Part shown: positions 1 through 64,000 of the stretch, one piece after another | Layout: each line of letters starts with the position of its first letter | Numbering within the stretch: the stretch's first letter is position 1 | Source of the DNA: an uncultured Gammaproteobacteria bacterium | Lineage (GTDB): Bacteria > Patescibacteriota > Microgenomatia > Levybacterales > UBA12049 | Assembly: GCA_964503265.1 (NCBI GenBank) | Contig: CAZCYO010000001.1 | Span: 25,119-89,118, forward strand | Reading direction: 5' to 3' | DNA length: 64,000 bases | Translations under genes and position numbers: made by a program | Notes under the pieces: model-generated | The model's database searches: none | Told to the model about the DNA's origin: nothing | The model's input: only the letters and a program-made list of their open reading frames with translations

Positions 1-903
1 GGTTAATGCACCAGTTAGTGTAGGGAAGTGAAATGTATATCCTTGTTTTATAATTTTTTCTGATGATGCGTATACACCAGTCGTCAAGACAGTAGCAGCT
101 TCTCCAAACATAAGTGATAGAACAACTGGCGGAACGGGAAAAATGCTAGGTTTGTGGAGTATCTTTCCTATTGTTTGACTCGCAATGATATTTGTTACTT
201 GCTCTGGAGCAACGGCATTTATTGGTCCAGTTACTGATTTATTTTCTAGTGCAAAACAAATAATCCCTACTTCGTCAATAATATGAATCCATGGGAATGG
301 CTGCTTTCCTGAACCGATTGGTCCTCCAAGGAAAAACGAAAAAGGGGTTAGCATCTGAGGAAGTGCACCTTCATGTTTATCTAGAACTATTGCTGTACGA
401 ATAGTCACAACACGCGTTCCAAACTGCTCTGCGCATGTAGCTTCCTTTTCCCACTCCATACATAATTGAGCGAGAAAATCTTTTCCTGCTGGTGATGTTT
501 CATTATATGGTGTGGTTGCAGCTACCATTCCATAAAATCCTATAGCTGATCCATTAATGAGTATTGTTGGTTTATTTTTTGCGTTTTTAATCGCAGTTAC
601 AATAGTTTTCGTGGTCTCAATACGGCTATCAAAAAGGATTTTTTTATACTCAGGAGTCCACCGTTTTCCGACAATTGGAGCTCCAGCTAAATTAATAACT
701 CCATATGCTCCATCAATAGATTTCTCGATACTCGCAGTATCGGACAGTAAAATAATCTGATATGCATGAGGAACTGACTTTTTTGCTGATGCAATGTCTC
801 GAGCCAGGATGACTATTTCGTAGCCCATGTTTATGAGCTTACGACAGAGCGTTTTCCCAACTAACCCTGTCGCTCCTGCTAGTACTATTTTTTTATTAAT
901 CAT
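1..903 (-). CDS. NAD-dependent epimerase/dehydratase family protein (YfcH/TIGR01777-like), 3' end off window
   Basis: Hand reverse-translation from ATG (rc of 901-903): MINKKIVLAGATGLVGKTLCRKLINMGYEIVILARDIASAKKSVPHAYQII... with Rossmann GxxGxxG; ORF open to window edge so absent from track; the + ORF 557..760 lies inside it and is rejected. Confidence 0.65.
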   Translation of the reverse strand, partial: MINKKIVLAGATGLVGKTLCRKLINMGYEIVILARDIASAKKSVPHAYQIILLSDTASIEKSIDGAYGVINLAGAPIVGKRWTPEYKKILFDSRIETTKTIVTAIKNAKNKPTILINGSAIGFYGMVAATTPYNETSPAGKDFLAQLCMEWEKEATCAEQFGTRVVTIRTAIVLDKHEGALPQMLTPFSFFLGGPIGSGKQPFPWIHIIDEVGIICFALENKSVTGPINAVAPEQVTNIIASQTIGKILHKPSIFPVPPVVLSLMFGEAATVLTTGVYASSEKIIKQGYTFHFPTLTGALT

Positions 904-970
904 TGTAATATGTTATCTCTTTTATTAAAGCATAGTTTGAAAAGCAATGACGATTAGTTGACTTACCTAT

Positions 971-1375
971 GTGAGATGGTATCATTATTGTATGAATAAA
1001 AAAATGCTAAATAGTATTTGGGCAGTAGTTGCTGGATTTCTTACAGTATTTATTCTTAGTTCACTTGGTGATGTTATTATGGAAACAGTAGGTATTTTCC
1101 CACCTGTTAACCAACCGCAAGCACTTACTACCTGGATGTTAGTGGTTGCTCTGTTATATCGCTGTATTGCGACAGTTGCAGGAGGATATATCACTGCAAT
1201 GCTTGCTCCGGCAAAACCTATGAAACATGTTATCATCCTTGGTATCATCGGTACACTCGCTGGATGTGTCGGAGTAGTTGCTGGATGGAATTTATCTGCA
1301 CACTGGTACCCAATTGCAATTGCTCTAACTGGGTTTCCGCTTGTTTACTTTGGAGGCAAACTGAGAGTAAAATAA
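971..1375 (+). CDS. small polytopic membrane protein, unknown function
   Basis: 134 aa, 3-4 hydrophobic helices; antisense ORF 985..1248 less protein-like. Confidence 0.4.
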   Translation: MRWYHYCMNKKMLNSIWAVVAGFLTVFILSSLGDVIMETVGIFPPVNQPQALTTWMLVVALLYRCIATVAGGYITAMLAPAKPMKHVIILGIIGTLAGCVGVVAGWNLSAHWYPIAIALTGFPLVYFGGKLRVK

Positions 1376-1379
1376 CAAT

Positions 1380-1649
1380 ATGATACTTGCTGCACATCTA
1401 ATTATTGTTTTTATGAGTCTGGGACTAAGTACGTATACTGCGTTTACGCCGAGTGCTTGGAGAATTAACGCTAATTATGCACTAATCTTAGGTGTCATAG
1501 GTAGTGGGGTCGTATTAACGTTACAAAAAACGGCTCACCTCCCTCAAGCATGTCTTAGTGGTATTCTTTATCTGAGCGTGGTTGTTTTCTCACTCATTAT
1601 GGCTCATCGAAAACTTGCAAGAGAAATAGCTGCACCTACTAACTTCTAA
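1380..1649 (+). CDS. small membrane protein, unknown function
   Basis: 89 aa, two hydrophobic segments, 4 nt after previous stop. Confidence 0.35.
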   Translation: MILAAHLIIVFMSLGLSTYTAFTPSAWRINANYALILGVIGSGVVLTLQKTAHLPQACLSGILYLSVVVFSLIMAHRKLAREIAAPTNF

Positions 1650-1661
1650 TTATATAGTATT

Positions 1662-1913
1662 ATGGTGTTTTCTGTTTATATTCTTCAGTGTGCTGACATG
1701 ACGTATTATGTCGGATGTACTAATAATCTTGAAAAACGGGTGCGAGAGCATAATTCTTCTAAGAACGGCGCGCATTACACAAAAATTAGAAGACCTGTGA
1801 TTTTACTCTATAAAGAAGAATATGTGACACTTCTTGAAGCGAGAGGGAGGGAAGCTGCGCTTAAGCGTTTGAGAAGAGACCAGAAAGAGCATCTTATTAA
1901 TCGTAATTCATAA
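1662..1913 (+). CDS. GIY-YIG nuclease domain protein (YhbQ/UPF0213-like)
   Basis: VYILQCADMTYYVGCTNNLEKRVREHNS...GAHYTK..RPV.L.Y.E motif pattern typical of stand-alone GIY-YIG proteins. Confidence 0.75.
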   Translation: MVFSVYILQCADMTYYVGCTNNLEKRVREHNSSKNGAHYTKIRRPVILLYKEEYVTLLEARGREAALKRLRRDQKEHLINRNS

Positions 1914-2002
1914 CTACTAATTCGTAATTCCGTTTTGGCTCGCTTTTTGTTTGGCAAGCGATTACAGGTCAATTAGCAGTTTGCTAGGCTCTTATAACCA
2001 AC

Positions 2003-2030
2003 AAAAAAGCCCGTGTTACGGGGCTTTTTT
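2003..2030. terminator. bidirectional intrinsic terminator (A-tract, GC hairpin, T-tract)
   Basis: aaaaaagcccgtgttacggggctttttt between convergent genes 1662..1913(+) and 2054..2410(-). Confidence 0.6.
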
Positions 2031-2053
2031 GGGTTAGTTTCTTTGGAAAAAGA

Positions 2054-2410
2054 TTAATATCGATCTCCTCCGCCGCGTCGGTCTCCGCCACGATCATCTC
2101 GTCGATAATCGTTTCGTCCTCCTCCACGTGATCCACCACCTGAAAAGTTATTGTCTCTTGGTTCTCGAGGTCGTGCTTCGCTAGCAGCGATTGCGCGTCC
2201 ATCAAGCATTTGACCGTTTAACTTTTCGAGTGCGTCTGCTGCTTCCTGTTCTGAAGCCATCTCGACAAATCCAAAACCTTTAGATTTACCTGAGAATTTA
2301 TCAGTAATAACATTTGCAGATATGACGTTTCCAGCTTGCGCGAAGAAATCTCGAAGAGTAGCATCAGTAGTAGCCCATGCGAGTCCCCCAACAAATAATT
2401 TAGTTGACAT
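2054..2410 (-). CDS. RRM-domain glycine-rich RNA-binding protein
   Basis: KLFVGGLAW.T....L...F...G.V....VI.D...G.SKGFGFVEM RNP1/RNP2 motifs plus C-terminal RGG/RD tail; GGAGGTG SD 7 nt upstream of ATG at 2410 (track ORF extended to 2419). Confidence 0.85.
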   Translation of the reverse strand: MSTKLFVGGLAWATTDATLRDFFAQAGNVISANVITDKFSGKSKGFGFVEMASEQEAADALEKLNGQMLDGRAIAASEARPREPRDNNFSGGGSRGGGRNDYRRDDRGGDRRGGGDRY

Positions 2411-2556
2411 GTAATTCACCTCCTTTACTTATAATCTGAGTGAACTTTATCCTTCTGTTACTTATTACCTTTTATTGGGAAATCGTCCGGCTGAAGAATA
2501 ATCCTTAAGATTATGTAGCTGTATTATACCATATCGTGTCAATAATAGCCAGGAAG

Positions 2557-2639
2557 TAGCGTTTAGAAGTTAGCGTTTAGTTGTTCGAGAGTATATATAT
2601 CTTTTTTCTTATACACTAAACGCTTTTATCTAAACGCTA
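2557..2639. promoter_or_regulatory. composite inverted repeat: 2 direct + 2 inverted copies of TAGCGTTTAG, candidate operator
   Basis: tagcgtttag(2557) tagcgtttag(2571) ... ctaaacgctt(2616) ctaaacgcta(2630) in the divergent region between RRM gene and hflX. Confidence 0.4.
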
Positions 2640-2657
2640 ATTTGCTATACTACCTTC

Positions 2658-3770
2658 ATGGAATTACCTGTTGGACTACATAATTTTTTACTAGTGAGTA
2701 TTATTCCTCAAAAACTGACAGATGAGGACGCACTTATCGATTTGAAAGAACTCAAATCGCTTGTTGAAGCATTTGGTGGGGAAGTTCGTGATCTTATCGT
2801 GCAACGACGGGAAGTTACAGAAAAAGGAATGTATATCGGGAAAGGGAAAATTGATGAAATCGCAGATGTGGTTAAAGAAAAAAAGATTCATGCAATCGTG
2901 CTTAACGCTGTTGTTAAACCAGGGCAATTGTTTGAAATAAAAAGCATGCTCCATGAGGTGAACCCTCAAATTCAGGTGTGGGATCGAATAGATTTAATAC
3001 TTCAGATTTTCTCCAAACATGCCAATACTGCAGAATCGAAACTGCAGATAGAACTAGCAGCGATGCGTCATATGGGACCGAGAATTTATGGTATGGGTAT
3101 GGTCATGTCTCGTCAGGGCGGAGGGATTGGAGGGCGAGGAGTGGGTGAAACGAATACCGAGCTTATGAAAAGGCACTGGAGTACCCAAATGAAAAAAGTA
3201 CAGGAAAAACTAGCTAAATTATCAGTCGATCGAGAACGACAGTTAGAGAGACGAGCTCGAATAGGGTTAAAAACTGTTTCGATTGTCGGATACACAAACG
3301 CAGGGAAAACGTCTCTTTTTAATGTACTTACTGGAAAAGGAAAAGTGGCAGATAACGCATTATTCGTGACACTTGATAGTAGTGTGGGCAAAATAAAACT
3401 TCCTAAAAGTCATCAAGAAATTCTAATGAGTGATACGATTGGATTTATTAACAACCTTCCAACCACACTAATTGATGCATTTAAATCTACACTTATGGAA
3501 TCAATTCATGCTGATCTTCTACTGCATGTTATTGATGTGACTGATCCTGATATGGACGGGAAAATACGAACGGTTGAGAAAATTATTTCAGATCTAGGTA
3601 TGTATAAAAAAGAACGGGTATATGTATTTAATAAAATAGATATTGCCGATACATTAGATAAAAGCGACATTCTTGAAAAGTATGAGAGATTTTCACCACT
3701 TTTTATTTCGACTAAATCCGATGAAGGAATTCAACGTGTCATTCAAACAATTGAAGAAAAAATTGCTTAA
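2658..3770 (+). CDS. hflX: GTPase HflX
   Basis: HflX N-domain (IGKGK..EI, KLQIELA) followed by G-domain GYTNAGKTSLFN (G1), DTIGFI (G3), NKID (G4). Confidence 0.85.
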   Translation: MELPVGLHNFLLVSIIPQKLTDEDALIDLKELKSLVEAFGGEVRDLIVQRREVTEKGMYIGKGKIDEIADVVKEKKIHAIVLNAVVKPGQLFEIKSMLHEVNPQIQVWDRIDLILQIFSKHANTAESKLQIELAAMRHMGPRIYGMGMVMSRQGGGIGGRGVGETNTELMKRHWSTQMKKVQEKLAKLSVDRERQLERRARIGLKTVSIVGYTNAGKTSLFNVLTGKGKVADNALFVTLDSSVGKIKLPKSHQEILMSDTIGFINNLPTTLIDAFKSTLMESIHADLLLHVIDVTDPDMDGKIRTVEKIISDLGMYKKERVYVFNKIDIADTLDKSDILEKYERFSPLFISTKSDEGIQRVIQTIEEKIA

Positions 3771-3771
3771 T

Positions 3772-4809
3772 TTATGGAACAATCTTTTTAAGCAGAGGAA
3801 GTTGTTGGATAGCATAGGTAACTAGCGTAGCGAGGGAAAAGATAATAAATGCTCTGAGGTAATCTGTTAGAAGATCTGTGTTTAGAAGAAGTGTTTGGTG
3901 AATTAAAATCAAAATATATCTAACAAATTGATTAATTAATTCATGTGTGAGATATACCCCAAAGCTTGCTGTACTTATCATTTGAAGAACTATTTTTGCT
4001 CGGGAAGATATCGTTTCGAAGGAATCTGAGAACGATTGAAATAATAAAAATATTCCAGCAGTTGTCATTACCATCCCTGGTGCGAAGATATTATATGCGA
4101 ACCCTTCAATAGCAGTAGGGTGTGTTAAGGCAAGTAATATGGTTAGTATAATTCCACATACAATAAGTATACTGCTTTTTAATGGCGTCATCTTTTTGGG
4201 TGTATGTCTGGTTAGTACGTATCCTCCGATGAAAAACCCAGAACACATCATGATTTGAGAGAAAATGCCAGGAGGGAAACTCAGAGGAAATGTTTGGCCG
4301 TCGTGCAGTGTCGGGAGAAGTGAGATAAAGATACCCCAGAGTAAAAGAAGATAATAATTATCTTTTATACTAGTATGTTTTAAAAGCTTTCTCAGTAATG
4401 GGGTGAGTAAATATAATCCAGCAAGAACTGGAATAATCCAAAATTTAGTAAAGAGCGTAACTTCGAAAAAATATTTCCATCCAGGAATTGTTTGGATTTT
4501 TTTACATTGAATAAATACTTGAACTCCCATATAAATCACTGTCCAAATAATCCATGGAAATACTACTTTTATAATACGTTTTTTAAAAAATGTCGTATAT
4601 GTTTCTTCTTTTCCTAGTAATAGCGCGCCACTGAGCATAAAAAATAACCCGATACATGTTTTACTAATCGCAAAGTTAATGAAATATAAAACAGTTACTG
4701 GGGTAAGATTTTGTGGCATTGGAGAGACGTGGATAAATACAACAAAGAACATAGATAGGATACGCAGGGTGTCAGCCCAAACTGCACGAGTGTTTTTCAT
4801 AGTACTCAT
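3772..4809 (-). CDS. acyltransferase-3 family-like integral membrane protein
   Basis: 345 aa, ~10 TM, N-terminal R..W.D.LRILSMFFVVFIHV resembling acyltransferase_3 signature; call is tentative. Confidence 0.45.
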   Translation of the reverse strand: MSTMKNTRAVWADTLRILSMFFVVFIHVSPMPQNLTPVTVLYFINFAISKTCIGLFFMLSGALLLGKEETYTTFFKKRIIKVVFPWIIWTVIYMGVQVFIQCKKIQTIPGWKYFFEVTLFTKFWIIPVLAGLYLLTPLLRKLLKHTSIKDNYYLLLLWGIFISLLPTLHDGQTFPLSFPPGIFSQIMMCSGFFIGGYVLTRHTPKKMTPLKSSILIVCGIILTILLALTHPTAIEGFAYNIFAPGMVMTTAGIFLLFQSFSDSFETISSRAKIVLQMISTASFGVYLTHELINQFVRYILILIHQTLLLNTDLLTDYLRAFIIFSLATLVTYAIQQLPLLKKIVP

Positions 4810-4850
4810 TATATATGAATTTATTTTTTGCGTGATATAATTTTTATATA

Positions 4851-5450
4851 GTGAGTAGCGACCAGACAGCTTTGTTAAAACAAGTCAGAGATGACGTTTG
4901 GCATCTATCAGCGTCCCCACTGTATACATTTCGTAAAAAGAATAACTACTATCCAGTACTTGGTGAAGGAAATCATAGTGCTAAAATCATGTTCATAGGT
5001 GAAGCTCCTGGGAAAAATGAGGCTGAACAGGGGAAACCATTTTGTGGAGCAGCTGGCAAAGTTTTGGATGAGTTACTTGAGGCAGTGGGCTTACATCGAA
5101 AAGATGTCTATGTGACAAATATTGTTAAAGATCGTCCACCTGAAAATCGTGACCCATTACCAAGTGAGATTTCTGTATATGGGCCATTTTTAGATCGGCA
5201 AATTGATATCATTCAGCCTAAAATAATTGCGACACTTGGTCGGTTCTCAATGAACTATATTTTAAGAAAGTTTGATGTTCCACAAAAAGATGAAACAATT
5301 TCACGTCTTCATGGACAATTATTACCTGCACACGCAAGTTATGGAGAGATACACTTGCTTCCACTTTATCACCCAGCAGTAGCTCTTTATAATGCAAGTA
5401 CGAAGGATACATTGATTAAAGATTTCCAGGTTATCCAGACTATTGTTTGA
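4851..5450 (+). CDS. uracil-DNA glycosylase, family 4
   Basis: IMFIGEAPGKNEAEQGKPFCGAAGKVLDELL and HPAVALYN motifs characteristic of family-4 UDG. Confidence 0.85.
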   Translation: MSSDQTALLKQVRDDVWHLSASPLYTFRKKNNYYPVLGEGNHSAKIMFIGEAPGKNEAEQGKPFCGAAGKVLDELLEAVGLHRKDVYVTNIVKDRPPENRDPLPSEISVYGPFLDRQIDIIQPKIIATLGRFSMNYILRKFDVPQKDETISRLHGQLLPAHASYGEIHLLPLYHPAVALYNASTKDTLIKDFQVIQTIV

Positions 5451-5467
5451 TTACTCTCTCACTCTGA

Positions 5468-5489
5468 CTCTCTCCCATGGGGAGAGAGA
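5468..5489. terminator. palindromic hairpin between convergent UDG and mutL
   Basis: ctctctcccatggggagagaga perfect palindrome centred on catg. Confidence 0.4.
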
Positions 5490-5503
5490 ACAATGTAACA
5501 ATC

Positions 5504-7210
5504 TTATATCCTCTTAAACAATTTATGAAGATCGATGAGGGAGATCTCTACTTTGGTTGGTCTGCCGTGAGGACAGGTGGCATTATGTTCTGTTTGTTCT
5601 AATGTTTCAATGAGGTTTTTCCGTTGTTTAAGACTTAGTGTATCACCTGCTTTGACAGCTGCTCGACATGCGAGATAGGTGATCATTTTATTTGAAAGCG
5701 AATCAATATTTGTGATGCGTCCGGTCGTGATGACTGTTTCAATCAGTTCTTCAAGAAGCTTTCTGTAATTCCGGTCTTTAAAGAATGAAGGAACGGATCG
5801 GAGCGTAAACATATTTTCGATAAATGGTTCTAGTGAAAATCCCCAATCTTTAAGCACTGGGAGTAATTCAGTGATAACTTCTGTTTCACTAGTGGTGAAT
5901 TTGAACATAATTGCGTCTGGAAGAATAAACGATTCTTTTTTAGAGACTTCAGATACTAGTTCTTTTTTAAATCCTTCATATAACACTCGTTCGTGGGCTG
6001 CGTGTTGATCAATCAGCACAATTCCTGTTTCGATTTCTGTTACGAGATATGTGTTGTAGAGTTGGGCAATATCAGTTGTCCGGAGGACGTTTCCTAGGCT
6101 TCTCGTACTCCAGTTTTTGGAGGTTTGCTTTAGTTGTTTTCCACCAAGTGATAGTGTGATTTTATTTTTTTCGTCCGGTGTATGGAAGTCTTTTTTCCAT
6201 GGGACTGCATGAAACGTAATATTATATTTCTCAAGTGTTTTATGAATTGCTTCTTTAATTGAATCGTATATCGCTTCGTTATTTAAAAATGCTACTTGTT
6301 CTTTTCGAGGATGGACGTTTACATCAACTGATTCAAAAGGAAGTGTCAGAAATAAAATAACTACTGGATAAGAAGTAGTATCAAGCATATTTCCGTATGC
6401 ATCTTTAACGGTCAAACTAATAAGTCGATCTGATATAAGGCGATTATTGATAAATAGTGATTGTTTTTGGGTGCTCTTCGTCGTGATTTGCGGAGTAGTT
6501 ATAAACCCACGAATGGTTATATAGGTATCAGAGTGTGTAAAGGGAATCATATGACTAAATATGCTCTCACCCAAAACACTTTTTATTCTGTGTGAAATAT
6601 CAGTTGTTTTTGGAAAGTCGAAAACGATTTTATTATTATGAATAAGCGTAAATCGGATATCTGGGAATGCGAGAGTATACTGTGAGAGTAAATCGAGAAT
6701 GAGGCGATATTCTGTCGATTTACTTTTTAGAAATTTTTTCCGCGCGGGGACTGGGTAGAAAAGATTAGAAACAGTAACTGTGGTGCCTACTGGCACTCCA
6801 ATTGGTCTAGTCGAGACTAATTCTCCGGCTTCAACTTCAATGATGGTTCCAGCAGTATCTTCATTTCGTCTACTTTTAATACTAAGATTACTGACAGCTG
6901 CGATACTTGCTAGTGCTTCTCCACGAAATCCCATGGTTTTAATATGGAGCAACTCATCTTCTTCTTGTAGCTTACTTGTCGTATGAGGTTTTATAGATTC
7001 GACGATATCATCTCGACTCATTCCTCTTCCCGTATCTGTTATCGTAATCTTTTTAAGACCACTGTCTTCAAGCGAAATAGAAATTGTGTCAGCAGCAGCA
7101 TCTATCGCGTTTTCAAGTAATTCTTTAACAGCAAAAACTGGACGTTCAATGACCTCTCCTGCTGCGATTTTCATGATGAGTGAATCAGAGAGAGGAAGAA
7201 TCGTTTTCAT
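5504..7210 (-). CDS. mutL: DNA mismatch repair protein MutL
   Basis: N-term IAAGEVIERP..VKELLENAIDA GHKL ATPase, C-term DQHAAHERVLYE endonuclease motif and CPHGRP; start placed at MKTILPLSDSLIMKIAAGEV (track ORF runs 24 codons further upstream to 7282). Confidence 0.9.
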   Translation of the reverse strand: MKTILPLSDSLIMKIAAGEVIERPVFAVKELLENAIDAAADTISISLEDSGLKKITITDTGRGMSRDDIVESIKPHTTSKLQEEDELLHIKTMGFRGEALASIAAVSNLSIKSRRNEDTAGTIIEVEAGELVSTRPIGVPVGTTVTVSNLFYPVPARKKFLKSKSTEYRLILDLLSQYTLAFPDIRFTLIHNNKIVFDFPKTTDISHRIKSVLGESIFSHMIPFTHSDTYITIRGFITTPQITTKSTQKQSLFINNRLISDRLISLTVKDAYGNMLDTTSYPVVILFLTLPFESVDVNVHPRKEQVAFLNNEAIYDSIKEAIHKTLEKYNITFHAVPWKKDFHTPDEKNKITLSLGGKQLKQTSKNWSTRSLGNVLRTTDIAQLYNTYLVTEIETGIVLIDQHAAHERVLYEGFKKELVSEVSKKESFILPDAIMFKFTTSETEVITELLPVLKDWGFSLEPFIENMFTLRSVPSFFKDRNYRKLLEELIETVITTGRITNIDSLSNKMITYLACRAAVKAGDTLSLKQRKNLIETLEQTEHNATCPHGRPTKVEISLIDLHKLFKRI

Positions 7211-7380
7211 AAAGAGTATAGTAGCAGATTCCAGCCGTTGCAGGAATGATATGGTAATGAGATCACTTTTCGTCAGGCACAATTATAGCGTAAGAAACTC
7301 TATATCCCATAGTAGATATTAACGTGGTTTTTTGTTATAATTCAGATAGTCACATTTGTATCTCGATAGAGGAGGTTACC

Positions 7381-7617
7381 ATGACGTATGCCACGGTCAA
7401 AGAATTCTTCGAGATGGAGTACCCTGACATCGTTCCTTACCTTGGAAACACGGGAGGTTTTTGGCCTGAGGTTCAGGCTAATACTATCACAAACAAGAGG
7501 TTGGCCTTGAATGTCGAATCGCTTCTCAAAGGACGCCGGTGGGATTCGCACGTCGCCCGTGCAAGCGCGGCCTTACTGGCCGCCCGTATCCTGGGAAAGG
7601 TAGCAAATGAGGAGTAA
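7381..7617 (+). CDS. hypothetical protein in G+C-rich patch
   Basis: GGAGG SD at 7371 then ATG 7381 (MTYATVKEFF...), 78 aa; composition clearly G+C-richer than flanks; antisense to the mutS/mutL strand. Confidence 0.4.
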   Translation: MTYATVKEFFEMEYPDIVPYLGNTGGFWPEVQANTITNKRLALNVESLLKGRRWDSHVARASAALLAARILGKVANEE

Positions 7618-7671
7618 TTTCCGAACCTGAGCGTTAGCGCGAAGAGGAGGACGTAACTCTTAATTTTAGTA

Positions 7672-7702
7672 GGCGGCAACTTGGATAGTTGCCGCCTTTT
7701 GC
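7672..7702 (+). terminator. intrinsic terminator
   Basis: ggcggcaac-ttggata-gttgccgcc followed by tttt. Confidence 0.6.
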
Positions 7703-7728
7703 ATGTATAGCAAGGTAATATCTTATAG

Positions 7729-7752
7729 ATTCCCGTTTTCACGGGAATGACA
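7729..7752. repeat. hairpin repeat of GTCATTCCCG-loop-CGGGAATC family (copy identical to 47897..47920)
   Basis: gattcccgttttcacgggaatgaca. Confidence 0.7.
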
Positions 7753-7871
7753 GAACGTGAGATTCTGGTAAAGTCGCCCGCCTGTATCACTTTGTGAAAC
7801 AATGCGGACAGGTTGCTTTCCAGAATGACAATAAAGTGGGATTTATCACATGTGTTTGAAAGGGCAACCTT

Positions 7872-7899
7872 GGATCCTGAAAAAAAATTCAGGATGACA
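7872..7899. repeat. degenerate hairpin repeat of same family
   Basis: ggatcctgaaaaaaaattcaggatgaca (stem tcctga/tcagga + tgaca tail). Confidence 0.5.
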
Positions 7900-7908
7900 C
7901 ATTGGACT

Positions 7909-7934
7909 GGATTCCTGCCTTCGCAGGAATGACA
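7909..7934. repeat. hairpin repeat of same family; likely also mutS terminator
   Basis: ggattcctgccttcgcaggaatgaca directly 3' of mutS stop. Confidence 0.6.
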
Positions 7935-7941
7935 ATATAAG

Positions 7942-10584
7942 CTAGTCTGCGGTTTTGCGAACTTGGGAATCTGATTGGAAGAGTTTAATTTTTTGTTTGA
8001 GATCGGCGAGTTTGTTTAGGGCGTCTAATGGTGTGAGCTGGTGAATGTCGAGGTTCTCGAGTTCTTTATGGATGAAGTGGTCGGCCAGGTCTGAGATCGG
8101 TTTGTCAGTCAGTGTTTGCTCTCGTTCAAGAGATGAGTCGACGTGTCGATTTTCTAGGTTATGTAATATTTCTGTTGCTTTTATGATAACTTCTTCGGGG
8201 ACTCCTGCGAGTTTTGCGACTGCGACTCCGAAACTATGTGATGCTCCACCTGGTTGAATGGTGTGGAGGAAAATTGGTTGGCCGTCTGTTTCTTCTACTG
8301 CCATATGGAAATTTCTGATTTGGTGTGGATATTGTTCTTCGAGTGCTTGAAGTTCGTGATAGTGCGTCGCGAAAAGGGTTTTGGGAGATGGATTAATTGC
8401 TGTAACTAAATACTCAGCGACTGCCCAGGCGATGCTGATGCCGTCATAGGTACTGGTTCCTCGTCCAATTTCGTCCATCACGATAAGACTGTTTTTTGTA
8501 GCATGATGAAGAATGTGTGCCGTCTCAACCATCTCGACCATAAATGTTGAAAGACCAGAAGTGATCACATCTGATGCGCCACTTCGAACAAATATTCGAT
8601 CGACGATACTTAACTGTGCGCTTTCAGCTGGGATGAAACTACCGATTTGGGAAAGTAACACGAGAAGTGCAACTTGTCTGATATAGACGGATTTTCCTGC
8701 CATATTCGGTCCAGTGATGAGGAGTAATTGTTTGGTCGTGTTATCAAGAGACAGATCATTTGGAACGAATTGTTTATCTGAATCGAGTAATTTCTCAACT
8801 ACTGGATGACGGCCTCCTTTAATTTTCATTTCACCCGAATAGAGCAGTTTTGGGCGAATATATGCGTTTTTTTCAGCATTCGTGGCAAAACTGAGTAGGC
8901 AGTCGATAGTTGCGATGCTCCCAGCTGCTTCTTGAAGCACTGTCGTAAACGAGAGGATTTCTTTGAGCGTTTTCGTAAATAAGTCATATTCAATTTGATT
9001 TATTTTTTCCTCAGCGGTTAAGATAATTTCTTCGTGTTCTTTTAGTTCTGGAGTGATAAAGCGTTCGCCGTTAACTAAGGTCTGTTTACGCATATAATTT
9101 TCAGGGACACTCGTGAGATTTGATTTACTGATTTCGATATAAAAACCAAAGACGCGATTAAATCTCACTTTTAAGGATCCAATTCCTGTTCGCGTTCGTT
9201 CTTTTTTCTCAAGTTCAATTACCCATTCATGGCTGTGTGCGACGCGATCTCTCAGCCGATCTAATTCTTTATCAATTCCCTCGCGTATCATCCCACCGCT
9301 TCGAAGATCAATTGGTGGTTCATCGACGAAGGTTCGTGTAATAAGAGCTATCATGTCAGAAAGCTGAGAATAAATTCGTCTAGCACATTGGTTTACAAGT
9401 GTGTTACTAAGTGGGGATAGTAATTCTTTTACTGAAAGAACACTGATAATAGCTTGTTTGAGATTTATTATATCTCGTGCATTGCCGATATTAACTGAAA
9501 GGCGAGAAAGAGTTCGTTCTATATCTGGAATTTGCGTGAGCAAACTTTTTAGCATGAGACGTGTATCACTCATTGACAGTAGCTCATCAACTGCGTCATG
9601 TCGAAATATAATTTCCTCGCGATTTGTGAGTGGGTTTCTCAGCCATTGTTTGAGCTGTCTTCCACCCATTGGAGTATCTGTCGAATCGATCACTGAAAGA
9701 AGTGAACCATGTGTGTCGTGCTCACGAATGGTCGAAAATAATTCTAAGTTAATAATTGTTGATCGATCTAAGATAACCGAATCATCTGATGAACGTGCGG
9801 TTATTTTTTTAAGGTGAGAGATATTGTCTTTCTGTGTTTCTTTAAGGTATCCAAGGAGCGCTGCTGACGATTTAAGTGACAGTTCATATGTATCAATACC
9901 AAAACTGGCAAGGGTCGCAACTCCAAAATGTTTTTTTAATACCTCACGAGCATTTGTCGCATACACATCCCAATTCTGAAAACAAAATATATTCAGTCCA
10001 CGTTCACTACTGAGTAGTTTTAATAACTCTGCGTCATTATATAATTCTTCAGACAGAATACATTCGATGGGATGTAGACGTGATAATTCGTCTCGAAGTT
10101 GTTGTTTATTCTCATCAAGCATAAATTCTGCTGTCGTGAAATAGCCAGTCGAAATGTCTACAGTCGAGATTGCAAGCATATTTTTATCTAGGGCAAGACT
10201 AATTAAAAAATTATTCTCTTTTTTTTCAAGCGCTTTCTCATCGAGCATGGTTCCTGGTGTGATGACGCGTATCACTTCTCGATCGATAATGCCTTTTTTA
10301 TTTGGGAGGCTCATCTGTTCACAAATTGCGACTTTATATCCTGCTTTAACGAGCTTGGCGAGATATGTATCTACTGCATGGTAGGGTACACCTGCCATGG
10401 GGATGCGGCCATCTTTGCCTTTAGGTCTTCCGGTCAGTGTAATATTGAGAACTTTCGCGCCGATATATGCATCATCCATGAATAGCTCATAGAAGTCTCC
10501 CATACGATAAAACAACAAACAGTCCTCATAGTTTTTCTTAATTTCCATGTATTGTTTCATCATCGGAGTACTAAAGGTTTGCAT
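7942..10584 (-). CDS. mutS: DNA mismatch repair protein MutS
   Basis: N-term TPMMKQYMEIKKNYEDCLLFYRMGDFYELF mismatch-binding domain; Walker A GPNMAGKS; 880 aa. Confidence 0.92.
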   Translation of the reverse strand: MQTFSTPMMKQYMEIKKNYEDCLLFYRMGDFYELFMDDAYIGAKVLNITLTGRPKGKDGRIPMAGVPYHAVDTYLAKLVKAGYKVAICEQMSLPNKKGIIDREVIRVITPGTMLDEKALEKKENNFLISLALDKNMLAISTVDISTGYFTTAEFMLDENKQQLRDELSRLHPIECILSEELYNDAELLKLLSSERGLNIFCFQNWDVYATNAREVLKKHFGVATLASFGIDTYELSLKSSAALLGYLKETQKDNISHLKKITARSSDDSVILDRSTIINLELFSTIREHDTHGSLLSVIDSTDTPMGGRQLKQWLRNPLTNREEIIFRHDAVDELLSMSDTRLMLKSLLTQIPDIERTLSRLSVNIGNARDIINLKQAIISVLSVKELLSPLSNTLVNQCARRIYSQLSDMIALITRTFVDEPPIDLRSGGMIREGIDKELDRLRDRVAHSHEWVIELEKKERTRTGIGSLKVRFNRVFGFYIEISKSNLTSVPENYMRKQTLVNGERFITPELKEHEEIILTAEEKINQIEYDLFTKTLKEILSFTTVLQEAAGSIATIDCLLSFATNAEKNAYIRPKLLYSGEMKIKGGRHPVVEKLLDSDKQFVPNDLSLDNTTKQLLLITGPNMAGKSVYIRQVALLVLLSQIGSFIPAESAQLSIVDRIFVRSGASDVITSGLSTFMVEMVETAHILHHATKNSLIVMDEIGRGTSTYDGISIAWAVAEYLVTAINPSPKTLFATHYHELQALEEQYPHQIRNFHMAVEETDGQPIFLHTIQPGGASHSFGVAVAKLAGVPEEVIIKATEILHNLENRHVDSSLEREQTLTDKPISDLADHFIHKELENLDIHQLTPLDALNKLADLKQKIKLFQSDSQVRKTAD

Positions 10585-10776
10585 AGAAATTATTGTAGCA
10601 CCTTTAAATAGTAGTAAGCCTCAAGATTCAAGCTATAAAGAATGATGTTTTATTAATGAAGCGTGTGTCTTGTGGGTTCATTTCAGCTGATTCTTAATCA
10701 TTCCTTACGTAACCTTCTTCTTTCTCTTATATCTAGACGATATAGTAAGAAAACTCAAGGAAGGGGGGATGTATAT

Positions 10777-10995
10777 ATGAATAATAAAAAGAAAAGAGGA
10801 TTTGCTTCAATGGTAAATTCTGATGAAGGAAAAGAACGTCAAAAGATGATCGCAAGTGCAGGCGGAAGACAAGCACATGTAAAAGGGACTGCCCATAAGT
10901 GGACGACAGAATCTGCTCGCGAAGCTGGTAGGCGTGGGGGAAAAGCAAGACAACGCGCACAGAGTATAGCGAGTATACGTTCTTTACCTCAATAA
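10777..10995 (+). CDS. KGG-repeat stress-induced protein (YciG/con-10-like)
   Basis: GFASM..ERQ.MIASAGGRQAHVKGTAHKWTTESAREAGRRGGKARQ; GGAAGGGGGG SD before ATG 10777 (track ORF from 10663 is an upstream extension). Confidence 0.55.
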   Translation: MNNKKKRGFASMVNSDEGKERQKMIASAGGRQAHVKGTAHKWTTESAREAGRRGGKARQRAQSIASIRSLPQ

Positions 10996-11077
10996 ATCAC
11001 AGATGTTCCCAAAACGGATACATACTGAGTATTGTAAGAGTTAGATAAGAAAGTACAAAACATACTCAGTTCTCTTC

Positions 11078-12274
11078 TTGTTTTTGTTAAAATCAGCACA
11101 GATGGAAAATATAATTGAACTCATTAATGAAGCGGGAGTAAAATTTTTGGAACCACTTACCATAGATGCAACGTATGCGACTATTGTTGAGGAAGCAAAG
11201 AAACTCGTTAAAGCTGAGTACGGATCAGTTCTCTTAGAACAGGACGGCAAGCTTGAGCGGGTATATGCCTCGGATCCATTTCTCGAACATATTATGGTAC
11301 GTGAACGAGGTTTTACGTACGATGCATATAAAACCAGAGTTCCTCATGTTAAAAGTATTGTCGATATCGAAAAAGTTCACCCTGAAATAAAAGCAAAGGG
11401 AATAAAATCTACGATATTCATTCCACTATTTTATCGAAGTAAATCGCTTGGTGTATTATCACTCGATTCACTTACAGATAAAAAATTTACCAAAGAGGAA
11501 CTTGGTGTATTTACCTTATTTGGTTCAATTGCCAGTCTTGCGATTCGTAAAACAGAGTTATATGCTGAAACACAAAAAGCGCTTGAAACTCGGGATTTAT
11601 TTATCTCACTTGCTTCACATGAACTTCGAACTCCGCTTACTTCGCTCAATGGATATGTGCAGCTACTCTATTCAAAACTTGGAAAACAAGACACAAATGA
11701 AGGGAGATGGTCACGTGAATTATATGAAGAGAGCGGGAGATTAACGAGTTTGGTTAAAGAATTACTTGAGATTAACCGGATAAAACAAGGCCAGCTTCAA
11801 TACAATCTTCGTGAGTGTCAGCTTGTAGATATCACTGAAAAAGCAGTTGAACGCGCTCAATTTACTCATAAAGAACATACGATTCTTTTTACAAGCTCTG
11901 TTTCCAAAGGAAATGACTTGTTAATCGCAGATAGTGATAAGTTACTGCAAATGCTTAGCGGACTTATTCGAAATGCGACTAAATTCTCGACTCCTCATAC
12001 GAAAGTAGAAATTTCACTAACCGAAGAAAAAAATATGTTTAAACTAACAGTGACAGATGAAGGAGAGGGGATATATAAAGAAGATTTACCACATGTATTT
12101 GATGAATTTTTTAAAGGAGCAAATAGTAAACAAAAAGAAGAACAAGGAATGGGTGTTGGACTTCTCCTCGCGAGATATATCGTAAACTATCATAAAGGGA
12201 CTATCGCAATTTCTTCAACTGTCGGAAAGGGTACGCAGGTAATCGTGAAACTGCCAAAAGTTGAGTATGAATAG
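11078..12274 (+). CDS. soluble sensor histidine kinase (GAF + HisKA + HATPase_c)
   Basis: No TM; GAF-like N-domain; SHELRTPLTSL H-box; N/G1/G2 boxes (IRNATKFS, DEGEGI, GMGVGL). Confidence 0.8.
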   Translation: MFLLKSAQMENIIELINEAGVKFLEPLTIDATYATIVEEAKKLVKAEYGSVLLEQDGKLERVYASDPFLEHIMVRERGFTYDAYKTRVPHVKSIVDIEKVHPEIKAKGIKSTIFIPLFYRSKSLGVLSLDSLTDKKFTKEELGVFTLFGSIASLAIRKTELYAETQKALETRDLFISLASHELRTPLTSLNGYVQLLYSKLGKQDTNEGRWSRELYEESGRLTSLVKELLEINRIKQGQLQYNLRECQLVDITEKAVERAQFTHKEHTILFTSSVSKGNDLLIADSDKLLQMLSGLIRNATKFSTPHTKVEISLTEEKNMFKLTVTDEGEGIYKEDLPHVFDEFFKGANSKQKEEQGMGVGLLLARYIVNYHKGTIAISSTVGKGTQVIVKLPKVEYE

Positions 12275-13574
12275 AGAGGTTCACCCGACGTCACACGTCG
12301 ACCAACAAGAGGTTATGGAACTTTCAATGCTTCTTGAATCAAAACATCCGGGTACTGAAGTTTTTAATAACCTTAAATCGTTTCCCGGAGGAGAATATGG
12401 TGCAAACGATCCCGAAGAATTTGTCGACACATTTTCTCACACCATTATGATGTATCCTGATCGAGCACATTTACTAGTGAGTGTGGGTGAGCCAGGAAGC
12501 GGCAAGTCGACAGTCCTCTATCAAATGCTTGCTCATATGTTACTTCCGTATGAAATTGAAGAAGAAGGGGAAATAAAAACTGTTACTCCTCCACTTAAGC
12601 AGTTTATTGATGACAATGGTTATGAAGTACAAGTTCATATGGCTCCATGGGGAGATGCTTCAGAGAGATTAGACCCATCATGGGAAATTGATAAAACTAT
12701 TGATTATCATAGAGATACACTTACTCATGAGGCTAAACAGCGTGAAGTTAATTACTCAGAGCGGATAGTTAGAACAGCAATACATAAAACGATCGAAGAA
12801 ACAAATACTGATGCAAAAAATGGGAAGAAAATTATCCATATCTTAGCAGGAGACTTACCTGTTAATACAGGAGATGTTATCGGTGATCAACGTGTGGGAA
12901 TTCTTCGAGCATATGATTTAATGAAAGATCTCATGCAGCGAAATAAAGAATTTGGTGATTTGGCTTATGAACTAAGTTGTTTTGCTATGAGTGCAAGTGA
13001 AGATGTCCGAAATAAAGCATATGGAGATAGAACACTTCTCACTGAGGCACAAACTGAAAAAGAAAAAATTGCAGCACTTGAAGCACAAGGAATGCATATC
13101 AATACGACTGATGATGAAGATATCGCTCTTATCGCTCAGGAATCAGCAAGCCCTGATCAAATGCGAATGATTGAAAGAGATATTAATGATGTACTTTTAG
13201 AAATTTACCCACTTCACGACGAAAGGACTCGTCCGGATAGTTATGCAGAGGCATTTACACTCGATACATTTAAGAATTCGCAGTTTCGGATTCGTACAAT
13301 TGGAGTCGTACAGCTTCCAAGACTGCTTAGTGAAGTACTAGGAGCTGCTCCGACTGATTTACATGTAGGTAACTTTTATAATGAAAGTGTTTCAGAACGA
13401 GTTGATGTTTTTCCTGGAATTGTGAATAGGCATCCAATAAGTGAATTACTTGAAGACGGGATAATTGACCGAATAAAAGCAGAAGAGGCAGGAGCGAAAC
13501 CACCAGAAACTGTTGTTTGGGCAGCTGAGTATTCTGAGTTCAACGCGGCTAATCCAGGATATGGCTCAGCTTGA
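12261..13574 (+). CDS. P-loop NTPase / kinase-like protein, unknown function
   Basis: Walker A VGEPGSGKSTVLYQM, candidate Walker B IIHILAGD; overlaps HK stop by 14 nt (translational coupling). Confidence 0.45.
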   Translation: MSMNREVHPTSHVDQQEVMELSMLLESKHPGTEVFNNLKSFPGGEYGANDPEEFVDTFSHTIMMYPDRAHLLVSVGEPGSGKSTVLYQMLAHMLLPYEIEEEGEIKTVTPPLKQFIDDNGYEVQVHMAPWGDASERLDPSWEIDKTIDYHRDTLTHEAKQREVNYSERIVRTAIHKTIEETNTDAKNGKKIIHILAGDLPVNTGDVIGDQRVGILRAYDLMKDLMQRNKEFGDLAYELSCFAMSASEDVRNKAYGDRTLLTEAQTEKEKIAALEAQGMHINTTDDEDIALIAQESASPDQMRMIERDINDVLLEIYPLHDERTRPDSYAEAFTLDTFKNSQFRIRTIGVVQLPRLLSEVLGAAPTDLHVGNFYNESVSERVDVFPGIVNRHPISELLEDGIIDRIKAEEAGAKPPETVVWAAEYSEFNAANPGYGSA

Positions 13575-13627
13575 CACATATTTTATTCTTTGTTACTTTC
13601 ATAACTGCATACTAAGTTACCTGCCCA

Positions 13628-14932
13628 ATGAATGTATCTGACCTTCGCTTACACATATTTAATACTATCCTCGAACTTTCAACAGAACACGGAATAAACG
13701 CTTCAGGCAAAAATGATGTCTATGGATGTATTTTTGGTAGGGATAGTGCGATTACGATTTTAAAACTTCTTAAGGTAATTGGAAATAAGGAGAATTCTTC
13801 ACTTGAACTATCGAAACTCCAAGATATTTGTCGACGTGGACTGTTAACCCTCGTATCGCTTCAGGGAAAAGAAACAAATGTAGAAAGTGGGGAAGAACCA
13901 GGAAAATTTATTCATGAGTATCGACCGGATAACTATGAAAGATTACTCGTTCTAAAAAAGCCATGGTATATCTACCCAGACGGGGTACTTCGAAATTATG
14001 ATTCACTTGATTCGACTCCGCTTGTACTAATCGCACTGTATAATTACTGGAAATTGACTGGGGATAATGAATTTTTACTCACATGTTTACCAGCTATTGA
14101 AAGTGGACTTAACTGGATGATCACCTATGGAGATCGAGATAAAGATTTTTTACTTGAATATGAACTTTCGCCTGATCGCCAGCATGGGGGGCTAGTCGTT
14201 CAATCATGGACTGATTCAAATGAATCACTCACTCAAGCAGATGGTACGTTTCCACTCTACCCGATAGCACCGGTCGAGGTCCAGGGGTATGCATGGCTCG
14301 CATTTAATCTCTGGGCTGATTTTTATGGCGCTGAGAATACAGTCTCTCACTCAGAGAAATTCGCACATAAACTTCGTTCACAAGCGGTATCACTTAAAAA
14401 ACGATTTAATGAAATTTTTATGTTCCCAGAAGGAACGTATTTTTACCCAGCGCAAGCTCTTGATGGGAATAAAAATAAAATTGAAACAGTTACTGGCAAT
14501 CCACTTCTTTTACTCTGGGCGACATATAAGAAAGATGGAAAGATGGAAACAATTCTTGATGATCAGTATGTAGAGCATCTTGTTAGACGTTCATTTGAAA
14601 CAGATATGTTTGACCACGAGGCCGGAATTCGAACGATGAGTACTGACGCTGCGACGTTCGTCTCTGGTCAAAACTCATATCATAATGGCAGCTTTTGGCC
14701 TGTACTAAACGGTATGGCACATGAGGGACTGATGCATTGGGACTATACGATCGAAGCGAATAAATTAAAAGAAGCGAGCATGAAACCAATTACTTTTTTT
14801 GGAAGTCCTATCGAATTGTATATAACTGATGAAAAAGAACAATACTTGCTGTATAAAAACCCCTTAGGACAAGAAAGCTGCCGCGAGCAAGCATGGTCAG
14901 CCGCCGCCGCCCTCGATTTCCTCACTCTGTAG
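13628..14932 (+). CDS. glycogen-debranching-enzyme-like (GDE_C / six-hairpin) glycoside hydrolase
   Basis: CIFGRDSAIT, EEPGKFIHE, QSWTDS, VQGYAW motifs reminiscent of amylo-alpha-1,6-glucosidase C-domain family. Confidence 0.55.
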   Translation: MNVSDLRLHIFNTILELSTEHGINASGKNDVYGCIFGRDSAITILKLLKVIGNKENSSLELSKLQDICRRGLLTLVSLQGKETNVESGEEPGKFIHEYRPDNYERLLVLKKPWYIYPDGVLRNYDSLDSTPLVLIALYNYWKLTGDNEFLLTCLPAIESGLNWMITYGDRDKDFLLEYELSPDRQHGGLVVQSWTDSNESLTQADGTFPLYPIAPVEVQGYAWLAFNLWADFYGAENTVSHSEKFAHKLRSQAVSLKKRFNEIFMFPEGTYFYPAQALDGNKNKIETVTGNPLLLLWATYKKDGKMETILDDQYVEHLVRRSFETDMFDHEAGIRTMSTDAATFVSGQNSYHNGSFWPVLNGMAHEGLMHWDYTIEANKLKEASMKPITFFGSPIELYITDEKEQYLLYKNPLGQESCREQAWSAAAALDFLTL

Positions 14933-15051
14933 TGTTTAGATACGAATCTTTACTCTACCTGTATTTAACTTGTAATTTTCCTTATTGACAGCTGATTTTT
15001 AGAGATCTACGCTGATAAGGAAGAGCAAAAAAATTGCTCACTAAATATTTA

Positions 15052-15648
15052 ATGAAACACGCAAAAGCTGCCGTTGCTGTTTTTTTTATTACACTAATTT
15101 TTATTAGTTTTTCACCCACGAGAGCTCATGCAAATTTCTTCACTGATGTAGTAGATAAAGTTAAAAGTATTTTTGTAAAAGAAGATAAACCTCAACAAAC
15201 TGATTTGTCGATTGATTCACAAATTGTTCTCGCTCCTGGCGGTGATGTAAATAATAACGGGCAAATAGATTCTGGTGATATCGTACGGTTTATTTATAGT
15301 GTTAAAAATTCTTCAGATAAAACATATGCATTTTCAACTATTAAGACAAACATAAACCGCAACTCACTCAACTTTATTCATAATATTATCGGTGTTTCTG
15401 GACTAGCGGATAATGCTCGAGAAATAACTCTTCCGAATATCAGGTTATATCCTCATCAAGACCGGCTAATTAGTTTCGATGCGAGAGTTAATTATTTTGA
15501 AGATGAAGATCATCAAATCGAAACCACTGCTGTATTAGAAACTGCCGATAAGTCAGTAATTAAAGCTGCAAAAAAAGAAATTACCGCTAAAAAATTGAAG
15601 AAGGGAACAATCAATTCACTGTTTGATCGAAAAAATAGCAATGAATAA
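15052..15648 (+). CDS. secreted protein with a dockerin/EF-hand-like Ca-binding repeat
   Basis: Signal peptide MKHAKAAVAVFFITLIFISFSPTRAHA; DVNNNGQIDSGDIV matches dockerin repeat pattern; track ORF starts at TTG 15034. Confidence 0.4.
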   Translation: MKHAKAAVAVFFITLIFISFSPTRAHANFFTDVVDKVKSIFVKEDKPQQTDLSIDSQIVLAPGGDVNNNGQIDSGDIVRFIYSVKNSSDKTYAFSTIKTNINRNSLNFIHNIIGVSGLADNAREITLPNIRLYPHQDRLISFDARVNYFEDEDHQIETTAVLETADKSVIKAAKKEITAKKLKKGTINSLFDRKNSNE

Positions 15649-18600
15649 AAGAATTAAATTAGTTATAAGCATTGTACTAAATGCAACGTTACTCCTGACT
15701 TCGTATCTTCCTGGGTTCACCCTTTTATTTTCTCCTCAGATTGCAGATGCTGCAAATTCATGTGTTTCATACGGTGGTGGATCTGCTGCTGTTTTAAATG
15801 CCAAGGTTGGTGGTGTTGCCTTAGATCAAGCAGCCACATTTCTAGCTGATATGGATGATATTAAAGGGGCGTATTATGATTCTGTAAAAGATCGAATTGT
15901 TTTTATTGGTAAAGAAAACACATCACTTCCTGAATTTAATAAAGATGATTTAGCAGTAGCAATTAAATCTGTAATCTTTAAAGGAGTGCTTCCGGCTGTA
16001 AGTATCGAGAAATATGAGGGAGATCCTTTTGGTCCTAAACAACGTGCAATTTATTACGGAGGAATTGAGAATACACAATTTGGGAAAACCCTCATGGATG
16101 CAGACATAAAATTAAAAGAATTTGTACATGGATATGATAAAGATGAAAATCCAGTAAGCACATCAGTTTCAGGTTATGAATCACATTTCCAAAGATGGTT
16201 AGATCAAACTCCTGGGTTAACTGAATCTAATGCCAGCAGATGGGTAATAAGACCTAAATTAGTTTCTCTTAAAAGGGATACATCTACCAATTCTTTTGTT
16301 TTTAACGATGTGCAAATGGAAGTATATACGGAGGCGATGTCAGCATCTAATAGCGCAAAGTGGAATACAGCAGCAAGTGATTTTGCTACACATCATTCAT
16401 TACATTTCGATGATTTTGCACAAGAAATTCCAGCTTATGCCGATGCAAAACAGTTAGGAAAAATTGTAGCTGTAATCAAATGGCTTTCTGACAATGGGAT
16501 TCCTTCGGATTTTGCGTGGGCTTCTGATTATGCTCCTACTATTGTCTCAACACCAACTGAAGTAGATACCGTAATAACTCCAGAAATTGATGGATGGCGT
16601 TTATATGGAGGACTTGAGTATTACACGCCAAATACTTATACAACAGATAGTAGTACATCTGCTTCTTTTAAAACAGCTTCTGAGAATATAAATGCACCAA
16701 AGGAAGATATTCATTGGACGTTTACAAAAGATGGCCAAACATATGAATCTGTCGCTGTAGCAGCTGATGCATTTAGAAGTATTGGAGCATATAGTACTAG
16801 TGTTACGGATATGTCATTCCCAATGACCGGGGATTCAAGTCTCTCATTCACAAGATCATATTCTTCTTTCTCTGGAGCACAAAATGGGTGTGGTAGAGGA
16901 TGGTCGTTTATGCCGGCAGCGCTAACTGATAATAATCCTTCAGCTGATGGGGTTATTATTGGGACTTGTCCGAATGATACGTTTAATCATCGATATAAAG
17001 TAGCGTTTAATTCAAACACTGGAATAAGAGAAACATTTACTAACTACTGTGTGAGTAATACTAGTACGTACTTACCAGACGAAAGTGTTTTTCATTCGTC
17101 AATTACTGTTACTTCTACATCCAGCGCGTTAACTGTTTTAAAAGTAAAACAAAAAGATCAAAGTGAATATGAATTTCACGATATTTATTTAGATCCCAAT
17201 CAATATACAAGAACAAATATGCGGCTGGTGGCATATCGTGATAAAAATGGAAACAAAACGAATTACAATTATGATTCATCAAATAAACTAACAAGTATAA
17301 GTGATGATCGTGGACATCAACTAGCGATTACCTATAACGGAAGTAATTTAATTTCTTCTGTTAAGGACTGGACGAATAGAGAGGTTTCCTATGGATATGA
17401 CTCTCAAGGAAATTTAACTTCGGTGACTGATCCCAATGGGGAAACAAAACAGTACGGATATAACGACAATTATAAACTTAGCTCAATTACTGACAGATTA
17501 GGTCACACAATTCTTACTAATACATATAATGATGATGCGCGGTTAGCTACTCAAGTGAATTCAGGAAGTGTATCGGCTACCTTTACGTATGATGACACTC
17601 ATAGAGTTGCAACAACTTCATCCACTCTATCAAGAGTGCAAACAATTAAATATGATGAAAAAGCGAGGATACTAGAACAAATCGACCCACTTAATAATAA
17701 AACTACCTATACTTATGGAACCGAATATGCGCCTTTAACAGTTACAGATAGAAGAAATCATACAACCACAAATACCTATGACTCAAATGGAAATGTAACA
17801 TCTGTAACCGATCCATATAGCAAGACCGTTACTTACACCTATGATGGAAGTAATAGAATTACCCAAATTTCTGATGGTCGATATGGGGCTAGTCCCAAAG
17901 TTTCTAAATTCACTTACGATGGGTCCGGAAATCTGACTCAAGCATCCGAGTCAGGAAGGATTACTAACTTTACCTATGACTCATATGGAGAGATGTTAAC
18001 TAAAACTGATCCATTAACACATGTCATGACTTGGACGCGTGATTCATTTGGAAATAAACTAACAGAAACAAACGATTTGAGTAAAACTACTACGTTTGAA
18101 TACGACACATTAGCAAGGTTAAAGAAATCGACTGATTCAGAAGGAAAGTTCCAAACATTTTCTTATGATTACAATAACAATGTCTTAACGAGTACAAACT
18201 CAGCGGGAATAACGACAAATGAATATACGAAGGAAAATAAACTTAAGAAAGTTACATTACCTGATGGGACAATAACCCAGTTTACATATAACAATGCCGG
18301 GTCATTAAGTAGTGTCCAAGATGCTCTCAATAATACAACTACCTATGGGTATGACCAATATCAGAATATTACTTCTAACTTAAATGCACTTAATAAAACG
18401 ACTTCCTATACTTATGACAAGTTAAATAGAAGAACGGGGTCTACCACTCCACTTAGTAAAGTTACAGCACTTGAATATGATGCAAATGGGAATATCACTA
18501 AAAGAACAGATGCAAATAATAAAGATACGCTTTATCAATACGATAATTTAAATAGGCTTACTCAAATATCATATTCTGACAATAAAATAGTAAATTATAC

Positions 18601-21600
18601 CTATGATGATAGAGGAAATATGACATCGATGAGTGATAGTCTTGGAACAACCTCATACAGTTATGATATTTACAATCGGCTAACGCAGGTAACAGACCCA
18701 AATAGCAAAGTAGTGAGTTATTCCTATGATAATACTGATAATCTAACACAAATTACTTATCCAGGCAGTAAGGTAGTAGCATACGCATATGACAACGCTA
18801 ATCGTATAGAAACAATTACTGATTGGAATAGTCAGCAAACTACTTTTACCTATTTTGATAATGGTCTGATAAAGACTAAAACGCTTCCTAATGGAATAGT
18901 TAGTAGTTACACCTATGATAATGCAAATAGATTAAGTTCTGTTCAGCACACAAAAAGTTCAACTGTACTTGCAAAATTTGACTATGCAAGAAATGCAGTT
19001 GGAGGGATTATAACAGCGACTGAAAGTGGGACATTATTACCAACTACACCTACTTCTTCACCTTCTGCTGTTACTGTGAGTAATTTAGCTACAATGAGTA
19101 GCGTTACAAGTGCTAGTTCATATACGACATCTTCTATCTCACCATCAGCGAATAAATTATTATTACTGACAGTTGCTAGTAGGACAGGAATTACTGCTAA
19201 TCCAAACCAGCCAACCGTAACAGGAAATGGATTAACATGGGTTGCTGTCGATAGCCGAGTATATGATGATACGAGTAGTAGCAGAAGGAGAATAACTCTA
19301 TTTCGAGCAATGGGTACTAGCCCAACAAGTGGGACATTATCAATAGATTTTGGTGGACAGACACAGACAAATTATTCAGCTGTTGTTGATCAAGTAAGTG
19401 GTATGGATACATCTGGGACTAATGGATCAGGAGCTATCGTTCAATCTGCTAATAATTATGACAGTAGTAGTTCTTCATCTACATTATCTGTAACATTAGC
19501 AGCTTTTGGAAATACAAATAATGCAACATATGGAACATTTGCCAATGGAGATGGAGTTGCAGATCCGACTGCTGGTTCAGGATTCACCCAATATGGAGAA
19601 GTAACTGATTCAAATAATGCAATTAAAGTTTTATCAGAATTTAAGAGTACTAATGATACAAGTGTAGATATTGATTGGAATGATCCTTCGGAATTAGGGG
19701 GAATTGCTGTAGAAATAAAAGCGGGTAGTACAAGTAGTTACGAAACTGTCTCCGCATCTAATCTGATATCAGGAAGTACAACAAATGTGAATAGTTCCTC
19801 TACTGCATCTATTTCGCCAAGTGCAAATAAACTTGAGTTGTTAACTGTATCAAGCAGAACTGATATTTCTGCTAATCCAAATCAGCCAACTGTAACAGGA
19901 AATGGACTAACATGGGTTGCGGTAAACAGTATTGTTTATGATACTACTAGCACTAGTCGAAGAAGAGTTACCTTATTTAGAGCGATGGGTGCAAGCCCTA
20001 CATCTGGTGCACTTTCCATAGATTTTAGTGGACAAACGCAAACTGATATAACTTGGTCAGTGGATGAGTTATCTGGTGTCGATACAACAGGGACTAGTGG
20101 CTCAGGTGCAATTGTTCAATCTGCAACGAATAAAGATGAGACAGGATCCGCAACATCATTAGCAATTACCTTGTCTTCATTTGGAAATACAGCAAATGCT
20201 ACGTATGCCGGGATTGGTAAAGATGGAAATACTTCGGCTACAGCTGGTTCAGGTTTTACTATTTCTTCAGATGTTGCATCTTCGACAAATGTAGGTACTA
20301 GCACTCAATGGAAAAACACTAATGATACCTCAGTAGATATTTCATATGCTAGTTCTGTTTTAGTTGGAGGAATTGCTGTAGAAATTAAGGCGGGTACTTC
20401 ATCATCAGTATATCCGAATATCTCTTTATCGAATAAGACAACTGGATCTAACTCGTCTGGAGTTAATTCAGCAAATACATCATCTATTTCACCGTCTGCG
20501 AATAAATTACAGTTGTTAACTGTCGCTAGTAGAACGGCTATTACTGCAAATCCAAATCAACCTACAGTTTCAGGCAATGGATTAACATGGACTGCAGTAA
20601 ACAGCGTAGTATATGATGACTCAAGTAGCAGTAGAAGGAGAATCAGTGTATTTCGTGCGTTAGGAGCCAGTCCATCTTCAGGAGCAATTACAATAAGTTT
20701 TGGTGGGCAAACACAAACAGATATAGACTGGTCTTTAGATGAAGCAAGTAATGTTGATACAAGTGGAAGTAATGGATCCGGGGCAATAGTTCAATCAGCG
20801 ACAAATTATGATGCCAGTGGAACAGCATCTACTCTATCAGTTTCATTAAGTAGCTTCGGAAGTAATAGTAATGCAACATTTGGTGCTTTTGCAAATGGAT
20901 ATGGATTAGCAAATCCGACTGTAGGGTCAGGGTTTACAAAATATGGGGAACTCGCTGATTCAAATAATAATATAAAAGTTCTTACTGAATTTAAAAATAG
21001 TAATGATACTAGTATTGATATAAATTGGAATGATAATTCGGAACTCGGTGGTATAGCGATAGAATTAAAAGCTGCAGGAGTTCAATCAAATACTACTCAG
21101 TTCACATATGATTCAGTTCATAGATTACTGACAACGACATTTCCAGCTAATTCATTTGTGTACACATATGACGCGGTAGGAAATAGATTAACGAATACTA
21201 AAGATGGAGTACAGACTACAGCAACATTTAACGATGATAATAAGCTAACGCAATTTGGTTCTACGAGTTACTCGTATGATAACAATGGAAATAGGACTGC
21301 AGCTGGAAGTAAGACAATCGCATATAATTTAGAAAATAAGGTTGCTACTCAATCTGCGAGTGGGGATCCAACGATAGAGTTTACATATGATGGAAATGGG
21401 AAGAGGTTAGGGCAGAAAGTAAATGGGACACAGACTAGAAGATATATTAATGACATCTCAGGAAGTCTAGAAAAAGTACTTATCACACAAGATCTCCAAA
21501 ATAGCACAGATAACTACTACCTCTATGGAAACGGCCTGGTTAGTGAAGGAGGAGTAAGTTCAGGTAATCGTAATTATTATCTCGAGGATGGATTAGGCAA

Positions 21601-22246
21601 CATACGAGCTATTACAGATAGCAGCGGAAACTCACTCGATACCATGACATATGATCCCTATGGAAATCTCCTCACCGGATCAAGCTCAGCAGAATTTAAA
21701 TTCAAAGGAGAACAACTAAACACCGATACAAGCCTCTACTACATGCGTGCCAGATACTATGATCCAACCACAGGAACATTCACCTCAAAAGACCCGCACG
21801 AAGGAGATCTAAATAATCCAAACTCACAGAATGGCTATGACTATGCAAATGGTGATCCTATTAATCTGAATGATCCATCTGGAGAGCTAGTATTTGCAGA
21901 TGATGCAATTTTTATTGGAGCAGCAGCGTGTGCAGGAGTGTATGTTTATGCTACTAATCCAGCTGTTAAATCTGCTGTAAATACAACTGTCAGCACGACA
22001 ATTAATCAAATTATAGGAGGTATAAATACTTTACTTGATGAATCTAGAAATCCAAAACAAGATACAAAGTTGAGTGAAGGTGAGATAAAGAAACTACAAA
22101 ACGGTGGTCAAGATATTCATGATATTAAAGGCGGTGATAGTGGCAAGGATCTTTTTAAAGATCCAAAGACGGGCGAAATTTATATTAAGCCTAAAAACGG
22201 TGCAGGACCAGGTGACGAAACAGGGTTAAATATCAATGATTTTTAA
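15623..22246 (+). CDS. giant RHS/YD-repeat polymorphic toxin protein with Sec signal peptide
   Basis: Signal peptide; dozens of YD repeats (YTYD..GN.T..TD); RHS core YYMRARYYDPTTGTFTSKDP then DPSGEL; ~115-aa variable C-terminus; alternative ATG at 15641 (MNKRIKL...). Confidence 0.85.
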   Translation: MIEKIAMNKRIKLVISIVLNATLLLTSYLPGFTLLFSPQIADAANSCVSYGGGSAAVLNAKVGGVALDQAATFLADMDDIKGAYYDSVKDRIVFIGKENTSLPEFNKDDLAVAIKSVIFKGVLPAVSIEKYEGDPFGPKQRAIYYGGIENTQFGKTLMDADIKLKEFVHGYDKDENPVSTSVSGYESHFQRWLDQTPGLTESNASRWVIRPKLVSLKRDTSTNSFVFNDVQMEVYTEAMSASNSAKWNTAASDFATHHSLHFDDFAQEIPAYADAKQLGKIVAVIKWLSDNGIPSDFAWASDYAPTIVSTPTEVDTVITPEIDGWRLYGGLEYYTPNTYTTDSSTSASFKTASENINAPKEDIHWTFTKDGQTYESVAVAADAFRSIGAYSTSVTDMSFPMTGDSSLSFTRSYSSFSGAQNGCGRGWSFMPAALTDNNPSADGVIIGTCPNDTFNHRYKVAFNSNTGIRETFTNYCVSNTSTYLPDESVFHSSITVTSTSSALTVLKVKQKDQSEYEFHDIYLDPNQYTRTNMRLVAYRDKNGNKTNYNYDSSNKLTSISDDRGHQLAITYNGSNLISSVKDWTNREVSYGYDSQGNLTSVTDPNGETKQYGYNDNYKLSSITDRLGHTILTNTYNDDARLATQVNSGSVSATFTYDDTHRVATTSSTLSRVQTIKYDEKARILEQIDPLNNKTTYTYGTEYAPLTVTDRRNHTTTNTYDSNGNVTSVTDPYSKTVTYTYDGSNRITQISDGRYGASPKVSKFTYDGSGNLTQASESGRITNFTYDSYGEMLTKTDPLTHVMTWTRDSFGNKLTETNDLSKTTTFEYDTLARLKKSTDSEGKFQTFSYDYNNNVLTSTNSAGITTNEYTKENKLKKVTLPDGTITQFTYNNAGSLSSVQDALNNTTTYGYDQYQNITSNLNALNKTTSYTYDKLNRRTGSTTPLSKVTALEYDANGNITKRTDANNKDTLYQYDNLNRLTQISYSDNKIVNYTYDDRGNMTSMSDSLGTTSYSYDIYNRLTQVTDPNSKVVSYSYDNTDNLTQITYPGSKVVAYAYDNANRIETITDWNSQQTTFTYFDNGLIKTKTLPNGIVSSYTYDNANRLSSVQHTKSSTVLAKFDYARNAVGGIITATESGTLLPTTPTSSPSAVTVSNLATMSSVTSASSYTTSSISPSANKLLLLTVASRTGITANPNQPTVTGNGLTWVAVDSRVYDDTSSSRRRITLFRAMGTSPTSGTLSIDFGGQTQTNYSAVVDQVSGMDTSGTNGSGAIVQSANNYDSSSSSSTLSVTLAAFGNTNNATYGTFANGDGVADPTAGSGFTQYGEVTDSNNAIKVLSEFKSTNDTSVDIDWNDPSELGGIAVEIKAGSTSSYETVSASNLISGSTTNVNSSSTASISPSANKLELLTVSSRTDISANPNQPTVTGNGLTWVAVNSIVYDTTSTSRRRVTLFRAMGASPTSGALSIDFSGQTQTDITWSVDELSGVDTTGTSGSGAIVQSATNKDETGSATSLAITLSSFGNTANATYAGIGKDGNTSATAGSGFTISSDVASSTNVGTSTQWKNTNDTSVDISYASSVLVGGIAVEIKAGTSSSVYPNISLSNKTTGSNSSGVNSANTSSISPSANKLQLLTVASRTAITANPNQPTVSGNGLTWTAVNSVVYDDSSSSRRRISVFRALGASPSSGAITISFGGQTQTDIDWSLDEASNVDTSGSNGSGAIVQSATNYDASGTASTLSVSLSSFGSNSNATFGAFANGYGLANPTVGSGFTKYGELADSNNNIKVLTEFKNSNDTSIDINWNDNSELGGIAIELKAAGVQSNTTQFTYDSVHRLLTTTFPANSFVYTYDAVGNRLTNTKDGVQTTATFNDDNKLTQFGSTSYSYDNNGNRTAAGSKTIAYNLENKVATQSASGDPTIEFTYDGNGKRLGQKVNGTQTRRYINDISGSLEKVLITQDLQNSTDNYYLYGNGLVSEGGVSSGNRNYYLEDGLGNIRAITDSSGNSLDTMTYDPYGNLLTGSSSAEFKFKGEQLNTDTSLYYMRARYYDPTTGTFTSKDPHEGDLNNPNSQNGYDYANGDPINLNDPSGELVFADDAIFIGAAACAGVYVYATNPAVKSAVNTTVSTTINQIIGGINTLLDESRNPKQDTKLSEGEIKKLQNGGQDIHDIKGGDSGKDLFKDPKTGEIYIKPKNGAGPGDETGLNINDF
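19135..21075 (+). repeat. three tandem ~670-nt (~224-aa) intragenic repeats inside the RHS gene
   Basis: SISPSANKL.LLTV.SRT.I.ANPNQPTV.GNGLTW.AV.S.VYD..S.SRRR...FRA.G.SP.SG...I.F.GQTQT ... GGIA.E.KA recurs at ~19135, ~19808, ~20482. Confidence 0.7.
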
Positions 22247-22993
22247 TTGCGTGATATAATGCTTCATATGTTCAACGATCCTGGGCTAAAAAACGAGAGT
22301 ACTGCGTGGCTTAATATTATTGGATTTGATATGAATCCAGATGAAATAACTAAAGAAGTCGGCGTTAATCCAACAAAAACTAGAATAAAAGGTGAATACC
22401 GAACTGTCGGTACAAAAACGCCGAGAAAAATTATTAATAAGGAGAATCAATGGATTTTAGAGTCAAGTTTATCTCGTAAGTTACCATTAGAAAAGCATTT
22501 GGAGCATCTGCTTGATAAAATAAAATTCCATAAAGACAGCTTTAAATATCTTACAAAAAGCTGCACTGTTGAGCTGAATAGTGCTTTATATTACTACGAA
22601 GCCAATCCAGGGCTTTCTTTTGAAACTGAACTTCTTAAGGAAATAGCAGATTTTGATATTTCATTAAATCTTGATATATACTGTCTAGCTGGAACAGTTC
22701 TTGAGCTAGAACAACCGAAAGTTGTTAGGCATTTAAAAAAACATTTGTCTGAAGTAAAGTTTCTTTTGAATGGTACTAAAGAAAATGAAGTAAATTATAT
22801 TTTAGAAAGTTTGAAGGGTATAGAAGAATCCGCCTATGCTATTCAGAGTGATTATATGCACGATTTGATTTGGACTGAAAAGCTCGAAGATGAAAGGTAC
22901 GAAGAAACTCTATTAAAAATAGCTAAGGAAATAAATAACATTAATAACTATGTAAAGAAATCTAAATATTTATCTTCATTAGTGAATAAATGA
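22247..22993 (+). CDS. candidate immunity protein, DUF4279-like N-domain
   Basis: Starts immediately after RHS stop (TTG; ATG at 22259/22268); ...PDEITK..G..PTK...KGE...G.......W.L.S... pattern recalled from DUF4279; family assignment unverified. Confidence 0.4.
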   Translation: MRDIMLHMFNDPGLKNESTAWLNIIGFDMNPDEITKEVGVNPTKTRIKGEYRTVGTKTPRKIINKENQWILESSLSRKLPLEKHLEHLLDKIKFHKDSFKYLTKSCTVELNSALYYYEANPGLSFETELLKEIADFDISLNLDIYCLAGTVLELEQPKVVRHLKKHLSEVKFLLNGTKENEVNYILESLKGIEESAYAIQSDYMHDLIWTEKLEDERYEETLLKIAKEINNINNYVKKSKYLSSLVNK

Positions 22994-23108
22994 GTGATTT
23001 AGTATTTAATATTTTTATTAGTTTATTTGGACTATTTTTTGCTATACAGTTTAAAAAAATGGAGAAAGAGATTCTTAAACCAATAGGTTTATAGTATAAT
23101 CAAAAAAA

Positions 23109-23594
23109 ATGAGTCGTTTAAAAATTGGCGATATTTTCGAAATCCCATTATCTAATAACAAAAAAGCATATGGACAGTATATTTATTTAGATTTTTTTGG
23201 ACCTTTAATACGGGTATTTAATCTCATAGTAGATGTAAATAAGCAGGTGGACATAGATGTTATTACCTCTTGCAAATTACTTTTCCCCCCAGTTTATACA
23301 GGTGTTAAAGCTGCAATCAAAAATGGCATGTGGAGCGTGATAGGGAACAAAGAAATACATGAATTTGTATTTCCGGGGTTTGTAAGAACATTTCAAGACT
23401 TAAATACAGGTGATGCAACAATTTGGTTTTTATGGGATGGGAAAAACAACGTACGAATTGGTAAAAAACTTTCTGATGATATGAAAAAATTTGAGTTTCT
23501 TGCGATATATTCTCCCGATTTAATTGAAAAAAGGATTATTAGCAAGGAAAAACCATATCAAGATTTAATTCTTACAAATAAATTAGCAAATTAG
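23109..23594 (+). CDS. hypothetical protein, candidate immunity/orphan immunity gene
   Basis: 161 aa, KIGDIFEIPL..NKKAYGQYI N-terminus similar in style to predicted immunity families; context only. Confidence 0.3.
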   Translation: MSRLKIGDIFEIPLSNNKKAYGQYIYLDFFGPLIRVFNLIVDVNKQVDIDVITSCKLLFPPVYTGVKAAIKNGMWSVIGNKEIHEFVFPGFVRTFQDLNTGDATIWFLWDGKNNVRIGKKLSDDMKKFEFLAIYSPDLIEKRIISKEKPYQDLILTNKLAN

Positions 23595-23595
23595 A

Positions 23596-23928
23596 ATGAT
23601 ACTCTCTCTACCTGCACGAATACGACAAGAATCAATAAAAAAACTTGTTGAAGTAGCAACCTTAATGGAATCAAATAAAATTAATTTGATAGAAGGTAGT
23701 AGACATATTAATAGATTACGTCATTATACAGAAGATGCTAATGATGATCTTTTTACTATTTTTATTTTAGTGAACTCAGACACAGATGATATACCACTTA
23801 ACGAAACCAGAAAAAACTTTAGTAAAGCACTTTTAGAAGAAAAAGATAAAAAAATGGTTGATTACTTAGCTAATATGAAACCTACTATTTTGCAAGGTTG
23901 TAAAGAAATTATAAAAAAGTTCTCCTAA
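23596..23928 (+). CDS. hypothetical small helical protein
   Basis: 110 aa, starts 2 nt after previous stop. Confidence 0.3.
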   Translation: MILSLPARIRQESIKKLVEVATLMESNKINLIEGSRHINRLRHYTEDANDDLFTIFILVNSDTDDIPLNETRKNFSKALLEEKDKKMVDYLANMKPTILQGCKEIIKKFS

Positions 23929-23987
23929 AATAATATAGCGATTTGAAACCGTCTCTAAAATTAACCTCTGCTATAATACCATCCATT

Positions 23988-24512
23988 ATGAAAATTAGTT
24001 TTATTACAAAGTTATCTGTTGAAAACTGTATTAAAAAAATTAGTGATAACGCTGAGAGAAATACGTTTATGGCGAGCTTTTCTCGTTTATGGGATTACGA
24101 AAAGACATTTTTTTATCGTATAAAGGGGAATACTTTTCGACTAGAAAAAGTTAATTATTATAGAAACTCATTCAAACCAGTCTTTTATGGAAAATTAATT
24201 AAAGAAAATAATGGAACGAGGATAGAAGGTTATTTTGGAATTCATCAAGCTGTTAAACTGTTCATGATATTTTGGTTTCTAGGGGTAACAATTTTGAGCC
24301 TTATCCCCGCACTTAATGCGATTGATGATCTTTTTATTCCTTCAAAAATAGTTCCCGGCCATCTTACTGCAAATCCGCTTTTGGCATTGTCTATACCGTT
24401 TATATTTATTGGATTTGGAATATTAATAATTTTTATCGGAAAATATTTTGGGGAAAAAGATGAAAATGAAATAGTCGAATTTATTAAATCTAAGCTAGAA
24501 GTAATTTCTTAA
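23988..24512 (+). CDS. hypothetical membrane protein (2 C-terminal TM)
   Basis: ATG 23988 preceded by tataat; track ORF begins at TTG 23943. Confidence 0.3.
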   Translation: MKISFITKLSVENCIKKISDNAERNTFMASFSRLWDYEKTFFYRIKGNTFRLEKVNYYRNSFKPVFYGKLIKENNGTRIEGYFGIHQAVKLFMIFWFLGVTILSLIPALNAIDDLFIPSKIVPGHLTANPLLALSIPFIFIGFGILIIFIGKYFGEKDENEIVEFIKSKLEVIS

Positions 24513-25207
24513 TATACTTGAATATTTTTTGAATCTGTTACATTAACCGTGTTACTGCACTTATCTTCCTCTCCTGTCACTATCACACTTTTCCCTTCAT
24601 ACAAATTCGGAGAAAATGAGCTATTTATCGGGAGATGGAGGACTGAGCCATTTTGCTTAATTAATACTACTCTTTGTGTGTCTTTATTCTGGACTTGCTT
24701 TCCCTGAAGTATCGTTAGCATGTCTGTCAGGATAGATACTACTGGAATTCTTTTCGCAGTATCTACTGCTGTTAAAATCCGGAGGGTTCCAACCTCTGAT
24801 TGTATACCTTTCGAACATAATGCATGTGTTCCGCCAAAGAATCCAAATGTTCCAATCACTAAGACAATTCCCGCGAGTCCTAAAGATCCTTTCAATGTAA
24901 AACTAAAGGCTTTTTGTTTTTTAATTTCTTCAAGCAGTGCTGAAATTTTACGCAGAGGATTGCCGACATGGACATCAAGAAGATCGTCATTTGTTACTTT
25001 GTGATCGACTCCTATGCCATGGGGGAGAAGGGCATCTAGTACTGGATACTTTTGGCTAGTAGTTATGGGTGATTGGTTGTTTGGCAGAAAGGATGGATCT
25101 GTGTGATCAACGTGAACAAAATGGCCGTGTGCATCATGAGGATGCTTGGGGCCAGATAGTGTTCTACCATCAATATCTTCTGATAATTTAGCAGATGACT
25201 CATCCAT
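24509..25207 (-). CDS. His-rich single-TM protein, unknown function
   Basis: HPHDAHGHFVHVDH N-terminal His cluster, central TM, beta-rich C-domain. Confidence 0.35.
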   Translation of the reverse strand: MDESSAKLSEDIDGRTLSGPKHPHDAHGHFVHVDHTDPSFLPNNQSPITTSQKYPVLDALLPHGIGVDHKVTNDDLLDVHVGNPLRKISALLEEIKKQKAFSFTLKGSLGLAGIVLVIGTFGFFGGTHALCSKGIQSEVGTLRILTAVDTAKRIPVVSILTDMLTILQGKQVQNKDTQRVVLIKQNGSVLHLPINSSFSPNLYEGKSVIVTGEEDKCSNTVNVTDSKNIQVY

Positions 25208-25263
25208 ATAAAAAGCGTAAAACTTTTTTGTTCAATTTGCAAGAACAACACTTTAGTTGCCTG

Positions 25264-25290
25264 GATCCCAGATCAAGTCTGGGATGACAT
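25264..25290. repeat. hairpin repeat of GTCATTCCCG family (variant, reverse orientation)
   Basis: ggatcccagatcaagtctgggatgacat = reverse complement of a variant of gtcattcccgacttgatcgggaatc at 47861. Confidence 0.6.
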
Positions 25291-25292
25291 CA

Positions 25293-25457
25293 ATATGGGG
25301 GATATGGTCAAAGTATGGGCCAGATATGGCTAGGCTTAAAGTACCATAGTTATGGTGATATGGTGGCGATATGGTTATTTGGGCGTCAAATCAAGCTAAT
25401 TATGGTGTCGATATAATTTCTAACTTGTCACCACAAATTGATATGGTGGAAATATGG
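25293..25457. promoter_or_regulatory. array of ~10 (A/T)TATGG(T/C) direct repeats, many spaced ~11 bp
   Basis: atatgg at 25293,25302,25324,25358,25369,25441,25452 plus gtatgg 25313 and tatgg 25351,25401; lies upstream of 24509..25207 and 3' of the OmpR-type RR gene. Confidence 0.5.
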
Positions 25458-25554
25458 CTTGAATAGGTGATTAGTTATTTGTTACTAGTGATTAGACAAA
25501 AAGGAAAATCATATAGATTCTCCCGGTGTACACTGAGGGGAATGACATAGTGGA

Positions 25555-26226
25555 TTACTCTCTAATAACGTAGCCGAAGCCTCGGACGGAGTGGAGGAGT
25601 TTCTTTTCGTGGCCTTCATCTACTTTTTTTCGTAAGTATCCCATATAGACATCGACAACTCTGGTTTCAACTTCGCTTGAATAAAGCCAAATTCTATTTA
25701 AGATCATTTCACGAGTCAAAATTCTTCCTTTATTACTCATAAGATACTGGAGTAATTTAAATTCTTGGGGAGTGAGTTGGATTTGTTTACCGTTTCGTAT
25801 GACTTCGAGTGTTTTCGCATCGAGAGTTAAGTCGTTTATCGTTAACTTCGTGTCGCCGTTTCCTGTTGAGCGAAGTCTGGCTTTAATTCTAGCTAAAAAT
25901 TCATCTGCCACAAATGGTTTTGTAATGTAATCATCTGCTCCTAAATTAAGTCCTTGGACAATATCACTGACACTGTCTTTGGCGGTTAGAATAATGATTG
26001 GAAGTTCTGGGTATTTTTTGCGAACTTCAGTACAGACTGCTTCTCCAGACATATTCGGAAGTCCGAGATCAAGTACCATCACATCGGGTTCCATTTTTCC
26101 AAGTTGATCAAGTGCTTCAATGCCATCTCCAGCTAATTGGACATTATAGGCATTATCAAGGAGGAGTTCTTTTAAATATTTTTGGAGACCTTTGTCATCT
26201 TCTACCACCAGAATTGTGTACGTCAT
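25555..26226 (-). CDS. OmpR/PhoB-family response regulator
   Basis: REC domain (VEDD...D, DVMVLDLGLP, ILTAKD) + winged-helix (LTPQEFKLLQYL...RVVDVYMGYLRKK). Confidence 0.88.
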   Translation of the reverse strand: MTYTILVVEDDKGLQKYLKELLLDNAYNVQLAGDGIEALDQLGKMEPDVMVLDLGLPNMSGEAVCTEVRKKYPELPIIILTAKDSVSDIVQGLNLGADDYITKPFVADEFLARIKARLRSTGNGDTKLTINDLTLDAKTLEVIRNGKQIQLTPQEFKLLQYLMSNKGRILTREMILNRIWLYSSEVETRVVDVYMGYLRKKVDEGHEKKLLHSVRGFGYVIRE

Positions 26227-26664
26227 ATAATATTCAGTATTATAGCAACAATTCTACGCTTGAACAAACACTTTTACCTCATCTATTACAGTTTTCATAC
26301 ATATGGATAAATATTCGTTATGAGTTGTTGGTATATTCTTACGCATCTATGATCCAAATCTTACTGTTGACTTGACTTAGTACTCACTTTTGTTATACTT
26401 CCTTCACTCCTTTGCTATCACACTGGAGTAACTGATGAGTATCCTGCCAACCATCATATCTCCTGTTTTCACCTTTACCCACTTATGTATTTGTGTGCCG
26501 AGAATTCTTTTTCAGAGTGTTAACGAAACGATATCTCAATTCAGAATAAAGGATGTGATATATAATGATTGAAGAGTTCATACGAAAAATAATTGCGATA
26601 TTCGGCAGTCGACCTCAGCCCGCATATGTAACGGTCGAGGAGTAAGAACGGTACTGAGCGCGTA

Positions 26665-27042
26665 ATGTATAATGTCGATATGAATGGAAAAATATTAGTT
26701 GCAGAAGACGATAGTGCAATAGTAGAGGTAATGAAAATTATTCTTGAAGATGCCAAATATACTGTTTTTACGGCAGATAATAGTCGCGATATTCATTCAC
26801 TTATCAAAAACGAAGATCCACAGCTTTTACTACTCGATATCTGGTTATCTGGTGAAAATGGTGGGGAAATTGCAAAAAGTATTAGAACAGATGAGAAAAC
26901 AGCATCACTTCCAATTGTCATGATTTCGGCAAATAACGAAACAGAACGAATCGCTAAAGAAGTAGGAGCAGCGGGATTTTTACAAAAGCCATTTACCATT
27001 GATGATTTACTTTCGATGGTTAAACAGCACATTCGTGCTTAA
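26665..27042 (+). CDS. single-domain CheY-like response regulator
   Basis: KILVAEDD, LLLLDIWLSG, MISANNE, FLQKPF; no output domain; probable start at MNGKIL (26683). Confidence 0.8.
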   Translation: MYNVDMNGKILVAEDDSAIVEVMKIILEDAKYTVFTADNSRDIHSLIKNEDPQLLLLDIWLSGENGGEIAKSIRTDEKTASLPIVMISANNETERIAKEVGAAGFLQKPFTIDDLLSMVKQHIRA

Positions 27043-27353
27043 TGGTAACAGATTATTTCATTTTCCTTACATCCTTTACGCATTTCTCTTATATAGGTAC
27101 GCTACCATACGTATATGGAAATAATAATGATCGTATGCATGGGAGTTGCAGCGTATGTTTGTGCAAGTATAATACAGATCTCCTAATAATCATGAAAAAA
27201 AAAGAAAAAAGATTCGTATATGAAGATGTCATTTCAGATATAGGTGGAAAGAAGGTTTCATTTCGTGATGTACTTACCAAACGACTTAAAATAGAAACAT
27301 ATTTTTCAGCAGGTGAAGTAATATTTGTAGAATCCTCTCAAGCTTCTAATTAA
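27042..27353 (+). CDS. hypothetical protein
   Basis: 103-aa ORF; weak, possible later start at MKKKEKRF (27190). Confidence 0.25.
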   Translation: MVTDYFIFLTSFTHFSYIGTLPYVYGNNNDRMHGSCSVCLCKYNTDLLIIMKKKEKRFVYEDVISDIGGKKVSFRDVLTKRLKIETYFSAGEVIFVESSQASN

Positions 27354-27369
27354 CTGGTATTATTAGATA

Positions 27370-27942
27370 ATGTCTAAAAAAAATATTAGTTTAGTCCTTT
27401 CTATTATTCTTGCCGTTATTTATTATGCAACTTCGACTTCTTCACATCCGGAAATTCTCGGAACAAAAAATGTCGTTATTGCCCCACCTATTTCTGTCAC
27501 TCAAACTCAGGTTGTGATTGGACAGTATGCTGTCACGAAAGTAGTCGATGGAGATACGATTAAAGTTACTCGTGAGAATGAAATGAAAACAGTTCGCTTG
27601 ATTGGTGTCGATACTCCAGAAACAGTTGATCCACGAAAAACTGTTCAATGCTTTGGTAAAGAAGCATCTGATTTTACGAAGTCACTTCTTGACGGACAGA
27701 CTGTAACACTTCAATCAGATAACACACAGCAGGTAACAGATAAATACGGACGGATGCTGGCATATGTATATCTATCAGATGGTACGCTCGTTAATGAAAA
27801 AATAATTCGCTCGGGATATGGATATGAATATACCTATAACGTGCCTTATATTCACCAAAAAGAATTTAAAGAAGCACAGCGTCTAGCAGAGTTAGAAGGA
27901 AACGGGTTATGGAGTGCTAGTACATGCCAAGGAAAACGCTAA
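27370..27942 (+). CDS. secreted/membrane-anchored thermonuclease (SNase family)
   Basis: N-terminal TM; VVDGDTIKV..VRLIGVDTPE ... RMLAYVY core motifs of staphylococcal-nuclease fold. Confidence 0.85.
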   Translation: MSKKNISLVLSIILAVIYYATSTSSHPEILGTKNVVIAPPISVTQTQVVIGQYAVTKVVDGDTIKVTRENEMKTVRLIGVDTPETVDPRKTVQCFGKEASDFTKSLLDGQTVTLQSDNTQQVTDKYGRMLAYVYLSDGTLVNEKIIRSGYGYEYTYNVPYIHQKEFKEAQRLAELEGNGLWSASTCQGKR

Positions 27943-28496
27943 GGAGTATTACTTTTATTTTTTAATAAAGTAATATCGTTTTTCAGTGTTTCAAGGTCAT
28001 TCACAATTGCTTGAAGATGTTTATCAATTTGATTTACATCAATACTATCTGACTCTATTTCTTCTTCTTGGATTTTATCCATGTCTTCAGAAATATCTTC
28101 AACTTCTTCTCCTAAATCCTCAACGTCTTCTTGAATTCTATCAATATCTCCCTCAACTCCAGCAACGTCTTCTTGGATCTCTTCGATGTCTTCGCCTACG
28201 TCCTCCAGACTCTCTGTGTTGCGATTTACGGTCATTTGGATAAAAAGAGAGAGGTAGATCGCTTCAAGTGAGACAAGTGTCGTTAGAACGAGAAGAATCG
28301 TGTTAATTTCAATCCCTAAAAAATAGAGGGCGAACGCACCAATAAAGATCACTGTATGGACAATGATTGATGTGGGAGTTCCCATAAATTCTGTTAGTTT
28401 TATCGATACATGCTCTACTGGACCGATATTTGGGGTGGTGTCCATTCGTGGTTTGGTCATACACATATTATAGGTGCGTAAGCCATGCGTGCGCAA
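27939..28496 (-). CDS. membrane protein with highly acidic coiled-coil C-tail (DUF1003-like)
   Basis: Two TM then EDVGEDIEEIQEDVAGVEGDIDRIQEDVEDLGEEVEDISEDMDKIQ. Confidence 0.35.
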   Translation of the reverse strand: MRTHGLRTYNMCMTKPRMDTTPNIGPVEHVSIKLTEFMGTPTSIIVHTVIFIGAFALYFLGIEINTILLVLTTLVSLEAIYLSLFIQMTVNRNTESLEDVGEDIEEIQEDVAGVEGDIDRIQEDVEDLGEEVEDISEDMDKIQEEEIESDSIDVNQIDKHLQAIVNDLETLKNDITLLKNKSNTP

Positions 28497-28566
28497 CCCC
28501 TAAAAAACTCAACAATATTCCTCCTTTTTGCACTACTATTTTATAGTATGTTACAGTCCAAAAGGC

Positions 28567-28595
28567 TTGACAGCTAGCAAATCCTATGATAGAGT
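28567..28595 (+). promoter_or_regulatory. possible sigma70-like promoter of lon
   Basis: TTGACA(28567)-17 nt-TAGAGT(28590); would leave a very short leader with no SD. Confidence 0.25.
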
Positions 28596-28609
28596 GCTAA
28601 TACATTTTT

Positions 28610-31012
28610 ATGGAACGAGTAGTGCCCATTATTCCCATCCGAGATGGAATCATTTTCCCCAATACCGACTCAGTCTTAACCTTTGGTCGTCCTAAGAGTT
28701 TAGCAGCGCTTGAGTCTTCATTCGCACAACAAGACAGAATTGTGTGTTTTGTGTTGCAGAAAAATGCGCGCTTAAATGATCCAACCACGGCTGACTTATA
28801 TTCGATTGGAACTCTTTCGAAAATTGAACGAATGATTCGAGCTGATGGAGAAATTAATGCGCAAGTTCGTGGTATTTCACGTGTTCGAATTTTATCATTT
28901 GAGCAACATGACGAATTTCTTATGGCACGAGTCGTCGATCTTCCTGAAGAGGCTGATAACACCCCAGAACTTGAAGCATTATGTAATCATTTAACAAATG
29001 AATTCCGTCGAGCGATGAATTTCGGAAAATCTGCAGACTTTTTAGTCTTTATGAATATCATGTCCGAGAATTCTCCTTCAGAGTTGTCAGATCTGATCGC
29101 ATCAGCACTGGATCTCAAGCCACAAGAACGCCAGGAACTACTCGAGATGGTAAATGTAAAAGAGCGTCTCCAAAAACTGGCTGATTTACTTGCTAAAGAG
29201 ATTAAAGTCTTGGAGCTTGAGCGACGAATTGCATCAAAAACTCAGGAGCGATTTGAAAAAGGAGCACGAGAAGCGATGCTCAGGGAGCGCCTTAAGACGA
29301 TTGAAAAAGAACTGGGTGAGGAAGATGGTAATGAAATAAAAGAGCTTTTAACGAAAATCAAAGAAGCGAAAATGCCTGAGGATGTTGAGGAAAAAGCAAA
29401 AAAAGAAGTCAAGAAACTTCAGAACATGAACCAATTCAATCCTGAAGCTGGCTATATTCGAAATTATATCGATTGGTTAGTCGGTCTTCCGTGGAGTACT
29501 GAAAGTAAAAGCGATGTCGATATTACAGCAGCAGAAAAAATACTTGATGAAGATCATTATGGACTTTCAAAAGCAAAAGAGAGAATCGTTGAGTATCTTG
29601 CAGTTCAGAAATTAGCGGGAAAGATTAAAGGGCCGATTCTCTGTTTCGTCGGACCTCCAGGTGTCGGAAAGACATCTATCGGACGATCCATTGCACGTGC
29701 GTTAAATCGAGAATTCATCCGTGTATCACTGGGTGGAATTCGTGACGAAGCTGAAATTCGTGGACATCGACGAACGTATGTCGGCGCACTTCCTGGACGA
29801 ATTATTCAAGGAATTAAAGATGCAGGAACAAAAAATCCAGTCTTTATGTTAGACGAAATCGATAAAGTTGGCTCTGATTATCGTGGTGATCCATCAAGTG
29901 CTCTTCTTGAAGCACTTGATCCAGAACAAAACGGTGAGTTCTCAGATCACTACCTAGAAGTTCCATTTGATCTTTCAAATGTATTATTTGTCACGACTGC
30001 AAATGTTCTGGATACTATTCCACCAGCACTTCGTGATAGACTCGAAATTATTAATTTCGCAGGCTATACCCATGACGAGAAATTTAAGATTGCGAAAGAA
30101 TATCTTCTTACCAAACAGCTTGAAGCAAACGGTCTCGATGTAAAAAAAGTTACGATGGATGATGACGCACTCAGTTTTATTATCCAATACTATACTCGTG
30201 AAGCGGGAGTTCGAAATCTTGAACGTCGAATTGCGACAGTCTTTAGAAAAGTTGCGAAAACTGTAGCAGAAGGCAGAAAAGGGAAAATTAAAATCACTGA
30301 AAAAGATATTCCAGGCTTCCTAGGTCCTCGAAAATATAGTTCGAGTATGATGGAGAAAAAAGATGAAATTGGTATGACGACCGGACTGGCATGGACAGAA
30401 GCTGGGGGAGATATTCTTTTCATCGAAGTAGCACTTATGGCAGGAAGAGGGAATTTAATTTTAACGGGTCAACTAGGTGATGTCATGAAAGAATCATGCC
30501 AAGCAGCGATGTCATATATTCGCGCTCGCGCAGTATCACTGGGGATTCCTGAGAAATTCTATTCGAAAATTGATGTACATGTTCACGTCCCAGAAGGTGC
30601 CGTTCCAAAAGATGGTCCATCAGCAGGACTTGCGATCACAACTGCAATCGTCTCAGCTCTTACGAAAATCCCAGTGAAACGAACAGTCGCGATGACAGGG
30701 GAAATAACCCTTCGAGGTCGAGCGCTTGAAATTGGTGGAGTGAAAGAGAAAGTTATCGCAGCTCATAGAGCAGGGCTAAAGACAATTATTTTACCAAAAG
30801 ATAATAAAAAAGATTTAGAAGATGTGCCGGCCGAAGTTCTTAAAGATGTGGAATTTAAATTCGTAACGCATTTAGATGAAGTACTCGAAATCGCTCTTAC
30901 GAAACCACTTAAAGTAAAAGCAAAATCACCAAAAGTACTTGATGAGAAAGATGAAGATGAAAAAGCTCCACGAACAACAGTTCGAACGAATCAACCTCAG
31001 AAGGTAGACTGA
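28610..31012 (+). CDS. lon: ATP-dependent Lon protease
   Basis: LON N-domain (IPIRDGIIFP), AAA+ Walker A GPPGVGKTS, protease PKDGPSAGLAITTA Ser-Lys dyad. Confidence 0.93.
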   Translation: MERVVPIIPIRDGIIFPNTDSVLTFGRPKSLAALESSFAQQDRIVCFVLQKNARLNDPTTADLYSIGTLSKIERMIRADGEINAQVRGISRVRILSFEQHDEFLMARVVDLPEEADNTPELEALCNHLTNEFRRAMNFGKSADFLVFMNIMSENSPSELSDLIASALDLKPQERQELLEMVNVKERLQKLADLLAKEIKVLELERRIASKTQERFEKGAREAMLRERLKTIEKELGEEDGNEIKELLTKIKEAKMPEDVEEKAKKEVKKLQNMNQFNPEAGYIRNYIDWLVGLPWSTESKSDVDITAAEKILDEDHYGLSKAKERIVEYLAVQKLAGKIKGPILCFVGPPGVGKTSIGRSIARALNREFIRVSLGGIRDEAEIRGHRRTYVGALPGRIIQGIKDAGTKNPVFMLDEIDKVGSDYRGDPSSALLEALDPEQNGEFSDHYLEVPFDLSNVLFVTTANVLDTIPPALRDRLEIINFAGYTHDEKFKIAKEYLLTKQLEANGLDVKKVTMDDDALSFIIQYYTREAGVRNLERRIATVFRKVAKTVAEGRKGKIKITEKDIPGFLGPRKYSSSMMEKKDEIGMTTGLAWTEAGGDILFIEVALMAGRGNLILTGQLGDVMKESCQAAMSYIRARAVSLGIPEKFYSKIDVHVHVPEGAVPKDGPSAGLAITTAIVSALTKIPVKRTVAMTGEITLRGRALEIGGVKEKVIAAHRAGLKTIILPKDNKKDLEDVPAEVLKDVEFKFVTHLDEVLEIALTKPLKVKAKSPKVLDEKDEDEKAPRTTVRTNQPQKVD

Positions 31013-31053
31013 GAGAAGCCTCAAGATGCAAGCCTCAAAGATTCAGAGTCTTT

Positions 31054-31079
31054 GTCATTGCGAGCGAAGCGCGGCAATC
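31054..31079. repeat. hairpin element related to GTCATT...AATC family
   Basis: gtcattgcgagcgaagcgcggcaatc between convergent lon and SDR genes. Confidence 0.45.
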
Positions 31080-31114
31080 TAATATATTCTAACTATTACC
31101 TTCTAACTACTAAC

Positions 31115-31900
31115 CTATTTCTGTCCTCTTTTAACCACTTTAGCGAGAAATGATCGTGGCATGAGTCTCGTGAGTGTGATCCCAAGTTTACTTGAAAGGT
31201 TGGTGAGTACTACCCTTTTTCCTTTCATCATTCCTTCGTAACCAATTTTTGCGACAGTCTCTGCGTCCATAACACCATTTTTAAATAGCAATGTATTACC
31301 GACGTTTGCTCGCGTGGCAAATCCAGTTTTTGAGGGTCCTGGACAGAGTGCTGTTACAGTCACACCTGTTCCTACAGTTTCTTCAGCGAGTGATTCAGAA
31401 AAAGAAAGAACATAGGCTTTCGTAGCATAATAGACGGCCATATAGGGACCAGGGAAAAATGCTGCAGTTGATGCGACGTTGAGAATTTTTCCTTCTTTTC
31501 TTTTTAGCATATCTTTAAGAAACAGTTTTGAAAGAATAGTAAGTGTGGTTATATTTAACTGAATTTCATTTAACTCTTCATCAAGTGGTACTTCAGTAAA
31601 TTCTCCATGTGTTGCAAACCCTGCATTATTTATGAGAATGTCTATCTCAATTCCTGCCTCGGATAATTCTTTATATATTTGCTCACCAGACTTTGCGTCT
31701 GATAAATCTTTAGCGATAATTCTCACAAATATTTCGTTTTCTTTTTGGAGATGAGTCGCGATGTCCTGTAATTTTTCTTTATCACGCGCGACAAGTACGA
31801 GGTCATAATTGTCTTTCGCGAACAGCTTGGCAAACTGATATCCAAAGCCGCTCGTTGCACCAGTGATAAGCGCAGTTCCTGCAGAGTGGGGAGTTTTCAT
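31115..31900 (-). CDS. short-chain dehydrogenase/reductase (SDR)
   Basis: ALITGATSGFGYQFAKLF Rossmann motif, NNAG, catalytic YxxxK (YYATK). Confidence 0.85.
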   Translation of the reverse strand: MKTPHSAGTALITGATSGFGYQFAKLFAKDNYDLVLVARDKEKLQDIATHLQKENEIFVRIIAKDLSDAKSGEQIYKELSEAGIEIDILINNAGFATHGEFTEVPLDEELNEIQLNITTLTILSKLFLKDMLKRKEGKILNVASTAAFFPGPYMAVYYATKAYVLSFSESLAEETVGTGVTVTALCPGPSKTGFATRANVGNTLLFKNGVMDAETVAKIGYEGMMKGKRVVLTNLSSKLGITLTRLMPRSFLAKVVKRGQK

Positions 31901-32101
31901 CTATTCAGTATATACTATCTATCTTCATAATCTACATTACAGACTATTCGGGAGAAATCAGAACGATGGAACCAGAGAAATGTAAAGGGTGGGACTGGTA
32001 TGCTTTTGATGCGATTCCAGAGAAAGTACTTCCTGGACATAAAGCACTTATTGAATTATATAAGAATAATTCAACAACGCTTGTGGATCTTAGATAATTC
32101 G

Positions 32102-32479
32102 TTAGATTTTAGGAGCAGACTTTCTTCGTTTAATTTTAGCAATCGTATATTTGATTCGTTTATCTAAATCAATATTTTTAATTTTCGCAAACCGAATAAT
32201 AGTAACTAAAATATCACCTAATTCTTGCTGATACGTTTCATCATTTTGTGCAGCTAGATTACTTGGCTTACGGCCATGTTTAGCGAGATATGCGCGTGAC
32301 ATTTCACCAATTTCTTCAACTAGTGAGAGAATAAGTATGGATCCGAATTCTGTTGAATTCTTAAGATCTTTATCTACTTCTTCTAGTTGTTTAAAATAGG
32401 TGCCAAAAGGCGATTTGATTTTTGTTCGTGGTGTTGTTGGTTTAGTATTCATAGTATTTAATAATACCTCACATGTCAC
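32102..32479 (-). CDS. MazG-like nucleotide pyrophosphohydrolase
   Basis: LVEEIGEMSRA ... ELGDILVTIIRFA EExxE/ExxD helical motifs. Confidence 0.6.
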   Translation of the reverse strand: MTCEVLLNTMNTKPTTPRTKIKSPFGTYFKQLEEVDKDLKNSTEFGSILILSLVEEIGEMSRAYLAKHGRKPSNLAAQNDETYQQELGDILVTIIRFAKIKNIDLDKRIKYTIAKIKRRKSAPKI

Positions 32480-32802
32480 TCTGTATGTATATGGAAATCT
32501 TGAGAGTAATGACTCTTACGAAGATTCTACATGTTCATCAGAATGACATACATAGGATTTGATGAAAATAGAACTGCTTAAATAGAATAACACTGTCTAA
32601 AAAAAAGAAAAGATACGCGGTCAAAAAATAAAATAGGTAGGTATCTTTATCTTAAACTTCTTTCGAGGTAATTAAAAATTAAGCAGATATATTTTCTCAA
32701 ATCTGCTACTGAGGATATGTGTATTATAGCGTATTCATTTCTCTTTGTCAAACTAGAGGATATGTATTCATATCATTTTCATACATTTAGCCACGATCTC
32801 CA

Positions 32803-33864
32803 ATGATATACTATGGTATATATATGGAAAAAAGTACGGATAATCTGAGCAGTTTATATGCAGAAATAACTAAATTACAACATTCAGACACTATAATTTG
32901 TCTAATCACTGATTTAGACGACACTATTCTTATAGGTTCTGATCCAGATGCAGGTTTTCACCCAGGAGATGATCCGAGAAGAGTACAAATGGTGCCTTCT
33001 TCAGCTAAAGCACTACGAGAAATTGAAATGAACGGCGGAGTTCTCGGTGTTATTACTAATAGGGGAGGAAAAGATGCAGCGAACCATCTTCGGCATAACG
33101 GCATTCATACTGCGAGAATTATTGGTACGTATGGTTTTGAAAAATACATAATGAAGGAAAAAAGTGAAGATGATGTCGTCACGATCGATGATCGCTTTAT
33201 GAAGCACAAAAAAGAGGTTACTACAATACTCCAAACTTTAAGAACTGCTATAGTTGAAGAACTAGGCGAACCCTCTTATGATACTGGTGCTGATGTTATT
33301 TTTCCGACCAATAAAAACGGAATAACAACACAGGAACAAGCACCACTTCTTATTCAACAAAAAGGCGTATCATTTTCGAGCGGTTTTCCACTTGGTCTTG
33401 CAAATATATATATTATGAATCTTATGCCACAAGGGACTGGGATAAGAGAACGAATCACGAATATCCTTGAGATGATTATCAAAGATTCGCCTCCGTTATC
33501 TGAGTGGGGGATGGGGGGAGACATCCAAAGCCCTGAATTAAGACAGCGATTTACTCGTGGATTCGAGCCGACAATTAAAGAAGGAAAAGGGTTTGCGATG
33601 CGCAGTATGATTGATGATATTGAGCGAGAAGAAGGAAAAGAAGTAGGGCTTATCCTGTATTCAGGAGACTCAAATCCTGATGCGCAGGCGATTAAAGTAG
33701 CCAAACAAATAGAGAAGGAACGTTTAGGAAGACTCTCAACTTTTGGAATTTGGGTATATGGACCGGCCGATCAACATGAAATAGAAGCTATCGCCGATAT
33801 TCATGTTTCAGATGTTTTTGCATATGCGAACATACTGCAACAAATAGCCCGACTACTTGCTTGA
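32803..33864 (+). CDS. HAD-superfamily phosphatase-like protein
   Basis: Motif I DLDDTIL, motif II VITNRGG, motif IV GDSNPD. Confidence 0.55.
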   Translation: MIYYGIYMEKSTDNLSSLYAEITKLQHSDTIICLITDLDDTILIGSDPDAGFHPGDDPRRVQMVPSSAKALREIEMNGGVLGVITNRGGKDAANHLRHNGIHTARIIGTYGFEKYIMKEKSEDDVVTIDDRFMKHKKEVTTILQTLRTAIVEELGEPSYDTGADVIFPTNKNGITTQEQAPLLIQQKGVSFSSGFPLGLANIYIMNLMPQGTGIRERITNILEMIIKDSPPLSEWGMGGDIQSPELRQRFTRGFEPTIKEGKGFAMRSMIDDIEREEGKEVGLILYSGDSNPDAQAIKVAKQIEKERLGRLSTFGIWVYGPADQHEIEAIADIHVSDVFAYANILQQIARLLA

Positions 33865-34662
33865 TTGAGTTAGTTCCAGTGTGACTTTCGCCAGTGAATC
33901 AAGTGGGTTGATGAGTGTCACTGCTCCGTGATATGTCTCTGTCGTAAGAACAAGAGGTATCTCGGTACATCCACAAATGACAGCAGAGACATGTTCATTT
34001 TCAGCCCACTTCATGGCTTCTAAAAGTAATCTGGTCGCTTCCTTTGTCGCGCCTTTAGCTTTAATTCCACAGGTGGGGTCATAGATCGCTTTCATAATAT
34101 TTTTTTGTATTTCAGAATCTATATCTGGGGCGATAGGTTGTAAGCCTACTTTTTCTAACGCAGAGTGATATAGTTGAGAATGGAGTGTTCCAGTCGTCGC
34201 AAGAATTCCTATAGTGGTTTGCGGAGGATATGTTTTAGAAAGATCGTCAGCTGTCGCTTCCATGATAGAGATCCATGGGAGGTTAAGGGATTCTAATTTT
34301 TCTTTAAGTCCAGTTTCTTTATCTTCTCTCCAGGTATGGATGGTATTACATAACGTAACCATACATCCAAACCCTTCTTTTTTTCCAAAATGTGCAAATT
34401 CTTCTAATTTTTTAGTGATCGCATTATACTGTGTGCTATCTCCATTGCGTTTCATGAGTATTGCTTCCGTTCTGTCTGGAATACTTGATGCGACGAGCAT
34501 GAGATAGCCGATATGTTCCTGATCTTTTGTCGCTGTCGTATTACGTCGCAGCAGTGAGCGCATATAAGGAATTGCGGATTCTGTGCCGATTCCACCGATA
34601 ACGAGTGGAACTAATTTTTGTCCTGGGATTTTAAGTTCATCAGCGAGGGTCATCAAAGACAT
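33853..34662 (-). CDS. aspartate/glutamate racemase family protein
   Basis: Two catalytic Cys motifs CNTIH and GCTEIPL, IGILAT. Confidence 0.8.
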   Translation of the reverse strand: MSLMTLADELKIPGQKLVPLVIGGIGTESAIPYMRSLLRRNTTATKDQEHIGYLMLVASSIPDRTEAILMKRNGDSTQYNAITKKLEEFAHFGKKEGFGCMVTLCNTIHTWREDKETGLKEKLESLNLPWISIMEATADDLSKTYPPQTTIGILATTGTLHSQLYHSALEKVGLQPIAPDIDSEIQKNIMKAIYDPTCGIKAKGATKEATRLLLEAMKWAENEHVSAVICGCTEIPLVLTTETYHGAVTLINPLDSLAKVTLELTQSSK

Positions 34663-34734
34663 TCTAGCATACTGTATCTAACGTGGGTGTTGGTCCGCTC
34701 CGATGTTTTATCAGAGCGGACCACTTCTCTTGCA

Positions 34735-35004
34735 CTACTGTGCAGGGTTCATCTGTTCCCGAAGGAACTCGATGATCTGACGAGCAGTGAGACGGGGATT
34801 ATCTTTCCCCGTCGAGATCATCTCGGCCACGCGATTCTCGAGGCTGTCGACTAATGCATCTGGCTCGGGTTGAAACTCCTGTGGAGTTCCCGTTTTCCCG
34901 CACCTGAGGCATATTAGTGTGGCGTCAGAACGGAAACTAAACATGTTCTCACGACCGCACGCGGGGCAACGTAAATTAGCCACATGTGCTCCTTTCTCGT
35001 GCAA
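34735..35004 (-). CDS. zinc-ribbon small protein, G+C-rich
   Basis: CPACG...CLRCG two CxxC pairs; composition G+C-richer than flanks. Confidence 0.4.
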   Translation of the reverse strand: MHEKGAHVANLRCPACGRENMFSFRSDATLICLRCGKTGTPQEFQPEPDALVDSLENRVAEMISTGKDNPRLTARQIIEFLREQMNPAQ

Positions 35005-35137
35005 GAGTAAAAAGAACTAGATATATCACACTTCAGCAAAGAGAAGTGATCAAGACCTAGAACAGGTAGATTATAGTATAAAAAAAACGATAAATCAATC
35101 TTATAGTAATATTAACAAGGTAGTTGGAGTTTTATCA

Positions 35138-35920
35138 TTATGTATATCTTCCGCTTTCTAGAGCGCTTTTGTTTTGAGCTTTGATAAATTTTAGAGCCAT
35201 GAGAAAAGCGAATTTAGTACCATCGGTTACTGGTGAAAGTGTTGGGATATCTTGAGCTGTAATCCATCGTATATCGGAGTGCTCTCGTGTGTCTGGTAGG
35301 TTAACCTCTAGCGATTTATCATGAATAGAATCATCGTCGCCTATCTCGTTTACTAACACATGGATCAGATTTCCCGTTTCTTCGTCTAAAAAAGAATTAG
35401 CGATACACATAAATCCACCCGTGTATCTTTTTACTACTTCTTCATTCATCTCTCGATGTGCAGCACTCGTAATAACACCGCCAAGTGACTGATCTGCTGA
35501 AGTCGCATCTGAAGGTTCTATTTTTCCCATGGGAAGTGTCCACGTCCCGGCCCCCCACTTATTCTCATCTGATCTTCTGGTTGTTAAGATGTGTGATTCT
35601 GGATAAAGGATGCCACTAGCCATCGGCCCTAAGTCTGGTTGGAATGCACTAAATATGGCGACGACTTGATTAGGATAGGTGTTTTGCACGAGTTTAAATG
35701 ATCTTCTGTATGAGATAGGTAGTTCTTTGAGGTGAGGATTTGTGATACTTGCTTCTAACTCTGGAATAGCCGTGTCTAAAAGAGCAGCAGATGATGTAAA
35801 TACTTCAAGCATCGTTCGTCTCACATTTGTTCGCTCAAGTGAGATGCTTCGATCTGTATTACCTGGATTTTCTTCTCCCATAACTAGTGAAAGTATAAAG
35901 TATGAATGAAATTGAGACAA
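35138..35920 (-). CDS. Nudix-like hydrolase (degenerate Nudix box)
   Basis: GGVITSAAHREMNEEVV approximates GX5EX7REUXEEXGU. Confidence 0.35.
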   Translation of the reverse strand: MSQFHSYFILSLVMGEENPGNTDRSISLERTNVRRTMLEVFTSSAALLDTAIPELEASITNPHLKELPISYRRSFKLVQNTYPNQVVAIFSAFQPDLGPMASGILYPESHILTTRRSDENKWGAGTWTLPMGKIEPSDATSADQSLGGVITSAAHREMNEEVVKRYTGGFMCIANSFLDEETGNLIHVLVNEIGDDDSIHDKSLEVNLPDTREHSDIRWITAQDIPTLSPVTDGTKFAFLMALKFIKAQNKSALESGRYT

Positions 35921-35949
35921 GGATTAACTAAGTAGGGGTAGAAATAGCG

Positions 35950-36324
35950 TTATTCCATTTCCCAAGGAGTCATGAGTTGGAAGTAGTTGCCGTCTGGATC
36001 TGAGAATGTCGCGATTAAGCCTGGTCCCATTTCATATGGTTCTTTAACAACTGTCGCACCAAGTTCTTTAATTCTCTCAAATTCTTCTTTAACTTCTTTC
36101 GTCTCAAAATTAAACATAATTCGTTGTGGGTCTTTTGCCTCTCCTGTAACTTCTGAATGAGAACCAATTCCAAAAAAAGTATTTCCGACTTGCCAACCAT
36201 GCCATTCTCCTTCAGTCATGTCAGGAGCTTTCTGAAAAACTTTCTCATAAAATTCAGCCATTTCTTTTATGTTAGCGGTGCCAAGCATGAGTGAGGATAA
36301 ATTAAGCATATGTGTAGTATACAA
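35950..36324 (-). CDS. VOC/glyoxalase-family protein
   Basis: Paired beta-alpha-beta-beta-beta pattern, FSDPDGNYFQL. Confidence 0.65.
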   Translation of the reverse strand: MYTTHMLNLSSLMLGTANIKEMAEFYEKVFQKAPDMTEGEWHGWQVGNTFFGIGSHSEVTGEAKDPQRIMFNFETKEVKEEFERIKELGATVVKEPYEMGPGLIATFSDPDGNYFQLMTPWEME

Positions 36325-36360
36325 GAGTTCAAAAAATTTGCAAGAAAGAGGTTCCTTACA

Positions 36361-36633
36361 TTAGGTGTTTCCAAATCGTGCTTCTGACCTAGCGCGGGCT
36401 TTTTCTGCTTCTACTTTTCGATTTCGTGGTTCTGCATTTGTGACAAATGCGCCAAGGGTTTTTCGAACAACCTCAGATACATCTTCAACAGCCTGATTAA
36501 AAGCTTTTTCGTTAGAAAGTGATGGCTTATTAAATCCAGAAAGTTTGCGAACGAATTGAAGTGACGCATTATGAATTTCTTCTTTAGTCGCTGGAGGATC
36601 GAAGTTAAAAAGATTTTTAATATTTCTACACAT
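36361..36633 (-). CDS. DUF2277-like small protein
   Basis: NIKNLFNFDPPATKEEIHNASLQFVRKLSG matches remembered DUF2277 N-terminus. Confidence 0.45.
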   Translation of the reverse strand: MCRNIKNLFNFDPPATKEEIHNASLQFVRKLSGFNKPSLSNEKAFNQAVEDVSEVVRKTLGAFVTNAEPRNRKVEAEKARARSEARFGNT

Positions 36634-36716
36634 AGGTATTTTAAAATTAACTATTTACTGTTTCTTGAGTATAGCAATTGAAAGAAATGTGTCAATAATT
36701 TCTAAAAGCTCATTTG

Positions 36717-38648
36717 TTAGACAACCAGAAGTACAGCAAGTGGAAGTGATAGTAATAATACGAATAACGCTTCAGGATTTGTAACAATTGTTAGTAATTT
36801 TACTTCCATGAAGTGAATAAACTCACTGGGATGTTTTAATAAAGACATTTTATTTACTGGGTAAACAGCTGAGATACTATGTTTATCAATCGTAATAGTA
36901 TCTAGAGAATCAGGATTATTTACTGCAATTTCTACGATATATGTTTTTCCTTTAGAATCTAATATTTGTGGAAATCCGAACGGAAATATCTCGGCATCGT
37001 CAAAAAGTCGCATTTCATATGAAGAAGTAGCGATAACAGTATTCTTTGAGAGTTCTTTTAGCGAAAATAGTACAGATTGAGGAGTAGTCGCTGAATCTGG
37101 TTTTTTATGTTTTACCTGCATCGTAATAATACCGAGTTTGTTTTCAGTTGCAGTGAATTGAACTGTGAGAGAATTGTCTTTAGTCAGCGTAATGCTATTT
37201 TCTGTTATGAGTGGAGAACGTATATGGGTTGAATCTATAGGATCTGAGATGGAGAAAAAATTGAGCGTTGATTGGTACGTCATAAGAAGTGAAAAAATAT
37301 ATAGTAGAAGAATGGTACCGAGAATATACCGGGGATTTTTTATGAGTTTTCTCTCGACGACTGTTATTGGTGCCTTACTCTCATGACTCCGCGTAAAATA
37401 TGGTTTTTCTAGGAGATAAAATAATCCTGATGCGACGAGAGCATCTACTAAAAAGACAGAAAATAGATAGACGATGTTAGTTAGCGTATCTGTTGGAGTG
37501 TATATTTTCTCAAACACATGAATAATGATCGCGTGACTTAAATAAATTGAATAACTGATAGTTCCGATAAAAACGAGTGTTTTTTTACTCCCGATTTTTG
37601 CCAGAATAGAATCGTTATCCAGAAGAAGTGTGACTAAACCTGTTAATGGTATCGCAAATAGTAATCTAATCCATGGCCCCGCAAAAGACGGGAATATTAC
37701 CCCCACTGCATGTACAGAGGCGAGAGTTAGTAGGAAAACTACCAGAGGAAGAACATAAAATCTTCTCGTAAAAAAAGCCGAGAACGATGTAATTATTTCC
37801 GGACGATTTTTATATATAGTTCCAAGCGTTATACCTGTTACGAAATAGTAAAACAACTCAAGTTGTAATAGATGTAGTCCGAATATTCTCTGTGACAGTA
37901 TTTGGATTCCACCGAAAAATGGAAGCAATGAAAGCACAAAAGCAATTTGAACACTAGGTCTTTTCGTACTGATATATCTGGCAAGTGGGGAGAACAGAAA
38001 TGGATAGAGTATATAAAATAGAACTTCGGCGACAAGTGTCCAGTACACACCATCAATCATCGGAATATAGTCACCAAGTGGCAGCGTGAGTGTGGCGTTA
38101 ACTAGTCCTATTACTGCTTCATGAAGTGGGTAGGGAAACTGGCTAAAGAAAAGGGGAGGATGACGCATGATCCAAAGAAGATAATATGCTCCAGTAATTA
38201 CTTGGATAAAAAGAAATGAAATGAAGAGCATGTTCCCAGCACGTGGTGGAAGTTTTTTAATCACATACACCCACAAAATATGAGTAATTATCGCAAATAC
38301 TAAGATGATCGAAATAAAATAAAACCATGATGCATGAGGATTCAGCCGGTACATCATCATCACACTACACATTGTCAGAAAAAGTGGAAAAATCCTGGTG
38401 TAACGCTTTTGGAGAAACGCTAGTGGTGACGGGGGGTTCGGATACAAGTATGACATTAAAAACCCAGATAAAATAAATAGAAATGTCACACCAGTAACTC
38501 CGTCAGCAAATATCCAGCCGAAAAGATATGGTGAAAGATATGGAGATATGAATGCTGTGTTGATGTGATTTAAAAAGACGAGAATAATCGCAAATCCACG
38601 AAGTCCATCAAGAGCAGATAGTCGAGAACTCGTTTTATCTTTTTCCAT
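36717..38648 (-). CDS. acyltransferase-3 (OatA-like) membrane protein with extracytoplasmic C-domain
   Basis: LDGLRGFAIILVFLNHI signature, ~10 TM, ~250-aa C-terminal soluble domain. Confidence 0.8.
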   Translation of the reverse strand: MEKDKTSSRLSALDGLRGFAIILVFLNHINTAFISPYLSPYLFGWIFADGVTGVTFLFILSGFLMSYLYPNPPSPLAFLQKRYTRIFPLFLTMCSVMMMYRLNPHASWFYFISIILVFAIITHILWVYVIKKLPPRAGNMLFISFLFIQVITGAYYLLWIMRHPPLFFSQFPYPLHEAVIGLVNATLTLPLGDYIPMIDGVYWTLVAEVLFYILYPFLFSPLARYISTKRPSVQIAFVLSLLPFFGGIQILSQRIFGLHLLQLELFYYFVTGITLGTIYKNRPEIITSFSAFFTRRFYVLPLVVFLLTLASVHAVGVIFPSFAGPWIRLLFAIPLTGLVTLLLDNDSILAKIGSKKTLVFIGTISYSIYLSHAIIIHVFEKIYTPTDTLTNIVYLFSVFLVDALVASGLFYLLEKPYFTRSHESKAPITVVERKLIKNPRYILGTILLLYIFSLLMTYQSTLNFFSISDPIDSTHIRSPLITENSITLTKDNSLTVQFTATENKLGIITMQVKHKKPDSATTPQSVLFSLKELSKNTVIATSSYEMRLFDDAEIFPFGFPQILDSKGKTYIVEIAVNNPDSLDTITIDKHSISAVYPVNKMSLLKHPSEFIHFMEVKLLTIVTNPEALFVLLLSLPLAVLLVV

Positions 38649-38813
38649 GAGTTACTGCATTATAACAAGTAACTTAGTGGTTAGTTATATTAAGTAAAAA
38701 GCACCTTGGGGTGTGGTCGTATTCCCAAAAGGGCTTCTTACTTCTCATCCTGACGATGAGACGATTACCTCCTAAGAGTACGCACCTTACAGTGCTTGTG
38801 TTGTTGAACGGTG

Positions 38814-39371
38814 TTATGCAGGGCTTGGCACTTGGAAAAGCTGTCGTGTCTTTCGAACTGGTTCTTGCTTCTCCTTACGACGTTTGATACCTTGGTCGCG
38901 AACGACCAATTCTATTATGCCAGTGATGTTTTCATTCTCTGGCAGATCCTGGAAGAACACCCCTTTGTATAGTGTCCCGGTCCAATGTGGGACTGGCGTT
39001 GGGCACTCGCAGCGTGTGGTACTCTTGTACATCGGAAAGGTGATCTGGATGCCGTCAATCGTCAGCATTGCTGAGACTTCTGGCTTATCAGGCCTTGTGA
39101 TCGAACTAACGTTACTCACTACCGCCCCTCCTACTGCGTTCAAATGAACAGCGGTGAAGTGAGATCGATTGGCACCTTTGTAGGTAGAAATACTTCCGAG
39201 TGTCGATTTTAGGTAGCGGAAGGTGATCTGGTTGTTATCCACTTTCAGTTCCGCCGTCGGGAGCGAGCTATACCACACCATGAATTTTATGTAGTGATAT
39301 ATGCGCCTCCCAAGGAGAAATAGTAGTGCGTAAAGCAGTAGGTCGAAGAGATTGACGTGAAAGTCTCCCAT
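38814..39371 (-). CDS. hypothetical N-terminally anchored protein, G+C-rich
   Basis: 185 aa, one TM; G+C-rich relative to neighbours. Confidence 0.3.
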   Translation of the reverse strand: MGDFHVNLFDLLLYALLFLLGRRIYHYIKFMVWYSSLPTAELKVDNNQITFRYLKSTLGSISTYKGANRSHFTAVHLNAVGGAVVSNVSSITRPDKPEVSAMLTIDGIQITFPMYKSTTRCECPTPVPHWTGTLYKGVFFQDLPENENITGIIELVVRDQGIKRRKEKQEPVRKTRQLFQVPSPA

Positions 39372-39526
39372 GATGCTACCCCCTGTTATTGTGTTAAGGT
39401 ACGATGAGTTACATACTCACCATATTTGAAGTATATCAAATCCTATAGCAAAATTAAATAGGTGCGATCAAATAGGAGTATACGAAACTTAATGGGTAGA
39501 ATGAAGTTAAGCGAATAAGTCGATTT

Positions 39527-39892
39527 TTATTTTAACAGCGTTTCTTTTATTCGCAATTGTATTACATCTCTAAGAAGATGTAATGGGAGATCTTGGTTGT
39601 GTGGAAAATGGAGGGAACTTTTTGAACCGATATATGGGCTGGTTTCTTTTTTGAAATCTTCATTTCCTGCTGGTATGGGGTAGATTGCGATGTGTTTTTT
39701 CCATGCAGCAACATGAATGATGTACGTGCTGTTTACTCTAAAAGAAGGCATATTATAACTAATTACCTCCTGTGCTGTTGGGAGTTCTTCTCGAATCATA
39801 GCTCTGATTGTTTGAAGTCGTTCTTGAATATCTCTAGGGAACGTCTGTATATATTCGTCAACTGTTTTGAAATGGTTGTGGGAATCATTCAT
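39527..39892 (-). CDS. DUF1801 (YdhG-like) domain protein
   Basis: FKTVDEYIQTFPRDIQERLQTIRAMIREELP.A.E.ISYNMPSF. Confidence 0.7.
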   Translation of the reverse strand: MNDSHNHFKTVDEYIQTFPRDIQERLQTIRAMIREELPTAQEVISYNMPSFRVNSTYIIHVAAWKKHIAIYPIPAGNEDFKKETSPYIGSKSSLHFPHNQDLPLHLLRDVIQLRIKETLLK

Positions 39893-39937
39893 AATTTAAA
39901 AATATAGTGTTGTGTAAGCTAACAAAAATATGTTTGT

Positions 39938-40609
39938 CTATTTCGTAAATAGTTTTGTAAATTTAAATGATGAAATAACGTGCTTCATGACAGGGGAGTT
40001 CTCTATAGCATCATTCCCATTATTCTTATCAAGCGTTAGATCAAATACCCAGCCTTCATTCTCAATACTGACTGTATTTCCGAATAATATTCCAACTTTA
40101 CTGTCTATTGATACTTTTTTATAATTTCTGTCTTCTTCAACCTTTTTTGTTTTATTAAGATAGAGGGTATAAAAATTAGGATCTGTCTGAGCGTTGTAGA
40201 CTCTTAATGAGAAATAACCATTATTTAGATAAGAACACGTCCCACAAGGCAGTTCTCCTGGTGAAAATGCGACGAGAGAACCGCCGGTGTTATAAAACGA
40301 CGAGTAGTCCTGTGCATGCCAACCAGCTGGAAAATCAAAACTTATAAAATAGGTATTATTTTCATACGGAGTCCACGCGGTTACTTCCTGATCGAACGTA
40401 TTGGCTGTTTGCGTCTCAGACTGTGATATGTTTTGGGTAAATGGGTTTTGAATATAGAGCAGGACCAACACGATGATGAAGGTCATTATTAGTAGTAGCG
40501 ACGCAATTACGATATAGTTAACGATTATCGATAAATGCCCACGCTGGAGGGATTTTCTGAGCATATAGGTGATTATATACCATTTTGGTATACTCCATCC
40601 ATGCACCAA
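39938..40609 (-). CDS. membrane-anchored extracytoplasmic protein, unknown
   Basis: N-terminal TM then Asn/Tyr-rich beta-like domain; likely start at MLRKSL. Confidence 0.3.
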   Translation of the reverse strand: MVHGWSIPKWYIITYMLRKSLQRGHLSIIVNYIVIASLLLIMTFIIVLVLLYIQNPFTQNISQSETQTANTFDQEVTAWTPYENNTYFISFDFPAGWHAQDYSSFYNTGGSLVAFSPGELPCGTCSYLNNGYFSLRVYNAQTDPNFYTLYLNKTKKVEEDRNYKKVSIDSKVGILFGNTVSIENEGWVFDLTLDKNNGNDAIENSPVMKHVISSFKFTKLFTK

Positions 40610-41644
40610 ACGTTTATTAACCTCCCAGAGCCACTTGAAAAAGCGATAGAGAAGGTGTTACAGGAGGATCGTACATTGCTATCAGCATCTGCTCAGTCAA
40701 TTCATACTCGGTATATGTCACGAGAAAAAAGTAAGAATGGCGAGTATCTAAATAGTTTTTCTGATGCGTTAGCATATCTAGCATTACGATTTCCTGCAAC
40801 ATATGCACAAATCTCAGCGTCACTTATCCAAGTCCAGGAATCTCTTGCGTCATGGCAGCCAGTAACTGTCTTGGATATTGGATCTGGACCGGGTACTGGT
40901 GTTTTCTCAGCGCATGAACTATGGCCCTCTATCGAATCTGCGACGTGTATTGATGTAAATAATGATCTAAAAAACCTGGGTGAAAAGATAATGGGTGATA
41001 CGCAGTTCCCAGTAAAAACCCTGTGGAAGAGCCGGGATGTAACAAATGGTATTGGAGAAGAAACAATCTACGATCTAGTGATTCTTTCAAATGTGCTGAA
41101 TGAATTAGATAAAGACGAGGCAGAACAGTTAGTAGCAGATGCATATAAGCTCTGCCGTGGCGTTCTTGTGATTATTGAACCAGGAACTGGTTTTGGGCAT
41201 ACACTGATTCAACATATTGCTAAAGACGTGTTGCCTGGACAATTGTTAGCACCATTTGTTGCTAACTCATTTGTTTTGACTAAAGACTACTGGGTTCATT
41301 TTTCTCAGCGATTTATTCGACCAGACTTTCAGCGTACACTTCGTCAGGAAATGCGCGATAGTCTTCATATGGCATCTGACTGGGAAGAAGCGAAGTATTG
41401 TTATGTGGCGATGAGTAAGCTTCCTGCCGAAGACACATTCTGGGGAAGAAGTATCGGTGCTGTGGATAAACAAAAAGGTTTTTTAATTCTTCCTGTACTT
41501 ACATCAGATGCACTCATCCAAGTAAAAGTAATGAAACGACATAAAGCGCAGTATAATTTCGCGAAAGAGCTTAAATGGGGAGAGCCAATTCCACGTAAAG
41601 AAGATATCATCAGTGATGATAAATCTATCCTCAAAACACTCTAA
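40601..41644 (+). CDS. Rsm22-like SAM-dependent methyltransferase
   Basis: VLDIGSGPGTG SAM motif I; N-terminal ALAYLALRFPATYAQ typical of Rsm22/COG5459; start at MHQTFINLPE. Confidence 0.55.
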   Translation: MHQTFINLPEPLEKAIEKVLQEDRTLLSASAQSIHTRYMSREKSKNGEYLNSFSDALAYLALRFPATYAQISASLIQVQESLASWQPVTVLDIGSGPGTGVFSAHELWPSIESATCIDVNNDLKNLGEKIMGDTQFPVKTLWKSRDVTNGIGEETIYDLVILSNVLNELDKDEAEQLVADAYKLCRGVLVIIEPGTGFGHTLIQHIAKDVLPGQLLAPFVANSFVLTKDYWVHFSQRFIRPDFQRTLRQEMRDSLHMASDWEEAKYCYVAMSKLPAEDTFWGRSIGAVDKQKGFLILPVLTSDALIQVKVMKRHKAQYNFAKELKWGEPIPRKEDIISDDKSILKTL

Positions 41645-41652
41645 TTGCTACA

Positions 41653-41689
41653 AAAAAAGCCCATTTTTCAATGAGCTTTTTTCTGACGT
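41653..41689. terminator. bidirectional terminator
   Basis: aaaaaaagcccatttttcaatgagctttttt between convergent 40601..41644(+) and csp(-). Confidence 0.5.
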
Positions 41690-41699
41690 AAAGATATCG

Positions 41700-41900
41700 T
41701 TATTTAACAACACTTACATTCTTAGCACTTTTACCTTTTTCAGTGTCAACCACTTCAAATGTAACTTGTGTACCAGGCTGTAGTTCGTCAAATGTAATAC
41801 CCTTTAAATCATTAGAATGAAAAAATAGATCCTTTTCTTCGTTTTCACGACTAATGAATCCAAATCCTTTATCTGTTTTTGTTTTAATTACTCCGTTCAT
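41700..41900 (-). CDS. cold-shock protein (CspA family)
   Basis: MNGVIKTKTDKGFGFISRENEEKDLFFHSNDL RNP motifs; AGGAG SD; ~150-nt leader. Confidence 0.9.
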   Translation of the reverse strand: MNGVIKTKTDKGFGFISRENEEKDLFFHSNDLKGITFDELQPGTQVTFEVVDTEKGKSAKNVSVVK

Positions 41901-42049
41901 AAATTTATATCTCCTTTCCGTAGTTGTATTGTAGCAGAAAATGAGAAATACTGTGTGGAATGCTCCTCGCATTGGTAGTAGATCAATCGTAACTGAGGTA
42001 ACTAGTGTCCATTTCTCAGTCTTTCTTTGATACTATATAATCGTTTTAT

Positions 42050-42504
42050 ATGGAACCATCACTAGACGAAACGTTTATGCTTCAAGCTATTGAAGAAGCA
42101 AAGAAAGGAAAATCAAAAGGAGATTTACCATTTGGAGCGATAGTTGTACATAATGGTGAAGTTGTAGGAAGAGGAAGAGCTGAGAATGGAACAATAGGTG
42201 ACGTTACTGATCACGCAGAATTAATGGCACTGAGGGAAGCATGTAGAACACTTAAGCGAAACAATCTTAACGATGCACTATATATGGCACGAATGAACCA
42301 TGTTCTATGTGTGCTGCTGGGATTTTTCAAGCAAAAATTGCAGATGTACGGTTTGGTTTATCACGAAGTGATCTTTCTTTTTTACGTCCACGTAAACTTA
42401 GTATAAATGACTTAGCTGAAGATTCAGGATATGAAATAAAAATTACCCGAGGTTTGCTTAAAGATAACGTGCTTGAGCTATTTAAAGATATAAAGAAACA
42501 TTAA
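42050..42504 (+). pseudogene. tadA: TadA-like tRNA adenosine deaminase, apparently frameshifted
   Basis: Frame 1 carries HAELMALREA (H-A-E zinc motif); PCxxC motif (TNEPCSMCAAGI) is in another frame from ~42286; consistent with 1-nt loss near ctatatatgg (42278-42287). Confidence 0.55.
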
Positions 42505-42516
42505 TCTTCTGCTATG

Positions 42517-42589
42517 TGACCCCACGGGAATTCGAATCCCGGTTCTCAGAATGAGAATCTGATGTCCTAGGCCACTAGACGATGGGGCC
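42517..42589 (-). tRNA. tRNA-Glu (anticodon CUC)
   Basis: Hand-folded cloverleaf: acceptor GGCCCCA/TGGGGTC, D-arm GTCT..GGAC, anticodon stem TCAGA/TCTGA loop TTCTCAT, T-arm CGGGA-TTCGAAT-TCCCG, discriminator A, no encoded CCA. Confidence 0.7.
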
Positions 42590-42722
42590 GTGGCTAAGGT
42601 ATTTTACCGTAAACACAACTTCAAAACAAGAGATAGTCCTATAGTTGAATTCCTTTCTTATTTTTGCTATATTCCGTTTACGCACATTGAAATCTGTCGT
42701 TAACTGAAGGAGGGGTCAACTC

Positions 42723-43544
42723 ATGTTACTCGACCTGTATCGCAGGCTCATCTGGGGACATCGTCTTAAGTGGCCTAGGCGGTTAACACTCATTCGGCAT
42801 GCACGATCGGCATTTAACGATCTTCGTCCATTAAAAGAACTAGATTCACTCTATCACGAGTTCAAGGCAGCATTCGAAGTCGATCCAGGTGCTCCTACTA
42901 CGCAAGAACTTGCCCGGCAAGTATTAGCGAAGTATTCCCTTGGTGTTGGGGACTATAATACCCCAATTGCTAAGGGAGCAGCAGCTGACGCGGTATTAAC
43001 CGGACAGCGACTTCGTTCGATGCGTCGGAGTGTGCCTGATGTTATCTTCGTCAGCCCGTATCACCGGACTCATGGAACATTACAAGCGTTGATCGAAGGA
43101 TGGCCTGAGCTCGGAAAAGTTGAGGTCATCGAAGATGAGCGCCTCCGCGAACAGGAACACGGGCTTATGCTCCCTTATAACGATTGGAGGACGTTCTATT
43201 CTCTCCATCCTGACCAATGGAAGTTGCGCCAGCTAGAGGAACAGTACTGGTATCGTTTTCCACAAGGGGAGAATATCCCTGACGTGAGGGAACGGAATCG
43301 GTCTTGGATCACTATGCTTGTTCGGGAGTTCTCCCGTGCTGATGTACTTGCTGTGACTCATCATCTCACCATTCTTGCCACTCGGGCAAATCTTGAACGG
43401 CTTGATTCGCAGGGTTTCCTCCGGCTTGATCGGGAAGAAAAACCGATCAACTGTGGGGTTACCACCTACGTTGGTATTCCTGGGGTTGGCCGTCGTCGTG
43501 AAGGAAAGATTAAGCTTCTATCCTACAACGAGCGGCTTTTTTAA
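42723..43544 (+). CDS. histidine phosphatase superfamily (phosphoglycerate-mutase-like) protein
   Basis: LTLIRHARSAFN (RHG-type motif); GGAGGGG SD; G+C-rich. Confidence 0.55.
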   Translation: MLLDLYRRLIWGHRLKWPRRLTLIRHARSAFNDLRPLKELDSLYHEFKAAFEVDPGAPTTQELARQVLAKYSLGVGDYNTPIAKGAAADAVLTGQRLRSMRRSVPDVIFVSPYHRTHGTLQALIEGWPELGKVEVIEDERLREQEHGLMLPYNDWRTFYSLHPDQWKLRQLEEQYWYRFPQGENIPDVRERNRSWITMLVREFSRADVLAVTHHLTILATRANLERLDSQGFLRLDREEKPINCGVTTYVGIPGVGRRREGKIKLLSYNERLF

Positions 43545-43745
43545 ACGACAGATCTGTGTGAAGCACTGACTTCCCTATATAGGTGAGAGGAGGACGATGC
43601 GTTCATTCTCGTGACTAACCCTGATTTGATCGGGGCTAATGCGTCACCGAGAAAAGCACTTCCTGACTTCATCTCGGTCAGTGCTTTTTTCGTTTTAAAA
43701 TCCTTATCGCCCGATGCTCTGCAGTAGCATCAGGGATAAAGAATA

Positions 43746-44093
43746 TTACTTAACCCTACTCAATGCTTCATCAGCATTTCCATAGAGTTCGACAGCGATA
43801 GTCCGAAAACTATGTGGGCCGAGTCGATCAAACGATGTGAGTCGTCCAAATCCTAGTGTGTCTTCGCCTCTATTTACTGGCTGAACACCTGTGAGAAGTC
43901 CCGCTCCGAGTTGTTGAATCTCTTCTGGCGTCAAGTTTCCACTTTCTGGCGCGACAAGAATTCTCGTATCAGTATACGAGAGCCCTTTTCGTTCATTGAC
44001 TCGTGGTGAGCTTGTTTCGACCACAGTAAGTCCTGGCTGTTCGCTGAGCGATCGTGTAATTTCTGCGTATCTACTTCCATTTTCAATTGACAT
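43746..44093 (-). CDS. hypothetical protein, G+C-rich
   Basis: 115 aa, GAGGTG SD upstream of ATG 44093. Confidence 0.4.
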   Translation of the reverse strand: MSIENGSRYAEITRSLSEQPGLTVVETSSPRVNERKGLSYTDTRILVAPESGNLTPEEIQQLGAGLLTGVQPVNRGEDTLGFGRLTSFDRLGPHSFRTIAVELYGNADEALSRVK

Positions 44094-44142
44094 ATTTTAT
44101 TCACCTCTCATTCCTAGATTAATTATCTACAATAGTATGTGA

Positions 44143-44360
44143 TGCCGCATTTCTAAAAGAAATGTGGCGCCTCTCTTCGTTCGTATGCCCTGGAATCGTT
44201 ATGATTCCAGGATCTTCGGCTTGTTTAAGCCTCGAGATCTTCGTTCGCCAGCTGGCGAACTACGACCTCCCGCTATTTAAAATTGTATGTGTTGCCACAT
44301 TTCGACATTTTTCCCACAAAAAAACCTCCATCTACAGTAGACGGAGGTCAGTGTTTTTTT
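44143..44360 (+). ncRNA. candidate cis-regulatory leader / small RNA with alternative helices and intrinsic terminator
   Basis: aaatgtggc (44159-67) can pair with gccgcatttct (44143-53) or gccacattt (44292-300); internal hairpins cctggaatc/gattccagg, ggctt/aagcc, cgttcgccag/ctggcgaac; terminator cctccatctacagtagacggagg + T7 (44324-44360). Confidence 0.35.
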
Positions 44361-44540
44361 CTTATTACAGAAATCCCTCGTCTACTTTAGACGGAGGAAC
44401 AGCAAATAGAAAAAGAAAAATGTCGATTCATGAAATATATCCTAGCATATAGATTTATTTAAATGCAAGGGTATTGTAATAGATCTTTTGAAGCTAGAGA
44501 ATCATTGCTGAGGCATTTCTGATAGTGTATAATTTTCCTC

Positions 44541-45299
44541 ATGAGTGCCCACATATCCCTCTCAGTAATTATTCCTTGTTTTGAAGAAATGGCTAATCTC
44601 CAAAAGGGCGTACTTGATAAAGTAAATAACTATCTTGCACGTAAAAAATTCGATTATGAAGTCATTATTGTGGATGATGGTTCACATGATGGAAGTGTGG
44701 ATTTTGTTGAAGAATTTATTACTGACAACCCCAAATTTAGACTCATTAAAAACTCTCATACTGGTAAGGCTGGGGCAGTCACAGCTGGCATGCTTACTGC
44801 TAAACATGAGTTATCGCTCTTTACAGATATGGATCAGGCAACTCCTATTGAAGAACTCGAAAAATTACTTCCGTATTTTGATGAAGGATATGATGTGGTG
44901 ATCGGATCACGTGCAAATACTCGAAAAGGTTCTCCACTGATTCGTCAATTTATTTCTCGTGCGAATATGGTTCTCCGGAAAGCCATTGTCGGAGTGAGAG
45001 ATATCTCAGATACTCAGTGTGGGTTTAAAATGTTTCGTACATCAGTCGCAAAAGATCTTTTTAGTAAAGTAAGTACCATTCATAATGGATTTAAGCATAT
45101 AAATGGATCGAGTGTCTCAAGTGGCTTTGATGTCGAGTTACTTTATATCGCTGAAAAAATGGGAAATAACATAAAAGAAGTTCCAGTACGATGGCTTTAT
45201 GTTGAGACGAGACGGGTTAATCCAGTGAAAGATTCGATTGACGGAGTGAATGAATTATTAAAAATTAAAAAAAATGCGCTTTCTGGGAAATATGATTGA
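44541..45299 (+). CDS. GT2 glycosyltransferase (polyprenyl-phosphate sugar synthase, DPM1/ArnC-like)
   Basis: LSVIIPCFEE...VIIVDDGSHDGS, DxD (TDMDQ), QCGFK. Confidence 0.85.
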   Translation: MSAHISLSVIIPCFEEMANLQKGVLDKVNNYLARKKFDYEVIIVDDGSHDGSVDFVEEFITDNPKFRLIKNSHTGKAGAVTAGMLTAKHELSLFTDMDQATPIEELEKLLPYFDEGYDVVIGSRANTRKGSPLIRQFISRANMVLRKAIVGVRDISDTQCGFKMFRTSVAKDLFSKVSTIHNGFKHINGSSVSSGFDVELLYIAEKMGNNIKEVPVRWLYVETRRVNPVKDSIDGVNELLKIKKNALSGKYD

Positions 45300-45341
45300 A
45301 CTTGCGTATGGCATAGAGCAAATGGCGTATAGTTATAATAC

Positions 45342-46526
45342 ATGATTTTTTTAAAACAGTTATCTAAAACAGAAAAAATAGTCCTTGGGTTTTATATCAT
45401 CGCTTCTGTACTTCTTCTTCTTTATTCTTTCACGCAAATAGATTTAGGACTTGTTATATCGCGGTTTCCCTTTCTTTATGCTTTTGAGAAAGCATTTCAG
45501 AATATCGGATACTTTAATCGTCCACTTTCGACGCTTCTTTTTATTCTATTAATACTTCTTTTCTCAGGGATGTATCTTAATGTCGTTGGATCAATTAAAC
45601 ATATTTCGCGAAAAGCGATCTGGATGATTGTTCTCTCAGTTTCGGTTATTCTTTTTCTATCGTATAACGCTTTCTCTTATGACTTATTTAACTATATTTT
45701 TGATGCAAAAATTCTGACACAGTATCATGCAAATCCATATCTCCACAAAGCGTTAGATTATCCAGCTGACCCGATGCTTTCGTTTATGCACTGGACACAC
45801 AGAGTATATCCGTATGGGCCAGTATGGCTTGCTGTCACTGTACCCTTATCATACTTAGGAATGGGACTATTTCTCCCGACGTTTTATCTATTCAAATTAC
45901 TTATGCTCGCATCATATGTAGGAACGACGTATGTTATTGGAAAAATTCTTCGAACTATTTCGCCAGAATCTGAAACAGCTGGTTTGGTAATATTCGCGCT
46001 CAACCCTTTGGTTATTTTTGAAACGCTTATCTCAGCACATAACGATATCTTTATGATGTTTCTCATGGTATTGTCGCTTTATTTACTTCTTAAAAAGAAC
46101 ATGATATGGAGTGTTTTTATCACTGTTCTTTCAATTGCTACGAAATTTGCGACACTATTTTTGTTACCGATGTATGTTTTATTATTCTTAAAGCGAAAAA
46201 ATATAACTGAGAAATACTGGAATACGATGATGATTTTGGGAGTAGCATTGATGTTTCTGGCGGTACTAGTCGTATCTTACCGATCTAATTTCCAACCATG
46301 GTATCTTCTCTATGTTTTGCCTTTTATCTCTCTCATAACGAAAAACAAATCATGTATCTATCCGTCATTTTTTCTCTCAATTATCGCACTTGGAAATTAT
46401 CTGCCATATTTATATATGGGAACATGGACTGATCCAGTGATGCAGTATTTGTTTTGGGTAAATAGTATTTGTGGATTAATCAGTGTTATTTGGTTTTCAA
46501 TACTTGTTACAAAGAACTCTAACTAA
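45342..46526 (+). CDS. polytopic membrane protein, GT-C-like (DUF2029/GT87-like?)
   Basis: ~11 TM with extracytoplasmic loop motif after TM1. Confidence 0.4.
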   Translation: MIFLKQLSKTEKIVLGFYIIASVLLLLYSFTQIDLGLVISRFPFLYAFEKAFQNIGYFNRPLSTLLFILLILLFSGMYLNVVGSIKHISRKAIWMIVLSVSVILFLSYNAFSYDLFNYIFDAKILTQYHANPYLHKALDYPADPMLSFMHWTHRVYPYGPVWLAVTVPLSYLGMGLFLPTFYLFKLLMLASYVGTTYVIGKILRTISPESETAGLVIFALNPLVIFETLISAHNDIFMMFLMVLSLYLLLKKNMIWSVFITVLSIATKFATLFLLPMYVLLFLKRKNITEKYWNTMMILGVALMFLAVLVVSYRSNFQPWYLLYVLPFISLITKNKSCIYPSFFLSIIALGNYLPYLYMGTWTDPVMQYLFWVNSICGLISVIWFSILVTKNSN

Positions 46527-47800
46527 TATCTTTTAATTTCTTTGTTCTTATTTCCTTGATCTTGCCAGATTTGATAAAAGTAGGCTTTTATATCTCCTTC
46601 ACTATAACTAATTGCACCGTATTTAGTAATTTGCTCTCTTGCAGCAATTCGCTGATGATCAATTCCTTTGTCTGTTGGAAGTTCCAAAAGTGCTTTGACG
46701 TTATAAAAACCATAATAAAGCCAATATACACTAAAAAGTGTTATGAAAATTGGCCGATTAATGTTAATTAATCGATACATGATATATACGATCATATAGA
46801 TCACAAGTGGCATGTGAAGTAAAAAATAATAGTCAGAAATACTTCCTTTATATAACGTAAATCCGATGACTGGAACGGCAAACCATGGAATCATCAGAAG
46901 GCCGAGTTGTTGTAGTTTTTTATCTTTCTCAAACGCTGTAAGAATAAAAAATACAGCTGGAATAATATATTTTAACATTGCTAATTGTTTAAAGAACAGG
47001 AGAGCTTCGAATTGAACAAGCGACTGTGGAAGTCGAAAAAAGAAAAAACGTAAATGAAATGATTGAGTATATGAACTATTAAAATCTTTTATTCGATATG
47101 TTTCCCCATGTGCTCCCTGTATATCGAAAATGATGGTCGGAATAAAGAAAAGAACATAGACAAAAAAACTTGGAATAATATACTTGATACTTTGTTTCCA
47201 GTCTTTAAAAAATATCAGTGAAAGTACAATAATTGGTGGAATAAAAAGAAATGTAAAGTGAAGATGAAAAAATAGTCCCGATAACGCTGCAAGGATAGGG
47301 AACCAGTAATATTTTTTTTGATACAGCTGGTAAATTCCATAATACAGGAGAATAGAAACAGCCGGAACAAGTGAGACGTTATATTGAATTTGACTTTGGT
47401 GGATCAGATAAAAACTAAAAATATAGAGTGTTGATGCAGCGACAGCAACCTTTTCTGAAAATAGTTTTTTCGAAACGAAATAAAATACACAGATATTGAT
47501 AATGTACGCGATCATGACAGAATAATTACTGGCAACAGGGTCCAGATTCGTGAAATAGAAAAAAGGCGCTAGGAAGTAAAAATAAAATGGTCCAATTGGA
47601 ATACGTCCAGCTCCTGTTATGGGGCCATCTAGGACGAGTTGTCCGCGAAGAAGATCTCGGACTTTCCATGCATCTCGAGCCTGATCCCACCCAAATTCCT
47701 GAGTTACGTTAATAGCATGGAATCGAAGATAAAAACCAATAAGAACGAGAAGAAGAAAGAGAAGATAATATTTGTAGCGGAATATAAAAGCCATCTTCAT
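46523..47800 (-). CDS. GT-C membrane glycosyltransferase (PMT/ArnT GT39/83-like)
   Basis: F.WDQARDAWKVRDLL...GP first-loop motif, ~11 TM. Confidence 0.5.
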   Translation of the reverse strand: MKMAFIFRYKYYLLFLLLVLIGFYLRFHAINVTQEFGWDQARDAWKVRDLLRGQLVLDGPITGAGRIPIGPFYFYFLAPFFYFTNLDPVASNYSVMIAYIINICVFYFVSKKLFSEKVAVAASTLYIFSFYLIHQSQIQYNVSLVPAVSILLYYGIYQLYQKKYYWFPILAALSGLFFHLHFTFLFIPPIIVLSLIFFKDWKQSIKYIIPSFFVYVLFFIPTIIFDIQGAHGETYRIKDFNSSYTQSFHLRFFFFRLPQSLVQFEALLFFKQLAMLKYIIPAVFFILTAFEKDKKLQQLGLLMIPWFAVPVIGFTLYKGSISDYYFLLHMPLVIYMIVYIMYRLININRPIFITLFSVYWLYYGFYNVKALLELPTDKGIDHQRIAAREQITKYGAISYSEGDIKAYFYQIWQDQGNKNKEIKRY

Positions 47801-47860
47801 AAGTGTATCATTGTGCTTCTTTTATTGCATCTGCAGCGCTAGACACTCATAGAAAACTCT

Positions 47861-47885
47861 GTCATTCCCGACTTGATCGGGAATC
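47861..47885. repeat. hairpin repeat GTCATTCCCG-loop-CGGGAATC
   Basis: gtcattcccgacttgatcgggaatc. Confidence 0.7.
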
Positions 47886-47896
47886 TTACCAAATAG

Positions 47897-47920
47897 ATTC
47901 CCGTTTTCACGGGAATGACA
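47897..47920. repeat. hairpin repeat identical to 7729..7752
   Basis: gattcccgttttcacgggaatgaca. Confidence 0.7.
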
Positions 47921-47975
47921 TTTATTTTTGAGAATCTCGTTTGCTTCCCATTTCATTTGCTCGTATAATAATCAT

Positions 47976-49514
47976 ATGGTTCTTATAAAAAAGTATTGGA
48001 AAGAAATACTCATCAGTCTAGCACTTGTAGTTGGATATTTTTTCCTTCGTCTCCTTTCTTTACAAAGCCTCCCTATTTTTACTGATGAAGCTATTTATGT
48101 TAGATGGGCACAAATTGCACTTCAGGATGCGAACTGGCGATTCATATCTCTAACTGATGGTAAGCAACCTATGTATGTCTGGGTTGCGCTTATTTTCATT
48201 AAATTTATTCAGGATCCACTAATCGCTGGACGAATGGTATCTGTAGTTTGTGGGTTTTTTACATTGGTTGGTTTGTGGCTTCTATCATATGAGCTATTTA
48301 AAAATAAACGAATGGCTTTTTTGACTGCACTGTTATATGTCGTTTTCCCTTTTGCACAAGTGCTTGATCGGATGGCTCTCTATGACAGTATGGTAGGCGC
48401 ATTTGCTGTTTGGGGGCTTTATTTATCGATTCTTCTTGTTAGGCACAGAACAGTGACTAATGCATATACACTTGGTATTATTTGGGGAGGAGGAGTGCTT
48501 ACTAAGACGAATGCGTTTTTTAGTATTGCAGCAGTACCACTTACTCTCCTTTTAGGTAACTTTGAAAGAAAAAATTGGAAAAAAGAAATCGTACGCTGGA
48601 TACTGCTTGCAGGGTTTGCTGCAATCATTTCTCAGGTAATGTATACGATCCTTCGATTGTCTCCACTTTACGGCATGATTAATACGAAGAATGCTACCTT
48701 TGTTTATCCAGTTGGTGAATGGATTCATCACCCTTTAACCTATTTCTCTGGGAATTTTCATGGATTAACTAGTTGGTTACTCCAATATCTAGGAATCTCA
48801 TATTCGTTACTCCTCGTTCTTGGACTAGGCGTTTTTATGAAAGAATGGAAAGAAAAAGTTGTCCTATTTATCTACTTTTTGGCTCCATTTATATTTCTCG
48901 CACTATTTGGAAAAGTTATTTTCCCTCGTTTTATTTTCTTTACGAGCCTTATGCTACTTCCAATTATTGGATGGGGACTTAATTTTATTTTAAATGGTAT
49001 TTCCTATTTTCTAAAATCAAAAGATAAACAGTTTATCTCTATAACTCAGATACTTGTCGTGATTCTCTTTATTATATATCCGCTTTATACGTCAGTCACT
49101 TTTGCCGTTGATCCGACAAAGGCTCCTATCGCTGATGCAGATAATGTGCAATATATAAACGGATGGAACGCAGGATGGGGTGTTGATCAAAGTATCGAAT
49201 TATTTAAAAAAGAAGCGCAGGATAAAAAAATATTTATCGGTACAGAAGGAACATTCGGTATGATGCCTTTTGCACTTGAAATGCAGCTTGTTGATAATCC
49301 AAATATAATTCTAAAAGGGTATTGGGGATTTGATAAAACACTTCCAGATGAAGCTTTGGTCTATGCTAAACAAATGCCAGCATATTTCGTGTTCTATCAA
49401 CCCAACCATCGTCCACAGCTAGATGCAAATTTGTATCCAATGAAATTAGTATTTAAAGTCCAACAAGGAAATACAAATTATTATTATTCGGTTTACCAAA
49501 TCATCTCCCGATAA
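47976..49514 (+). CDS. GT-C membrane glycosyltransferase (PMT/ArnT-like)
   Basis: FTDEAIYVRWAQ (DE motif loop 1), ~12 TM; track ORF begins at TTG 47928. Confidence 0.5.
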   Translation: MVLIKKYWKEILISLALVVGYFFLRLLSLQSLPIFTDEAIYVRWAQIALQDANWRFISLTDGKQPMYVWVALIFIKFIQDPLIAGRMVSVVCGFFTLVGLWLLSYELFKNKRMAFLTALLYVVFPFAQVLDRMALYDSMVGAFAVWGLYLSILLVRHRTVTNAYTLGIIWGGGVLTKTNAFFSIAAVPLTLLLGNFERKNWKKEIVRWILLAGFAAIISQVMYTILRLSPLYGMINTKNATFVYPVGEWIHHPLTYFSGNFHGLTSWLLQYLGISYSLLLVLGLGVFMKEWKEKVVLFIYFLAPFIFLALFGKVIFPRFIFFTSLMLLPIIGWGLNFILNGISYFLKSKDKQFISITQILVVILFIIYPLYTSVTFAVDPTKAPIADADNVQYINGWNAGWGVDQSIELFKKEAQDKKIFIGTEGTFGMMPFALEMQLVDNPNIILKGYWGFDKTLPDEALVYAKQMPAYFVFYQPNHRPQLDANLYPMKLVFKVQQGNTNYYYSVYQIISR

Positions 49515-49516
49515 GT

Positions 49517-51106
49517 ATGGAACTAGTAAAACATATTCTGAGAGCAAAGCTTTTTACTATCATACTTATTCTGTTATGCTCACTTCCACTTATTTTTCCA
49601 TTATTCCATCCAGGATTTTTTGTCTCAGACGATGGAGATATATTGATAATACGTTTAACTGCTTTTCATGAAGCTTTTGCACAGGGTCAATTTCCTGTTC
49701 GACTTATTCCACGATTATATTTCCATTATGGTTATCCGGTAAGTAATTTTTTATACCCAGGATATCTATATATTTCAGAAGCATTTCACCTAATTCATTT
49801 CGGATTTATTAATTCTATAAAAATACTACTCATTCTTTCTCTCAGTTTGAGTGGAGTATTTACTTATTTGTGGCTTAACAAATGGTTAAAAAAATTCCCA
49901 AGTATCATCGGAAGTTTAGTATATTTGTATGCTCCATATCATTATTACGATATGTATAAACGTGGATCTATAGGAGAAGTGTTGGCTCTTGCAGTTGTGC
50001 CATTTGTTTTTTGGGTGATGGAACTGCGATATGTTTCATTAATTATTATTGGGTTATCTTTTCTTATTATTTCACACAATACGCTTGCTATAGTCTTTCT
50101 CCCATTACTTGTTAGTTACTATTTTATTCGACATAAGGTATGGCAGCGAAAAAATGAAATCCTCCGCATGAGTCTTTTTCTCATTATTTCTCTACTAATT
50201 TCATCTTTCTTCTGGATACCTGCACTCTATGAATTGCACTATACGATTTTCTCACAGACAACAGTCAGTGAAATAGGAAATTATTTTATCCAACCGGATC
50301 ATATGCTTTTTGGAAAATTGAGTTACTTTTATTTGGTTGTAACTGCAGGTATTTCATTTGTTCTTTTCAAATACAGACAGAAAGTAGAGAAAATAAACAT
50401 GGCTTTACTAACTTTTCTAGGATTTTTTAGCACAATTGCATTATTCTTAAATACTTCACAGAGTGTAATTATTTGGAATACTTTACCAATTTCATTTATT
50501 CAATTTCCGTTTCGTTTGTTCGCTATTACTATGATTTTCTTTGCGATGGTGGTGGCTATCGTAATCGATATGATAAAAGGTAAAAAGCAATATGTTGTTG
50601 GCGTAGTACTTGCTATTCTTTTTATTGGCCCTTTATTCTTTTTTATTCGACCTCAAGAATATTCAGGAAGAGATGACATGTTTTATTCAACGAATGATGA
50701 TTCAACAACGATAAAAAATGAATACTTACCGACATGGGTTAAAGAGCGATCTTTTTCAAAACCAAAATCAGAAATAGAAGGCAAAGGAGTAACATATCTT
50801 GGAGAAAAGAAAGGCACATACATGATAGATGTTACAGGAGATAGTTCGCGAAACATGAGATTTAACATGATTTATTATCCAGGATGGGTTGCAAAAGCAG
50901 ATGGAGTTATGATCCCAATTAGTTACAACAACAATAAAGGAGTAATGGATGTCGTAATACCGAGAAACACTAATCAAGTGACATTTATGTTTACTGAAAC
51001 ACCAGTTCGAATGATTAGTAATATTTTGTCAATTATCGGTCTTATATTCTTAGGTATAGTACTTGTTCGAGATATAACAATATATTATGCAGCTAGTAAA
51101 AAATAA
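49517..51106 (+). CDS. polytopic membrane protein, paralog A
   Basis: PLFHPGFFVSDDGD...FPVRLIP...GYP..FLYPGYLYI; 13+ TM. Confidence 0.4.
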   Translation: MELVKHILRAKLFTIILILLCSLPLIFPLFHPGFFVSDDGDILIIRLTAFHEAFAQGQFPVRLIPRLYFHYGYPVSNFLYPGYLYISEAFHLIHFGFINSIKILLILSLSLSGVFTYLWLNKWLKKFPSIIGSLVYLYAPYHYYDMYKRGSIGEVLALAVVPFVFWVMELRYVSLIIIGLSFLIISHNTLAIVFLPLLVSYYFIRHKVWQRKNEILRMSLFLIISLLISSFFWIPALYELHYTIFSQTTVSEIGNYFIQPDHMLFGKLSYFYLVVTAGISFVLFKYRQKVEKINMALLTFLGFFSTIALFLNTSQSVIIWNTLPISFIQFPFRLFAITMIFFAMVVAIVIDMIKGKKQYVVGVVLAILFIGPLFFFIRPQEYSGRDDMFYSTNDDSTTIKNEYLPTWVKERSFSKPKSEIEGKGVTYLGEKKGTYMIDVTGDSSRNMRFNMIYYPGWVAKADGVMIPISYNNNKGVMDVVIPRNTNQVTFMFTETPVRMISNILSIIGLIFLGIVLVRDITIYYAASKK

Positions 51107-52784
51107 ATCATTTTTCTATTTAGTACTTCTTTGTGTGCTATCAGTGCTAACTGTATTACCATTTTTTTATAATGGTTTTTTCACGATGCATGATAATACT
51201 CAGGTAGCTCGTGTTTCAGAGATGTCACTCAGTCTTCGTGACGGAATGATACCCGTTCGTTGGGTGATGAATCTAGGATATGGATATGGGTATCCTATTT
51301 TTACGTTCTATGCGCCTTTTGCATATTATATAGGTGCTTTCTGGATGACTTTTGGACTAGATGCTCTTGTTGCTACAAAACTAATGATGATGAGTGGCGT
51401 TATATTAGCAGGTATGTTTATGTATTTGTTTGCAAAAGATATCTGGGGAGAAGAAGGAGGGTTTGTTGCCGCTCTTTTCTACTTATTTGCTCCATATCAT
51501 GCAGTGAATATTTATGTACGAGGTGCGGTTGCAGAGTTTTGGGGAATGGCTTTTTTACCCTTACTTTTTTATGGGATATGGAATACCTATAAAACAGGAA
51601 AATGGCGTTATGTATGTATAAGCAGTATCGCATACGCAGGCATTATTCTGTCACACAACTTAACTGCGATGATGGTTACACCGTTTGTTCTTGTTGTTAT
51701 TGGTGGGATGAAAATCATGTATCTCTCAAGAAAAGAATATAAAAAAATACTACCACTTGGAATACTTTTGATACTCGGAATAACACTTTCTGCATTTTAT
51801 TGGCTTCCAGCAGTTACAGAGATGAAGTACACGAATGTTGTTTCACAAATAACAGGAACAGGTTCAAAATTTGGTGATCACTTTGTTTGCATGAATCAGT
51901 TGTGGGATAGTGCATGGGGATATGCTGGCTCAGCACCAGGATGTGTTGATGGTATTTCATTTAGAATCGGTAAGCTTCATATTCTTTTTACTATTATCGG
52001 GATTATTCTAGGAATTTTTATCTACAAAAAGAATAGAGAAAAAGGAATTATACTTGGTGGAAGTATTTTATTTTTTTTCGCAGCAACTTTTTTAACACTT
52101 CAAAACTCTGAACTTCTCTGGAAAAGCATTTCTGCGATGTCGTATTTTCAATTTCCGTGGCGCTTTCTGTTACTTGTCGTATTCTTTTCATCATTTATTA
52201 GTGGAGGAGTGATCTGGTATGTCCGTGAATACCTTCAAAACCAAAGAATACTATTTTATGCTTTTCTTATTGGAGTCATGCTTGGGTGCATACTATTATA
52301 TTCAAAATTATTTGTTCCACAACTCTTAACTCAAGATACAGCTAAATCACTAACTGATTCCAAATCAATTCGTTTTACTATTTCTAAAATATCAGATGAG
52401 TATATGCCTAAAAATTTTCACAAACCTTTGACCGAAAGTGACGTAGTAACTGAAAAAAGTGCCATTATTAATGGCCAAGGAACAATTAATGAACAACCTA
52501 TACTGTCCTATGCTCAGGGATATTCTGTTGAAGCTATTACTCCTGTTACTCTTCTTTTGCGAACTGCGCCGTTTCCAGCATGGAGAACATATATTGATGG
52601 CAAAGAAGTACCACACACGAATCTGACGTCAGGAATGAAGGTAGTAGTTCCGATCGGAACACATATGGTATCAGCACAATATATATCAACATGGATTGAA
52701 ATGACAGGAAATCTAATAACTCTTACTAGTATGCTAGGGCTTGTTATTGGTATAATTTATTTGCATAAGAAAAACATGCTCTAA
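51087..52784 (+). CDS. polytopic membrane protein, paralog B of 49517..51106
   Basis: PFFYNGFFTMHDN...IPVRWVMNLGYGYGYPIFTFYAPFAYYI aligns with paralog A; YLFAPYH shared. Confidence 0.4.
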   Translation: MQLVKNKSFFYLVLLCVLSVLTVLPFFYNGFFTMHDNTQVARVSEMSLSLRDGMIPVRWVMNLGYGYGYPIFTFYAPFAYYIGAFWMTFGLDALVATKLMMMSGVILAGMFMYLFAKDIWGEEGGFVAALFYLFAPYHAVNIYVRGAVAEFWGMAFLPLLFYGIWNTYKTGKWRYVCISSIAYAGIILSHNLTAMMVTPFVLVVIGGMKIMYLSRKEYKKILPLGILLILGITLSAFYWLPAVTEMKYTNVVSQITGTGSKFGDHFVCMNQLWDSAWGYAGSAPGCVDGISFRIGKLHILFTIIGIILGIFIYKKNREKGIILGGSILFFFAATFLTLQNSELLWKSISAMSYFQFPWRFLLLVVFFSSFISGGVIWYVREYLQNQRILFYAFLIGVMLGCILLYSKLFVPQLLTQDTAKSLTDSKSIRFTISKISDEYMPKNFHKPLTESDVVTEKSAIINGQGTINEQPILSYAQGYSVEAITPVTLLLRTAPFPAWRTYIDGKEVPHTNLTSGMKVVVPIGTHMVSAQYISTWIEMTGNLITLTSMLGLVIGIIYLHKKNML

Positions 52785-52791
52785 TCTATTT

Positions 52792-53541
52792 ATGGCTGCA
52801 AAGAAACTTTCACTTGAAATTACAATCCCTGTCTATAATGAAGAAAAAGAGCTTGAGGATAGTATTTTAAAACTCCATACTTTCTGTAAAAAAAACATGC
52901 AAGACTATGCGTGGCGAATAACTATCGCAGATAACGCGTCAAGTGATAATACACCAGTTATTGGAGCGACTCTTGCTAAGAAATACTCTGAAATAAAATT
53001 ATTTCGTTTAGAAGAAAAGGGAAGAGGACGTGCTGTAAAGAGGGCATGGAGTGAGTCAGATTGTGATATTTGTGCTTATATGGACTTGGACCTTTCGACA
53101 GATTTAAAGCATCTCCCAGCCCTTTGTAAGGCGCTTGAAAATGGATATGATATTGCGATTGGATCTCGACTCAAAAAGGGAGCGCTTGTTGAGGGAAGAA
53201 CAATGCTTCGAGAAATAACGTCTCGTACACTTAATTTCTTTTTTATTAAATTATGGTTCCAAACATCATTTACTGATGCACAGTGTGGTTTTAAAGCAGT
53301 TACGCGAGACGTTGTTGAGAAACTTATTCCAAAAATTCAGGATAATGGATGGTTTTTTGATGGAGAATTACTTATCGTTGGTGAGAAAAGTGGATATAAC
53401 ATATATGAAGAGCCCGTGCACTGGGTAGATAATCCTGGTTCAACAGTTCGCCTTATTTCAACTATTTCAGGGGATATACGAGTAATGTTTCGATTACTTA
53501 CTACTAAGCCATGGAAACAGATCTCATCGAACCTAACATAG
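52792..53541 (+). CDS. GT2 glycosyltransferase (DPM1-like)
   Basis: ITIPVYNEE...ITIADNASSDNT, DLD, QCGFK. Confidence 0.85.
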   Translation: MAAKKLSLEITIPVYNEEKELEDSILKLHTFCKKNMQDYAWRITIADNASSDNTPVIGATLAKKYSEIKLFRLEEKGRGRAVKRAWSESDCDICAYMDLDLSTDLKHLPALCKALENGYDIAIGSRLKKGALVEGRTMLREITSRTLNFFFIKLWFQTSFTDAQCGFKAVTRDVVEKLIPKIQDNGWFFDGELLIVGEKSGYNIYEEPVHWVDNPGSTVRLISTISGDIRVMFRLLTTKPWKQISSNLT

Positions 53542-54983
53542 AAGTCACACATGTGGGGCGAAAGTCAGTGTACGGAATTCTCGCACTTATTTCTCGTCAA
53601 TTTGTGCTGCAAATAATCTCAGTTATTGCCTTTCTTATTATCTCAGCTCGTTTATCAGTATCTGAAATTGGTATCTATACAGCCGTAATTGCGATTCAAC
53701 GAGTAATAAGTTTTTTTACTGATTTTGGAATTGGCGCAGCATTAGTTCAAAAGAAAGAAGAATTGACTCATGCAGATCTTACAACGAGCTTTTCTATTCA
53801 ATCAATTGTAACGCTGAGCATATTTTTAATTGTGTTTTCGCTTCAAAGCATTTTGTTCCCTTTTTTTAAACTTGATGCAAATGGAGGAGCGTTGTTACTC
53901 GTCCTAGTTTTTTCTATTTTCCTTTCGTCGTTTAAAGTAATTCCTTCAATTTTACTTGAGAGAAAAATACAATTTGAAAAACTTATTATTCCACAGATTG
54001 CTGAATCACTTGTTTTTAATATTGTTTTAATTGTTTTAGTATTACAAAACTTTGGAATAGCAAGCTATACATGGGCATTCCTTCTTTCCAGTTTAGTTGG
54101 AATACCAATCTATTTTATGATTTCTCCTTGGAAAATTGGACTTGGAATTGATCGGGATTCGCTGCATCATTTAAAGTTCGGGGCACAGTTTCAAATAAAA
54201 AATATTCTCGCTACTGTGAAAGACGATATGTTAACTGTTATCTTAACAAAGTTTTTAAGCTTTGGAGAAATTGGATATATCGGATTTGCTCAACGAATTT
54301 CATTTTTAACCTATCGGTTTGTTGTTGATAGTGTAACTAAAGTAACATTTTCTAGTTATGCACGTTTGCAACATGATGTGACAGTACTTAAAAAAGCGAT
54401 TGAAAAATCATTGTTTTATGTTAGTGCAAGTATGTTTCCTGTTTTAGTTGGATTGATCATTACAATGCCATATTTTATTGAATACTACGGTAAATGGCAC
54501 CACAAATGGGAACCAGCGATCATAAGTATAACCTTTTTCTCACTCAACGCGATGGTATCTTCACTTTCTGGGATTTTGGTAAATGTACTTGATGCGACGG
54601 GTAAAGTTAAATGGACACTGTATTTAATGGTTTTCTGGACAATTCTCACATGGATTTTAACACCTCTTTTGATTTGGTTATTTGGATATAATGGTGTTGC
54701 AGCAGCGTCATTCTTTGTTACATTAACAATTAGTATTACAATTTATCTTGTTAAAAAATACATTCCTTTCAGTTTTTGGGCAAGTATTATAAAGCCGCTT
54801 TTAGCAACTATTATCATGGGGTGTTTTGTCTTTATAATGACTCGTGTATTCGTTTCAAATATTGCGACACTTAGTCTCTGTATTGGTTTAGGTGGTATTA
54901 TTTATATAGCAGGGTTTTATCTTATTGCTCGAAATGAACTATATGAAGGGATAACGATAATTAGGAGAAAATATGGGAAATAA
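53511..54983 (+). CDS. Wzx-like polysaccharide flippase (MOP superfamily)
   Basis: 490 aa, ~14 TM, Polysacc_synt-type topology. Confidence 0.6.
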   Translation: METDLIEPNIEVTHVGRKSVYGILALISRQFVLQIISVIAFLIISARLSVSEIGIYTAVIAIQRVISFFTDFGIGAALVQKKEELTHADLTTSFSIQSIVTLSIFLIVFSLQSILFPFFKLDANGGALLLVLVFSIFLSSFKVIPSILLERKIQFEKLIIPQIAESLVFNIVLIVLVLQNFGIASYTWAFLLSSLVGIPIYFMISPWKIGLGIDRDSLHHLKFGAQFQIKNILATVKDDMLTVILTKFLSFGEIGYIGFAQRISFLTYRFVVDSVTKVTFSSYARLQHDVTVLKKAIEKSLFYVSASMFPVLVGLIITMPYFIEYYGKWHHKWEPAIISITFFSLNAMVSSLSGILVNVLDATGKVKWTLYLMVFWTILTWILTPLLIWLFGYNGVAAASFFVTLTISITIYLVKKYIPFSFWASIIKPLLATIIMGCFVFIMTRVFVSNIATLSLCIGLGGIIYIAGFYLIARNELYEGITIIRRKYGK

Positions 54984-55896
54984 AAATTTATCAGTTGTTA
55001 TATCAGTTCATAATGGAGAAGCACATTTAGCGGAATGTTTATCTTCTCTTAGTACTGTTGCCGGAGAAATAATTGTTGTAAACCACGATTCATCTGATAA
55101 AACAGTCGAGATTGCTGAAAAATTTGATGTTACACTTTATCATGAGAAAAATAATCCACAAAAAATTGATATTCAAAAAAACTTTGGATTTTCTAAAGTA
55201 ACAAAAGAATGGATATTTAGTTTGGATGCTGACGAAGAAATTACTCCTGAATTAGCACTTGAATTAAAGGAAATACTAGCTAGCCAATCAGAAATTGATG
55301 GATATGAAATTCCTCGACAAAATATAATTTTAGGTAAAGTAATACACCATGCAGGGTGGGCACCGGATTATCAATTACGTCTTTTTAGGAAGGGAAAAGG
55401 TTTATTTGAGAAAGAGCATGTACACGAATCAATTTCTATTGATGGAAAAATAGGAAAAATAAGAGCTGCAATTCTTCATCATAATTATGATTCAATAGCA
55501 CAGTATCTAAAAAAAATGATTGTCTATGCTGAAAATGAAGCAAATGAGAAAATACGTAACGGATATGTATTTAACTGGAAAGATGCTTTATGGATGCCAC
55601 AAAGTGAATTCTTAAGTCGTTATTTTGCTCGTGAAGGTTATAAAGATGGGTTGCACGGATTAGTTATTTGCTTACTCCAATCTGTGTATCATTTTACAAT
55701 CTTCTGTTATCTTTGGGAAAAGAATAATTTTCCAGAGAAAACTGAAGAAGAAGTTGTATCTGAAATTGATAGTGAAACAAATAAATTAATGAAAACAACT
55801 GGTTTCTGGATGACCAAACTTAAGATAGAGCGAACTGCTAATCCAGGCAAAAAGGTGACATATAAGATAATTAATAAAATTAAATCGTCACTATGA
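54973..55896 (+). CDS. GT2 glycosyltransferase
   Basis: LSVVISVHNGEAHLAECLSSL...VVNHDSSDKT, LDADE. Confidence 0.85.
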   Translation: MGNKNLSVVISVHNGEAHLAECLSSLSTVAGEIIVVNHDSSDKTVEIAEKFDVTLYHEKNNPQKIDIQKNFGFSKVTKEWIFSLDADEEITPELALELKEILASQSEIDGYEIPRQNIILGKVIHHAGWAPDYQLRLFRKGKGLFEKEHVHESISIDGKIGKIRAAILHHNYDSIAQYLKKMIVYAENEANEKIRNGYVFNWKDALWMPQSEFLSRYFAREGYKDGLHGLVICLLQSVYHFTIFCYLWEKNNFPEKTEEEVVSEIDSETNKLMKTTGFWMTKLKIERTANPGKKVTYKIINKIKSSL

Positions 55897-56810
55897 TTTC
55901 AATCTATATATCTATTCTTAATTTTAATGGGGCAAATGATACCAAGGAATGTTTGGCATCACTAAATAAGGCACTATTTGAATCACTCGAAGTGCATGTT
56001 ATTGTGCTTGATAATGGATCAAAAGAAAAACTTACAATAGACTCATCGCTTTATCAGAATCTATCTATAACAGTATTAAGAAACGAAGAAAATAAAGGGT
56101 TTAGCGGAGGACATAATGATGTAATCACATATGCTTTAGAAAAAAAAGCAGAATATATATTACTTCTTAATAATGATACGACAGTTGACCAAAAATTTCT
56201 TCAAGAACTGATAGGTGTTGCTGAAAAGAATGAAATATATGGAGCATTAGTTCCTAAAATATATTTTAGTAAAGGTCAAGAATATCATCATGATCGGTAT
56301 AAAGAAAATGAACGAGGGAAAGTTATTTGGTATGCTGGTGGGGTTATCGATTGGAATAACGTTATTGGAACACATGTTGGGGTAGACGAGGTAGATTCTG
56401 GGCAATTTGATGCTATAACAGAAACAGCATTTGCGACTGGATGTTGTTTGTTAGTCCGAAGTAGCGTGATTAAAAAAATAGGTATGTTCGATACTCGTTA
56501 TTTTCTTTATTATGAAGATGCAGACTTGTCTATGAGATTAAAAAATGCTGGATATTTGCTTGGATTTGTTCCGACCTCAATTATTTGGCATGATAACGCC
56601 AAGTCAGCAGGTGGATCGGGATCTGTGTTACAAGATTACTTTACAACACGAAATAGATTACTATTTGGATTTACCTATGCATCATTCAGAACCAAATTTG
56701 CACTCGTTAGGGAAGGTATGCGTTTTCTTCGAACTGGAAGAGAATGGCAAAAAAAAGGTGTGAAAGACTTTTTTATTCATAAGTTTGGGAGAGGAAGTTT
56801 TACACTATGA
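55893..56810 (+). CDS. GT2 glycosyltransferase (rhamnosyltransferase-like)
   Basis: VIVLDNGS, GFSGGHN, LLLNNDT. Confidence 0.85.
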   Translation: MISIYISILNFNGANDTKECLASLNKALFESLEVHVIVLDNGSKEKLTIDSSLYQNLSITVLRNEENKGFSGGHNDVITYALEKKAEYILLLNNDTTVDQKFLQELIGVAEKNEIYGALVPKIYFSKGQEYHHDRYKENERGKVIWYAGGVIDWNNVIGTHVGVDEVDSGQFDAITETAFATGCCLLVRSSVIKKIGMFDTRYFLYYEDADLSMRLKNAGYLLGFVPTSIIWHDNAKSAGGSGSVLQDYFTTRNRLLFGFTYASFRTKFALVREGMRFLRTGREWQKKGVKDFFIHKFGRGSFTL

Positions 56811-57556
56811 TTTTATTAAGTGCGGTTATTATTTCTAAAAACGAAGAAGAAATTATTGCAGACTGTATTGATTCGGTATCGTTTTGTGATGAGATTTTGC
56901 TTATTGATAACAATTCTACAGATAGAACTGCCGAGGTGGCAAAACGATTAGGGGCAAAAATTATTATAGCTGACACTAATAATTTTTCAGAACTTCGTAA
57001 TAGTGGACTTAAGAATGCAAAGGGTAAATGGATACTTTACATTGACGCCGATGAAAGAGTCACACCTGAACTGCAAAACGAAATAATAGAAAAAGTAAAT
57101 GAAAAAAAGAATGTATTCAGTGCTTATAAACTAAAACGGAAGAATTATTATTTAGGGAAATTTGAATGGCCAAAAATTGAGGAAATCACAAGACTTTTTA
57201 AAAAAACTGACTTACAAGAATGGTTTGGGAAACTTCATGAGAGTCCACGAGTCTTAGGTGAGGTGGGAGAAATTGATGGATTTCTTAACCATTATACTCA
57301 TCGTAACTTAACGTATATGGTTACGAAAACGAATAGATGGTCTGAGATTGAAGCAGAACTGCGTTTTGAATCTCATCATCCTAAAATGACATGGTGGAGA
57401 TTTCCACGAGTAATGATGACTGCTTTTTTTGATTCGTATATTAAGCAAAAAGGATATAAACTTGGAACTGCAGGTATTATTGAGAGTATATTTCAAGCAT
57501 ACAGTATGTTTATTACCTATGCAAAGTTATGGGAGAAACAACAAATAAAAAAATGA
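56807..57556 (+). CDS. GT2 glycosyltransferase
   Basis: LSAVIISKNEEE...LLIDNNSTDRT, IDADE. Confidence 0.8.
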   Translation: MILLSAVIISKNEEEIIADCIDSVSFCDEILLIDNNSTDRTAEVAKRLGAKIIIADTNNFSELRNSGLKNAKGKWILYIDADERVTPELQNEIIEKVNEKKNVFSAYKLKRKNYYLGKFEWPKIEEITRLFKKTDLQEWFGKLHESPRVLGEVGEIDGFLNHYTHRNLTYMVTKTNRWSEIEAELRFESHHPKMTWWRFPRVMMTAFFDSYIKQKGYKLGTAGIIESIFQAYSMFITYAKLWEKQQIKK

Positions 57557-58626
57557 AAATAGGAATTTATGATATGTATTTAGATGCGATGGGAGGCGGA
57601 GAAAAATACATGCTCACTATAGCATCATATTTATCAGAGATTCATTCAGTTGATCTTTTTTGGGATGATAAGACTATTCTAAAAAGAGCAGAAAAAAGGT
57701 TTCCACTTAACTATTCTAATATATCTGTTGTAAAGAACTTGTTCATGTCACCATCATCATTTTTTGAAAAAAAGAAAAAAATGGAATCATATGATCTAAT
57801 TATTTATTTAAGTGATGGAAGTATTCCATTTCTTTTTGGAAAGAAAAATATATTACATTTCCAATTTCCAACGCCGTGGGTAAAAAGTCAAAATATATTA
57901 ACGAAATTAAAATTATCAAAGATTACAAAAGTAATATGTAATTCGAATTATACAAAAAAATATATTGATGATATTTTTCATGTCTCCTCAGAAGTCCTTT
58001 ATCCACCATGTACGCTGATTAGACATACTGAAAAAAAACAAAATATTATTCTAACGGTAGGGAGATTAAATATTTTATCTGAGAATAATGACTTTAAGAA
58101 ACTTGAATGGATGCTTTCTGTATTTAAAAATCATATTTATCCTGATTTTAACGACTGGAAATTTATAGTAGTTGTTACATGTGTTGAAGAAGACAAAAAA
58201 ATAGTTGAACAATGGAAAAAAGATGCAGAAAAATTTCCTATTGAAATTATGACTGATATAGAATATTCAAAGCTTGCAGAATTCTATAGTGTAGCGAAGA
58301 TATATTGGCATGCTGCAGGGTATGGAGAGGATCTAAACAAACATCCAGAACGAGCAGAACATTTTGGTATTGCCCCTGTTGAGGCGATGAGTGCGGGTAC
58401 TGTCCCAATTGTAATTAACGCTGGAGGAATTCCTGAAATAATTGATGAAGGTAAAAATGGAATGGTATGGACGACTGAGAAAGAATTAATTTCAAAAACT
58501 AAACAAATGATAATACATAATGACACTCGAGAAAAATTAGCCGAAAATGCGACACTCAAATCAGAATTATTTTCCGAGGAATCATTCGTTAAAAAATTAT
58601 TATCTATAATTCAACAGATATCATGA
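57553..58626 (+). CDS. GT4 (GT-B, retaining) glycosyltransferase
   Basis: EHFGIAPVEAMSAGTVPIVINAGGIPEII E-x7-E motif; ATGA start/stop overlap (track ORF from 57529). Confidence 0.85.
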   Translation: MKIGIYDMYLDAMGGGEKYMLTIASYLSEIHSVDLFWDDKTILKRAEKRFPLNYSNISVVKNLFMSPSSFFEKKKKMESYDLIIYLSDGSIPFLFGKKNILHFQFPTPWVKSQNILTKLKLSKITKVICNSNYTKKYIDDIFHVSSEVLYPPCTLIRHTEKKQNIILTVGRLNILSENNDFKKLEWMLSVFKNHIYPDFNDWKFIVVVTCVEEDKKIVEQWKKDAEKFPIEIMTDIEYSKLAEFYSVAKIYWHAAGYGEDLNKHPERAEHFGIAPVEAMSAGTVPIVINAGGIPEIIDEGKNGMVWTTEKELISKTKQMIIHNDTREKLAENATLKSELFSEESFVKKLLSIIQQIS

Positions 58627-60854
58627 AAAGAGTTTGGTTTATTTTATTACTTATTGGAAGTCTTTCTCTTTTTTTTAAAGATACGTTCATAAAACAATTA
58701 TTACCTATTCCTTCAGATACAATTATCGGCCTTTACTATCCGTATATTGATTATTTTTCCCCAGTATATGAAAGAGGTTATCCGTATAAAAATTTCCTTA
58801 TAACTGATCCAATTCGTCAAACATACCCATGGAGAAATTTATCTATTGAAATTGAAAAAAAGTTTGAACTTCCCATATGGAATCCATATAGTCTTTCAGG
58901 AACTCCATTACTTGCAAATTTTCAAGCAAGTAGTTTTTATCCCTTAAATATTATTTTCTTTTTATTACCATTTTCATTTGCGTGGTCAATTCTAGTAATC
59001 ATAGCACCTCTATTAGCAGGGCTATTCATGTTTGCGTTTCTTGCTAATAAAAAACTTAATTCATGGAGTTGTTTACTTGGTGGTATAAGCTTCGCTTTAT
59101 CAGGTTTTTTTATTTCCTGGCTTGAATGGAATGTTTTAACGCATGTAGTTCTTTGGCTACCATTACTTCTACTGAGTATAGATAAAATATCTGAACAATC
59201 TAAAAAAAATATTTTTTGGGTTATTCTTTTTACTTTTTCACTATGTTCATCATTTTTAGCTGGACATTTACAGACGTTTTTCTATGTATTTTTGACGACA
59301 TTTGCGTATTTCATCTTTCAATATCCATTAATTAACAATAAGAAAAAGTATATAGTCTCTGTTCTTATTGGAATAGTATTATTTACTCTTATTACACTTC
59401 CACAGTCAATTCCTGGATTTAGATTTATTATAGAATCTGCTCGAGATATTGATCCAATTAGCATAGAAACACAATCACAGTATTTACCATGGAAGCACAT
59501 AGTGCAATTCTTAGCTCCTGACTTTTTCGGTAATCCAGCTAAAGGAAATTACTGGGGGGAATGGAATTATGGAGAATTTATATCTTATATTGGACTATTT
59601 CCATTTATATTTGCACTTTTTTCAATTCTTTTTAGAAAAGATCGTGACACTAAATTTTTTATCGTAATATTCATCGTATCTTTAGTGTTATCTCTTCCTA
59701 CATTTTTTGCTAAATTGCCATTTCTTTTCCATGTGCCATTCTTATCAACATCTCAATCAACGAGAATACTTTCCTTAGCTTGTTTTTCTCTGTCCATTCT
59801 TGCAGCATTTGGACTTGATCACTACGAAAAAGAAAAAAGGAAATTATTTATTCCAATTGGAATACTGCTTATTGTTTTTGCACTTCTTTGGGCGTTTATA
59901 TTCATTCGACAACAAGTAATCCCAGTTTCGCTGGAACAATTATTTGTTGCTAGAAGAAACCTTTATTTTCCAAGCGTTTTACTATTTATTACAGAAGTAA
60001 TTGCATTACTTGGATTACTGATCAAGCAAAAAAAACACATGTATATTTTTTATTCTTTAGTGTTTGCTATAACACTTTTTGATTTACTATGGTTTGCTAC
60101 TCGATTTACACCGTTTACTCCTAAAGAATTTTTATACCCAAAAACAAAAATTGTTTCGTATTTACAAAATAATTTAGGAAACAGTCGTTATATGAGCATC
60201 GACTGGCGTATTCTACCTCCTAATTTCTCAATTATGTACAAACTGCAATCAATTGATGGGTATGATCCTTTGTATCTTCGAAGGTATGGAGAATTTATTG
60301 TTGCTTCAGAACGCGAAAAACCTGATATTTCCACACCGTTTGGATTTTATAAACGTATTACTCCGTATAACTATAATTCTCAACTAATTGATCTTCTTGG
60401 TGTGAAATTTGTGTTAAGTTTATACGAACTGCAATCCCCTAAATTGACGAAAGTATTTGAAGAGGGATTGACGAAGGTTTATGAAAATAAAGATGTATTA
60501 CCACGAACATTTTTTGTGAAAAAAACTATTGTAATTCCTCATACACAAGAAAATATTAACATGCTATTTGCTTCAAACTTTTCACTTCGAAATAACGCAA
60601 CTGTTGAAGAAGGAAATTCGAAAGACATAAGTGTTGGGAAAAGTAACATCATTTCGTATAAGCCTAATGAAGTAACTATTAGGACTGAAAATACTGGTGA
60701 AGGCTTTCTTGTTTTATCTGATACATACTATCCGACCTGGCACGTTCAGATTGATGGTGTTGAAGCGAAACTCTACAGAGCAGACTATGCCCTCAGAGGT
60801 GTATATGTTCCGAAAGGTAATCATGTAGTGAGATTTTATGATACGCTTTTCTAA
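58623..60854 (+). CDS. YfhO-family membrane protein
   Basis: PIWNPYSLSGTPLLANFQASSFYPLNII motif typical of YfhO; ~14 TM + C-terminal beta-domain. Confidence 0.65.
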   Translation: MKRVWFILLLIGSLSLFFKDTFIKQLLPIPSDTIIGLYYPYIDYFSPVYERGYPYKNFLITDPIRQTYPWRNLSIEIEKKFELPIWNPYSLSGTPLLANFQASSFYPLNIIFFLLPFSFAWSILVIIAPLLAGLFMFAFLANKKLNSWSCLLGGISFALSGFFISWLEWNVLTHVVLWLPLLLLSIDKISEQSKKNIFWVILFTFSLCSSFLAGHLQTFFYVFLTTFAYFIFQYPLINNKKKYIVSVLIGIVLFTLITLPQSIPGFRFIIESARDIDPISIETQSQYLPWKHIVQFLAPDFFGNPAKGNYWGEWNYGEFISYIGLFPFIFALFSILFRKDRDTKFFIVIFIVSLVLSLPTFFAKLPFLFHVPFLSTSQSTRILSLACFSLSILAAFGLDHYEKEKRKLFIPIGILLIVFALLWAFIFIRQQVIPVSLEQLFVARRNLYFPSVLLFITEVIALLGLLIKQKKHMYIFYSLVFAITLFDLLWFATRFTPFTPKEFLYPKTKIVSYLQNNLGNSRYMSIDWRILPPNFSIMYKLQSIDGYDPLYLRRYGEFIVASEREKPDISTPFGFYKRITPYNYNSQLIDLLGVKFVLSLYELQSPKLTKVFEEGLTKVYENKDVLPRTFFVKKTIVIPHTQENINMLFASNFSLRNNATVEEGNSKDISVGKSNIISYKPNEVTIRTENTGEGFLVLSDTYYPTWHVQIDGVEAKLYRADYALRGVYVPKGNHVVRFYDTLF

Positions 60855-61803
60855 TATGAATATTAGTATAATTATTCCTAATTATAATGGTGAAGAAATA
60901 CTTGAAAAAAACCTTTCTTCTGTTCTTTCAATTCTCTCAAAATATAAAAATGGCGAAAAAGAACTAATTGTCATTGATGATGCATCACGTGATTCTTCAG
61001 TAAAAATCATACAACAACTATTTGAACGTTTTAAAGATAGCAATATTACTACTACATTACTTGAAAATAAACGAAATGTGGGATTTTCACCGACTGTAAA
61101 TACAGGGATAACGATTGCACGTGGCGAGATACTTATATTACTAAATACTGACGTTATTCCAGAGGATAATTTTATCGAACCTCTTCTTACTCATTTTTCA
61201 GATGAATCTGTATTTGCTGTCGGATGTCTTGAACGAAGTGTAGAGGGGGAAACTATTGATCTTTATGGAAGAGGGTTAGGAAAGTGGGAACATGGATTTC
61301 TTGTTCATCGGGCAGGTGATGTAAACGAAAAAAATACACTCTGGGTAAGTTGTGGAAGTGGTGCATTCAGAAAAACTATATGGGAAAAACTCGGTGGTCT
61401 TAATGAAGTATATGCGCCATTTTATTGGGAAGATATCGATCTTTCGTATCGTGCGCTTAAATGCGGGTATACAGTGGTTTTTGATTCAAAAAGTGTCGTA
61501 ACTCATAGGCATGTTGATGGTGCAATTAAAAAAACACAAAAATCTTCATATATCCGAAGTATTGCGACACGAAATCAATTTCTTTTCGTTTGGAATAATG
61601 TAACAGATACATCGTTAGTATTATCACACATCTTTTCTCTTCCAATACATATAGCTCGTGCAATACGACATGGAGATCTACCCTTTATTATTGGTTTTTT
61701 TAAAGCAATTGGGAAATTCCAGAATGTAATCACATATCGATCACATATGATTAAACACTTTAAAAAGAGTGATGCAGAAGTTATCCGGGAGGTAAATAAA
61801 TGA
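60838..61803 (+). CDS. GT2 glycosyltransferase
   Basis: ISIIIPNYNGEE...LIVIDDASRDSS, NTDV. Confidence 0.85.
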   Translation: MIRFSNMNISIIIPNYNGEEILEKNLSSVLSILSKYKNGEKELIVIDDASRDSSVKIIQQLFERFKDSNITTTLLENKRNVGFSPTVNTGITIARGEILILLNTDVIPEDNFIEPLLTHFSDESVFAVGCLERSVEGETIDLYGRGLGKWEHGFLVHRAGDVNEKNTLWVSCGSGAFRKTIWEKLGGLNEVYAPFYWEDIDLSYRALKCGYTVVFDSKSVVTHRHVDGAIKKTQKSSYIRSIATRNQFLFVWNNVTDTSLVLSHIFSLPIHIARAIRHGDLPFIIGFFKAIGKFQNVITYRSHMIKHFKKSDAEVIREVNK

Positions 61804-63734
61804 TCTTGTTTGGAGGAATATATTTTTTTATTTTGCTTGGGTTATTTATTTATCTTCCTGGCAGATTTGCTTTGAGAATGAGTAGATTTTTAATAACTGA
61901 TCCAGTTATTCGTATACCAATTGAATTTGGAGTTGGTAGTGCAGGCTTTATGATAGCGATGTATTTCCTCTCATGGATACACGTCGAGCTACTATATTTG
62001 TTTTTATTATTTCCAATTATATTTTTTGAAGTAAAACACAGTTTTTATTTCATCAAAAAGATACAATGGCCTTTTCCATTTTTTGAATCATTTATTATTC
62101 TCCTTGGAAGCTGTATTGCATTATTTATAACGGGGCGATCAGGATATATCCACAATGGCGAATTATTTTTTTATGGTGTGAATGCAACTGATGCTATATT
62201 TCATTTAAGCCTTATTGGGAATCTGATGCATGAATTTCCGCCGACGCATGCAGGAATGGCAGGAATTAGTCTCCATGGATATAACTTTCTTTATGATTTA
62301 TTTATAGCAAATTTTGCGAAGTTTTTCTTTTTAGATCCAATGGACCTTTTCTTTAGGTACTTTTCACTATTCGTCTCACTTTTTTATGGATTTTCATCTC
62401 TTGCATTAGCTCGTTTTCTGAAAATGGATAAAGTAACTTCAAGAATATTTATTTTTCTAGCATTTTTTGCACAAGGAACTACTTTTATTTTCAATTATCT
62501 TCATATACTATATGATCCTGCTATTGTTCAGCCGCTAGGAAATATCGTTGACCCATCTGTTCTTTTTTCTATCTCTCTTTTCTATATATCAGTAGTTCTA
62601 TTATTTTCTCTTACTAATAAATCACATGTGATTGTTACAGCAATTATATTCTCTGTAGTTCCTATGATTAAGATTTATACTGCTTTTTTACTTTTTTGCG
62701 CACTTGGAATTGTAACTATTATTGCATTTATCAAAAATAGTAAAAATAAATATAACTACATAATGGTTTTGTTGTTAGCTGGAATTATTGGTGGTGTTAT
62801 GTATGCTCCCATAAACTTAGGAGTTGGCAAACTTATTTTTGCACCATTCTTATTTTATTCACATTTTCTAGAAAGCTATTCCCCAATGAATAACTCAGAT
62901 TGGTGGATGAGAATGCTTGTTTATTTTGAACATAAGAATTACTTACGTATTATTGAGAATTACATTATTCTTTTGGCACTTTTTTTTATTCCATCCTTAA
63001 GTTTAAGAGTGTTTGGATTAGTACAAATAAGACGTATATTTAATAAAGACTTCTATTCACTTCAAAACACATTTTTTATCAGTGCTGTGGTACTAGGTGT
63101 GTTTATTCCTAGTTTTTTTATACAAAATATTGCCGTATTTGTTATTGTTCAATTTCTATGGATAACATATTTTATTTTGTTAATCCCCGCGGCTTTTGGA
63201 ATATCTTCACTGTATGCTATTACTCCCCGTTTTGGAAAGATAATCGTGTTGCTAGTGATGATTATTATTTCACTTCCAGATTTATTTTCTCTAGTAACGG
63301 TTTATGCAAGGAAGCCTCTTATTATTTCATCATCAGAAGTGGCTATCGCAAATTTAATAAAAGATACTGTACCACAAAAGAGTACACTTCTTGTATTGAA
63401 CACTCATAAATTAGGAGAACGTTTTGAAACTTCCTATACAATTCCAATTGTTTCTGCTTTGAGCAGACATGATGTATACTATGAACCTGAAGTGCTTGAA
63501 TTTTCGGGACTAGATATGGAAGTTATTAAAAGAAAAGAACTTATTTCTACAGTAGATCAAATATTATCGAATTGCTCAGATAGTAAAAATACTAATGATA
63601 AAATTATTTCTTTATTAAAAATTGCAAAAAGCAACTATATAGTAACTCTTGATAATAAACCTTGCTTTCAATCCCTTCCATCGTTTATTCTCTTATCTCA
63701 GAAAGGAGAAGCTGCCCTCTATAAACTCAGATGA
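61800..63734 (+). CDS. large polytopic membrane protein (GT-C/polymerase-like), unknown
   Basis: 644 aa, >14 TM. Confidence 0.35.
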   Translation: MILFGGIYFFILLGLFIYLPGRFALRMSRFLITDPVIRIPIEFGVGSAGFMIAMYFLSWIHVELLYLFLLFPIIFFEVKHSFYFIKKIQWPFPFFESFIILLGSCIALFITGRSGYIHNGELFFYGVNATDAIFHLSLIGNLMHEFPPTHAGMAGISLHGYNFLYDLFIANFAKFFFLDPMDLFFRYFSLFVSLFYGFSSLALARFLKMDKVTSRIFIFLAFFAQGTTFIFNYLHILYDPAIVQPLGNIVDPSVLFSISLFYISVVLLFSLTNKSHVIVTAIIFSVVPMIKIYTAFLLFCALGIVTIIAFIKNSKNKYNYIMVLLLAGIIGGVMYAPINLGVGKLIFAPFLFYSHFLESYSPMNNSDWWMRMLVYFEHKNYLRIIENYIILLALFFIPSLSLRVFGLVQIRRIFNKDFYSLQNTFFISAVVLGVFIPSFFIQNIAVFVIVQFLWITYFILLIPAAFGISSLYAITPRFGKIIVLLVMIIISLPDLFSLVTVYARKPLIISSSEVAIANLIKDTVPQKSTLLVLNTHKLGERFETSYTIPIVSALSRHDVYYEPEVLEFSGLDMEVIKRKELISTVDQILSNCSDSKNTNDKIISLLKIAKSNYIVTLDNKPCFQSLPSFILLSQKGEAALYKLR

Positions 63735-64000
63735 AGTTGTCCATAGTCATCCCTGTATTTAACGAAGAGAAAACTATCGTAATTGTTCTCAAAAGACTTC
63801 TTGCTCTAGAGTTGCCAGGCATTAAAAAAGAAATCATTGTTGTTGATGATGGTTCTATCGATAAGACGTTAAATAAAATTAAACGATTTGTTTCTACTCA
63901 TCCAGAGATTATTATCGTTTCCCATGAACGAAATTACGGGAAGGGAAAAGCGATACGAAGCGGCATAAAAAAAGCTAAAGGCACCTATATTCTTATTCAA
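63731..64000 (+). CDS. GT2 glycosyltransferase, 3' end off window
   Basis: LSIVIPVFNEEKTI...IIVVDDGSIDKT; ATGA overlap with upstream stop. Confidence 0.8.
   Translation, partial: MKLSIVIPVFNEEKTIVIVLKRLLALELPGIKKEIIVVDDGSIDKTLNKIKRFVSTHPEIIIVSHERNYGKGKAIRSGIKKAKGTYILIQ

Follow-up and report, generated by a model that had tools for sequence, protein, structure and literature searches.

A dispersed family of GTC-headed hairpin repeats in a probable Patescibacteria genome, very likely of the NTS / Ssn-related motif class

Results

The stretch of DNA analyzed here (the window) spans 64 kb and probably derives from a member of the Patescibacteria. Its genes include a GIY-YIG gene (1662-1913), mutS and mutL with a mini-gene between them (7381-7617), an Rhs gene, a gene for an OmpR-type regulator, lon, and two divergent GT-C genes, both of the PMT_2 type. 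The spacers between the genes contain a family of short hairpin repeats, of which an earlier note on this DNA had reported seven copies. We found all seven, at positions correct to within 1 nt, and a decayed eighth:

7725-7752, (-): canonical copy TGTCATTCCCGTGAAAACGGGAATCTAT (28 nt), with the 24-nt core GTCATTCCCGTGAAAACGGGAATC at 7728-7751; ssDNA fold -7.8 kcal/mol, z -4.3
7873-7898, (-): variant copy GTCATCCTGAATTTTTTTTCAGGATC; ssDNA fold -5.5 kcal/mol
7910-7933, (-): variant copy GTCATTCCTGCGAAGGCAGGAATC, followed by CAG; ssDNA fold -7.7 kcal/mol, z -4.45
25264-25288, (-): variant copy GTCATCCCAGACTTGATCTGGGATC, followed by CAG; ssDNA fold -7.2 kcal/mol
25517-25547, (-): decayed eighth copy GTCATTCCCCTCAGTGTACACCGGGAGAATC; fold no better than shuffles
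31054-31079, (+): divergent copy GTCATTGCGAGCGAAGCGCGGCAATC with an imperfect stem; weak ssDNA fold -5.5 kcal/mol, z -1.2
47861-47885, (+): left half of a convergent doublet, GTCATTCCCGACTTGATCGGGAATC; ssDNA fold -7.6 kcal/mol, z -4.5
47893-47920, (-): right half of the doublet, the 28-mer TGTCATTCCCGTGAAAACGGGAATCTAT (core GTCATTCCCGTGAAAACGGGAATC at 47896-47919), the same as 7725-7752

Six copies combine a perfect 8-bp stem with a loop of 4-6 nt, one is imperfect and one decayed; six copies fold as ssDNA, with energies from -5.5 to -7.8 kcal/mol. The frame GTC-AT...AT-C is kept in 8/8 copies, and every copy is intergenic. This sustains the earlier description of an oriented, dispersed, intergenic hairpin family with variable loops, whose members are sometimes paired. 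The two 24-mers that had been described as identical (7728-7751 and 47896-47919) are indeed so, and their identity runs to 28 nt. Similarity between copies stops after 24-33 nt, and four stem variants coexist in the window. The copy at 7725-7752 (stem 8 bp, loop GAAA) fits both the Ssn-related motif (SRM) search pattern given below and the dRS3 pattern ATTCCC-N8-GGGAAT. The loop CTTGA is common to the 25264 and 47861 copies, while the 31054-31079 copy has an interrupted 5+3 bp stem with the core GCGAAGC. Three sites lie 8-42 nt past stop codons in sense orientation: the 7910-7933 copy begins 8 nt past that of mutS, the 25517-25547 copy ~8 nt past that of the OmpR-type regulator gene, and the 31054-31079 copy 42 nt past that of lon. 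As had also been noted, two copies occupy the divergent spacer between the GT-C genes. These form the convergent 47861/47896 pair, with 10 nt between the members (47861-47885 and 47896-47919), and the doublet can alternatively fold as a single long hairpin (-33.8 kcal/mol). Some copies lie beside apparently foreign DNA, namely the mini-gene at 7381-7617 between mutS and mutL (52% GC) and the Rhs-island edge.

The strict pattern gave 4 matches in the window versus 0.00 in shuffles. Under the rule GTC + stem of at least 7 + loop of 3-10 + C there were 6 matches versus 0.19 expected (maximum 3; 200 dinucleotide shuffles), and any other 3-nt head gave at most 2 matches in the window under the same rule. 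Chance as the origin of the window copies is excluded, and the copy number in the window lies far above chance, in agreement with the earlier view of a genuine repeat family. A ninth candidate at 32523-32547 (-) was rejected (5-bp stem, no fold), as was GGAATGAC at 16813 within the Rhs gene, which is a chance match. An extra 2.25 kb to the right of the window contained no further copy, and an Rfam scan of the window returned tRNA only, the hairpins matching no RNA family. The Logan assembly of the same strain (SRR12487046) breaks at 7908, a position on the edge of the hairpin cluster that precedes the 7910-7933 copy by 2 nt. Samples SRR12487046, ERZ4216102 and JGI 3300045318 contain this population.

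Canonical hairpins were absent from two sister species over 20.7 kb and 33.2 kb of syntenic DNA (75-79% nucleotide identity), and strains that are 97-98% identical retained three copies, which is all that their short contigs cover. Since the sister species lack the hairpins and the close strains keep them, the hairpins are recent gains in the window's lineage; in the close relatives (97-98%) the sites covered are already occupied, and the empty sites of the sister species are too diverged for base-by-base alignment. Specifically, a 98%-identical strain has kept the 31054-31079 copy, the 33-nt spacer of one sister species (L125) lacks it, and the 47893-47920 copy is kept in a 97%-identical strain (L131). 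L125 has a similarly decayed GTCATTC...GAATC at the same place as the 25517-25547 copy. Several hairpins lie at or beside points where gene order or spacer length departs from the sister species. A metagenome scan with MutL yielded a single locus, at 35% identity.

The exact window 24-mer occurs in at least 120 places, and the matches listed, among which are Neisseria polysaccharea and many Patescibacteria, cover about 20 phylum-level lineages. The same listed loci (at least 120) contain 120 further GTC-hairpin-C units with other stems, window variants among them. The 24-mer of the 7910-7933 copy is present in identical form in other phyla, the stem class of the 7873-7898 copy also occurs in Daviesbacteria and other loci, and in a Verrucomicrobiota MAG (L072) a unit identical to the 47861-47885 copy is paired with the canonical 24-mer. 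Across the listed loci (at least 120), the head GTC was found in 253 units as compared to at most 31 for any other 3-nt head. The flanks of 261 units are Y at -1 (96%), Y at +1 (98%), A at +2 (84%) and G at +3 (55%), a profile which agrees with that of the NTS flanks.

Covariation was analyzed on 58 distinct 24-mers, selected by their flanks only, against 500 shuffles. Pairing was observed in 94.6% of cells versus 80.9% in shuffles and double-sided changes in 53 cells versus 9.7, and 0/500 shuffles reached the observed values. This shows that the stem is backed by compensatory variation. The intergenic share of the units was 68%, with a non-coding share of the sequence of ~14%. Orientation relative to the neighbouring gene was near even in 178 intergenic units from other genomes (89 versus 66, and 85 versus 72), and this absence of a strong gene-strand bias fits an element that acts at the DNA level and not at the RNA level. 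The arrangement was convergent in 67 of 87 neighbouring pairs; typically, two different stem variants face each other at a distance of 12-35 nt. The 24-mer was present in no more than 13 of 2.9 million viral contigs, and phages are therefore no obvious reservoir.

Chenal et al. 2025 (PMC11893778) describe Ssn GIY-YIG nucleases that bind and cut the SRM as an ssDNA hairpin. They give the Neisseria NTS as CGTCATTCCCGCGMAVGCGGGAATCYRG (CGTCATTCCCGCG..GCGGGAATCYRG) and the SRM search pattern as HGTCWYN(0-2)YYVSBRHN(0-5)WNVSBRGN(0-2)RNCYNB (PMC11893778). According to the same paper, the GTC 5' of the palindrome is needed for cleavage and the C 3' of it is most critical for binding, the Neisseria enzyme no longer cuts when the palindrome is altered with the hairpin preserved, and the RNA form is not bound by SsnA (PMC11893778). 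The SRM pattern fits 2/8 window copies (the 28-mer TGTCATTCCCGTGAAAACGGGAATCTAT, both sites) versus 0.11 expected, and the rest differ in stem or loop composition. Given what is reported of altered palindromes in Neisseria, the four window stem variants may not share one enzyme.

Neither a motif scan nor a phmmer search with an Ssn-like query protein found a cd10448-type ssn gene in the 64-kb window. The sole GIY-YIG gene in the window, at 1662-1913, has the UPF0213 structures 1ywl and 1zg2 as its best PDB matches and only 36% identity to the Ssn-like protein of L113 (see below). It is syntenic in a sister species without hairpins, its homologues in Patescibacteria and the sister species had no flanking hairpins, and at the Daviesbacteria homologue locus one hairpin lies 1.5 kb distant. 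We rejected this gene as the partner of the hairpins, since it is UPF0213-like and the nearest hairpin is more than 5.8 kb off. This UPF0213-type protein, encoded 6 kb from the hairpins, is very conserved. The Ssn association was reproduced in 1/120 loci among the matches listed: a cyanobacterial MAG (L113) encodes a 96-aa GIY-YIG protein flanked by six such hairpins, three of which are the exact 24-mer. With hairpins on both sides of the gene, this locus has the NTS-ssnA-NTS layout known from PMC11893778.

Discussion

The window repeats very likely belong to the NTS / SRM class. That they do so and also work by the Ssn mechanism is our preferred reading, to which we assign a joint probability of about 0.68. 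The unit is an oriented element of ~28 nt, composed of Y-GTC, an 8-bp stem beginning with AT, a loop of 4-6 nt, the complementary stem ending with AT, and C-Y-A, and it would work at the DNA level. The GTC-bearing strand, once single-stranded (in transforming DNA or in replication and repair intermediates), would fold to a hairpin, and by analogy a small nuclease of the Ssn family (cd10448; one GIY-YIG domain, about 90-100 aa) would bind this hairpin and nick a few nt upstream. In Neisseria, such cutting shortens or destroys incoming ssDNA and thereby modulates recombination. As a convergent doublet presents a forward unit on either strand, both strands would be recognisable. We infer that the host genome encodes a cognate Ssn outside the window that cuts the window copies. 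There is a slight chance that the hairpins work without a canonical cd10448 Ssn, either with the UPF0213-type GIY-YIG protein encoded 6 kb away as partner or as convergent hetero-doublets that spread by themselves, mark the sites where foreign cassettes insert, and may even mediate the insertion. The mini-gene of 52% GC that separates mutS from mutL is one candidate for such a cassette, and the Rhs toxin island, at its edge, is another. If either possibility is true, the Ssn/SRM system would also include a second nuclease subfamily or have a part in the acquisition of cassettes.

The lack of an ssn gene within the 64-kb window, the decayed or weakly folding state of the 25517 and 31054 copies, and the position of copies next to apparently foreign DNA (the 7381-7617 mini-gene and the Rhs-island edge) are also consistent with functionless relics, which would stem from recombined foreign DNA or from a lost Ssn-linked selfish element and be harmless in intergenic DNA. 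A decayed copy common to the window and a sister species points to slow erosion. We nevertheless consider relics rather unlikely, because six copies have perfect 8-bp stems and exact flanks, the identity of two copies over 28 nt argues for recent spread or purifying selection, and SsnA homologues are reported to be encoded in 81% of the genomes whose SRMs number above 200 (PMC11893778).

Alternatively, the stem-loops could act on RNA at gene 3' ends, as terminators or, in the way possible for E. coli REP elements, by shielding the upstream mRNA against 3' exonucleases. The three sites past the stop codons of mutS, the OmpR-type regulator gene and lon would suit such a role, as would the stable RNA folds (-11.6 and -13.2 kcal/mol) and the one copy that a pattern scan flagged as terminator-like. 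However, this is improbable given that most copies have no following U-tract, that no terminator-like call was made in 7200-8000, that the conserved single-stranded flanks GTC and C-Y-A serve no terminator role, and that the 47861/47896 pair sits in a divergent promoter region and not at a gene 3' end. The near-even orientation in other genomes and the reported failure of SsnA to bind the RNA form (PMC11893778) speak against it as well. An intrinsic terminator is a G+C-rich stem-loop with a T-run directly behind it on the transcribed strand. The only stem flagged, 47897-47916, was called on both strands from its A/T-rich context, and we rejected it as an intrinsic terminator. Finally, the prevalence of convergent doublets (67/87 neighbouring pairs), the possible long hairpin of the window doublet, as in REPINs, and the known targeting of dRS3 by a phage recombinase (introduction of PMC11893778) would agree with REP/REPIN-type elements moved, independently of Ssn, by a RAYT (Y1 HUH) or by another recombinase, e.g. 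of the IS110/Piv type, for which Neisseria dRS3 serves as integration site. We regard this as very unlikely: the head is GTC instead of GTAG/GTGG, the Pfam annotation of the window has no Y1 or IS110 transposase, the only gene found flanked by units encodes a GIY-YIG protein (L113), and the 24-mer is all but missing from viral contigs (13 of 2.9 million).

With the identification of this repeat family, the range of the SRM gains a probable host from the candidate phyla radiation. In the accessible text of Chenal et al. 2025 we found no mention of a single exact 24-mer across about 20 phylum-level lineages (as among our listed matches), of the convergent hetero-doublet as the usual arrangement, or of recent gain in a lineage together with a position at differences in gene order or spacer length; we found no other paper on the motif in the literature. 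Should the Ssn mechanism apply in this genome, incoming ssDNA would be cut at places marked by these elements, which would bear on the control of gene exchange in ultra-small bacteria. In practical terms, such repeats cause breaks in short-read assemblies, as at 7908, and spurious ORFs.

Comparison with known systems

A MITE is a unit of 50-500 bp with terminal inverted repeats at its ends and target-site duplications beside them. The window repeats resemble MITEs in being small, non-coding, dispersed and intergenic, but we rejected this assignment because the repeated unit is only 24-33 nt, with no larger body enclosed by terminal inverted repeats; no direct repeats flanking the window copies were seen. 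The REP/MITE-like character proposed in the earlier note thus stands for the REP/REPIN-like architecture, and fails for MITEs and for a strict RAYT-type REP, the head being GTC(A). REP/RAYT repeats consist of an imperfect palindrome behind a conserved tetranucleotide (GTAG/GTGG) at the 5' end, and the RAYT gene (Y1 HUH transposase) is usually flanked by REPs. The likeness to REP/REPIN/BIME elements lies in short palindromes outside genes, whose single-stranded head is conserved and which occur in both orientations and as inverted doublets. Moreover, in REP/RAYT and NTS/Ssn alike an ssDNA hairpin is recognised by a small protein of nuclease type, whose gene often lies between copies of its own repeat. 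In contrast to REP/RAYT, every window copy has the head YGTCAT and none has GTAG/GTGG, and the partner family is GIY-YIG and not the HUH Y1 transposase; no Y1_Tnp or other transposase domain was found among the window's genes.

dRS3 units flank variable genes. In a dRS3/NIME-like manner, the window hairpins lie where variable or inserted DNA meets its surroundings (at the mutS-mutL insert and at the Rhs-island edge), and the Neisseria dRS3 pattern ATTCCC-N8-GGGAAT is matched exactly by the 7728 and 47896 copies (ATTCCCGTGAAAACGGGAAT). The other copies do not match it, having different stems or a 9-nt centre, and the window contains neither a longer RS-type repeat between units nor a filamentous prophage or Piv-type recombinase.

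Members of the NTS/SRM class are characterised by being bound and cut as ssDNA only, in forward orientation, with the cut a few nt upstream. With the NTS/SRM, the window repeats share the core GTCATTCCCG-loop-CGGGAATC with GTC 5' and C 3', then Y-R/A, as well as the 8-bp stem with a short loop of free sequence and the multi-copy, intergenic, oriented and clustered occurrence. They differ from the NTS/SRM in the loop (GAAA and not CGMAVG), in the coexistence of four stem variants with 2/8 copies fitting the published pattern, and in the host, which is probably a member of the Patescibacteria/CPR with a small genome of 37% GC. The repeat is a known element in a new host lineage, and not a new kind of repeat.

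Hairpin repeats in the window

Inspection of the window by pattern recovered all seven hairpins that the earlier note had read from the sequence as a dispersed, REP/MITE-like palindromic family, together with one decayed copy that it had not listed. When each hairpin is read with GTC first, five of the seven lie on the minus strand and two on the plus strand, so that both orientations do occur.

Hairpin copies in the window (in GTC-first orientation)
7728-7751, minus strand, hairpin copy
7873-7898, minus strand, hairpin copy
7910-7933, minus strand, hairpin copy
25264-25288, minus strand, hairpin copy
31054-31079, plus strand, hairpin copy, interrupted, with a 12-nt loop
47861-47885, plus strand, hairpin copy
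47896-47919, minus strand, hairpin copy
25517-25547, minus strand, decayed hairpin copy

All copies follow a common plan of GTC, a stem starting with AT, a loop, a complementary arm ending in AT, and C. The loops vary as had been noted, from 4 to 6 nt, apart from the 31054 copy. The copies at 7728-7751 and 47896-47919 are identical 24-mers, and their identity extends to 28 nt (TGTCATTCCCGTGAAAACGGGAATCTAT). A further candidate at 32523-32547 was weak, did not fold and was rejected. Chance can be excluded as the origin of the hairpins because matches lie far above shuffled expectation, both for the strict pattern (4 in the window versus 0 in shuffles) and for a general rule of GTC, a perfect stem of at least 7, a loop of 3-10 and C (6 versus 0.19 expected from 200 dinucleotide shuffles). 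Under this rule, no other 3-nt head gave more than two matches in the window.

The window is ordinary chromosome of 36.7% G+C, and the hairpins occupy intergenic DNA at four places, including, as reported earlier, a divergent glycosyltransferase spacer that holds the copies at 47861 and 47896.

Places of the hairpins
Place 1: between mutS (7942-10584, minus strand) and mutL (5504-7282, minus strand)
Place 2: directly after an OmpR-type response-regulator gene (25555-26226, minus strand)
Place 3: between lon (28610-31012, plus strand) and a short-chain dehydrogenase gene (31115-31900, minus strand)
Place 4: divergent spacer between PMT_2 glycosyltransferase genes 46523-47800 (minus strand) and 47928-49514 (plus strand), in a long run of glycosyltransferase genes (44.5-66 kb)

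Rfam gave no family at the hairpins. The best named relatives of the window's MutS (60-65% identical) are Saccharimonadales, Roizmanbacteria and "Patescibacteria group", and those of its GIY-YIG protein are also Patescibacteria (Daviesbacteria); these names on MAG proteins, taken with the 36.7% G+C and the long glycosyltransferase run, indicate that the source is probably a candidate phyla radiation bacterium. Between the copies at 25264 and 25517, ATATGG occurs seven times in a single orientation (CCATAT on the minus strand) within 165 nt (25293-25457). These repeats, which have the OmpR-type regulator gene upstream of them and the uncharacterised gene 24509-25207 downstream, may form a regulator binding array. 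For the same strain, Logan has a contig (SRR12487046_121238) that begins at 7908, 2 nt ahead of the hairpin at 7910-7933, and whose end, computed from its length, falls at about 42544, inside a tRNA gene (42517-42589); both look like repeat-induced assembly breaks.

The same hairpins in other genomes

A scan for the exact 24-mer with one genome per species returned at least 120 stretches, and the matches listed cover 880 kb. By record titles, these listed matches span about 20 phylum-level lineages, among them Chloroflexota, Desulfobacterota, Nitrospirota, Ignavibacteriota, Bacteroidota, Cyanobacteriota, Verrucomicrobiota, Spirochaetota and many Patescibacteria, as well as a Vibrio and Neisseria polysaccharea. 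Within these 880 kb, 253 GTC-hairpin-C units were counted versus at most 31 for any other 3-nt head, and 120 of the 253 had stems unlike that of the query, window variants included. Their flanks are conserved: the base before GTC is Y in 96%, and the C that ends the unit is followed by Y, then A (84%) and then G (55%). Among 58 distinct 24-mers from the same matches, chosen by flanks alone, 94.6% of stem cells were paired versus 80.9% in shuffles, and two-sided changes affected 53 cells versus 9.7 expected; each value was reached by 0 of 500 shuffles.

Neighbouring units within 150 nt in the listed matches were convergent in 67 of 87 pairs (loci L002-L121 of other genomes). The members of such a doublet usually differ in stem, and the 12-35 nt between them vary in sequence, usually with CAG at the start and CTG at the end. 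The window's pair at 47861/47896, already recognised as paired, is a convergent doublet with a 10-nt spacer. In a convergent doublet each strand carries a forward unit; the doublet can alternatively fold into one long hairpin.

By a crude ORF proxy, 68% of the units in the listed matches are intergenic (non-coding share about 14%), and their orientation relative to neighbouring genes is near even, which argues for a role at the DNA rather than the RNA level. Among the viral contigs of IMG/VR, only 13 contain the 24-mer. In two of these, from one source genome (L156, 109-132; L161, 133-156), it lies within about 150 nt of a contig end, a position consistent with prophage integration at such a site.

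Gain of hairpins in this lineage

In a population 97-98% identical to the window, two short contigs retain both glycosyltransferase-spacer copies and the lon copy. Two sister species share about 75-79% nucleotide identity with the window; in their largely syntenic DNA (20.7 kb of L125; 33.2 kb of L132 with L153), no canonical unit was found, where about six would be expected at the window's density. Most hairpins were therefore gained after the split from the sister species. At least one insertion is old, since at the place of the decayed copy (25517) L125 has one that is just as decayed.

Several hairpins lie at or beside positions at which the sister species have another gene order or spacer length. 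The mutS-mutL gap measures 48 nt in L132 versus 659 nt in the window (7283-7941), and the extra DNA holds three hairpins and a small gene (7381-7617, plus strand; 78 aa) of 52% G+C versus 38-41% in its neighbours. This gene has a promoter-like site (7313-7341), a GAGGAGG ribosome-binding site and a terminator-like stem-loop with a T-run (7670-7703); it matched nothing in Pfam, and none of the fetched loci contained a homologue. The hairpins at 25264 and 25517 lie at the junction between the conserved gene order, with its regulator gene, and an Rhs/YD-repeat toxin island (15034-25207). The island comprises the gene of a 2207-aa protein with Ntox33 at its end and, after it, DUF4279, Imm26 and DUF2489 genes. 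It is absent from the sister species, which carry other genes at its position.

Search for a partner nuclease

A full-text search with the hairpin core led to Chenal et al. 2025 (PMC11893778). That paper defines the Neisseria Transformation Sequence (NTS) as CGTCATTCCCGCGMAVGCGGGAATCYRG, including the older dRS3 repeat, and a degenerate Ssn-related motif (SRM) present across phyla. SsnA, a single-domain GIY-YIG protein of 94 aa (CDD family cd10448), is shown there to bind the hairpin only in ssDNA and only in forward orientation and to cut a few nucleotides upstream; GTC before the palindrome matters most for cutting and C after it for binding, while the loop sequence is free.

The only GIY-YIG protein in the window (1662-1913, plus strand; 83 aa, single-domain, Pfam PF01541) was judged an improbable partner. 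It is of UPF0213 type, its best solved relatives being 1ywl (1.5e-14) and 1zg2. No hairpin lies within 5.8 kb of its gene, and the orthologue keeps the same gene order in the hairpin-free sister species. Homologues 65-83% identical occur in Daviesbacteria, Paceibacteria and other MAGs, an unusually high conservation for so small a protein; none was flanked by hairpins in nine Patescibacteria loci, and in the Daviesbacteria loci one unit lies 1.5 kb away. In an Oculatellaceae cyanobacterium MAG (L113, 3661-4255), a 96-aa Ssn-like GIY-YIG gene (3846-4178, minus strand) is flanked by six hairpins, split four and two between its sides; three of the six are the window's exact 24-mer. Its product showed no match to the 1ywl and 1zg2 structures and is 36% identical to the window protein. 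Because of its UPF0213 relatives, this low identity, the missing flanking hairpins and the hairpin-free synteny, the window protein is unlikely to be the partner, and any cognate ssn gene would be located outside the window.

Interpretation and relation to known repeats

That the hairpins are of the SRM class is very probable from their sequence, structure, flanks and distribution, together with one gene association that was replicated. Best supported is the reading that they belong to this class and are, in addition, substrates of an Ssn-type ssDNA nuclease (probability of both together roughly 0.68). Such a nuclease, whose presence and activity in this organism we infer, would trim ssDNA at the hairpins during uptake, repair or replication. 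Since altering the palindrome abolishes cutting by the Neisseria enzyme, according to PMC11893778, the four stem variants that occur together here are perhaps decayed copies, or perhaps require different enzymes.

It is unlikely that the hairpins have no function and are relics left by earlier spread or by recombination. Somewhat less probable still is a terminator or stabiliser acting in RNA: three copies follow stop codons by 8-42 nt in sense orientation and have stable RNA folds, but most copies have no U-tract after them and the units of the listed matches show no orientation bias across genomes. The REP/MITE-like description holds for the REPIN-like doublets and fails for MITEs, because only the 24-33 nt units repeat and nothing longer is common to the sites. 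Mobilisation of RAYT or IS110 type, which the doublets might recall, is the least probable of these explanations, as the head sequence is wrong and the Pfam results for the window genes include no transposase, RAYT or IS110-type gene.

This kind of repeat was already described in 2025 (PMC11893778). What is new extends that description and does not form a new category: a probable candidate-phyla-radiation host, several stem variants side by side, one exact 24-mer common to about 20 phylum-level lineages and convergent hetero-doublets dominant across phyla (both among the matches listed), and evidence of recent gain beside inserted DNA. No description of the hetero-doublet arrangement was found in the available text of Chenal et al. 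2025; it resembles the inverted doublets of REPINs. The NTS shares its fixed positions (GTC before and C after the palindrome) exactly with the window copies and its conserved flanks with the units of the listed matches. The published SRM search pattern matches the 28-mer at both sites (2 versus 0.11 expected), the remaining copies falling outside it because their stems or loops differ. The L113 locus is arranged like the NTS-ssnA-NTS layout of PMC11893778, and the location of several window hairpins at or beside variable points echoes that reported for dRS3/NTS in Neisseria.

Follow-up and report, generated by a model that had tools for sequence, protein, structure and literature searches.

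A putative lineage-specific three-component signalling module of Patescibacteria containing a soluble GAF histidine kinase, an undescribed P-loop kinase-fold protein and an OmpR-type regulator

The window analysed here, a 64,000-nucleotide stretch of DNA from an uncultured Microgenomates-type (Patescibacteria) bacterium, contains a compact gene cluster in which a sensor kinase gene overlaps a gene for a P-loop protein, with a glycoside hydrolase gene downstream. The features of this cluster are as follows.

10777 to 10995, plus strand: 72-aa basic protein encoded ahead of the kinase gene, KGG-like on visual inspection
11102 to 12274, plus strand: soluble sensor histidine kinase, 390 aa from ATG 11102 (the open reading frame opens at TTG 11078)
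11162 to 11545, plus strand: GAF domain of the kinase (Pfam)
11591 to 11791, plus strand: HisKA domain of the kinase (Pfam), with His181 at 11618 to 11620
11930 to 12259, plus strand: HATPase_c domain of the kinase (Pfam)
12267 to 12274, plus strand: start/stop overlap ATGAATAG, the P-loop ATG lying within the last kinase codons, suggestive of translational coupling
12267 to 13574, plus strand: P-loop kinase-fold protein of an undescribed family, 435 aa (the open reading frame opens at TTG 12261, 437 aa)
13628 to 14932, plus strand: GDE_C/MGH1-like (alpha/alpha)6-type glycoside hydrolase, 434 aa, 53 nt downstream of the P-loop gene

Pfam analysis of the open reading frame at 11078 to 12274 returned GAF (5.2e-10), HisKA (1.8e-12) and HATPase_c (1.5e-24), and the H (SHELRTPL), N (IRNATKF), G1 (DEGEGI), F (FDEFFKG) and G2 (GMGVGL) boxes were legible in the translation. 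A HisKA domain with the phospho-acceptor His181 and a complete HATPase_c domain are what is expected of the kinase of a two-component system. Because GAF starts at residue 29 of this frame, there is no space for a membrane anchor and the kinase is soluble, in agreement with the original prediction of a soluble GAF histidine kinase. Matches to NCBIfam were confined to the catalytic core, the PADLOC match PDC-M43B arose from the generic HATPase_c domain, and a Pfam search revealed no KaiB-like domain. The start at ATG 11102 is backed by the N termini of orthologues and by the Logan call; the NCBI call is 398 aa.

The likeliest start of the P-loop gene is ATG 12267, which yields the 8-nt overlap and is NCBI's own call; the orthologous junctions of two related loci, L003 and L050, are arranged in the same way. 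An overlap had been predicted and does exist, but the 14 nt first given for it holds only for a start at TTG 12261. The alternative JGI call (ATG 12315, 419 aa) would give a 40-nt gap after the kinase. Overlaps in other loci measure 4 nt (L002, L005 and L006), 8 nt (L003, L010 and L050) or 11 nt (L007 and L048), L049 being the only locus with a spacer (7 nt).

An exhaustive HMMER search recovered 29 homologues of the P-loop protein of similar length, and its structure was modelled with confidence (pLDDT 86.6), on which grounds the open reading frame is taken to be a real gene. The exhaustive search was needed, as word-indexed searches with the protein or the family alignment recovered, apart from the query, a single member. 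A degenerate pattern built by hand (GEPxxGK[ST], 34 aa, WG[DE]) matched 25 loci in GTDB genomes and a further 7 in JGI metagenomes, among which hmmsearch detected no convincing family member; the sole weak match (L037 of the metagenome set, 2.7e-4) was judged a non-member. The family is evidently rare. Its conserved elements, with counts over 30 members, are listed below.

12486 to 12512, plus strand: Walker A motif GEPGSGKST, residues 76-84 of the 437-aa frame
12648 to 12656, plus strand: WGD motif closing the second core strand; W130 in 30/30, G131 in 29/30, D132 in only 20/30
12831 to 12860, plus strand: Walker-B-like strand IIHILAGDLP; Asp198 in 28/30, Glu in 2/30
12897 to 13031, plus strand: G213..R216 and SAS..VR....R257; Arg216 in 30/30, Arg257 in 29/30

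Within Walker A, which fits the consensus GxxxxGK[ST], K82 is invariant (30/30), and G76 and P78 (28/30 each) and G81 (27/30) are nearly so. At position 132, Asp (20/30) is replaced by Glu in 3 of the 30 members. Leu-Pro follows Asp198, and the catalytic Glu is absent there. Arg216 and Arg257 are candidate phosphate-contacting residues that open a helical insert of ∼120 residues, which, to judge from the order of secondary-structure elements, may occupy the kinase LID position. In three dimensions the protein resembles solved P-loop kinases and not AAA+, RecA or STAND (ASCE) proteins, and its fold is that of the small P-loop kinases (kinase-GTPase class); Foldseek comparison with the PDB gave no match at E ≤ 0.001.

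No Pfam, NCBIfam, PADLOC or PHROG family was found at or near threshold for this protein, and sequence and profile searches of the PDB matched the P-loop segment alone (zeta, 0.21; KaiC, 0.1). The protein had been described as unknown, and it is indeed without an entry in Pfam, NCBIfam or the PDB; zeta toxin, AAA_33 and KaiC, which had been put forward as candidates, were rejected when none of their family profiles matched above threshold, leaving the protein unassigned to any curated family. Identity as a STAND or AAA+ protein was likewise rejected, given that no profile matched past the P-loop and that an ASCE topology with Glu after Walker B was absent; weak nSTAND3 matches were obtained with 6 of the 30 members. 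The PADLOC defence models mad8 (0.0034) and PtuA (0.021) both matched at the P-loop only.

A response regulator gene and two direct repeats complete the set of features.

25555 to 26226, minus strand: OmpR-family response regulator (Pfam REC and Trans_reg_C), with Asp53 at 26068 to 26070
11033 to 11050, plus strand: TGTAAGAgttagATAAGAa, an 11-bp direct repeat lying ∼70 nt before the start of the kinase, candidate site for the OmpR-type regulator
26284 to 26301, minus strand: TGTATGAaaacTGTAATA, a direct repeat upstream of the regulator gene

In the window, the regulator gene lies 11 kb from the kinase/P-loop pair, behind an RHS toxin cassette; analysis of the RHS gene with TRF gave no DNA tandem repeats. 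Regulator orthologues (65-96% identity) adjoin the pair in L002, L004, L005, L006, L043, L048 and L049 and stand two genes off in L050. A linked receiver-domain regulator, the second element expected of a two-component system, is therefore present, at 11 kb in the window and adjacent in relatives. The kinase thus has a receiver, and the OmpR-type regulator is, judging by gene order, its presumed cognate partner. The idea that the kinase is coupled to a P-loop NTPase instead of a receiver had to be abandoned, the regulator belonging to the set.

The conservation of the gene pair, which the original prediction had proposed to check, was clear: in 11 of 12 distinct loci the P-loop gene lies directly behind an orthologous GAF kinase gene, with stop and start overlapping nearly always. 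Kinase orthologues (39-84% identity) were found upstream of every unfused family member, and the sampled loci contained no other upstream neighbour. In two lineages, the P-loop domain is fused to a receiver domain rather than paired with a kinase. The protein might have proved to be a standard nucleotide kinase with no conserved linkage to kinases; instead, no family was matched and the linkage is conserved. On this comparison of loci, kinase, P-loop protein and OmpR-type regulator are shown to constitute a conserved gene set.

Inspection of 11 kinase and regulator promoter regions from six loci (1826 nt) revealed 13 copies of GTAAGA against 0.53 expected, distributed over 8 of the 11 regions, with 11-bp direct repeats typical. 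Ahead of the regulator gene there are further copies at about -116 and -138. Window-wide, neither the TGTAAGA direct repeat (4 against 3.1 expected) nor single boxes (7 against 12.7 expected) exceeded chance, so it is the enrichment across loci that argues for the motif.

A GDE-like hydrolase directly downstream had been recognised correctly: the protein passed the Pfam cut-offs, if barely, for MGH1-like_GH (28.7 bits; cut-off 27) and GDE_C (22.7 bits; cut-off 21) and matched the archaeal-type Gde structure 7vma at 1e-22. No terminator-like site was found between the P-loop and hydrolase genes, which are probably co-transcribed. The next gene downstream encodes a hydrolase orthologue in L003 (83%) and L050 (81%), and in L002 one (56%) occurs nearby. 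The first 46 residues of the 72-aa basic protein are 93% identical in L050, and the Pfam KGG threshold was passed by its positional equivalent in L002 but not by the window copy; this protein possibly belongs to one stress-related neighbourhood with the module. The presence of GT4 and GDE-like genes, together with adjacent small stress-protein genes, points to glycoside metabolism under stress, of compatible solutes or storage glycans. The proposed tie to storage glycans is upheld to the extent that in about half of the lineages the module is accompanied by GH or GT4 genes.

Evolution of the P-loop protein outpaces that of its neighbours by a factor of 7-27. Compared with a syntenic relative, it is 24% identical, as against 84-96% for the neighbouring proteins, and DNA identity drops from ∼75-80% to ∼35-40% between 12270 and 13570. 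Across 45 locus pairs, P-loop identity did not track kinase identity (r = 0.06), and the 90% clusters examined held one or two sequences each. So sharp a confinement of divergence to one gene led us to consider cassette replacement or positive selection; neither is claimed, given saturated synonymous sites and a dN/dS of about 0.3.

These observations are best explained, at a probability of roughly 0.55, by a lineage-specific three-component signalling module of Microgenomates-type (Patescibacteria) bacteria. The kinase would autophosphorylate on His181 and pass the phosphate to Asp53 of the regulator, which may bind the TGTAAGAA direct repeats before its own gene and the kinase operon and thereby regulate its own synthesis. 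Translational coupling would fix the ratio of P-loop protein to kinase, and the two are predicted to form a complex. That the P-loop protein functions within the two-component pathway is probable. Its acting downstream, as an effector, is the reading adopted here, though at somewhat less than even odds; it would then be a nucleotide-dependent effector or adaptor on the output side of the kinase, providing a second, non-transcriptional branch in which its ATP/GTP state, or a phosphotransfer catalysed by it, acts on a further target. Control would be exerted by direct kinase contact in most lineages and by phosphotransfer to the fused receiver in those with receiver fusions. An upstream role, in which the P-loop protein regulates kinase activity, is possible but doubtful. 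The signalling module had been suggested to be non-canonical, which remains apt for the extra P-loop partner, a new variety, but not for the kinase, which is not receiver-less.

A more far-reaching reading, to which we give little credence, is that in candidate-phyla-radiation bacteria the P-loop protein is a signalling subunit of a new class that binds the kinase. It would be either a hypervariable subunit for sensing or specificity, feeding ligand, host or phage cues to the conserved GAF kinase, or a P-loop phosphotransferase that modifies a signalling nucleotide or else the kinase or regulator, and its divergence would reflect diversifying selection or allele exchange and not relaxed constraint. 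Were this true, a second layer, of P-loop phosphotransfer or nucleotide switching, would be connected to the His-Asp relay. Similarly unlikely is an ordinary metabolic role, with the protein acting as a kinase of small molecules (for instance one of glycerate or sugar type) or of polynucleotides that serves the GDE/MGH1-like hydrolase and GT4 and merely shares an operon with the histidine kinase regulating it.

That the protein is a protein kinase or phosphotransferase (Ser/Thr/Tyr or other) modifying the histidine kinase or regulator, as a second layer over the His-Asp relay, is improbable. P-loop protein kinases such as HprK/P and the BY-kinases exist, and the kinase fold, the (near-)invariant Lys82, Arg216 and Arg257 and fixed-ratio co-expression with the kinase are consistent with such an activity; against it, the protein resembles none of the known families of P-loop protein kinases, D132 is not conserved and no acceptor site is indicated. 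We regard as equally improbable a sensor NTPase of the conflict type (anti-phage or host-interaction), subject to diversifying selection or allele replacement, whose alarm the two-component system would relay, a reading consistent with divergence limited exactly to the P-loop gene, its uncoupling from kinase identity, the sparse 90% clusters, the weak nSTAND3 matches and the adjacent RHS cassette. Chance adjacency of an unrelated housekeeping NTPase between kinase and hydrolase, suggested by the overlap being the only link among the genes within the window alone, is already contradicted by the conserved synteny, with recurrence in 11 of 12 loci whose kinases are only 39-84% identical, the receiver fusions and the constant upstream neighbour leaving it scarcely credible.

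The three-component module is of interest in several respects. Given the small genomes and few regulators of Patescibacteria, a module conserved in the lineage likely controls something central to how they live. A protein family that is absent from Pfam, NCBIfam and the PDB, and of which only a few dozen sequences are known, is defined by the middle gene, and its rapid evolution relative to obligate partners merits study in itself. With its soluble kinase, three compact genes and naturally occurring receiver fusions, the module would be a clean model.

Among known systems, KaiC of the cyanobacterial clock output is a P-loop ATPase whose nucleotide or phosphorylation state controls a soluble kinase (SasA/CikA) feeding the OmpR-type RpaA. 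KaiC is a double RecA-like hexamer, whereas the fold here is of the monomeric kinase type; the family profile matches KaiC at the P-loop only (E 0.1), and the kinase here lacks a KaiB-like domain. Members of the P-loop kinase superfamily (D-glycerate-3-kinase/YGR205w/PanK, Clp1/Grc3 polynucleotide kinases, PFK-2, adenylate kinase and zeta/PezT toxins) share 7-20% identity with the protein and gave no sequence-level match; unlike them, it carries ∼120 residues of extra helices, does not conserve the Asp after strand 2 and occurs in a signalling context, not a metabolic or toxin-antitoxin one. The hydrolase differs from Gde 7vma in lacking ∼200 N-terminal residues, the match spanning 259-532 of 620. 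OmpR/EnvZ-type "three-component systems" likewise combine a HisKA kinase and an OmpR-family regulator with probable direct-repeat autoregulation and an extra co-encoded protein, but here the kinase gene is overlapped by the accessory gene and not by that of the regulator, which is encoded convergently, and the accessory protein is a nucleotide-binding kinase-fold protein and not a membrane or periplasmic modulator. The actinobacterial conservons CvnA-D unite in one operon a sensor histidine kinase and a non-receiver P-loop NTPase, a small Ras-like GTPase, together with Roadblock/MglB and DUF742 proteins (PMC13343842, PMC13621833). None of the conservon Pfam families was present in the window neighbourhood or any related locus, and a canonical OmpR regulator belongs to the set here. 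In E. coli, cytoplasmic RapZ, with its P-loop kinase-like domain, contacts QseE/QseF and alters their phosphorylation, and so resembles the present case in adding a P-loop kinase-like third component to a two-component system (PMC7073468). If the P-loop protein is a nucleotide-dependent partner of the kinase, it would represent a new type of third component beside RapZ-QseEF, KaiC-SasA and the conservons.

A soluble GAF histidine kinase, a translationally coupled P-loop protein of predicted kinase-type fold, and an OmpR-type response regulator form a conserved three-gene set. The three ORFs of the original prediction (soluble GAF kinase, P-loop protein, and GDE-like hydrolase) were all found in the window, and the regulator gene is added here.

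11078..12274 (+), kinase; GAF at residues 29-156, HisKA at 172-238, HATPase_c at 285-394 (Pfam)
12261..13574 (+), P-loop protein; GEPGSGKST at residues 76-84
13628..14932 (+), hydrolase; above the Pfam thresholds of MGH1-like_GH and GDE_C
25555..26226 (-), OmpR-type regulator; orthologues lie beside the kinase/P-loop pair elsewhere

The kinase is predicted to be cytoplasmic because its GAF domain begins nearly at the N terminus. The translated ORF has an intact SHELRTPL H box (His181, nt 11618..11620) and intact N, G1, F, and G2 boxes, and the starts of the kinase orthologues correspond to ATG 11102. The hydrolase matched 7vma, an archaeal-type debranching enzyme, at 1e-22 and is spaced 53 nt from the P-loop ORF, a gap in which no terminator-like site was found. 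Overlap of the kinase and P-loop genes, at the junction GTTGAGTATGAATAG, was upheld, but the predicted length of 14 nt requires the mechanical ORF start TTG 12261; from ATG 12267, the NCBI start call (435 aa), the overlap is 8 nt, and the orthologous junctions of the related loci L003 and L050 are arranged like this ATG start. The JGI start ATG 12315 (419 aa), which abolishes the overlap, gained no support from locus comparison.

The P-loop protein fell below threshold in all of Pfam, NCBIfam, PADLOC, and PHROGs, and PDB sequences matched it, as a single sequence or a family profile, within the P-loop segment only. A word-indexed search returned only the protein itself, and an exhaustive HMMER search of 1.84 billion representatives yielded 30 proteins at E <= 1e-3 (256-500 aa, mostly 360-450), with one or two sequences in every 90% cluster examined; one member, RJQ36921.1, is a hypothetical protein of a Candidatus Microgenomates bacterium (Patescibacteria group). 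Scanning GTDB genomes and JGI metagenomes with degenerate patterns gave no additional convincing members. Judged from these searches, the protein belongs to a new, rare, undescribed family. Within the 30-member alignment K82, W130, and R216 (numbered from TTG 12261) are invariant; G76, P78, G81, G131, D198, G204, G213, F231, R257, A296, N374, and P392 are kept in at least 27 members; only 20 retain the WGD Asp; and Walker B reads D-L-P, without a catalytic Glu.

An independent second structural model, of the 25% identical member P0020 (pLDDT 83.8), gave the same list of fold matches as the first (GLYK 10.0, Grc3 9.7, YGR205w 9.6, Clp1 9.2, and PFK-2 9.1), so that the modeled assignment to a kinase-type P-loop fold is reproducible, at superfamily level only. 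From the order of secondary-structure elements, residues ~247-368 would form a helical insert at the kinase LID position; this stretch opens with the motif SAS..VR....R257 and includes R343, and the core sheet continues at 369-374, with N374 last.

Gene order was compared across 12 distinct loci bearing the family, namely the window (identical to L001), L002, L003, L004, L005, L006, L007-9, L010, L043-47, L048, L049, and L050-52. In 10, the gene directly 5' of the P-loop gene is orthologous to the window kinase (39-84% identity), and in L005 a 48-residue upstream fragment ends in ...TVEIKLPKAKT, the same C terminus as the kinase. Conservation of the pair, a proposed check, was thus seen in 11 of 12 loci. 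The two genes overlap by 4 nt (ATGA) in L002, L005, and L006, by 8 nt in the window, L003, L010, L050, and probably L043, and by 11 nt in L007 and L048; L049 alone has a spacer (7 nt). The exception, L004, encodes a receiver domain fused N-terminally to the family domain (P0012; Response_reg 1.6e-21); this receiver retains the acidic pocket, phospho-acceptor Asp, Thr, and Lys, and its gene starts 14 nt past an OmpR-type regulator gene. A second natural fusion, P0048 (501 aa, 54% identical, six member sequences), establishes that the architecture is real.

The idea that a P-loop protein replaces the receiver proved wrong, as an orthologous OmpR regulator belongs with the pair. A regulator orthologue (69-96% identity to the window copy) is the next gene 3' of the P-loop gene, in convergent orientation, in L002, L005, L006, L043, L048, and L049; it lies immediately upstream of the receiver-fused member in L004 and two genes downstream of the P-loop gene in L050. 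This last locus, from a close relative, shares synteny with the window from the MutS gene through Lon, and the window regulator is therefore the same gene, parted from the kinase operon by an RHS/Ntox33 toxin, DUF4279, and Imm26 cassette that L050 lacks.

That cassette (15623..23928 (+)) comprises a 2207-aa RHS-repeat protein with C-terminal Ntox33, then DUF4279, Imm26, and DUF2489-like genes; the RHS protein has three ~200-aa internal repeats, and Tandem Repeats Finder found none in the DNA. At the cassette's position L050 carries, between hydrolase and regulator, a 543-aa protein (10829..12460 (+)) distantly paralogous to the GDE-like hydrolase (21% identity, E 2.5e-9; GDE_C 1.3e-4). Near the window regulator is a stand-alone 125-aa receiver (26665..27042 (+); Response_reg 1.2e-23), 75% identical in L050 and with similar single-domain counterparts in L043 and L049. 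In L050 the JGI call of the regulator is 249 aa long, and its extra N-terminal stretch is matched by 26 open codons 5' of the window regulator ATG (26227..26304 (-)), with 92.8% identity across the full 249 residues; the remaining orthologues have 223 aa, and the likeness is probably conserved promoter DNA of close relatives rather than coding sequence.

TGTAAGAA boxes are common to the kinase-operon and regulator promoter regions and are often arranged as 11-bp direct repeats, which is typical of OmpR-family sites. In 11 promoter regions totaling 1826 nt, GTAAGA was counted 13 times, where 0.53 would be expected; the count within the window alone was not significant. These shared boxes suggest autoregulation by the regulator, and the window holds two candidate sites.

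11033..11050, TGTAAGAA-type box
26284..26301, TGTAAGAA-type box

Across six loci with complete genes, identities were 65-77% for regulators, 39-56% for kinases, and 21-31% for P-loop proteins. Between the window and L050 they were 96% for Lon and the regulator, 93% for the first 46 residues of the upstream small protein, 84% for the kinase, 81% for the hydrolase, 76% for MutS, and 24% for the P-loop protein, and DNA identity falls from ~75-80% to ~35-40% exactly over 12270..13570. L010 and L007 gave a like pattern (GT4 91%, kinase C terminus 72%, P-loop 32%), and kinase and P-loop identities were uncorrelated (r = 0.06, 45 locus pairs). Between the window and L050 the P-loop gene has a Nei-Gojobori dN of 0.93; the kinase has 0.13, the hydrolase 0.14, the regulator 0.046, and Lon 0.035, a 7-27 times faster rate for the P-loop gene. 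Given a dN/dS around 0.3 with saturated synonymous sites (pS 0.62-0.75), relaxed constraint would be sufficient to account for this divergence; these data do not demonstrate diversifying selection or allele exchange, either of which may nevertheless have acted.

The predicted glycan link held for part of the family. In the window, L003, and L050 (81-83% identity) the GDE-like hydrolase is the next gene 3' of the P-loop gene, and L050 also has another, distant GDE_C-like protein; in L002 a GT4 transferase and the hydrolase (56% identity) lie immediately past the regulator, and orthologues of this GT4 lie directly 3' of the P-loop gene in L007/L009 and L010. Neither gene, however, occurs within 10 kb in L043, L048, or L049. 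Small stress-type genes adjoin the kinase in every long locus.

Window 10777..10995 (+), 72 aa, KGG-like, below the Pfam threshold; first 46 residues 93% identical in L050
L002 763..981
L043 8576..8821
L048 8420..8668
L049 4442..4696

The KGG-type basic protein of L002 passes the Pfam threshold, and the neighbor in L043, L048, and L049 is a Transgly_assoc (GlsB/YeaQ-type) membrane protein. The glycoside and stress gene association is recurrent, not defining. A Crp-like regulator (cNMP_binding and HTH_Crp_2) lies divergently beside the GAF kinase in L008 (198..884 (-)) and L050 (16379..17062 (+)), and a cyclic nucleotide may be the GAF ligand; the window has none at that position. Elsewhere in the window, a long same-strand gene run (44541..63734; G+C 0.31-0.35 versus ~0.38 elsewhere) includes a weak GT4-like match (58357..58617) and may represent a gene cluster for polysaccharide or the cell envelope.

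The kinase would signal to the regulator, which would autoregulate both the kinase operon and its own gene, and the P-loop protein would be made stoichiometrically with the kinase and bind it. Since domains fused to receivers are normally outputs, the P-loop domain is favored as a nucleotide-dependent effector or adaptor branch under kinase control, which would act by direct contact in most lineages and by phosphotransfer in the receiver-fused forms. Nearly as likely, by analogy, the protein may act upstream instead, modulating kinase activity as RapZ does on QseE/QseF (PMC7073468). A switch or adaptor would fit better than a classical enzyme because the residues that bind nucleotide do not vary, whereas conservation is poor at the putative catalytic Asp and the surface evolves very fast. 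The leading rival is a metabolic kinase serving the GH/GT4 genes. Next in order come a P-loop protein kinase that would target the relay, which the fold would suit and the poorly conserved Asp would not, and a conflict-type sensor, compatible with the fast divergence. Chance adjacency of the kinase and P-loop genes is the least probable and is contradicted by conserved synteny.

KaiC-SasA-RpaA is a two-component system with a P-loop protein, and the P-loop protein described here has neither sequence nor close fold similarity to KaiC. Other systems with a P-loop third component are RapZ-QseEF (PMC7073468) and the actinobacterial conservons (PMC13343842, PMC13621833). Because similarity to RapZ is likewise lacking in sequence and close fold, and Roadblock, DUF742, and small-GTPase genes are absent from all loci here, the module belongs to none of the three; its likeness to them is that it would operate as known two-component systems with a third component do.

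Follow-up and report, generated by a model that had tools for sequence, protein, structure and literature searches.

Gene content of the RHS locus

The centerpiece of the locus is a gene for an RHS/YD-repeat polymorphic toxin (15641..22246, + strand; all coordinates refer to the window, that is, the entire stretch of 64,000 nt of DNA analysed here). The open reading frame ends at 22246 and can be opened either at TTG 15623, which gives the 2207 aa of the preliminary description, or at ATG 15641, the start used by the gene callers, which gives 2201 aa. Two assemblies obtained independently, represented by a 360,915-bp NCBI contig and a 34,637-bp Logan contig (SRR12487046), encode the identical 2201-aa protein called from ATG 15641, and P0121 is 100% identical to it. 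The profile searches that had been proposed earlier yield Pfam RHS_repeat (PF05593) with an E-value of 7.6e-81 in nine stretches, NCBIfam YD_repeat_2x (TIGR01643) with 1.3e-57 and the Rhs-associated core (Rhs_assc_core, TIGR03696) with 1.2e-19 at aa 2004-2081 (nt 21650-21883), and a PDB sequence search matches the shell to solved Rhs shells, with 7q97 at 5.6e-59. Thus, the real reading frame, the two assemblies and the profile matches confirm the RHS/YD-repeat toxin locus that was originally perceived here, and even the ‘dozens' of YD repeats, although generous, are a fair count given that the simple pattern [YF]x[YF][DN] occurs 23 times. The RHS and core matches score above their respective cut-offs; at the sequence level, such matches establish the domain identities of the RHS protein and its neighbors.

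The protein is predicted to carry a Sec-type signal peptide (aa 1-37; 15641..15751, +), as judged by sequence inspection and hydropathy: the N-terminus, MNKRIKLVISIVLNATLLLTSYLPGFTLLFSPQIADA followed by A, displays the n/h/c layout of such peptides, with hydrophobic windows at aa 5-11 and a predicted cleavage site after A-D-A, in agreement with the preliminary description. The adjacent family-specific region (aa 38-440; 15752..16960, +) consists of an alpha/beta domain and a beta-rich plug-like part with a weak DUF6531 match at aa 382-423; Pfam and NCBIfam scans found no domain in aa 38-380, and a structural search with the N-terminal domain found no known fold relative. The first part of the shell (aa 441-1128; 16961..19024, +) is delineated by the RHS_repeat and YD_repeat_2x stretches and by alignment to solved Rhs shells, whereas the second part, together with the Rhs-associated core (21086..21889, +), is delineated by TIGR03696 and the same kind of alignment and ends in DPSGEL. 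Both strings that had been quoted as signs of a canonical core, YYMRARYYDPTTGTF and DPSGEL, are present, with DPSGE starting at aa 2078. The DPSGEL sequence (nt 21872-21889) is a putative autoproteolysis motif: PINLNDPSGEL fits PxxxxDPxG, the core aligns with solved Rhs and teneurin-like shells that cleave themselves, of which the chains 8h8a and 9ifo stop at the aligned DPxG motif, and the protein would be expected to cleave itself at this site.

The toxin tip comprises the 118 aa after DPSGEL (aa 2084-2201; 21890..22243, +), close to the ~115 aa estimated at first, and is delineated by hydropathy and a profile match. It begins with a hydrophobic segment (aa 2084-2105; nt 21890-21955) and contains an Ntox33 domain (PF15533; aa 2137-2199, nt 22049-22237) that scores 46.2 bits against a cut-off of 28.4 and spans profile positions 1-65 of 65, with an E-value of 5.1e-14 for the isolated tip, so that the tip resembles a toxin rather than a housekeeping domain, as anticipated. 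The tip motifs DIHDIK and DSGKD fit the [DN]xHxxK and DxxxD motifs that define Ntox33 (PMC3482391). The expectation that the effector would be unexplored holds only in part: the family has already been named, but as a toxin family without known activity (PMC9424270). Ntox33 tips are present in the window protein, P0124 and P0140, a second tip is common to P0122 and P0129, and P0132 has a third one; all these differing tips come after a conserved DPSGE or DPTGE, and the precomputed Pfam accessions of the tips vary across the RHS family. Such tip variation among close relatives, as seen in their sequences, is a hallmark of polymorphic toxins.

Downstream of the RHS gene, four small genes are packed closely on the + strand (22247-24512, with gaps of 0, 115, 1 and 14 nt), as had been described. 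The first encodes a DUF4279 protein (22259..22993, +; Pfam 4.5e-19); its ORF opens at TTG 22247, and the gene callers start it at 22259 or 22268. A DUF4279 gene lies directly 3' of the Ntox33 tip in all three inspected loci (window, P0124 and P0140), whereas P0122, with its different tip, has a different 121-aa gene in this position; by virtue of this linkage, the DUF4279 protein probably confers the cognate immunity against the Ntox33 tip. The second gene encodes an Imm26-family protein (23109..23594, +; Pfam 1.4e-13, above the cut-off) and is probably an orphan immunity gene; Imm26 occurs in heterogeneous polyimmunity loci (PMC3482391). The third gene, with a GC fraction of 0.276, encodes a 110-aa protein (23596..23928, +) with a DUF2489 match below threshold (24 bits; cut-off, 27) and is possibly another orphan immunity gene, and the fourth is a 189-aa ORF (23943..24512, +; the gene call, from 23988, is 174 aa) that has two hydrophobic segments in its C-terminal part and no Pfam or NCBIfam match. 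Accordingly, of the multi-gene immunity cassette proposed initially, two genes (DUF4279 and Imm26) are supported by immunity families, and the other two are without such support.

These features bear on the possibility that the RHS protein is a nontoxic surface adhesin derived from an RHS toxin, with a vestigial tip and unrelated small genes downstream. The protein is, indeed, rich in binding modules, and teneurins are a documented case of the reuse of YD shells as adhesion receptors (PMC13018210). Nevertheless, such a derivation appears very improbable in view of the complete Ntox33 profile match with both motifs intact (motifs as in PMC3482391), the conserved linkage to DUF4279, and the intact core and cleavage motif.

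Directly upstream of the RHS gene, with an 8-nt overlap at the RHS ATG, lies a gene for a conserved secreted partner of 198 aa (15052..15648, +). The protein has a signal peptide, and its sequence shows a Ca-loop motif of the dockerin type along with a weak beta-sandwich signal that resembles DUF11. The position 15034, previously taken for the start of the toxin locus, is where this separate ORF opens, with the gene itself called from 15052. A partner gene of ~197 aa is found directly 5' of the RHS gene in all four inspected loci, and the window protein is 39% identical to the copy in L054 (E-value 1e-36). The partner family consists of 37 proteins, at least nine of them on contigs equal in length to those of RHS family hits; the family has no Pfam domain, weak DUF11 matches appear in 14 of 34 members, and a PDB sequence search with the window protein found no relative. 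Comparison of the gene neighborhoods thus demonstrates conserved synteny for both the Ntox33-DUF4279 and the partner-RHS pairs. The named relatives come from Curtissbacteria, Gottesmanbacteria, Saccharibacteria, Kaiserbacteria and the ‘Patescibacteria group', which fits the initial guess of a small-genome lineage, and by sequence, the RHS protein belongs to an RHS family that spans Patescibacteria and has an N-terminal domain specific to it. The partner gene, this RHS family, the hot spot and the 680-aa triple-cassette insert are all absent from the preliminary description.

An insertion hot spot with diverse cassettes in the shell wall

The two parts of the shell are separated by a non-RHS insert of 680 aa (aa 1129-1808) built of three 225-aa repeats. 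The insert starts with a Pro/Thr/Ser-rich linker (19025..19069, +; TLLPTTPTSSPSAVT), recognized by its sequence and by comparable PT linkers in P0124 and P0132, where they also border the cassettes. The first cassette repeat, R1 (aa 1144-1367; 19070..19741, +), is a phage-tail-like all-beta domain with 72% identity to the first cassette of P0279 and of P0278; R2 (aa 1368-1592; 19742..20416, +), for which an AF2 model was built, is 81% identical to the second cassette of P0278, and R3 (aa 1593-1815; 20417..21085, +) is 73% identical to the second cassette of P0279. Given that the sequences come from metagenome assemblies and that the repeats are in tandem, the insert might be suspected to be an assembly chimera or a recent functionless duplication. 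The probability of this is negligible: the same 2201-aa protein, with the frame intact, appears in the two independent assemblies, the repeats are now only 57-67% identical as proteins and 63-69% identical as DNA and yet keep the invariant residues of their family, the same kind of insert is present in P0122, P0278 and P0279, and TRF found no recent DNA repeat.

The AF2 model of R2 (pLDDT 94.9, pTM 0.92) matches BFVD entries with the best E-value of 9e-17, and these matches include ‘minor tail proteins'. The family of this ~220-aa domain, as defined by our alignment A1, includes matches to 5424 cluster representatives, mostly stand-alone phage proteins or pieces of phage tail-tip proteins, along with surface proteins. 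The cassette is 50-65% identical to more than 500 stand-alone proteins of ~238 aa. Stand-alone homologs of this size are encoded in phage late-gene modules; one homologous gene lies 4 nt 3' of a tail-fibre-like gene on a Saccharibacteria MAG contig, and another homolog is fused to a lambda-type gpL within a gpM-gpL-gpK-gpI-gpJ tail-tip module. As judged by sequence and model comparisons, the cassette belongs to the same sequence family as virion proteins of phages and has the same fold, and these contexts demonstrate the phage and tail affiliation of the domain. In one phage (L001-L003), the stand-alone gene is located between the portal and major head genes, so that the product could belong to the head in this case, as a fibre or decoration protein, and not to the tail, and the presence of the domain in many non-toxin surface proteins implies that it may be a generic adhesion module. 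Among solved structures, the matches are weak and include a lactococcal receptor-binding head domain; there is no Pfam model for the domain, and the only PHROG match is weak and of unknown function. The domain may bind a receptor or a glycan.

The cassette array is not confined to one type of RHS protein. P0279, with its matching array (72-73% identity), is a TcB/TcC-like RHS toxin with SpvB and TcdB_toxin_midN domains, and its BLAST matches to the window shell outside the cassette reach only ~27-29% identity; a longer match at 41% identity also spans cassette sequence. The occurrence of the array in such unrelated RHS scaffolds, apparent from the sequence comparison, demonstrates its transfer between them, so that the array behaves as a mobile module.

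Comparison of the 97 relatives in which both flanks are found at this one site shows, by sequence, that the RHS family has a single insertion hot spot with diverse cassettes in the shell wall: 23 of the 97 hold 0-3 aa at this site, and 73 hold cassettes of >100 aa. These cassettes fall into at least nine unrelated classes and include known binding or adhesion modules that Pfam names as CARDB, PA14 with F5/8 type C (discoidin), Laminin_G_3 (LamG), FG-GAP and dockerin (the latter in a single relative, P0211), as well as unknowns. By analogy with published Rhs and Tc structures, three folded 22-kDa domains are unlikely to share the inside of one RHS cocoon with the cargo; the cassettes would be displayed outward.

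Comparison with known systems and the proposed mode of action

RHS toxins of this kind are already known; what sets the locus apart most is the hot spot in the shell, the triple cassette of phage-like type and the partner gene. WapA of Bacillus subtilis and Streptococcus suis is a Sec-exported RHS polymorphic toxin of bacteria without an outer membrane. Judged by descriptions of WapA, PMC12704120 among them, the window protein resembles it in having a signal peptide, an extended stretch of YD/RHS repeats, a DPxG-bearing Rhs core, a polymorphic toxin C-terminus, an immunity gene directly 3' and no link to T6SS. Unlike WapA, the window protein has no N-terminal cell-wall-binding repeats detectable in the Pfam and NCBIfam scans but rather a family-specific domain and a secreted partner gene, and the binding modules that are N-terminal in WapA are inside the shell wall here. 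The bacterial teneurin-like proteins (PDB 9pt5, 9ifo) are likewise Sec-exported, surface-exposed YD shells around a polymorphic toxic C-terminal domain, with associated immunity proteins and variable adhesion domains (PMC13018210); the window protein matches them over the end of the shell and the core (1.1e-40), and both have a hydrophobic stretch after the cleavage motif. These proteins are defined by a superfold of TTR, FN-plug, NHL propeller and YD-shell plus a TIP domain, with the variable adhesion domains N-terminal (PMC13018210), whereas in the window protein, the Pfam scan detects no NHL or TTR match, so that this superfold is not recognized, and the variable modules lie within the shell sequence.

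The T6SS Rhs effectors (RhsA 7q97, Tse5, Tse15, Tre23) have the same core and, in the case of 7q97, the most similar shell, but the window protein has a signal peptide, the Pfam and NCBIfam scans found no PAAR, prePAAR or VgrG-binding region in it, and no T6SS components were detected among the window genes scanned with Pfam. TcB-TcC of the Tc toxins likewise forms an RHS cocoon, in which the core is autoproteolytic and the variable tip is enclosed, and the TcB beta-propeller, a folded non-RHS domain that interrupts the repeat region, sets a precedent for insertion into the shell. However, the propeller is constant and docks onto TcA, whereas the insert in the window protein is variable and resembles binding modules; the Pfam scan found no SpvB or TcdB_mid domains in this protein, and there is no TcA-like gene nearby. 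The fold of the cassette resembles modules of phage minor tail and receptor-binding proteins; tailocins and colicins have receptor-binding modules as well, and conceptually, the toxin would borrow phage-type host recognition in the manner of tailocins. In contrast to phage tails and tailocins, the window system lacks a tail apparatus, the module is in triplicate within an RHS shell, and the cassette family has no characterised member.

The interpretation we favor, and consider fairly probable, is a Sec-exported polymorphic RHS toxin operon of a Patescibacteria-type bacterium, with a second, exchangeable targeting module in the shell wall. For this operon, we infer export, self-cleavage, encapsulation, entry route and toxic activity as follows. 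The signal peptide would export the RHS protein, which the N-terminal domain and the co-transcribed 198-aa beta-sandwich partner would probably hold or present at the cell surface. The YD-repeat shell would enclose the 118-aa tip, with the Rhs core cutting it off at DPSGE/L, and the hot spot, reached via the Pro/Thr linkers, would display the exchangeable binding modules outside the shell. The three diverged phage-tail-type beta-sandwich copies most likely bind a surface structure of the target, probably a glycan, and would thereby set the target range. After binding, the tip would leave the shell and cross the target membrane, possibly aided by its initial hydrophobic segment, and its Ntox33 domain, with predicted H-K-D catalytic residues, would act as a toxin. 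In the producer and its kin, the DUF4279 protein would neutralise the tip, and Imm26, and perhaps the small genes that follow, would serve as orphan immunity against other tips.

The same toxin system could use the cassettes differently, to fasten the toxin to the envelope of the producer itself, that is, to self glycans or the S-layer; the target would then be chosen by another part, such as the N-terminal domain or the partner. Dockerins, one of which occupies the hot spot in P0211, typically dock onto cohesin scaffolds of the producer itself, and the window includes a large surface-glycan cluster (47.9-63.7 kb), so that strain-specific self-glycans exist to be bound. Self-display via wall-binding or S-layer-binding modules is the case for WapA and the bacterial teneurin-like proteins (PMC13018210), but in these known systems, the modules are N-terminal, a position filled here by the N-terminal domain and the partner. 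Furthermore, the cassette cannot be essential for display given that the 23 relatives do without it, phage tail modules bind the surfaces of other cells, and the array moves among scaffolds with different N-termini; on balance, anchoring to the own envelope appears rather unlikely.

Cassettes and their possible role in the choice of target

Recognition of the target by the cassettes admits a more specific, tentative reading, one that is possible but for which we would not claim the better odds: the slot in the shell wall could be a programmable one, in which receptor-binding cassettes acquired from tail proteins of phages of the same bacterial group are placed, singly or in arrays, in one loop of the cocoon wall and traded among unrelated RHS scaffolds. 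Toxins and phages would then share one pool of recognition modules.

The presumed lifestyle of Patescibacteria is one of attachment to host cells. This lifestyle, the nature of the hot-spot cassette classes as adhesion modules and the wide spread of the RHS family in Patescibacteria would also fit an episymbiont that employs the protein mainly against its host bacterium, as a weapon or for attachment, rather than against rival relatives, with the cassettes binding the host surface and immunity serving only against self-intoxication. Such a use is unlikely, considering that cognate and orphan immunity genes combined with a polymorphic tip are characteristic of conflict between related bacteria with exchange of tips (PMC3482391). 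Moreover, the closest stand-alone relatives of the cassette are on phage-like contigs, some of them binned with Patescibacteria MAGs; if Patescibacteria are the hosts of these phages, it is their surfaces that the domain binds.

Apart from the choice of target, the analysis of this locus defines three unannotated families that are candidates for Pfam entries, namely, the ~220-aa phage and surface domain, the RHS N-terminal domain and the ~198-aa secreted partner, and adds comparative evidence for DUF4279 as the immunity partner of Ntox33. Polymorphic toxins are commonly seen as a constant delivery scaffold with a swappable killing tip; the locus and its ~100 relatives suggest that the shell wall offers another such exchangeable position, for binding modules. 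If the targeting-slot reading is correct, the target range, determined by the cassette, and the killing activity, determined by the tip, would evolve as two independent polymorphic sites. If the cassettes, indeed, set the target range, they would point to a design by nature for directing protein toxins to new targets, and their sequences would provide a clue to the cells that these uncultured, host-dependent bacteria attack or use for attachment, a matter otherwise very hard to learn about.

A probably secreted RHS toxin with its putative immunity genes and a partner gene

The toxin region consists of six genes, all on the same strand: the gene for a 198-aa partner protein (gene call at 15052-15648 (+), in an ORF open from TTG 15034), the RHS gene (15641-22246 (+), 2201 aa, or 2207 aa if translation starts at TTG 15623) and four small downstream genes (22247-22993, 23109-23594, 23596-23928 and 23943-24512, all (+)). 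The same 2201-aa protein, starting at ATG 15641, is called in the 360,915-bp NCBI contig and, independently, in the Logan assembly SRR12487046, so that misassembly of the RHS gene is very unlikely. The surroundings are chromosomal, with genes for MutS and Lon, and the locus is flanked by a GAF histidine kinase (11078-12274 (+)), two response regulators (25555-26226 (-) and 26665-27042 (+)) and an SNase-family nuclease (27370-27942 (+)). The GC content is 0.367 for the window, 0.34-0.40 for the RHS gene and 0.28-0.31 for the four small genes (22247-24512), and the low values of the latter are consistent with imported cassettes. An ORF of 232 aa with one hydrophobic segment (24509-25207 (-)), which converges on the end of the downstream gene set, has no Pfam or NCBIfam match. 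A tblastn search of the 64-kb window detects neither a further RHS fragment nor an orphan tip or another cassette copy. Farther downstream, at 47928-63734 (+), twelve back-to-back genes with a GC content of 0.31-0.35 form a surface-glycan/glycosylation cluster that encodes PMT_2, two PTPS_related membrane proteins, three GT2, a Polysacc_synt_3 flippase, GT1 and YfhO, which may be of interest as an example of the strain-specific surface structures that a binding cassette or a phage tail would recognize.

The preliminary description took the large protein to be an RHS toxin with a variable toxin tip, and HMM searches support both the RHS and the toxin-tip assignments. The protein matches Pfam RHS_repeat (7.6e-81), NCBIfam YD_repeat_2x (1.3e-57) and, at aa 2004-2081, Rhs_assc_core (TIGR03696, 1.2e-19); no PAAR, VgrG-related, SpvB, TcdB or NHL domain is found in it with Pfam. 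Solved Rhs shells align with it (best 5.6e-59, 7q97), and the end of the shell together with the core also matches two teneurin-like proteins of bacteria (9pt5, 9ifo). The alignment of the core to the solved structures runs through ARYYDP...DPSG, and the deposited shell chains 8h8a and 9ifo stop at the aligned DPSG motif, which fits the predicted self-cleavage at this position. Sequence inspection and hydropathy reveal a Sec signal-peptide layout at the N-terminus. The tip, that is, the 118 aa after DPSGEL, opens with a hydrophobic stretch (aa 2084-2105), and its end matches Ntox33 (PF15533) over the whole length of the profile (46.2 bits, cut-off 28.4; 5.1e-14 for the isolated tip). The two motifs published for this family (PMC3482391) both occur in the tip, [DN]xHxxK as DIHDIK and DxxxD as DSGKD; an H-K-D triad is predicted for Ntox33, a domain without a fold relative or known activity (PMC9424270).

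The downstream genes were originally taken together for a multi-gene immunity cassette, a description that family matches support for the first two of them; the last two (23596-23928 and 23943-24512) have no supported Pfam or NCBIfam assignment. The gene directly after the RHS stop codon encodes a DUF4279 protein (4.5e-19), and a DUF4279 gene also directly follows the Ntox33-tipped RHS genes of the relatives P0124 and P0140, the two such loci fetched; the relative P0122, which has a different tip, is instead followed by an unrelated gene of 121 codons. Co-variation of this kind is what a cognate toxin-immunity pair is expected to show when loci are compared, and Ntox33 and DUF4279 are putatively such a pair. 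The second small gene encodes Imm26 (1.4e-13), a family noted in mixed polyimmunity loci (PMC3482391), and is best read as a probable orphan immunity gene because the window contains no second toxin fragment.

A whole-protein search yields about 100 relatives of 1500-2200 aa, with 45-57% identity across the N-terminal region and the shell. Those that are named come from Curtissbacteria, Gottesmanbacteria, Saccharibacteria, Kaiserbacteria and the 'Patescibacteria group', which supports the earlier guess at a small-genome lineage. Each of the four loci inspected has a gene of about 197 codons immediately 5' of the RHS gene or overlapping it, and its product has a signal peptide. This partner family has 37 members, at least nine of them on contigs equal in size to contigs of RHS relatives; it has no Pfam domain, with weak DUF11-like and dockerin-like signals, and its profile has no match at E<=1 among PDB sequences. 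The partner and the N-terminal domain of the RHS protein are the constant parts of the toxin system, with the inferred role of presenting the toxin at the cell surface or holding it there.

An insertion site in the shell wall

A long segment of the window protein, aa 1129-1808, does not consist of RHS repeats. When the shell segments on its two sides (aa 1021-1128 and 1809-1900) are used as probes, both are found at one conserved position (~aa 1100-1150) in 97 relatives, with 0-3 residues between them in 23 proteins, 44 residues in one and more than 100 (166-680 aa) in 73. At least nine unrelated classes of insert can be distinguished: CARDB in one or two copies (46 proteins), a cluster of 18 proteins in which PA14, F5/8 type C and an unnamed CBM-like repeat occur, Laminin_G_3, an FG-GAP/VCBS propeller, dockerin and several without a Pfam match. 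Pro/Thr/Ser-rich linkers join the inserts to the shell. The cassettes of the relatives P0123, P0169, P0177 and P0214 are four further types without a Pfam match; those of P0123 and P0214 are internal duplications, and that of P0177 is a WxxWSW-containing CBM-like repeat common to 18 relatives. The P0123 cassette was considered as a distant relative of the phage-like domain of the window protein and rejected (hhalign probability 0.6%).

With one site that about a quarter of the members leave empty and the others occupy with varied adhesion or carbohydrate-binding modules on flexible linkers, the family shows what would be expected of an exchangeable binding module displayed on the outside. Judging from published Rhs and Tc structures, three folded domains of ~22 kDa would hardly fit into the cocoon lumen alongside the cargo. 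The propeller of TcB is a known precedent of a folded domain interrupting RHS repeats, but it is constant, whereas the insert in the shell of the present family is variable.

Phage-tail affiliation and probable transfer of the cassette domain

The insert of the window protein comprises three tandem copies of a ~220-aa domain, R1 (19070-19741), R2 (19742-20416) and R3 (20417-21085), which are 57-67% identical to one another as proteins and 63-69% identical as DNA. Tandem Repeats Finder reports nothing at 15-25 kb, where these 675-nt repeats exceed its period limit and have diverged to 63-69% identity. The isolated cassette has no Pfam match; its closest relatives, 50-65% identical, number more than 500 and are ~238-aa proteins that stand alone and have no signal peptide, some of which weakly match one PHROGs family, phrog_38872 (function unknown), and no other. 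Searched against 1.84 billion cluster representatives, the cassette profile collects 5424 members, of which 1733 have E<=1e-30; the highest score is that of the window protein. The AF2 model of the cassette is confident (pLDDT 94.9, pTM 0.92) and all-beta and has 71 matches at E<=1e-3 among predicted viral structures (best E 9e-17, TM 0.87), many of them annotated as 'minor tail protein' of Mycobacterium and Gordonia phages.

Stand-alone genes for the domain are located in phage late-gene modules. On a 147-kb contig of a Saccharibacteria MAG, one such gene lies 4 nt after a gene for an 886-aa tail-fibre-like protein, downstream of a major head gene, and on a Microgenomates-binned contig another follows an M23 tail-lysin-like gene. 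The domain gene is grouped with tail or lysin genes in the contigs L004, L006, L010 and L058. In P0340, encoded on the last of these, the domain is part of a 2258-aa lambda-type gpL, between the gpM and gpK-gpI-gpJ genes, that is, in the tail tip; this gpL (L058 8001-14777) has an N-terminal extension of ~2000 aa that includes the domain. In the contigs L001-L003, the stand-alone gene is located between the portal and major head genes, and in this phage type the domain may be a head fibre. L001 is a podovirus-like phage contig of ~35 kb, and directly after its domain gene, within the structural module, comes a gene for a 583-aa thiamine-pyrophosphate enzyme (10736-12487; also in L002 and L003), an unusual phage cargo. 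In bacterial genomes, the domain is also found in very large secreted surface proteins, often just after the signal peptide, as in a 1879-aa protein of Geobacter hydrogenophilus DSM 13691 (L030 9824-15460). The C-terminal half of this protein has many CxxCH-type motifs and resembles a multihaem cytochrome; the species is in culture, which would allow work on the domain.

Among the best 120 members of the RHS family, the phage-like domain is confined to the window protein (three copies) and P0122 (two copies). The profile search adds two more RHS carriers. P0278 is a fragment of a close relative, with two copies matching R1 (72%) and R2 (81%). P0279, which starts with a signal peptide, combines SpvB, FG-GAP, TcdB_toxin_midN and RHS repeats with an Ntox44 tip. 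Of its two copies, one corresponds to R1 (72%) and the other to R3 (73%); they follow each other as in the window protein and are likewise inserted ahead of the final repeats and the core. BLAST matches between the shells of P0279 and the window protein are only ~27-29% identical where they lie outside the cassette; one longer match, at 41%, includes cassette sequence. That orthologous copies recur in order within a different scaffold argues for movement of the array as a unit between toxin scaffolds. The P0279 gene (L057 6001-13008, on a 135-kb contig) encodes a TcB/TcC-like fusion, and no TcA-like gene is found near it on L057.

Proposed working and relation to known systems

The best-supported account is that of an RHS cocoon toxin that would be exported via Sec with Ntox33 as its tip, neutralized in the producer by the DUF4279 protein, presented by the constant N-terminal domain and partner, and directed by a targeting cassette that varies within the family and projects from the shell wall. 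The chief rival leaves the rest unchanged and has the cassette anchor the toxin on the producer's own surface, a reading favoured by the dockerin cassette of the relative P0211 and the window's own glycan cluster; against this anchoring role stand the existence of relatives without a cassette, the constancy of the N-terminal part and the phage-tail affiliation of the cassette. The immunity-gene pattern favours related Patescibacteria over the host bacterium as possible victims.

As an RHS toxin that would be exported by Sec from a cell with no outer membrane, it presumably works most like WapA and the bacterial teneurin-like proteins, but it lacks their defining N-terminal features, and the defining parts of Tc and T6SS Rhs proteins are absent as well. 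In the literature, incompletely covered, no description was found of this RHS family, of the cassette site within the shell or of the phage-like domain. An RHS toxin with immunity genes is by itself an ordinary finding; what merits follow-up is the exchangeable shell cassette, its apparent phage-tail origin and its likely transfer between scaffolds.

Follow-up and report, generated by a model that had tools for sequence, protein, structure and literature searches.

The window, i.e., the whole stretch of 64,000 nt analysed here, contains a 6.6-kb open reading frame (15623..22246, + strand) that opens with a TTG at 15623 and whose likely start is the ATG at 15641. The respective gene (15641..22246, +) encodes an RHS/YD-repeat protein of 2201 aa, and an identical 2201-aa product is found in the public protein collection. 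The neighbouring genes encode MutS, a histidine kinase and Lon, which identifies the locus as part of a bacterial chromosome. Within the gene, the Pfam model RHS_repeat matches 15 stretches (E 6.5e-81). The NCBIfam models YD_repeat_2x and Rhs_assc_core are matched as well, with 190 bits for TIGR01643, and the shell of the protein, in its part upstream of the insertion, matches the solved Rhs shells 7q97, 8h8a and 8uy4.

The protein begins with a predicted Sec signal peptide (MNKRIKLVISIVLNATLLLTSYLPGFTLLFSPQIADA; 15641..15751, +), which we read from the translation based on its basic n-region, hydrophobic core and A-x-A site. The following N-terminal region (15752..17224, +) has no assigned function, i.e., it shows no sequence match in the PDB and only a sub-threshold match to DUF6531 at aa 388-429 (20.1 bits, Pfam cut-off 24.1). 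It is 49% identical in the full-length relative P0364, and no anchor motif is recognisable in the toxin protein. The YD-repeat shell is split into two parts. Its 5' part (17225..19036, +), which ends with ...FDYARNAVGGIITATESGTL, is delimited by the Pfam/NCBIfam YD repeats, the shell matches and the junction alignment described below. The 3' part (21092..21886, +) aligns to teneurin and teneurin-like shells from directly after the insertion and comprises the Rhs-associated core (21650-21883; TIGR03696, 70.6 bits, cut-off 32.5). It closes with a DPSGE motif (...GDPINLNDPSGE) at 21872-21886, i.e., aa 2084-2088, which was read from the sequence and corresponds to the DPxG(L) self-cleavage motif.

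At the C-terminus, the toxin domain Ntox33 is found (22049..22237, +; PF15533, E 6.6e-12, 46.2 bits, cut-off 28.4), while the C-termini of the relatives P0364, P0121 and P0363 differ from that of the window protein. Directly downstream (22247..23594, +), two genes with Pfam matches to DUF4279 (22247-22993, E 4.5e-19) and Imm26 (23109-23594, E 1.4e-13) are candidate immunity partners of Ntox33; GC content drops to 30% along this stretch. By its sequence, the gene is thus a canonical RHS polymorphic toxin with repeats, core and motif, a variable toxin and downstream immunity candidates.

The two shell parts are separated by a non-YD insertion of 685 aa (19037..21091, +; aa 1139-1823), which consists of three tandem modules. 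An earlier note on this DNA had proposed three tandem copies of a module at 19135-21075, with DNA sequences that have diverged while staying in frame. All of this holds up, as the interval agrees within 2 nt with the domain cores; the full non-YD insertion is wider. Module 1 covers 19049..19723 (+; N-terminal strand/linker 19049-19132, core 19133-19723), module 2 covers 19724..20392 (+; linker 19724-19807, core 19808-20392) and module 3 covers 20393..21073 (+; linker 20393-20482, core 20483-21073). The motif SISPSANKL occurs at aa 1171, 1396 and 1621 (nt 19133, 19808 and 20483), which is a period of exactly 225 aa, and the units end with GGIA.E.KA at aa 1367, 1590 and 1817 (nt 19723, 20392 and 21073). 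When the protein is compared with itself, 78/100 identities are observed at an offset of 225 aa and 73/100 at 450, whereas all other offsets stay at or below 34/100, i.e., the ordinary YD periodicity. A profile built from homologues, run against all six frames of the window, matches modules 1, 2 and 3 and no other place, with E-values of 5e-93, 1e-86 and 5e-91, respectively.

Pairwise identities of the units including linkers are 59-66% for the protein and 62-69% for the DNA, and the reading frame is intact throughout. At DNA level, the array was not picked up by Tandem Repeats Finder since the units are too diverged, in accordance with copies that changed in frame. The Ser/Thr-rich 'linkers' between the cores span 23-30 aa. 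In stand-alone homologues, their counterpart is the N-terminal segment (profile positions 11-236 are matched, with 23 residues upstream of each core), and a prediction of the three-unit stretch models them as confident beta-strands. That is, both the profile and the model indicate that the linkers are part of the unit and not separate spacers.

For a single unit, no match was found in Pfam, NCBIfam or the PDB sequences, and these collections likewise place the module in no described CBM or lectin family. Based on an alignment of 123 sequences, AlphaFold2 models the single unit (module 1) as a compact all-beta domain of 14 strands (pLDDT 97.7, pTM 0.93), while the three-unit stretch gives a pLDDT of 93.4 and a pTM of 0.65 with ordered linkers. 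According to these models, the unit folds independently. That the unit is a variant of the YD repeat is ruled out by this separate fold and the lack of any Pfam RHS_repeat match, which bears out the former description of the units as foreign to the YD type.

Best fold neighbours in the PDB are the receptor-binding protein (RBP) head of the lactococcal phage Tuc2009 (5e7f), a TNF-like lectin of Photorhabdus (9ib6), the microvirus spike protein G, the TNF-like domain of chlamydial pGP3, BclA/C1q/TNF heads, PRD1 P5 and tail-fibre tips. The alignments, however, cover only about 80-115 residues in each case. Among predicted viral structures (BFVD), many uncharacterised proteins of phages resemble the domain over its full length (TMq 0.6-0.87), and the named matches are the 'minor tail protein' of the mycobacteriophages Hawkeye and Myrna. 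The most conserved positions of the unit are polar loop motifs (SSSRRR, DTSGTNGSGAIVQS and NDT). Here, the invariant or near-invariant residues comprise S1, D45, S50, R51, R58, the stretch D92-T-S-G-T-N-G-S-G-A and N174-D-T.

The nearest relatives of the unit are stand-alone, unannotated proteins of about 230-260 aa that are 55-64% identical over their full length. A profile search among 1.84 billion representatives retrieved 5,622 clusters at E<=1e-3 and 4,212 clusters at E<=1e-10. Thus, the family is large (more than 4,000 clusters at 50% identity), has neither a Pfam nor an NCBIfam entry, and is frequent both in structural modules of uncultured phages and in extracellular bacterial proteins. 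A relative of the module is encoded in 115 viral contigs of IMG/VR. In L004 and L006, the gene order is portal, a protein of 500-580 aa and the module, then scaffold-like and major head proteins. The module gene of L008 adjoins a 'structural protein' and lies near a minor tail protein, L001 shows two module paralogues near a glucosaminidase and an M23 peptidase, and a terminase is also among the neighbours on phage contigs. This context of tailed-phage structural modules holds for the stand-alone members of the family, not for the RHS copies. Furthermore, some phage contigs place the gene among head and not tail genes, such that host recognition by the phage is at most a candidate role of the module.

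Within 50,697 cultured-phage records, tblastn found no phage with the module, and a PHROGs scan gave a weak match to phrog_38872 ('unknown function') for the stand-alone forms only. The module is also present on contigs of metagenome-assembled genomes (MAGs) across many phyla, among them several groups of Patescibacteria and many Gemmatimonadales. A stand-alone gene lies at locus L111 of Geobacter hydrogenophilus DSM 13691, which may be an inducible prophage. Most family proteins have a single copy (190 proteins), while two, three and four copies are observed in 45, 5 and 1 proteins, respectively; P0128 and P0122 are among those with three. The module is fused to TIG, Big, Kelch/galactose-oxidase-like, Laminin_G_3, phosphoesterase, PhoD, F5/8-C and Sipho_tail domains, the last in P0231. 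Given this distribution, the family behaves as a mobile adhesion-type module of extracellular proteins or virion surfaces. For the second, unassigned Ser/Thr-rich domain of P0143, an hhalign comparison to the module profile gave no significant match.

To map the insertion site, we searched with a version of the window protein from which the insertion was deleted, and surveyed the junction in 117 related RHS proteins. It runs through uninterrupted in 78 of them, and YD repeats lie on both sides of the insertion in the window protein, i.e., the modules interrupt an otherwise continuous shell, as the earlier note had it. The exact boundaries follow from alignment with P0242 (49% identical, with a loop of 8 aa at the junction), P0121, P0364, P0241, P0243, P0282 and P0363. 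Real inserts in relatives sit at exactly the same residues as the insertion of the window protein. At this point, P0121 (L127; 74% identical to the window protein) has two modules in 460 aa, and P0364, a full-length relative with 49-56% identity and a different toxin, has two in 464 aa. Other relatives show other domains: P0241 and P0243 (54% and 47% identical) each carry two CBM_11-like domains of about 150 aa, with a CBM_11 match of E 4e-6 for P0243, and P0282 carries a GH115_C-like domain (E 1e-13). Many 'gaps' of 30-290 aa that other RHS relatives seem to have there turned out, on inspection, to be register slips of the YD repeats and were rejected as insertions. Uninterrupted relatives together with alternative inserts at the same residues mark the junction as a permissive hotspot.

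Exchange reaches beyond close relatives. P0363 is a TcB/TcC-type fusion (SpvB, FG-GAP, TcdB_toxin_midN, RHS, Ntox44) whose shell is only 28-32% identical to that of the window protein, but at the corresponding place it carries two modules with 73-75% identity to modules 1 and 3 of the window. For module 1, identity is 75% to the first module of P0363 and 73% to that of P0121; module 3 shows identities of 72% to module 1 and 73% to the second module of P0363. The comparison thus indicates that the module is exchanged among unrelated RHS scaffolds and with phage structural genes. It also agrees with the former impression of an acquired insertion, given that the nearest relatives are stand-alone and phage-encoded and that the modules of unrelated RHS proteins are far more alike than their scaffolds.

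With regard to the history of the three copies, module 2 groups as the orthologue of the second module of P0121 (82% identity, bootstrap 1.0), while it is only 62-65% identical to modules 1 and 3. The latter two group with module 1 of P0121 and with P0133 at weak support (about 0.5). As to module 3 as a duplicate of module 1 or as a separate acquisition, neighbour-joining support is only 0.14-0.54 and favours neither. RHS-borne modules are monophyletic in 0/300 bootstraps, i.e., stand-alone proteins are interleaved with them. A single triplication in place is probably not the origin of the three copies. Between copies, dN/dS is 0.17-0.22 at a dS of 1.2-1.7, for which synonymous sites are saturated. 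All 7 invariant family positions and 43/51 of the conserved ones are identical in the three copies, with conservative changes at the remainder, while variation, both between copies and across the family, is concentrated at unit residues ~140-170 and 180-188. The copies are thus old and kept by selection.

We propose that the gene product is a Sec-exported RHS toxin whose YD-repeat shell would enclose the C-terminal Ntox33 toxin. Three complete copies of a phage-type beta-sandwich, each of about 225 aa, are spliced into one inter-hairpin loop of the shell wall, and this loop lies about 190 aa before the Rhs-associated core. The cavity cannot accommodate three folded domains with a combined mass of about 75 kDa beside the toxin, such that the modules presumably hang on the outer side of the shell, for which SGS1 (see below) is a precedent. 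There, they would most likely form a multivalent binding array for a cell-surface structure, with a glycan or cell-wall polymer as the probable ligand. A binding function is suggested by the fold neighbours, the family distribution, the tandem multiplication and the CBM-like replacements in relatives. Such an array may hold the toxin container on cells, i.e., on the target cell and possibly on the producer's own surface, too. The cassette is exchangeable. In relatives, the same junction, to the residue, holds 0, 1 or 2 modules or else beta-sandwich/CBM-like domains of another kind. Overall, we consider an exchangeable, externally displayed cell-surface binding cassette on the RHS shell somewhat more probable than all other readings taken together.

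Among these, the strongest contender assigns the binding a different role, i.e., the modules would bind the producer's own wall or S-layer glycan and keep the shell on the surface for contact-dependent delivery in the manner of WapA. The Sec signal without a recognisable anchor motif fits such self-anchoring, as does the surface-glycan gene cluster in the same window (47928-63734); in addition, the phage proteins of the module family would recognise surfaces of the producer's own or related species. However, the N-terminal 400 aa, which are conserved in P0364, could equally be the anchor, and the modules also occur in the TcB/TcC-type P0363, whose N-terminal and export context differ. We rate self-anchoring as rather unlikely; it is a sub-case of a binding module with another biological role. 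Less plausible still is that the phage protein forms a homotrimeric TNF/C1q-like head for which a monomeric RHS protein needs exactly three copies. The fold neighbours are indeed trimer-forming jelly rolls (TNF-like lectin, C1q, BclA, phage RBP heads), the three-unit model has an intermediate pTM and ordered linkers, and P0128 and P0122 are natural three-copy proteins. Yet copy numbers of one (190 proteins) or two (45) prevail in the family, with three in only 5, and the closest RHS relatives P0121, P0364 and P0363 hold two copies at the same site. Moreover, comparing the three-unit model with the single-chain trimers 4dou_A and 5hzf_A yields no extended match, i.e., only 133-136 residues are aligned. 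Given these short alignments, the two-copy relatives and the pTM of 0.65, the modelling does not support a TNF-like trimer rebuilt in one chain.

Comparably improbable to us is a module that acts as an enzyme, e.g., on a surface polymer, in which case the conserved polar motifs would form the active site, or as an assembly element of virion or shell. Receptor-binding surfaces are usually variable, such that the invariant or near-invariant polar residues in the loops could mark an assembly interface or an active site; the position among head-morphogenesis genes in L004 and L006 and the fusions to enzymes in other proteins point in the same direction. Finally, an assembly chimera or a decaying insertion without function might be suspected given the metagenome-type source and the fact that the protein is a singleton at 90% identity. 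The frame is nevertheless intact across 6.6 kb, independent contigs from other samples (P0121 in L127, P0364 and P0363) share the architecture at the same junction, and dN/dS is about 0.2 with family-conserved residues retained in all copies. Independent contigs and purifying selection effectively refute this explanation, for which we see hardly any chance.

Receptor-type domains inserted into an RHS shell are already known from SGS1 and the TcB propeller, i.e., the kind of arrangement is not new. In the mosquito protein SGS1, the Rhs/YD repeats are interrupted by sequence segments that form a CBM, a lectin-CRD, a beta-propeller and a wedge domain; these domains decorate the exterior of the shell and are proposed receptor domains (PMC9935623). 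The window protein resembles it in that non-YD beta-sandwich domains are encoded as segments within YD-repeat sequence, with a domain predicted to fold independently between the YD repeats of one shell, and its post-insertion shell aligns to the C-terminal shell of SGS1 (8fjp_A). In contrast, SGS1 is eukaryotic and carries different, single-copy domains, while the window encodes, as known from sequence, a bacterial polymorphic toxin with a tandem triplication of one phage-related domain at one junction. The TcB/TcC cocoon of Tc (ABC) toxins is a further likeness, as an RHS shell surrounds a C-terminal toxin and a non-YD domain interrupts the repeats; the TcB/TcC-like fusion P0363 even carries two of the same modules. 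The propeller of TcB is the gate that docks on TcA, and it lies early in the shell. The modules, on the other hand, lie late in the shell and differ in fold and by their variable copy number, and Pfam finds no SpvB and TcdB domains in the window protein.

Heads of phage RBPs and tail tips as well as TNF/C1q-like lectins are the best PDB fold neighbours of the module, and module homologues are encoded in phage structural blocks. For CdiA (PMC5371414), receptor-binding domains offer a functional parallel, i.e., an exchangeable internal segment would set which cells are recognised, separate from an exchangeable C-terminal toxin. CdiA is, in contrast, a filamentous T5SS protein of Gram-negative bacteria with no sequence or structural relation to the module, and the exchangeability of the window's cassette is deduced from comparison only. 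With regard to the searched literature, what is new is a large undescribed domain family, its link to phage structural genes, and a residue-precise hotspot with alternative cassettes and signs of exchange between unrelated scaffolds.

How RHS toxins locate their target cells and attach to them is poorly understood where no type VI system fires them. This gap covers the Sec-exported, wall-associated RHS toxins of Gram-positive-like and uncultured bacteria. Here, 19037..21091 provides a specific and removable candidate piece for cell attachment that is swapped between toxins and common to phages. A more far-reaching reading, which we put forward tentatively and consider rather doubtful as a whole, concerns the loop that precedes the Rhs core by about 190 aa. 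It would be a site of general use into which cassettes for target recognition are plugged. These would be copies of virion-surface proteins that bacteria take from phages infecting their competitors, such that toxin and phage share a surface receptor. Cassettes of one to three copies would pass from one RHS scaffold to another, unrelated one, either along with the C-terminal toxin or on their own. If so, Sec-exported RHS toxins would gain a second polymorphic and retargetable element, and the large, so far undescribed module family would be one of phage adhesion domains. The earlier note had mentioned neither the link to phages nor the variable copy number nor the insertion hotspot.

The N-terminal region of the RHS protein (aa ~45-430, i.e., ~380 aa encoded at 15752-16900 on the forward strand) found no match in family and PDB searches. 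It is kept in P0364, a full-length RHS relative with two modules, in which these ~380 aa are 49% conserved. We consider that the region may form an export, anchoring or plug-associated domain that is peculiar to this RHS clade. The start of the RHS ORF is overlapped by the 3' end of a 204-aa ORF on the same strand (15034-15648, +), for which the sole match is dockerin-like and below threshold (E 0.007). Immediately 3' of the RHS gene follow four small forward-strand ORFs with ~30% GC (22247-24512), i.e., a DUF4279 and an Imm26 ORF as well as two ORFs without annotation (110 and 189 aa). Together, these look like a candidate immunity gene accompanied by orphan immunity genes.

The module also occurs, as a single copy, in P0143, a protein of 1076 aa (locus L126, 3886-7116). 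Its gene encodes a different, uncharacterised Ser/Thr-rich domain (~200 aa) in two copies, one module, the C-terminal part of an RHS shell and a toxin, but lacks upstream YD repeats. The P0143 gene resembles an orphan-type C-terminal cassette in which the putative binding modules are included.

Stand-alone modules are found in phage contigs, and one single phage-like contig of 59.7 kb (L001) encodes two separate paralogues about 8 kb apart (1991-2656 and 10001-10717). In two further module-bearing phage contigs, genes for a glycosyltransferase and a nucleotide-sugar epimerase adjoin the structural genes (L006, 15832-17004; L008, 5897-7965); these sugar genes may serve the glycosylation of the virion or of the host surface. 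Among the 44 genome loci with a module relative, only one belongs to a cultured isolate, namely Geobacter hydrogenophilus DSM 13691 (L111, NZ_JAHCZI010000005.1, 24305-44865), for which the module relative shows 40% identity. This locus may be a prophage, and if so, it could give an experimental handle on the module family.

The window itself also contains a co-directional run of low-GC (31-35%) surface-glycan synthesis genes on the forward strand (47928-63734), which comprises PMT_2, two PTPS_related membrane proteins, three GT2, a Polysacc_synt_3 flippase, GT1 and YfhO.
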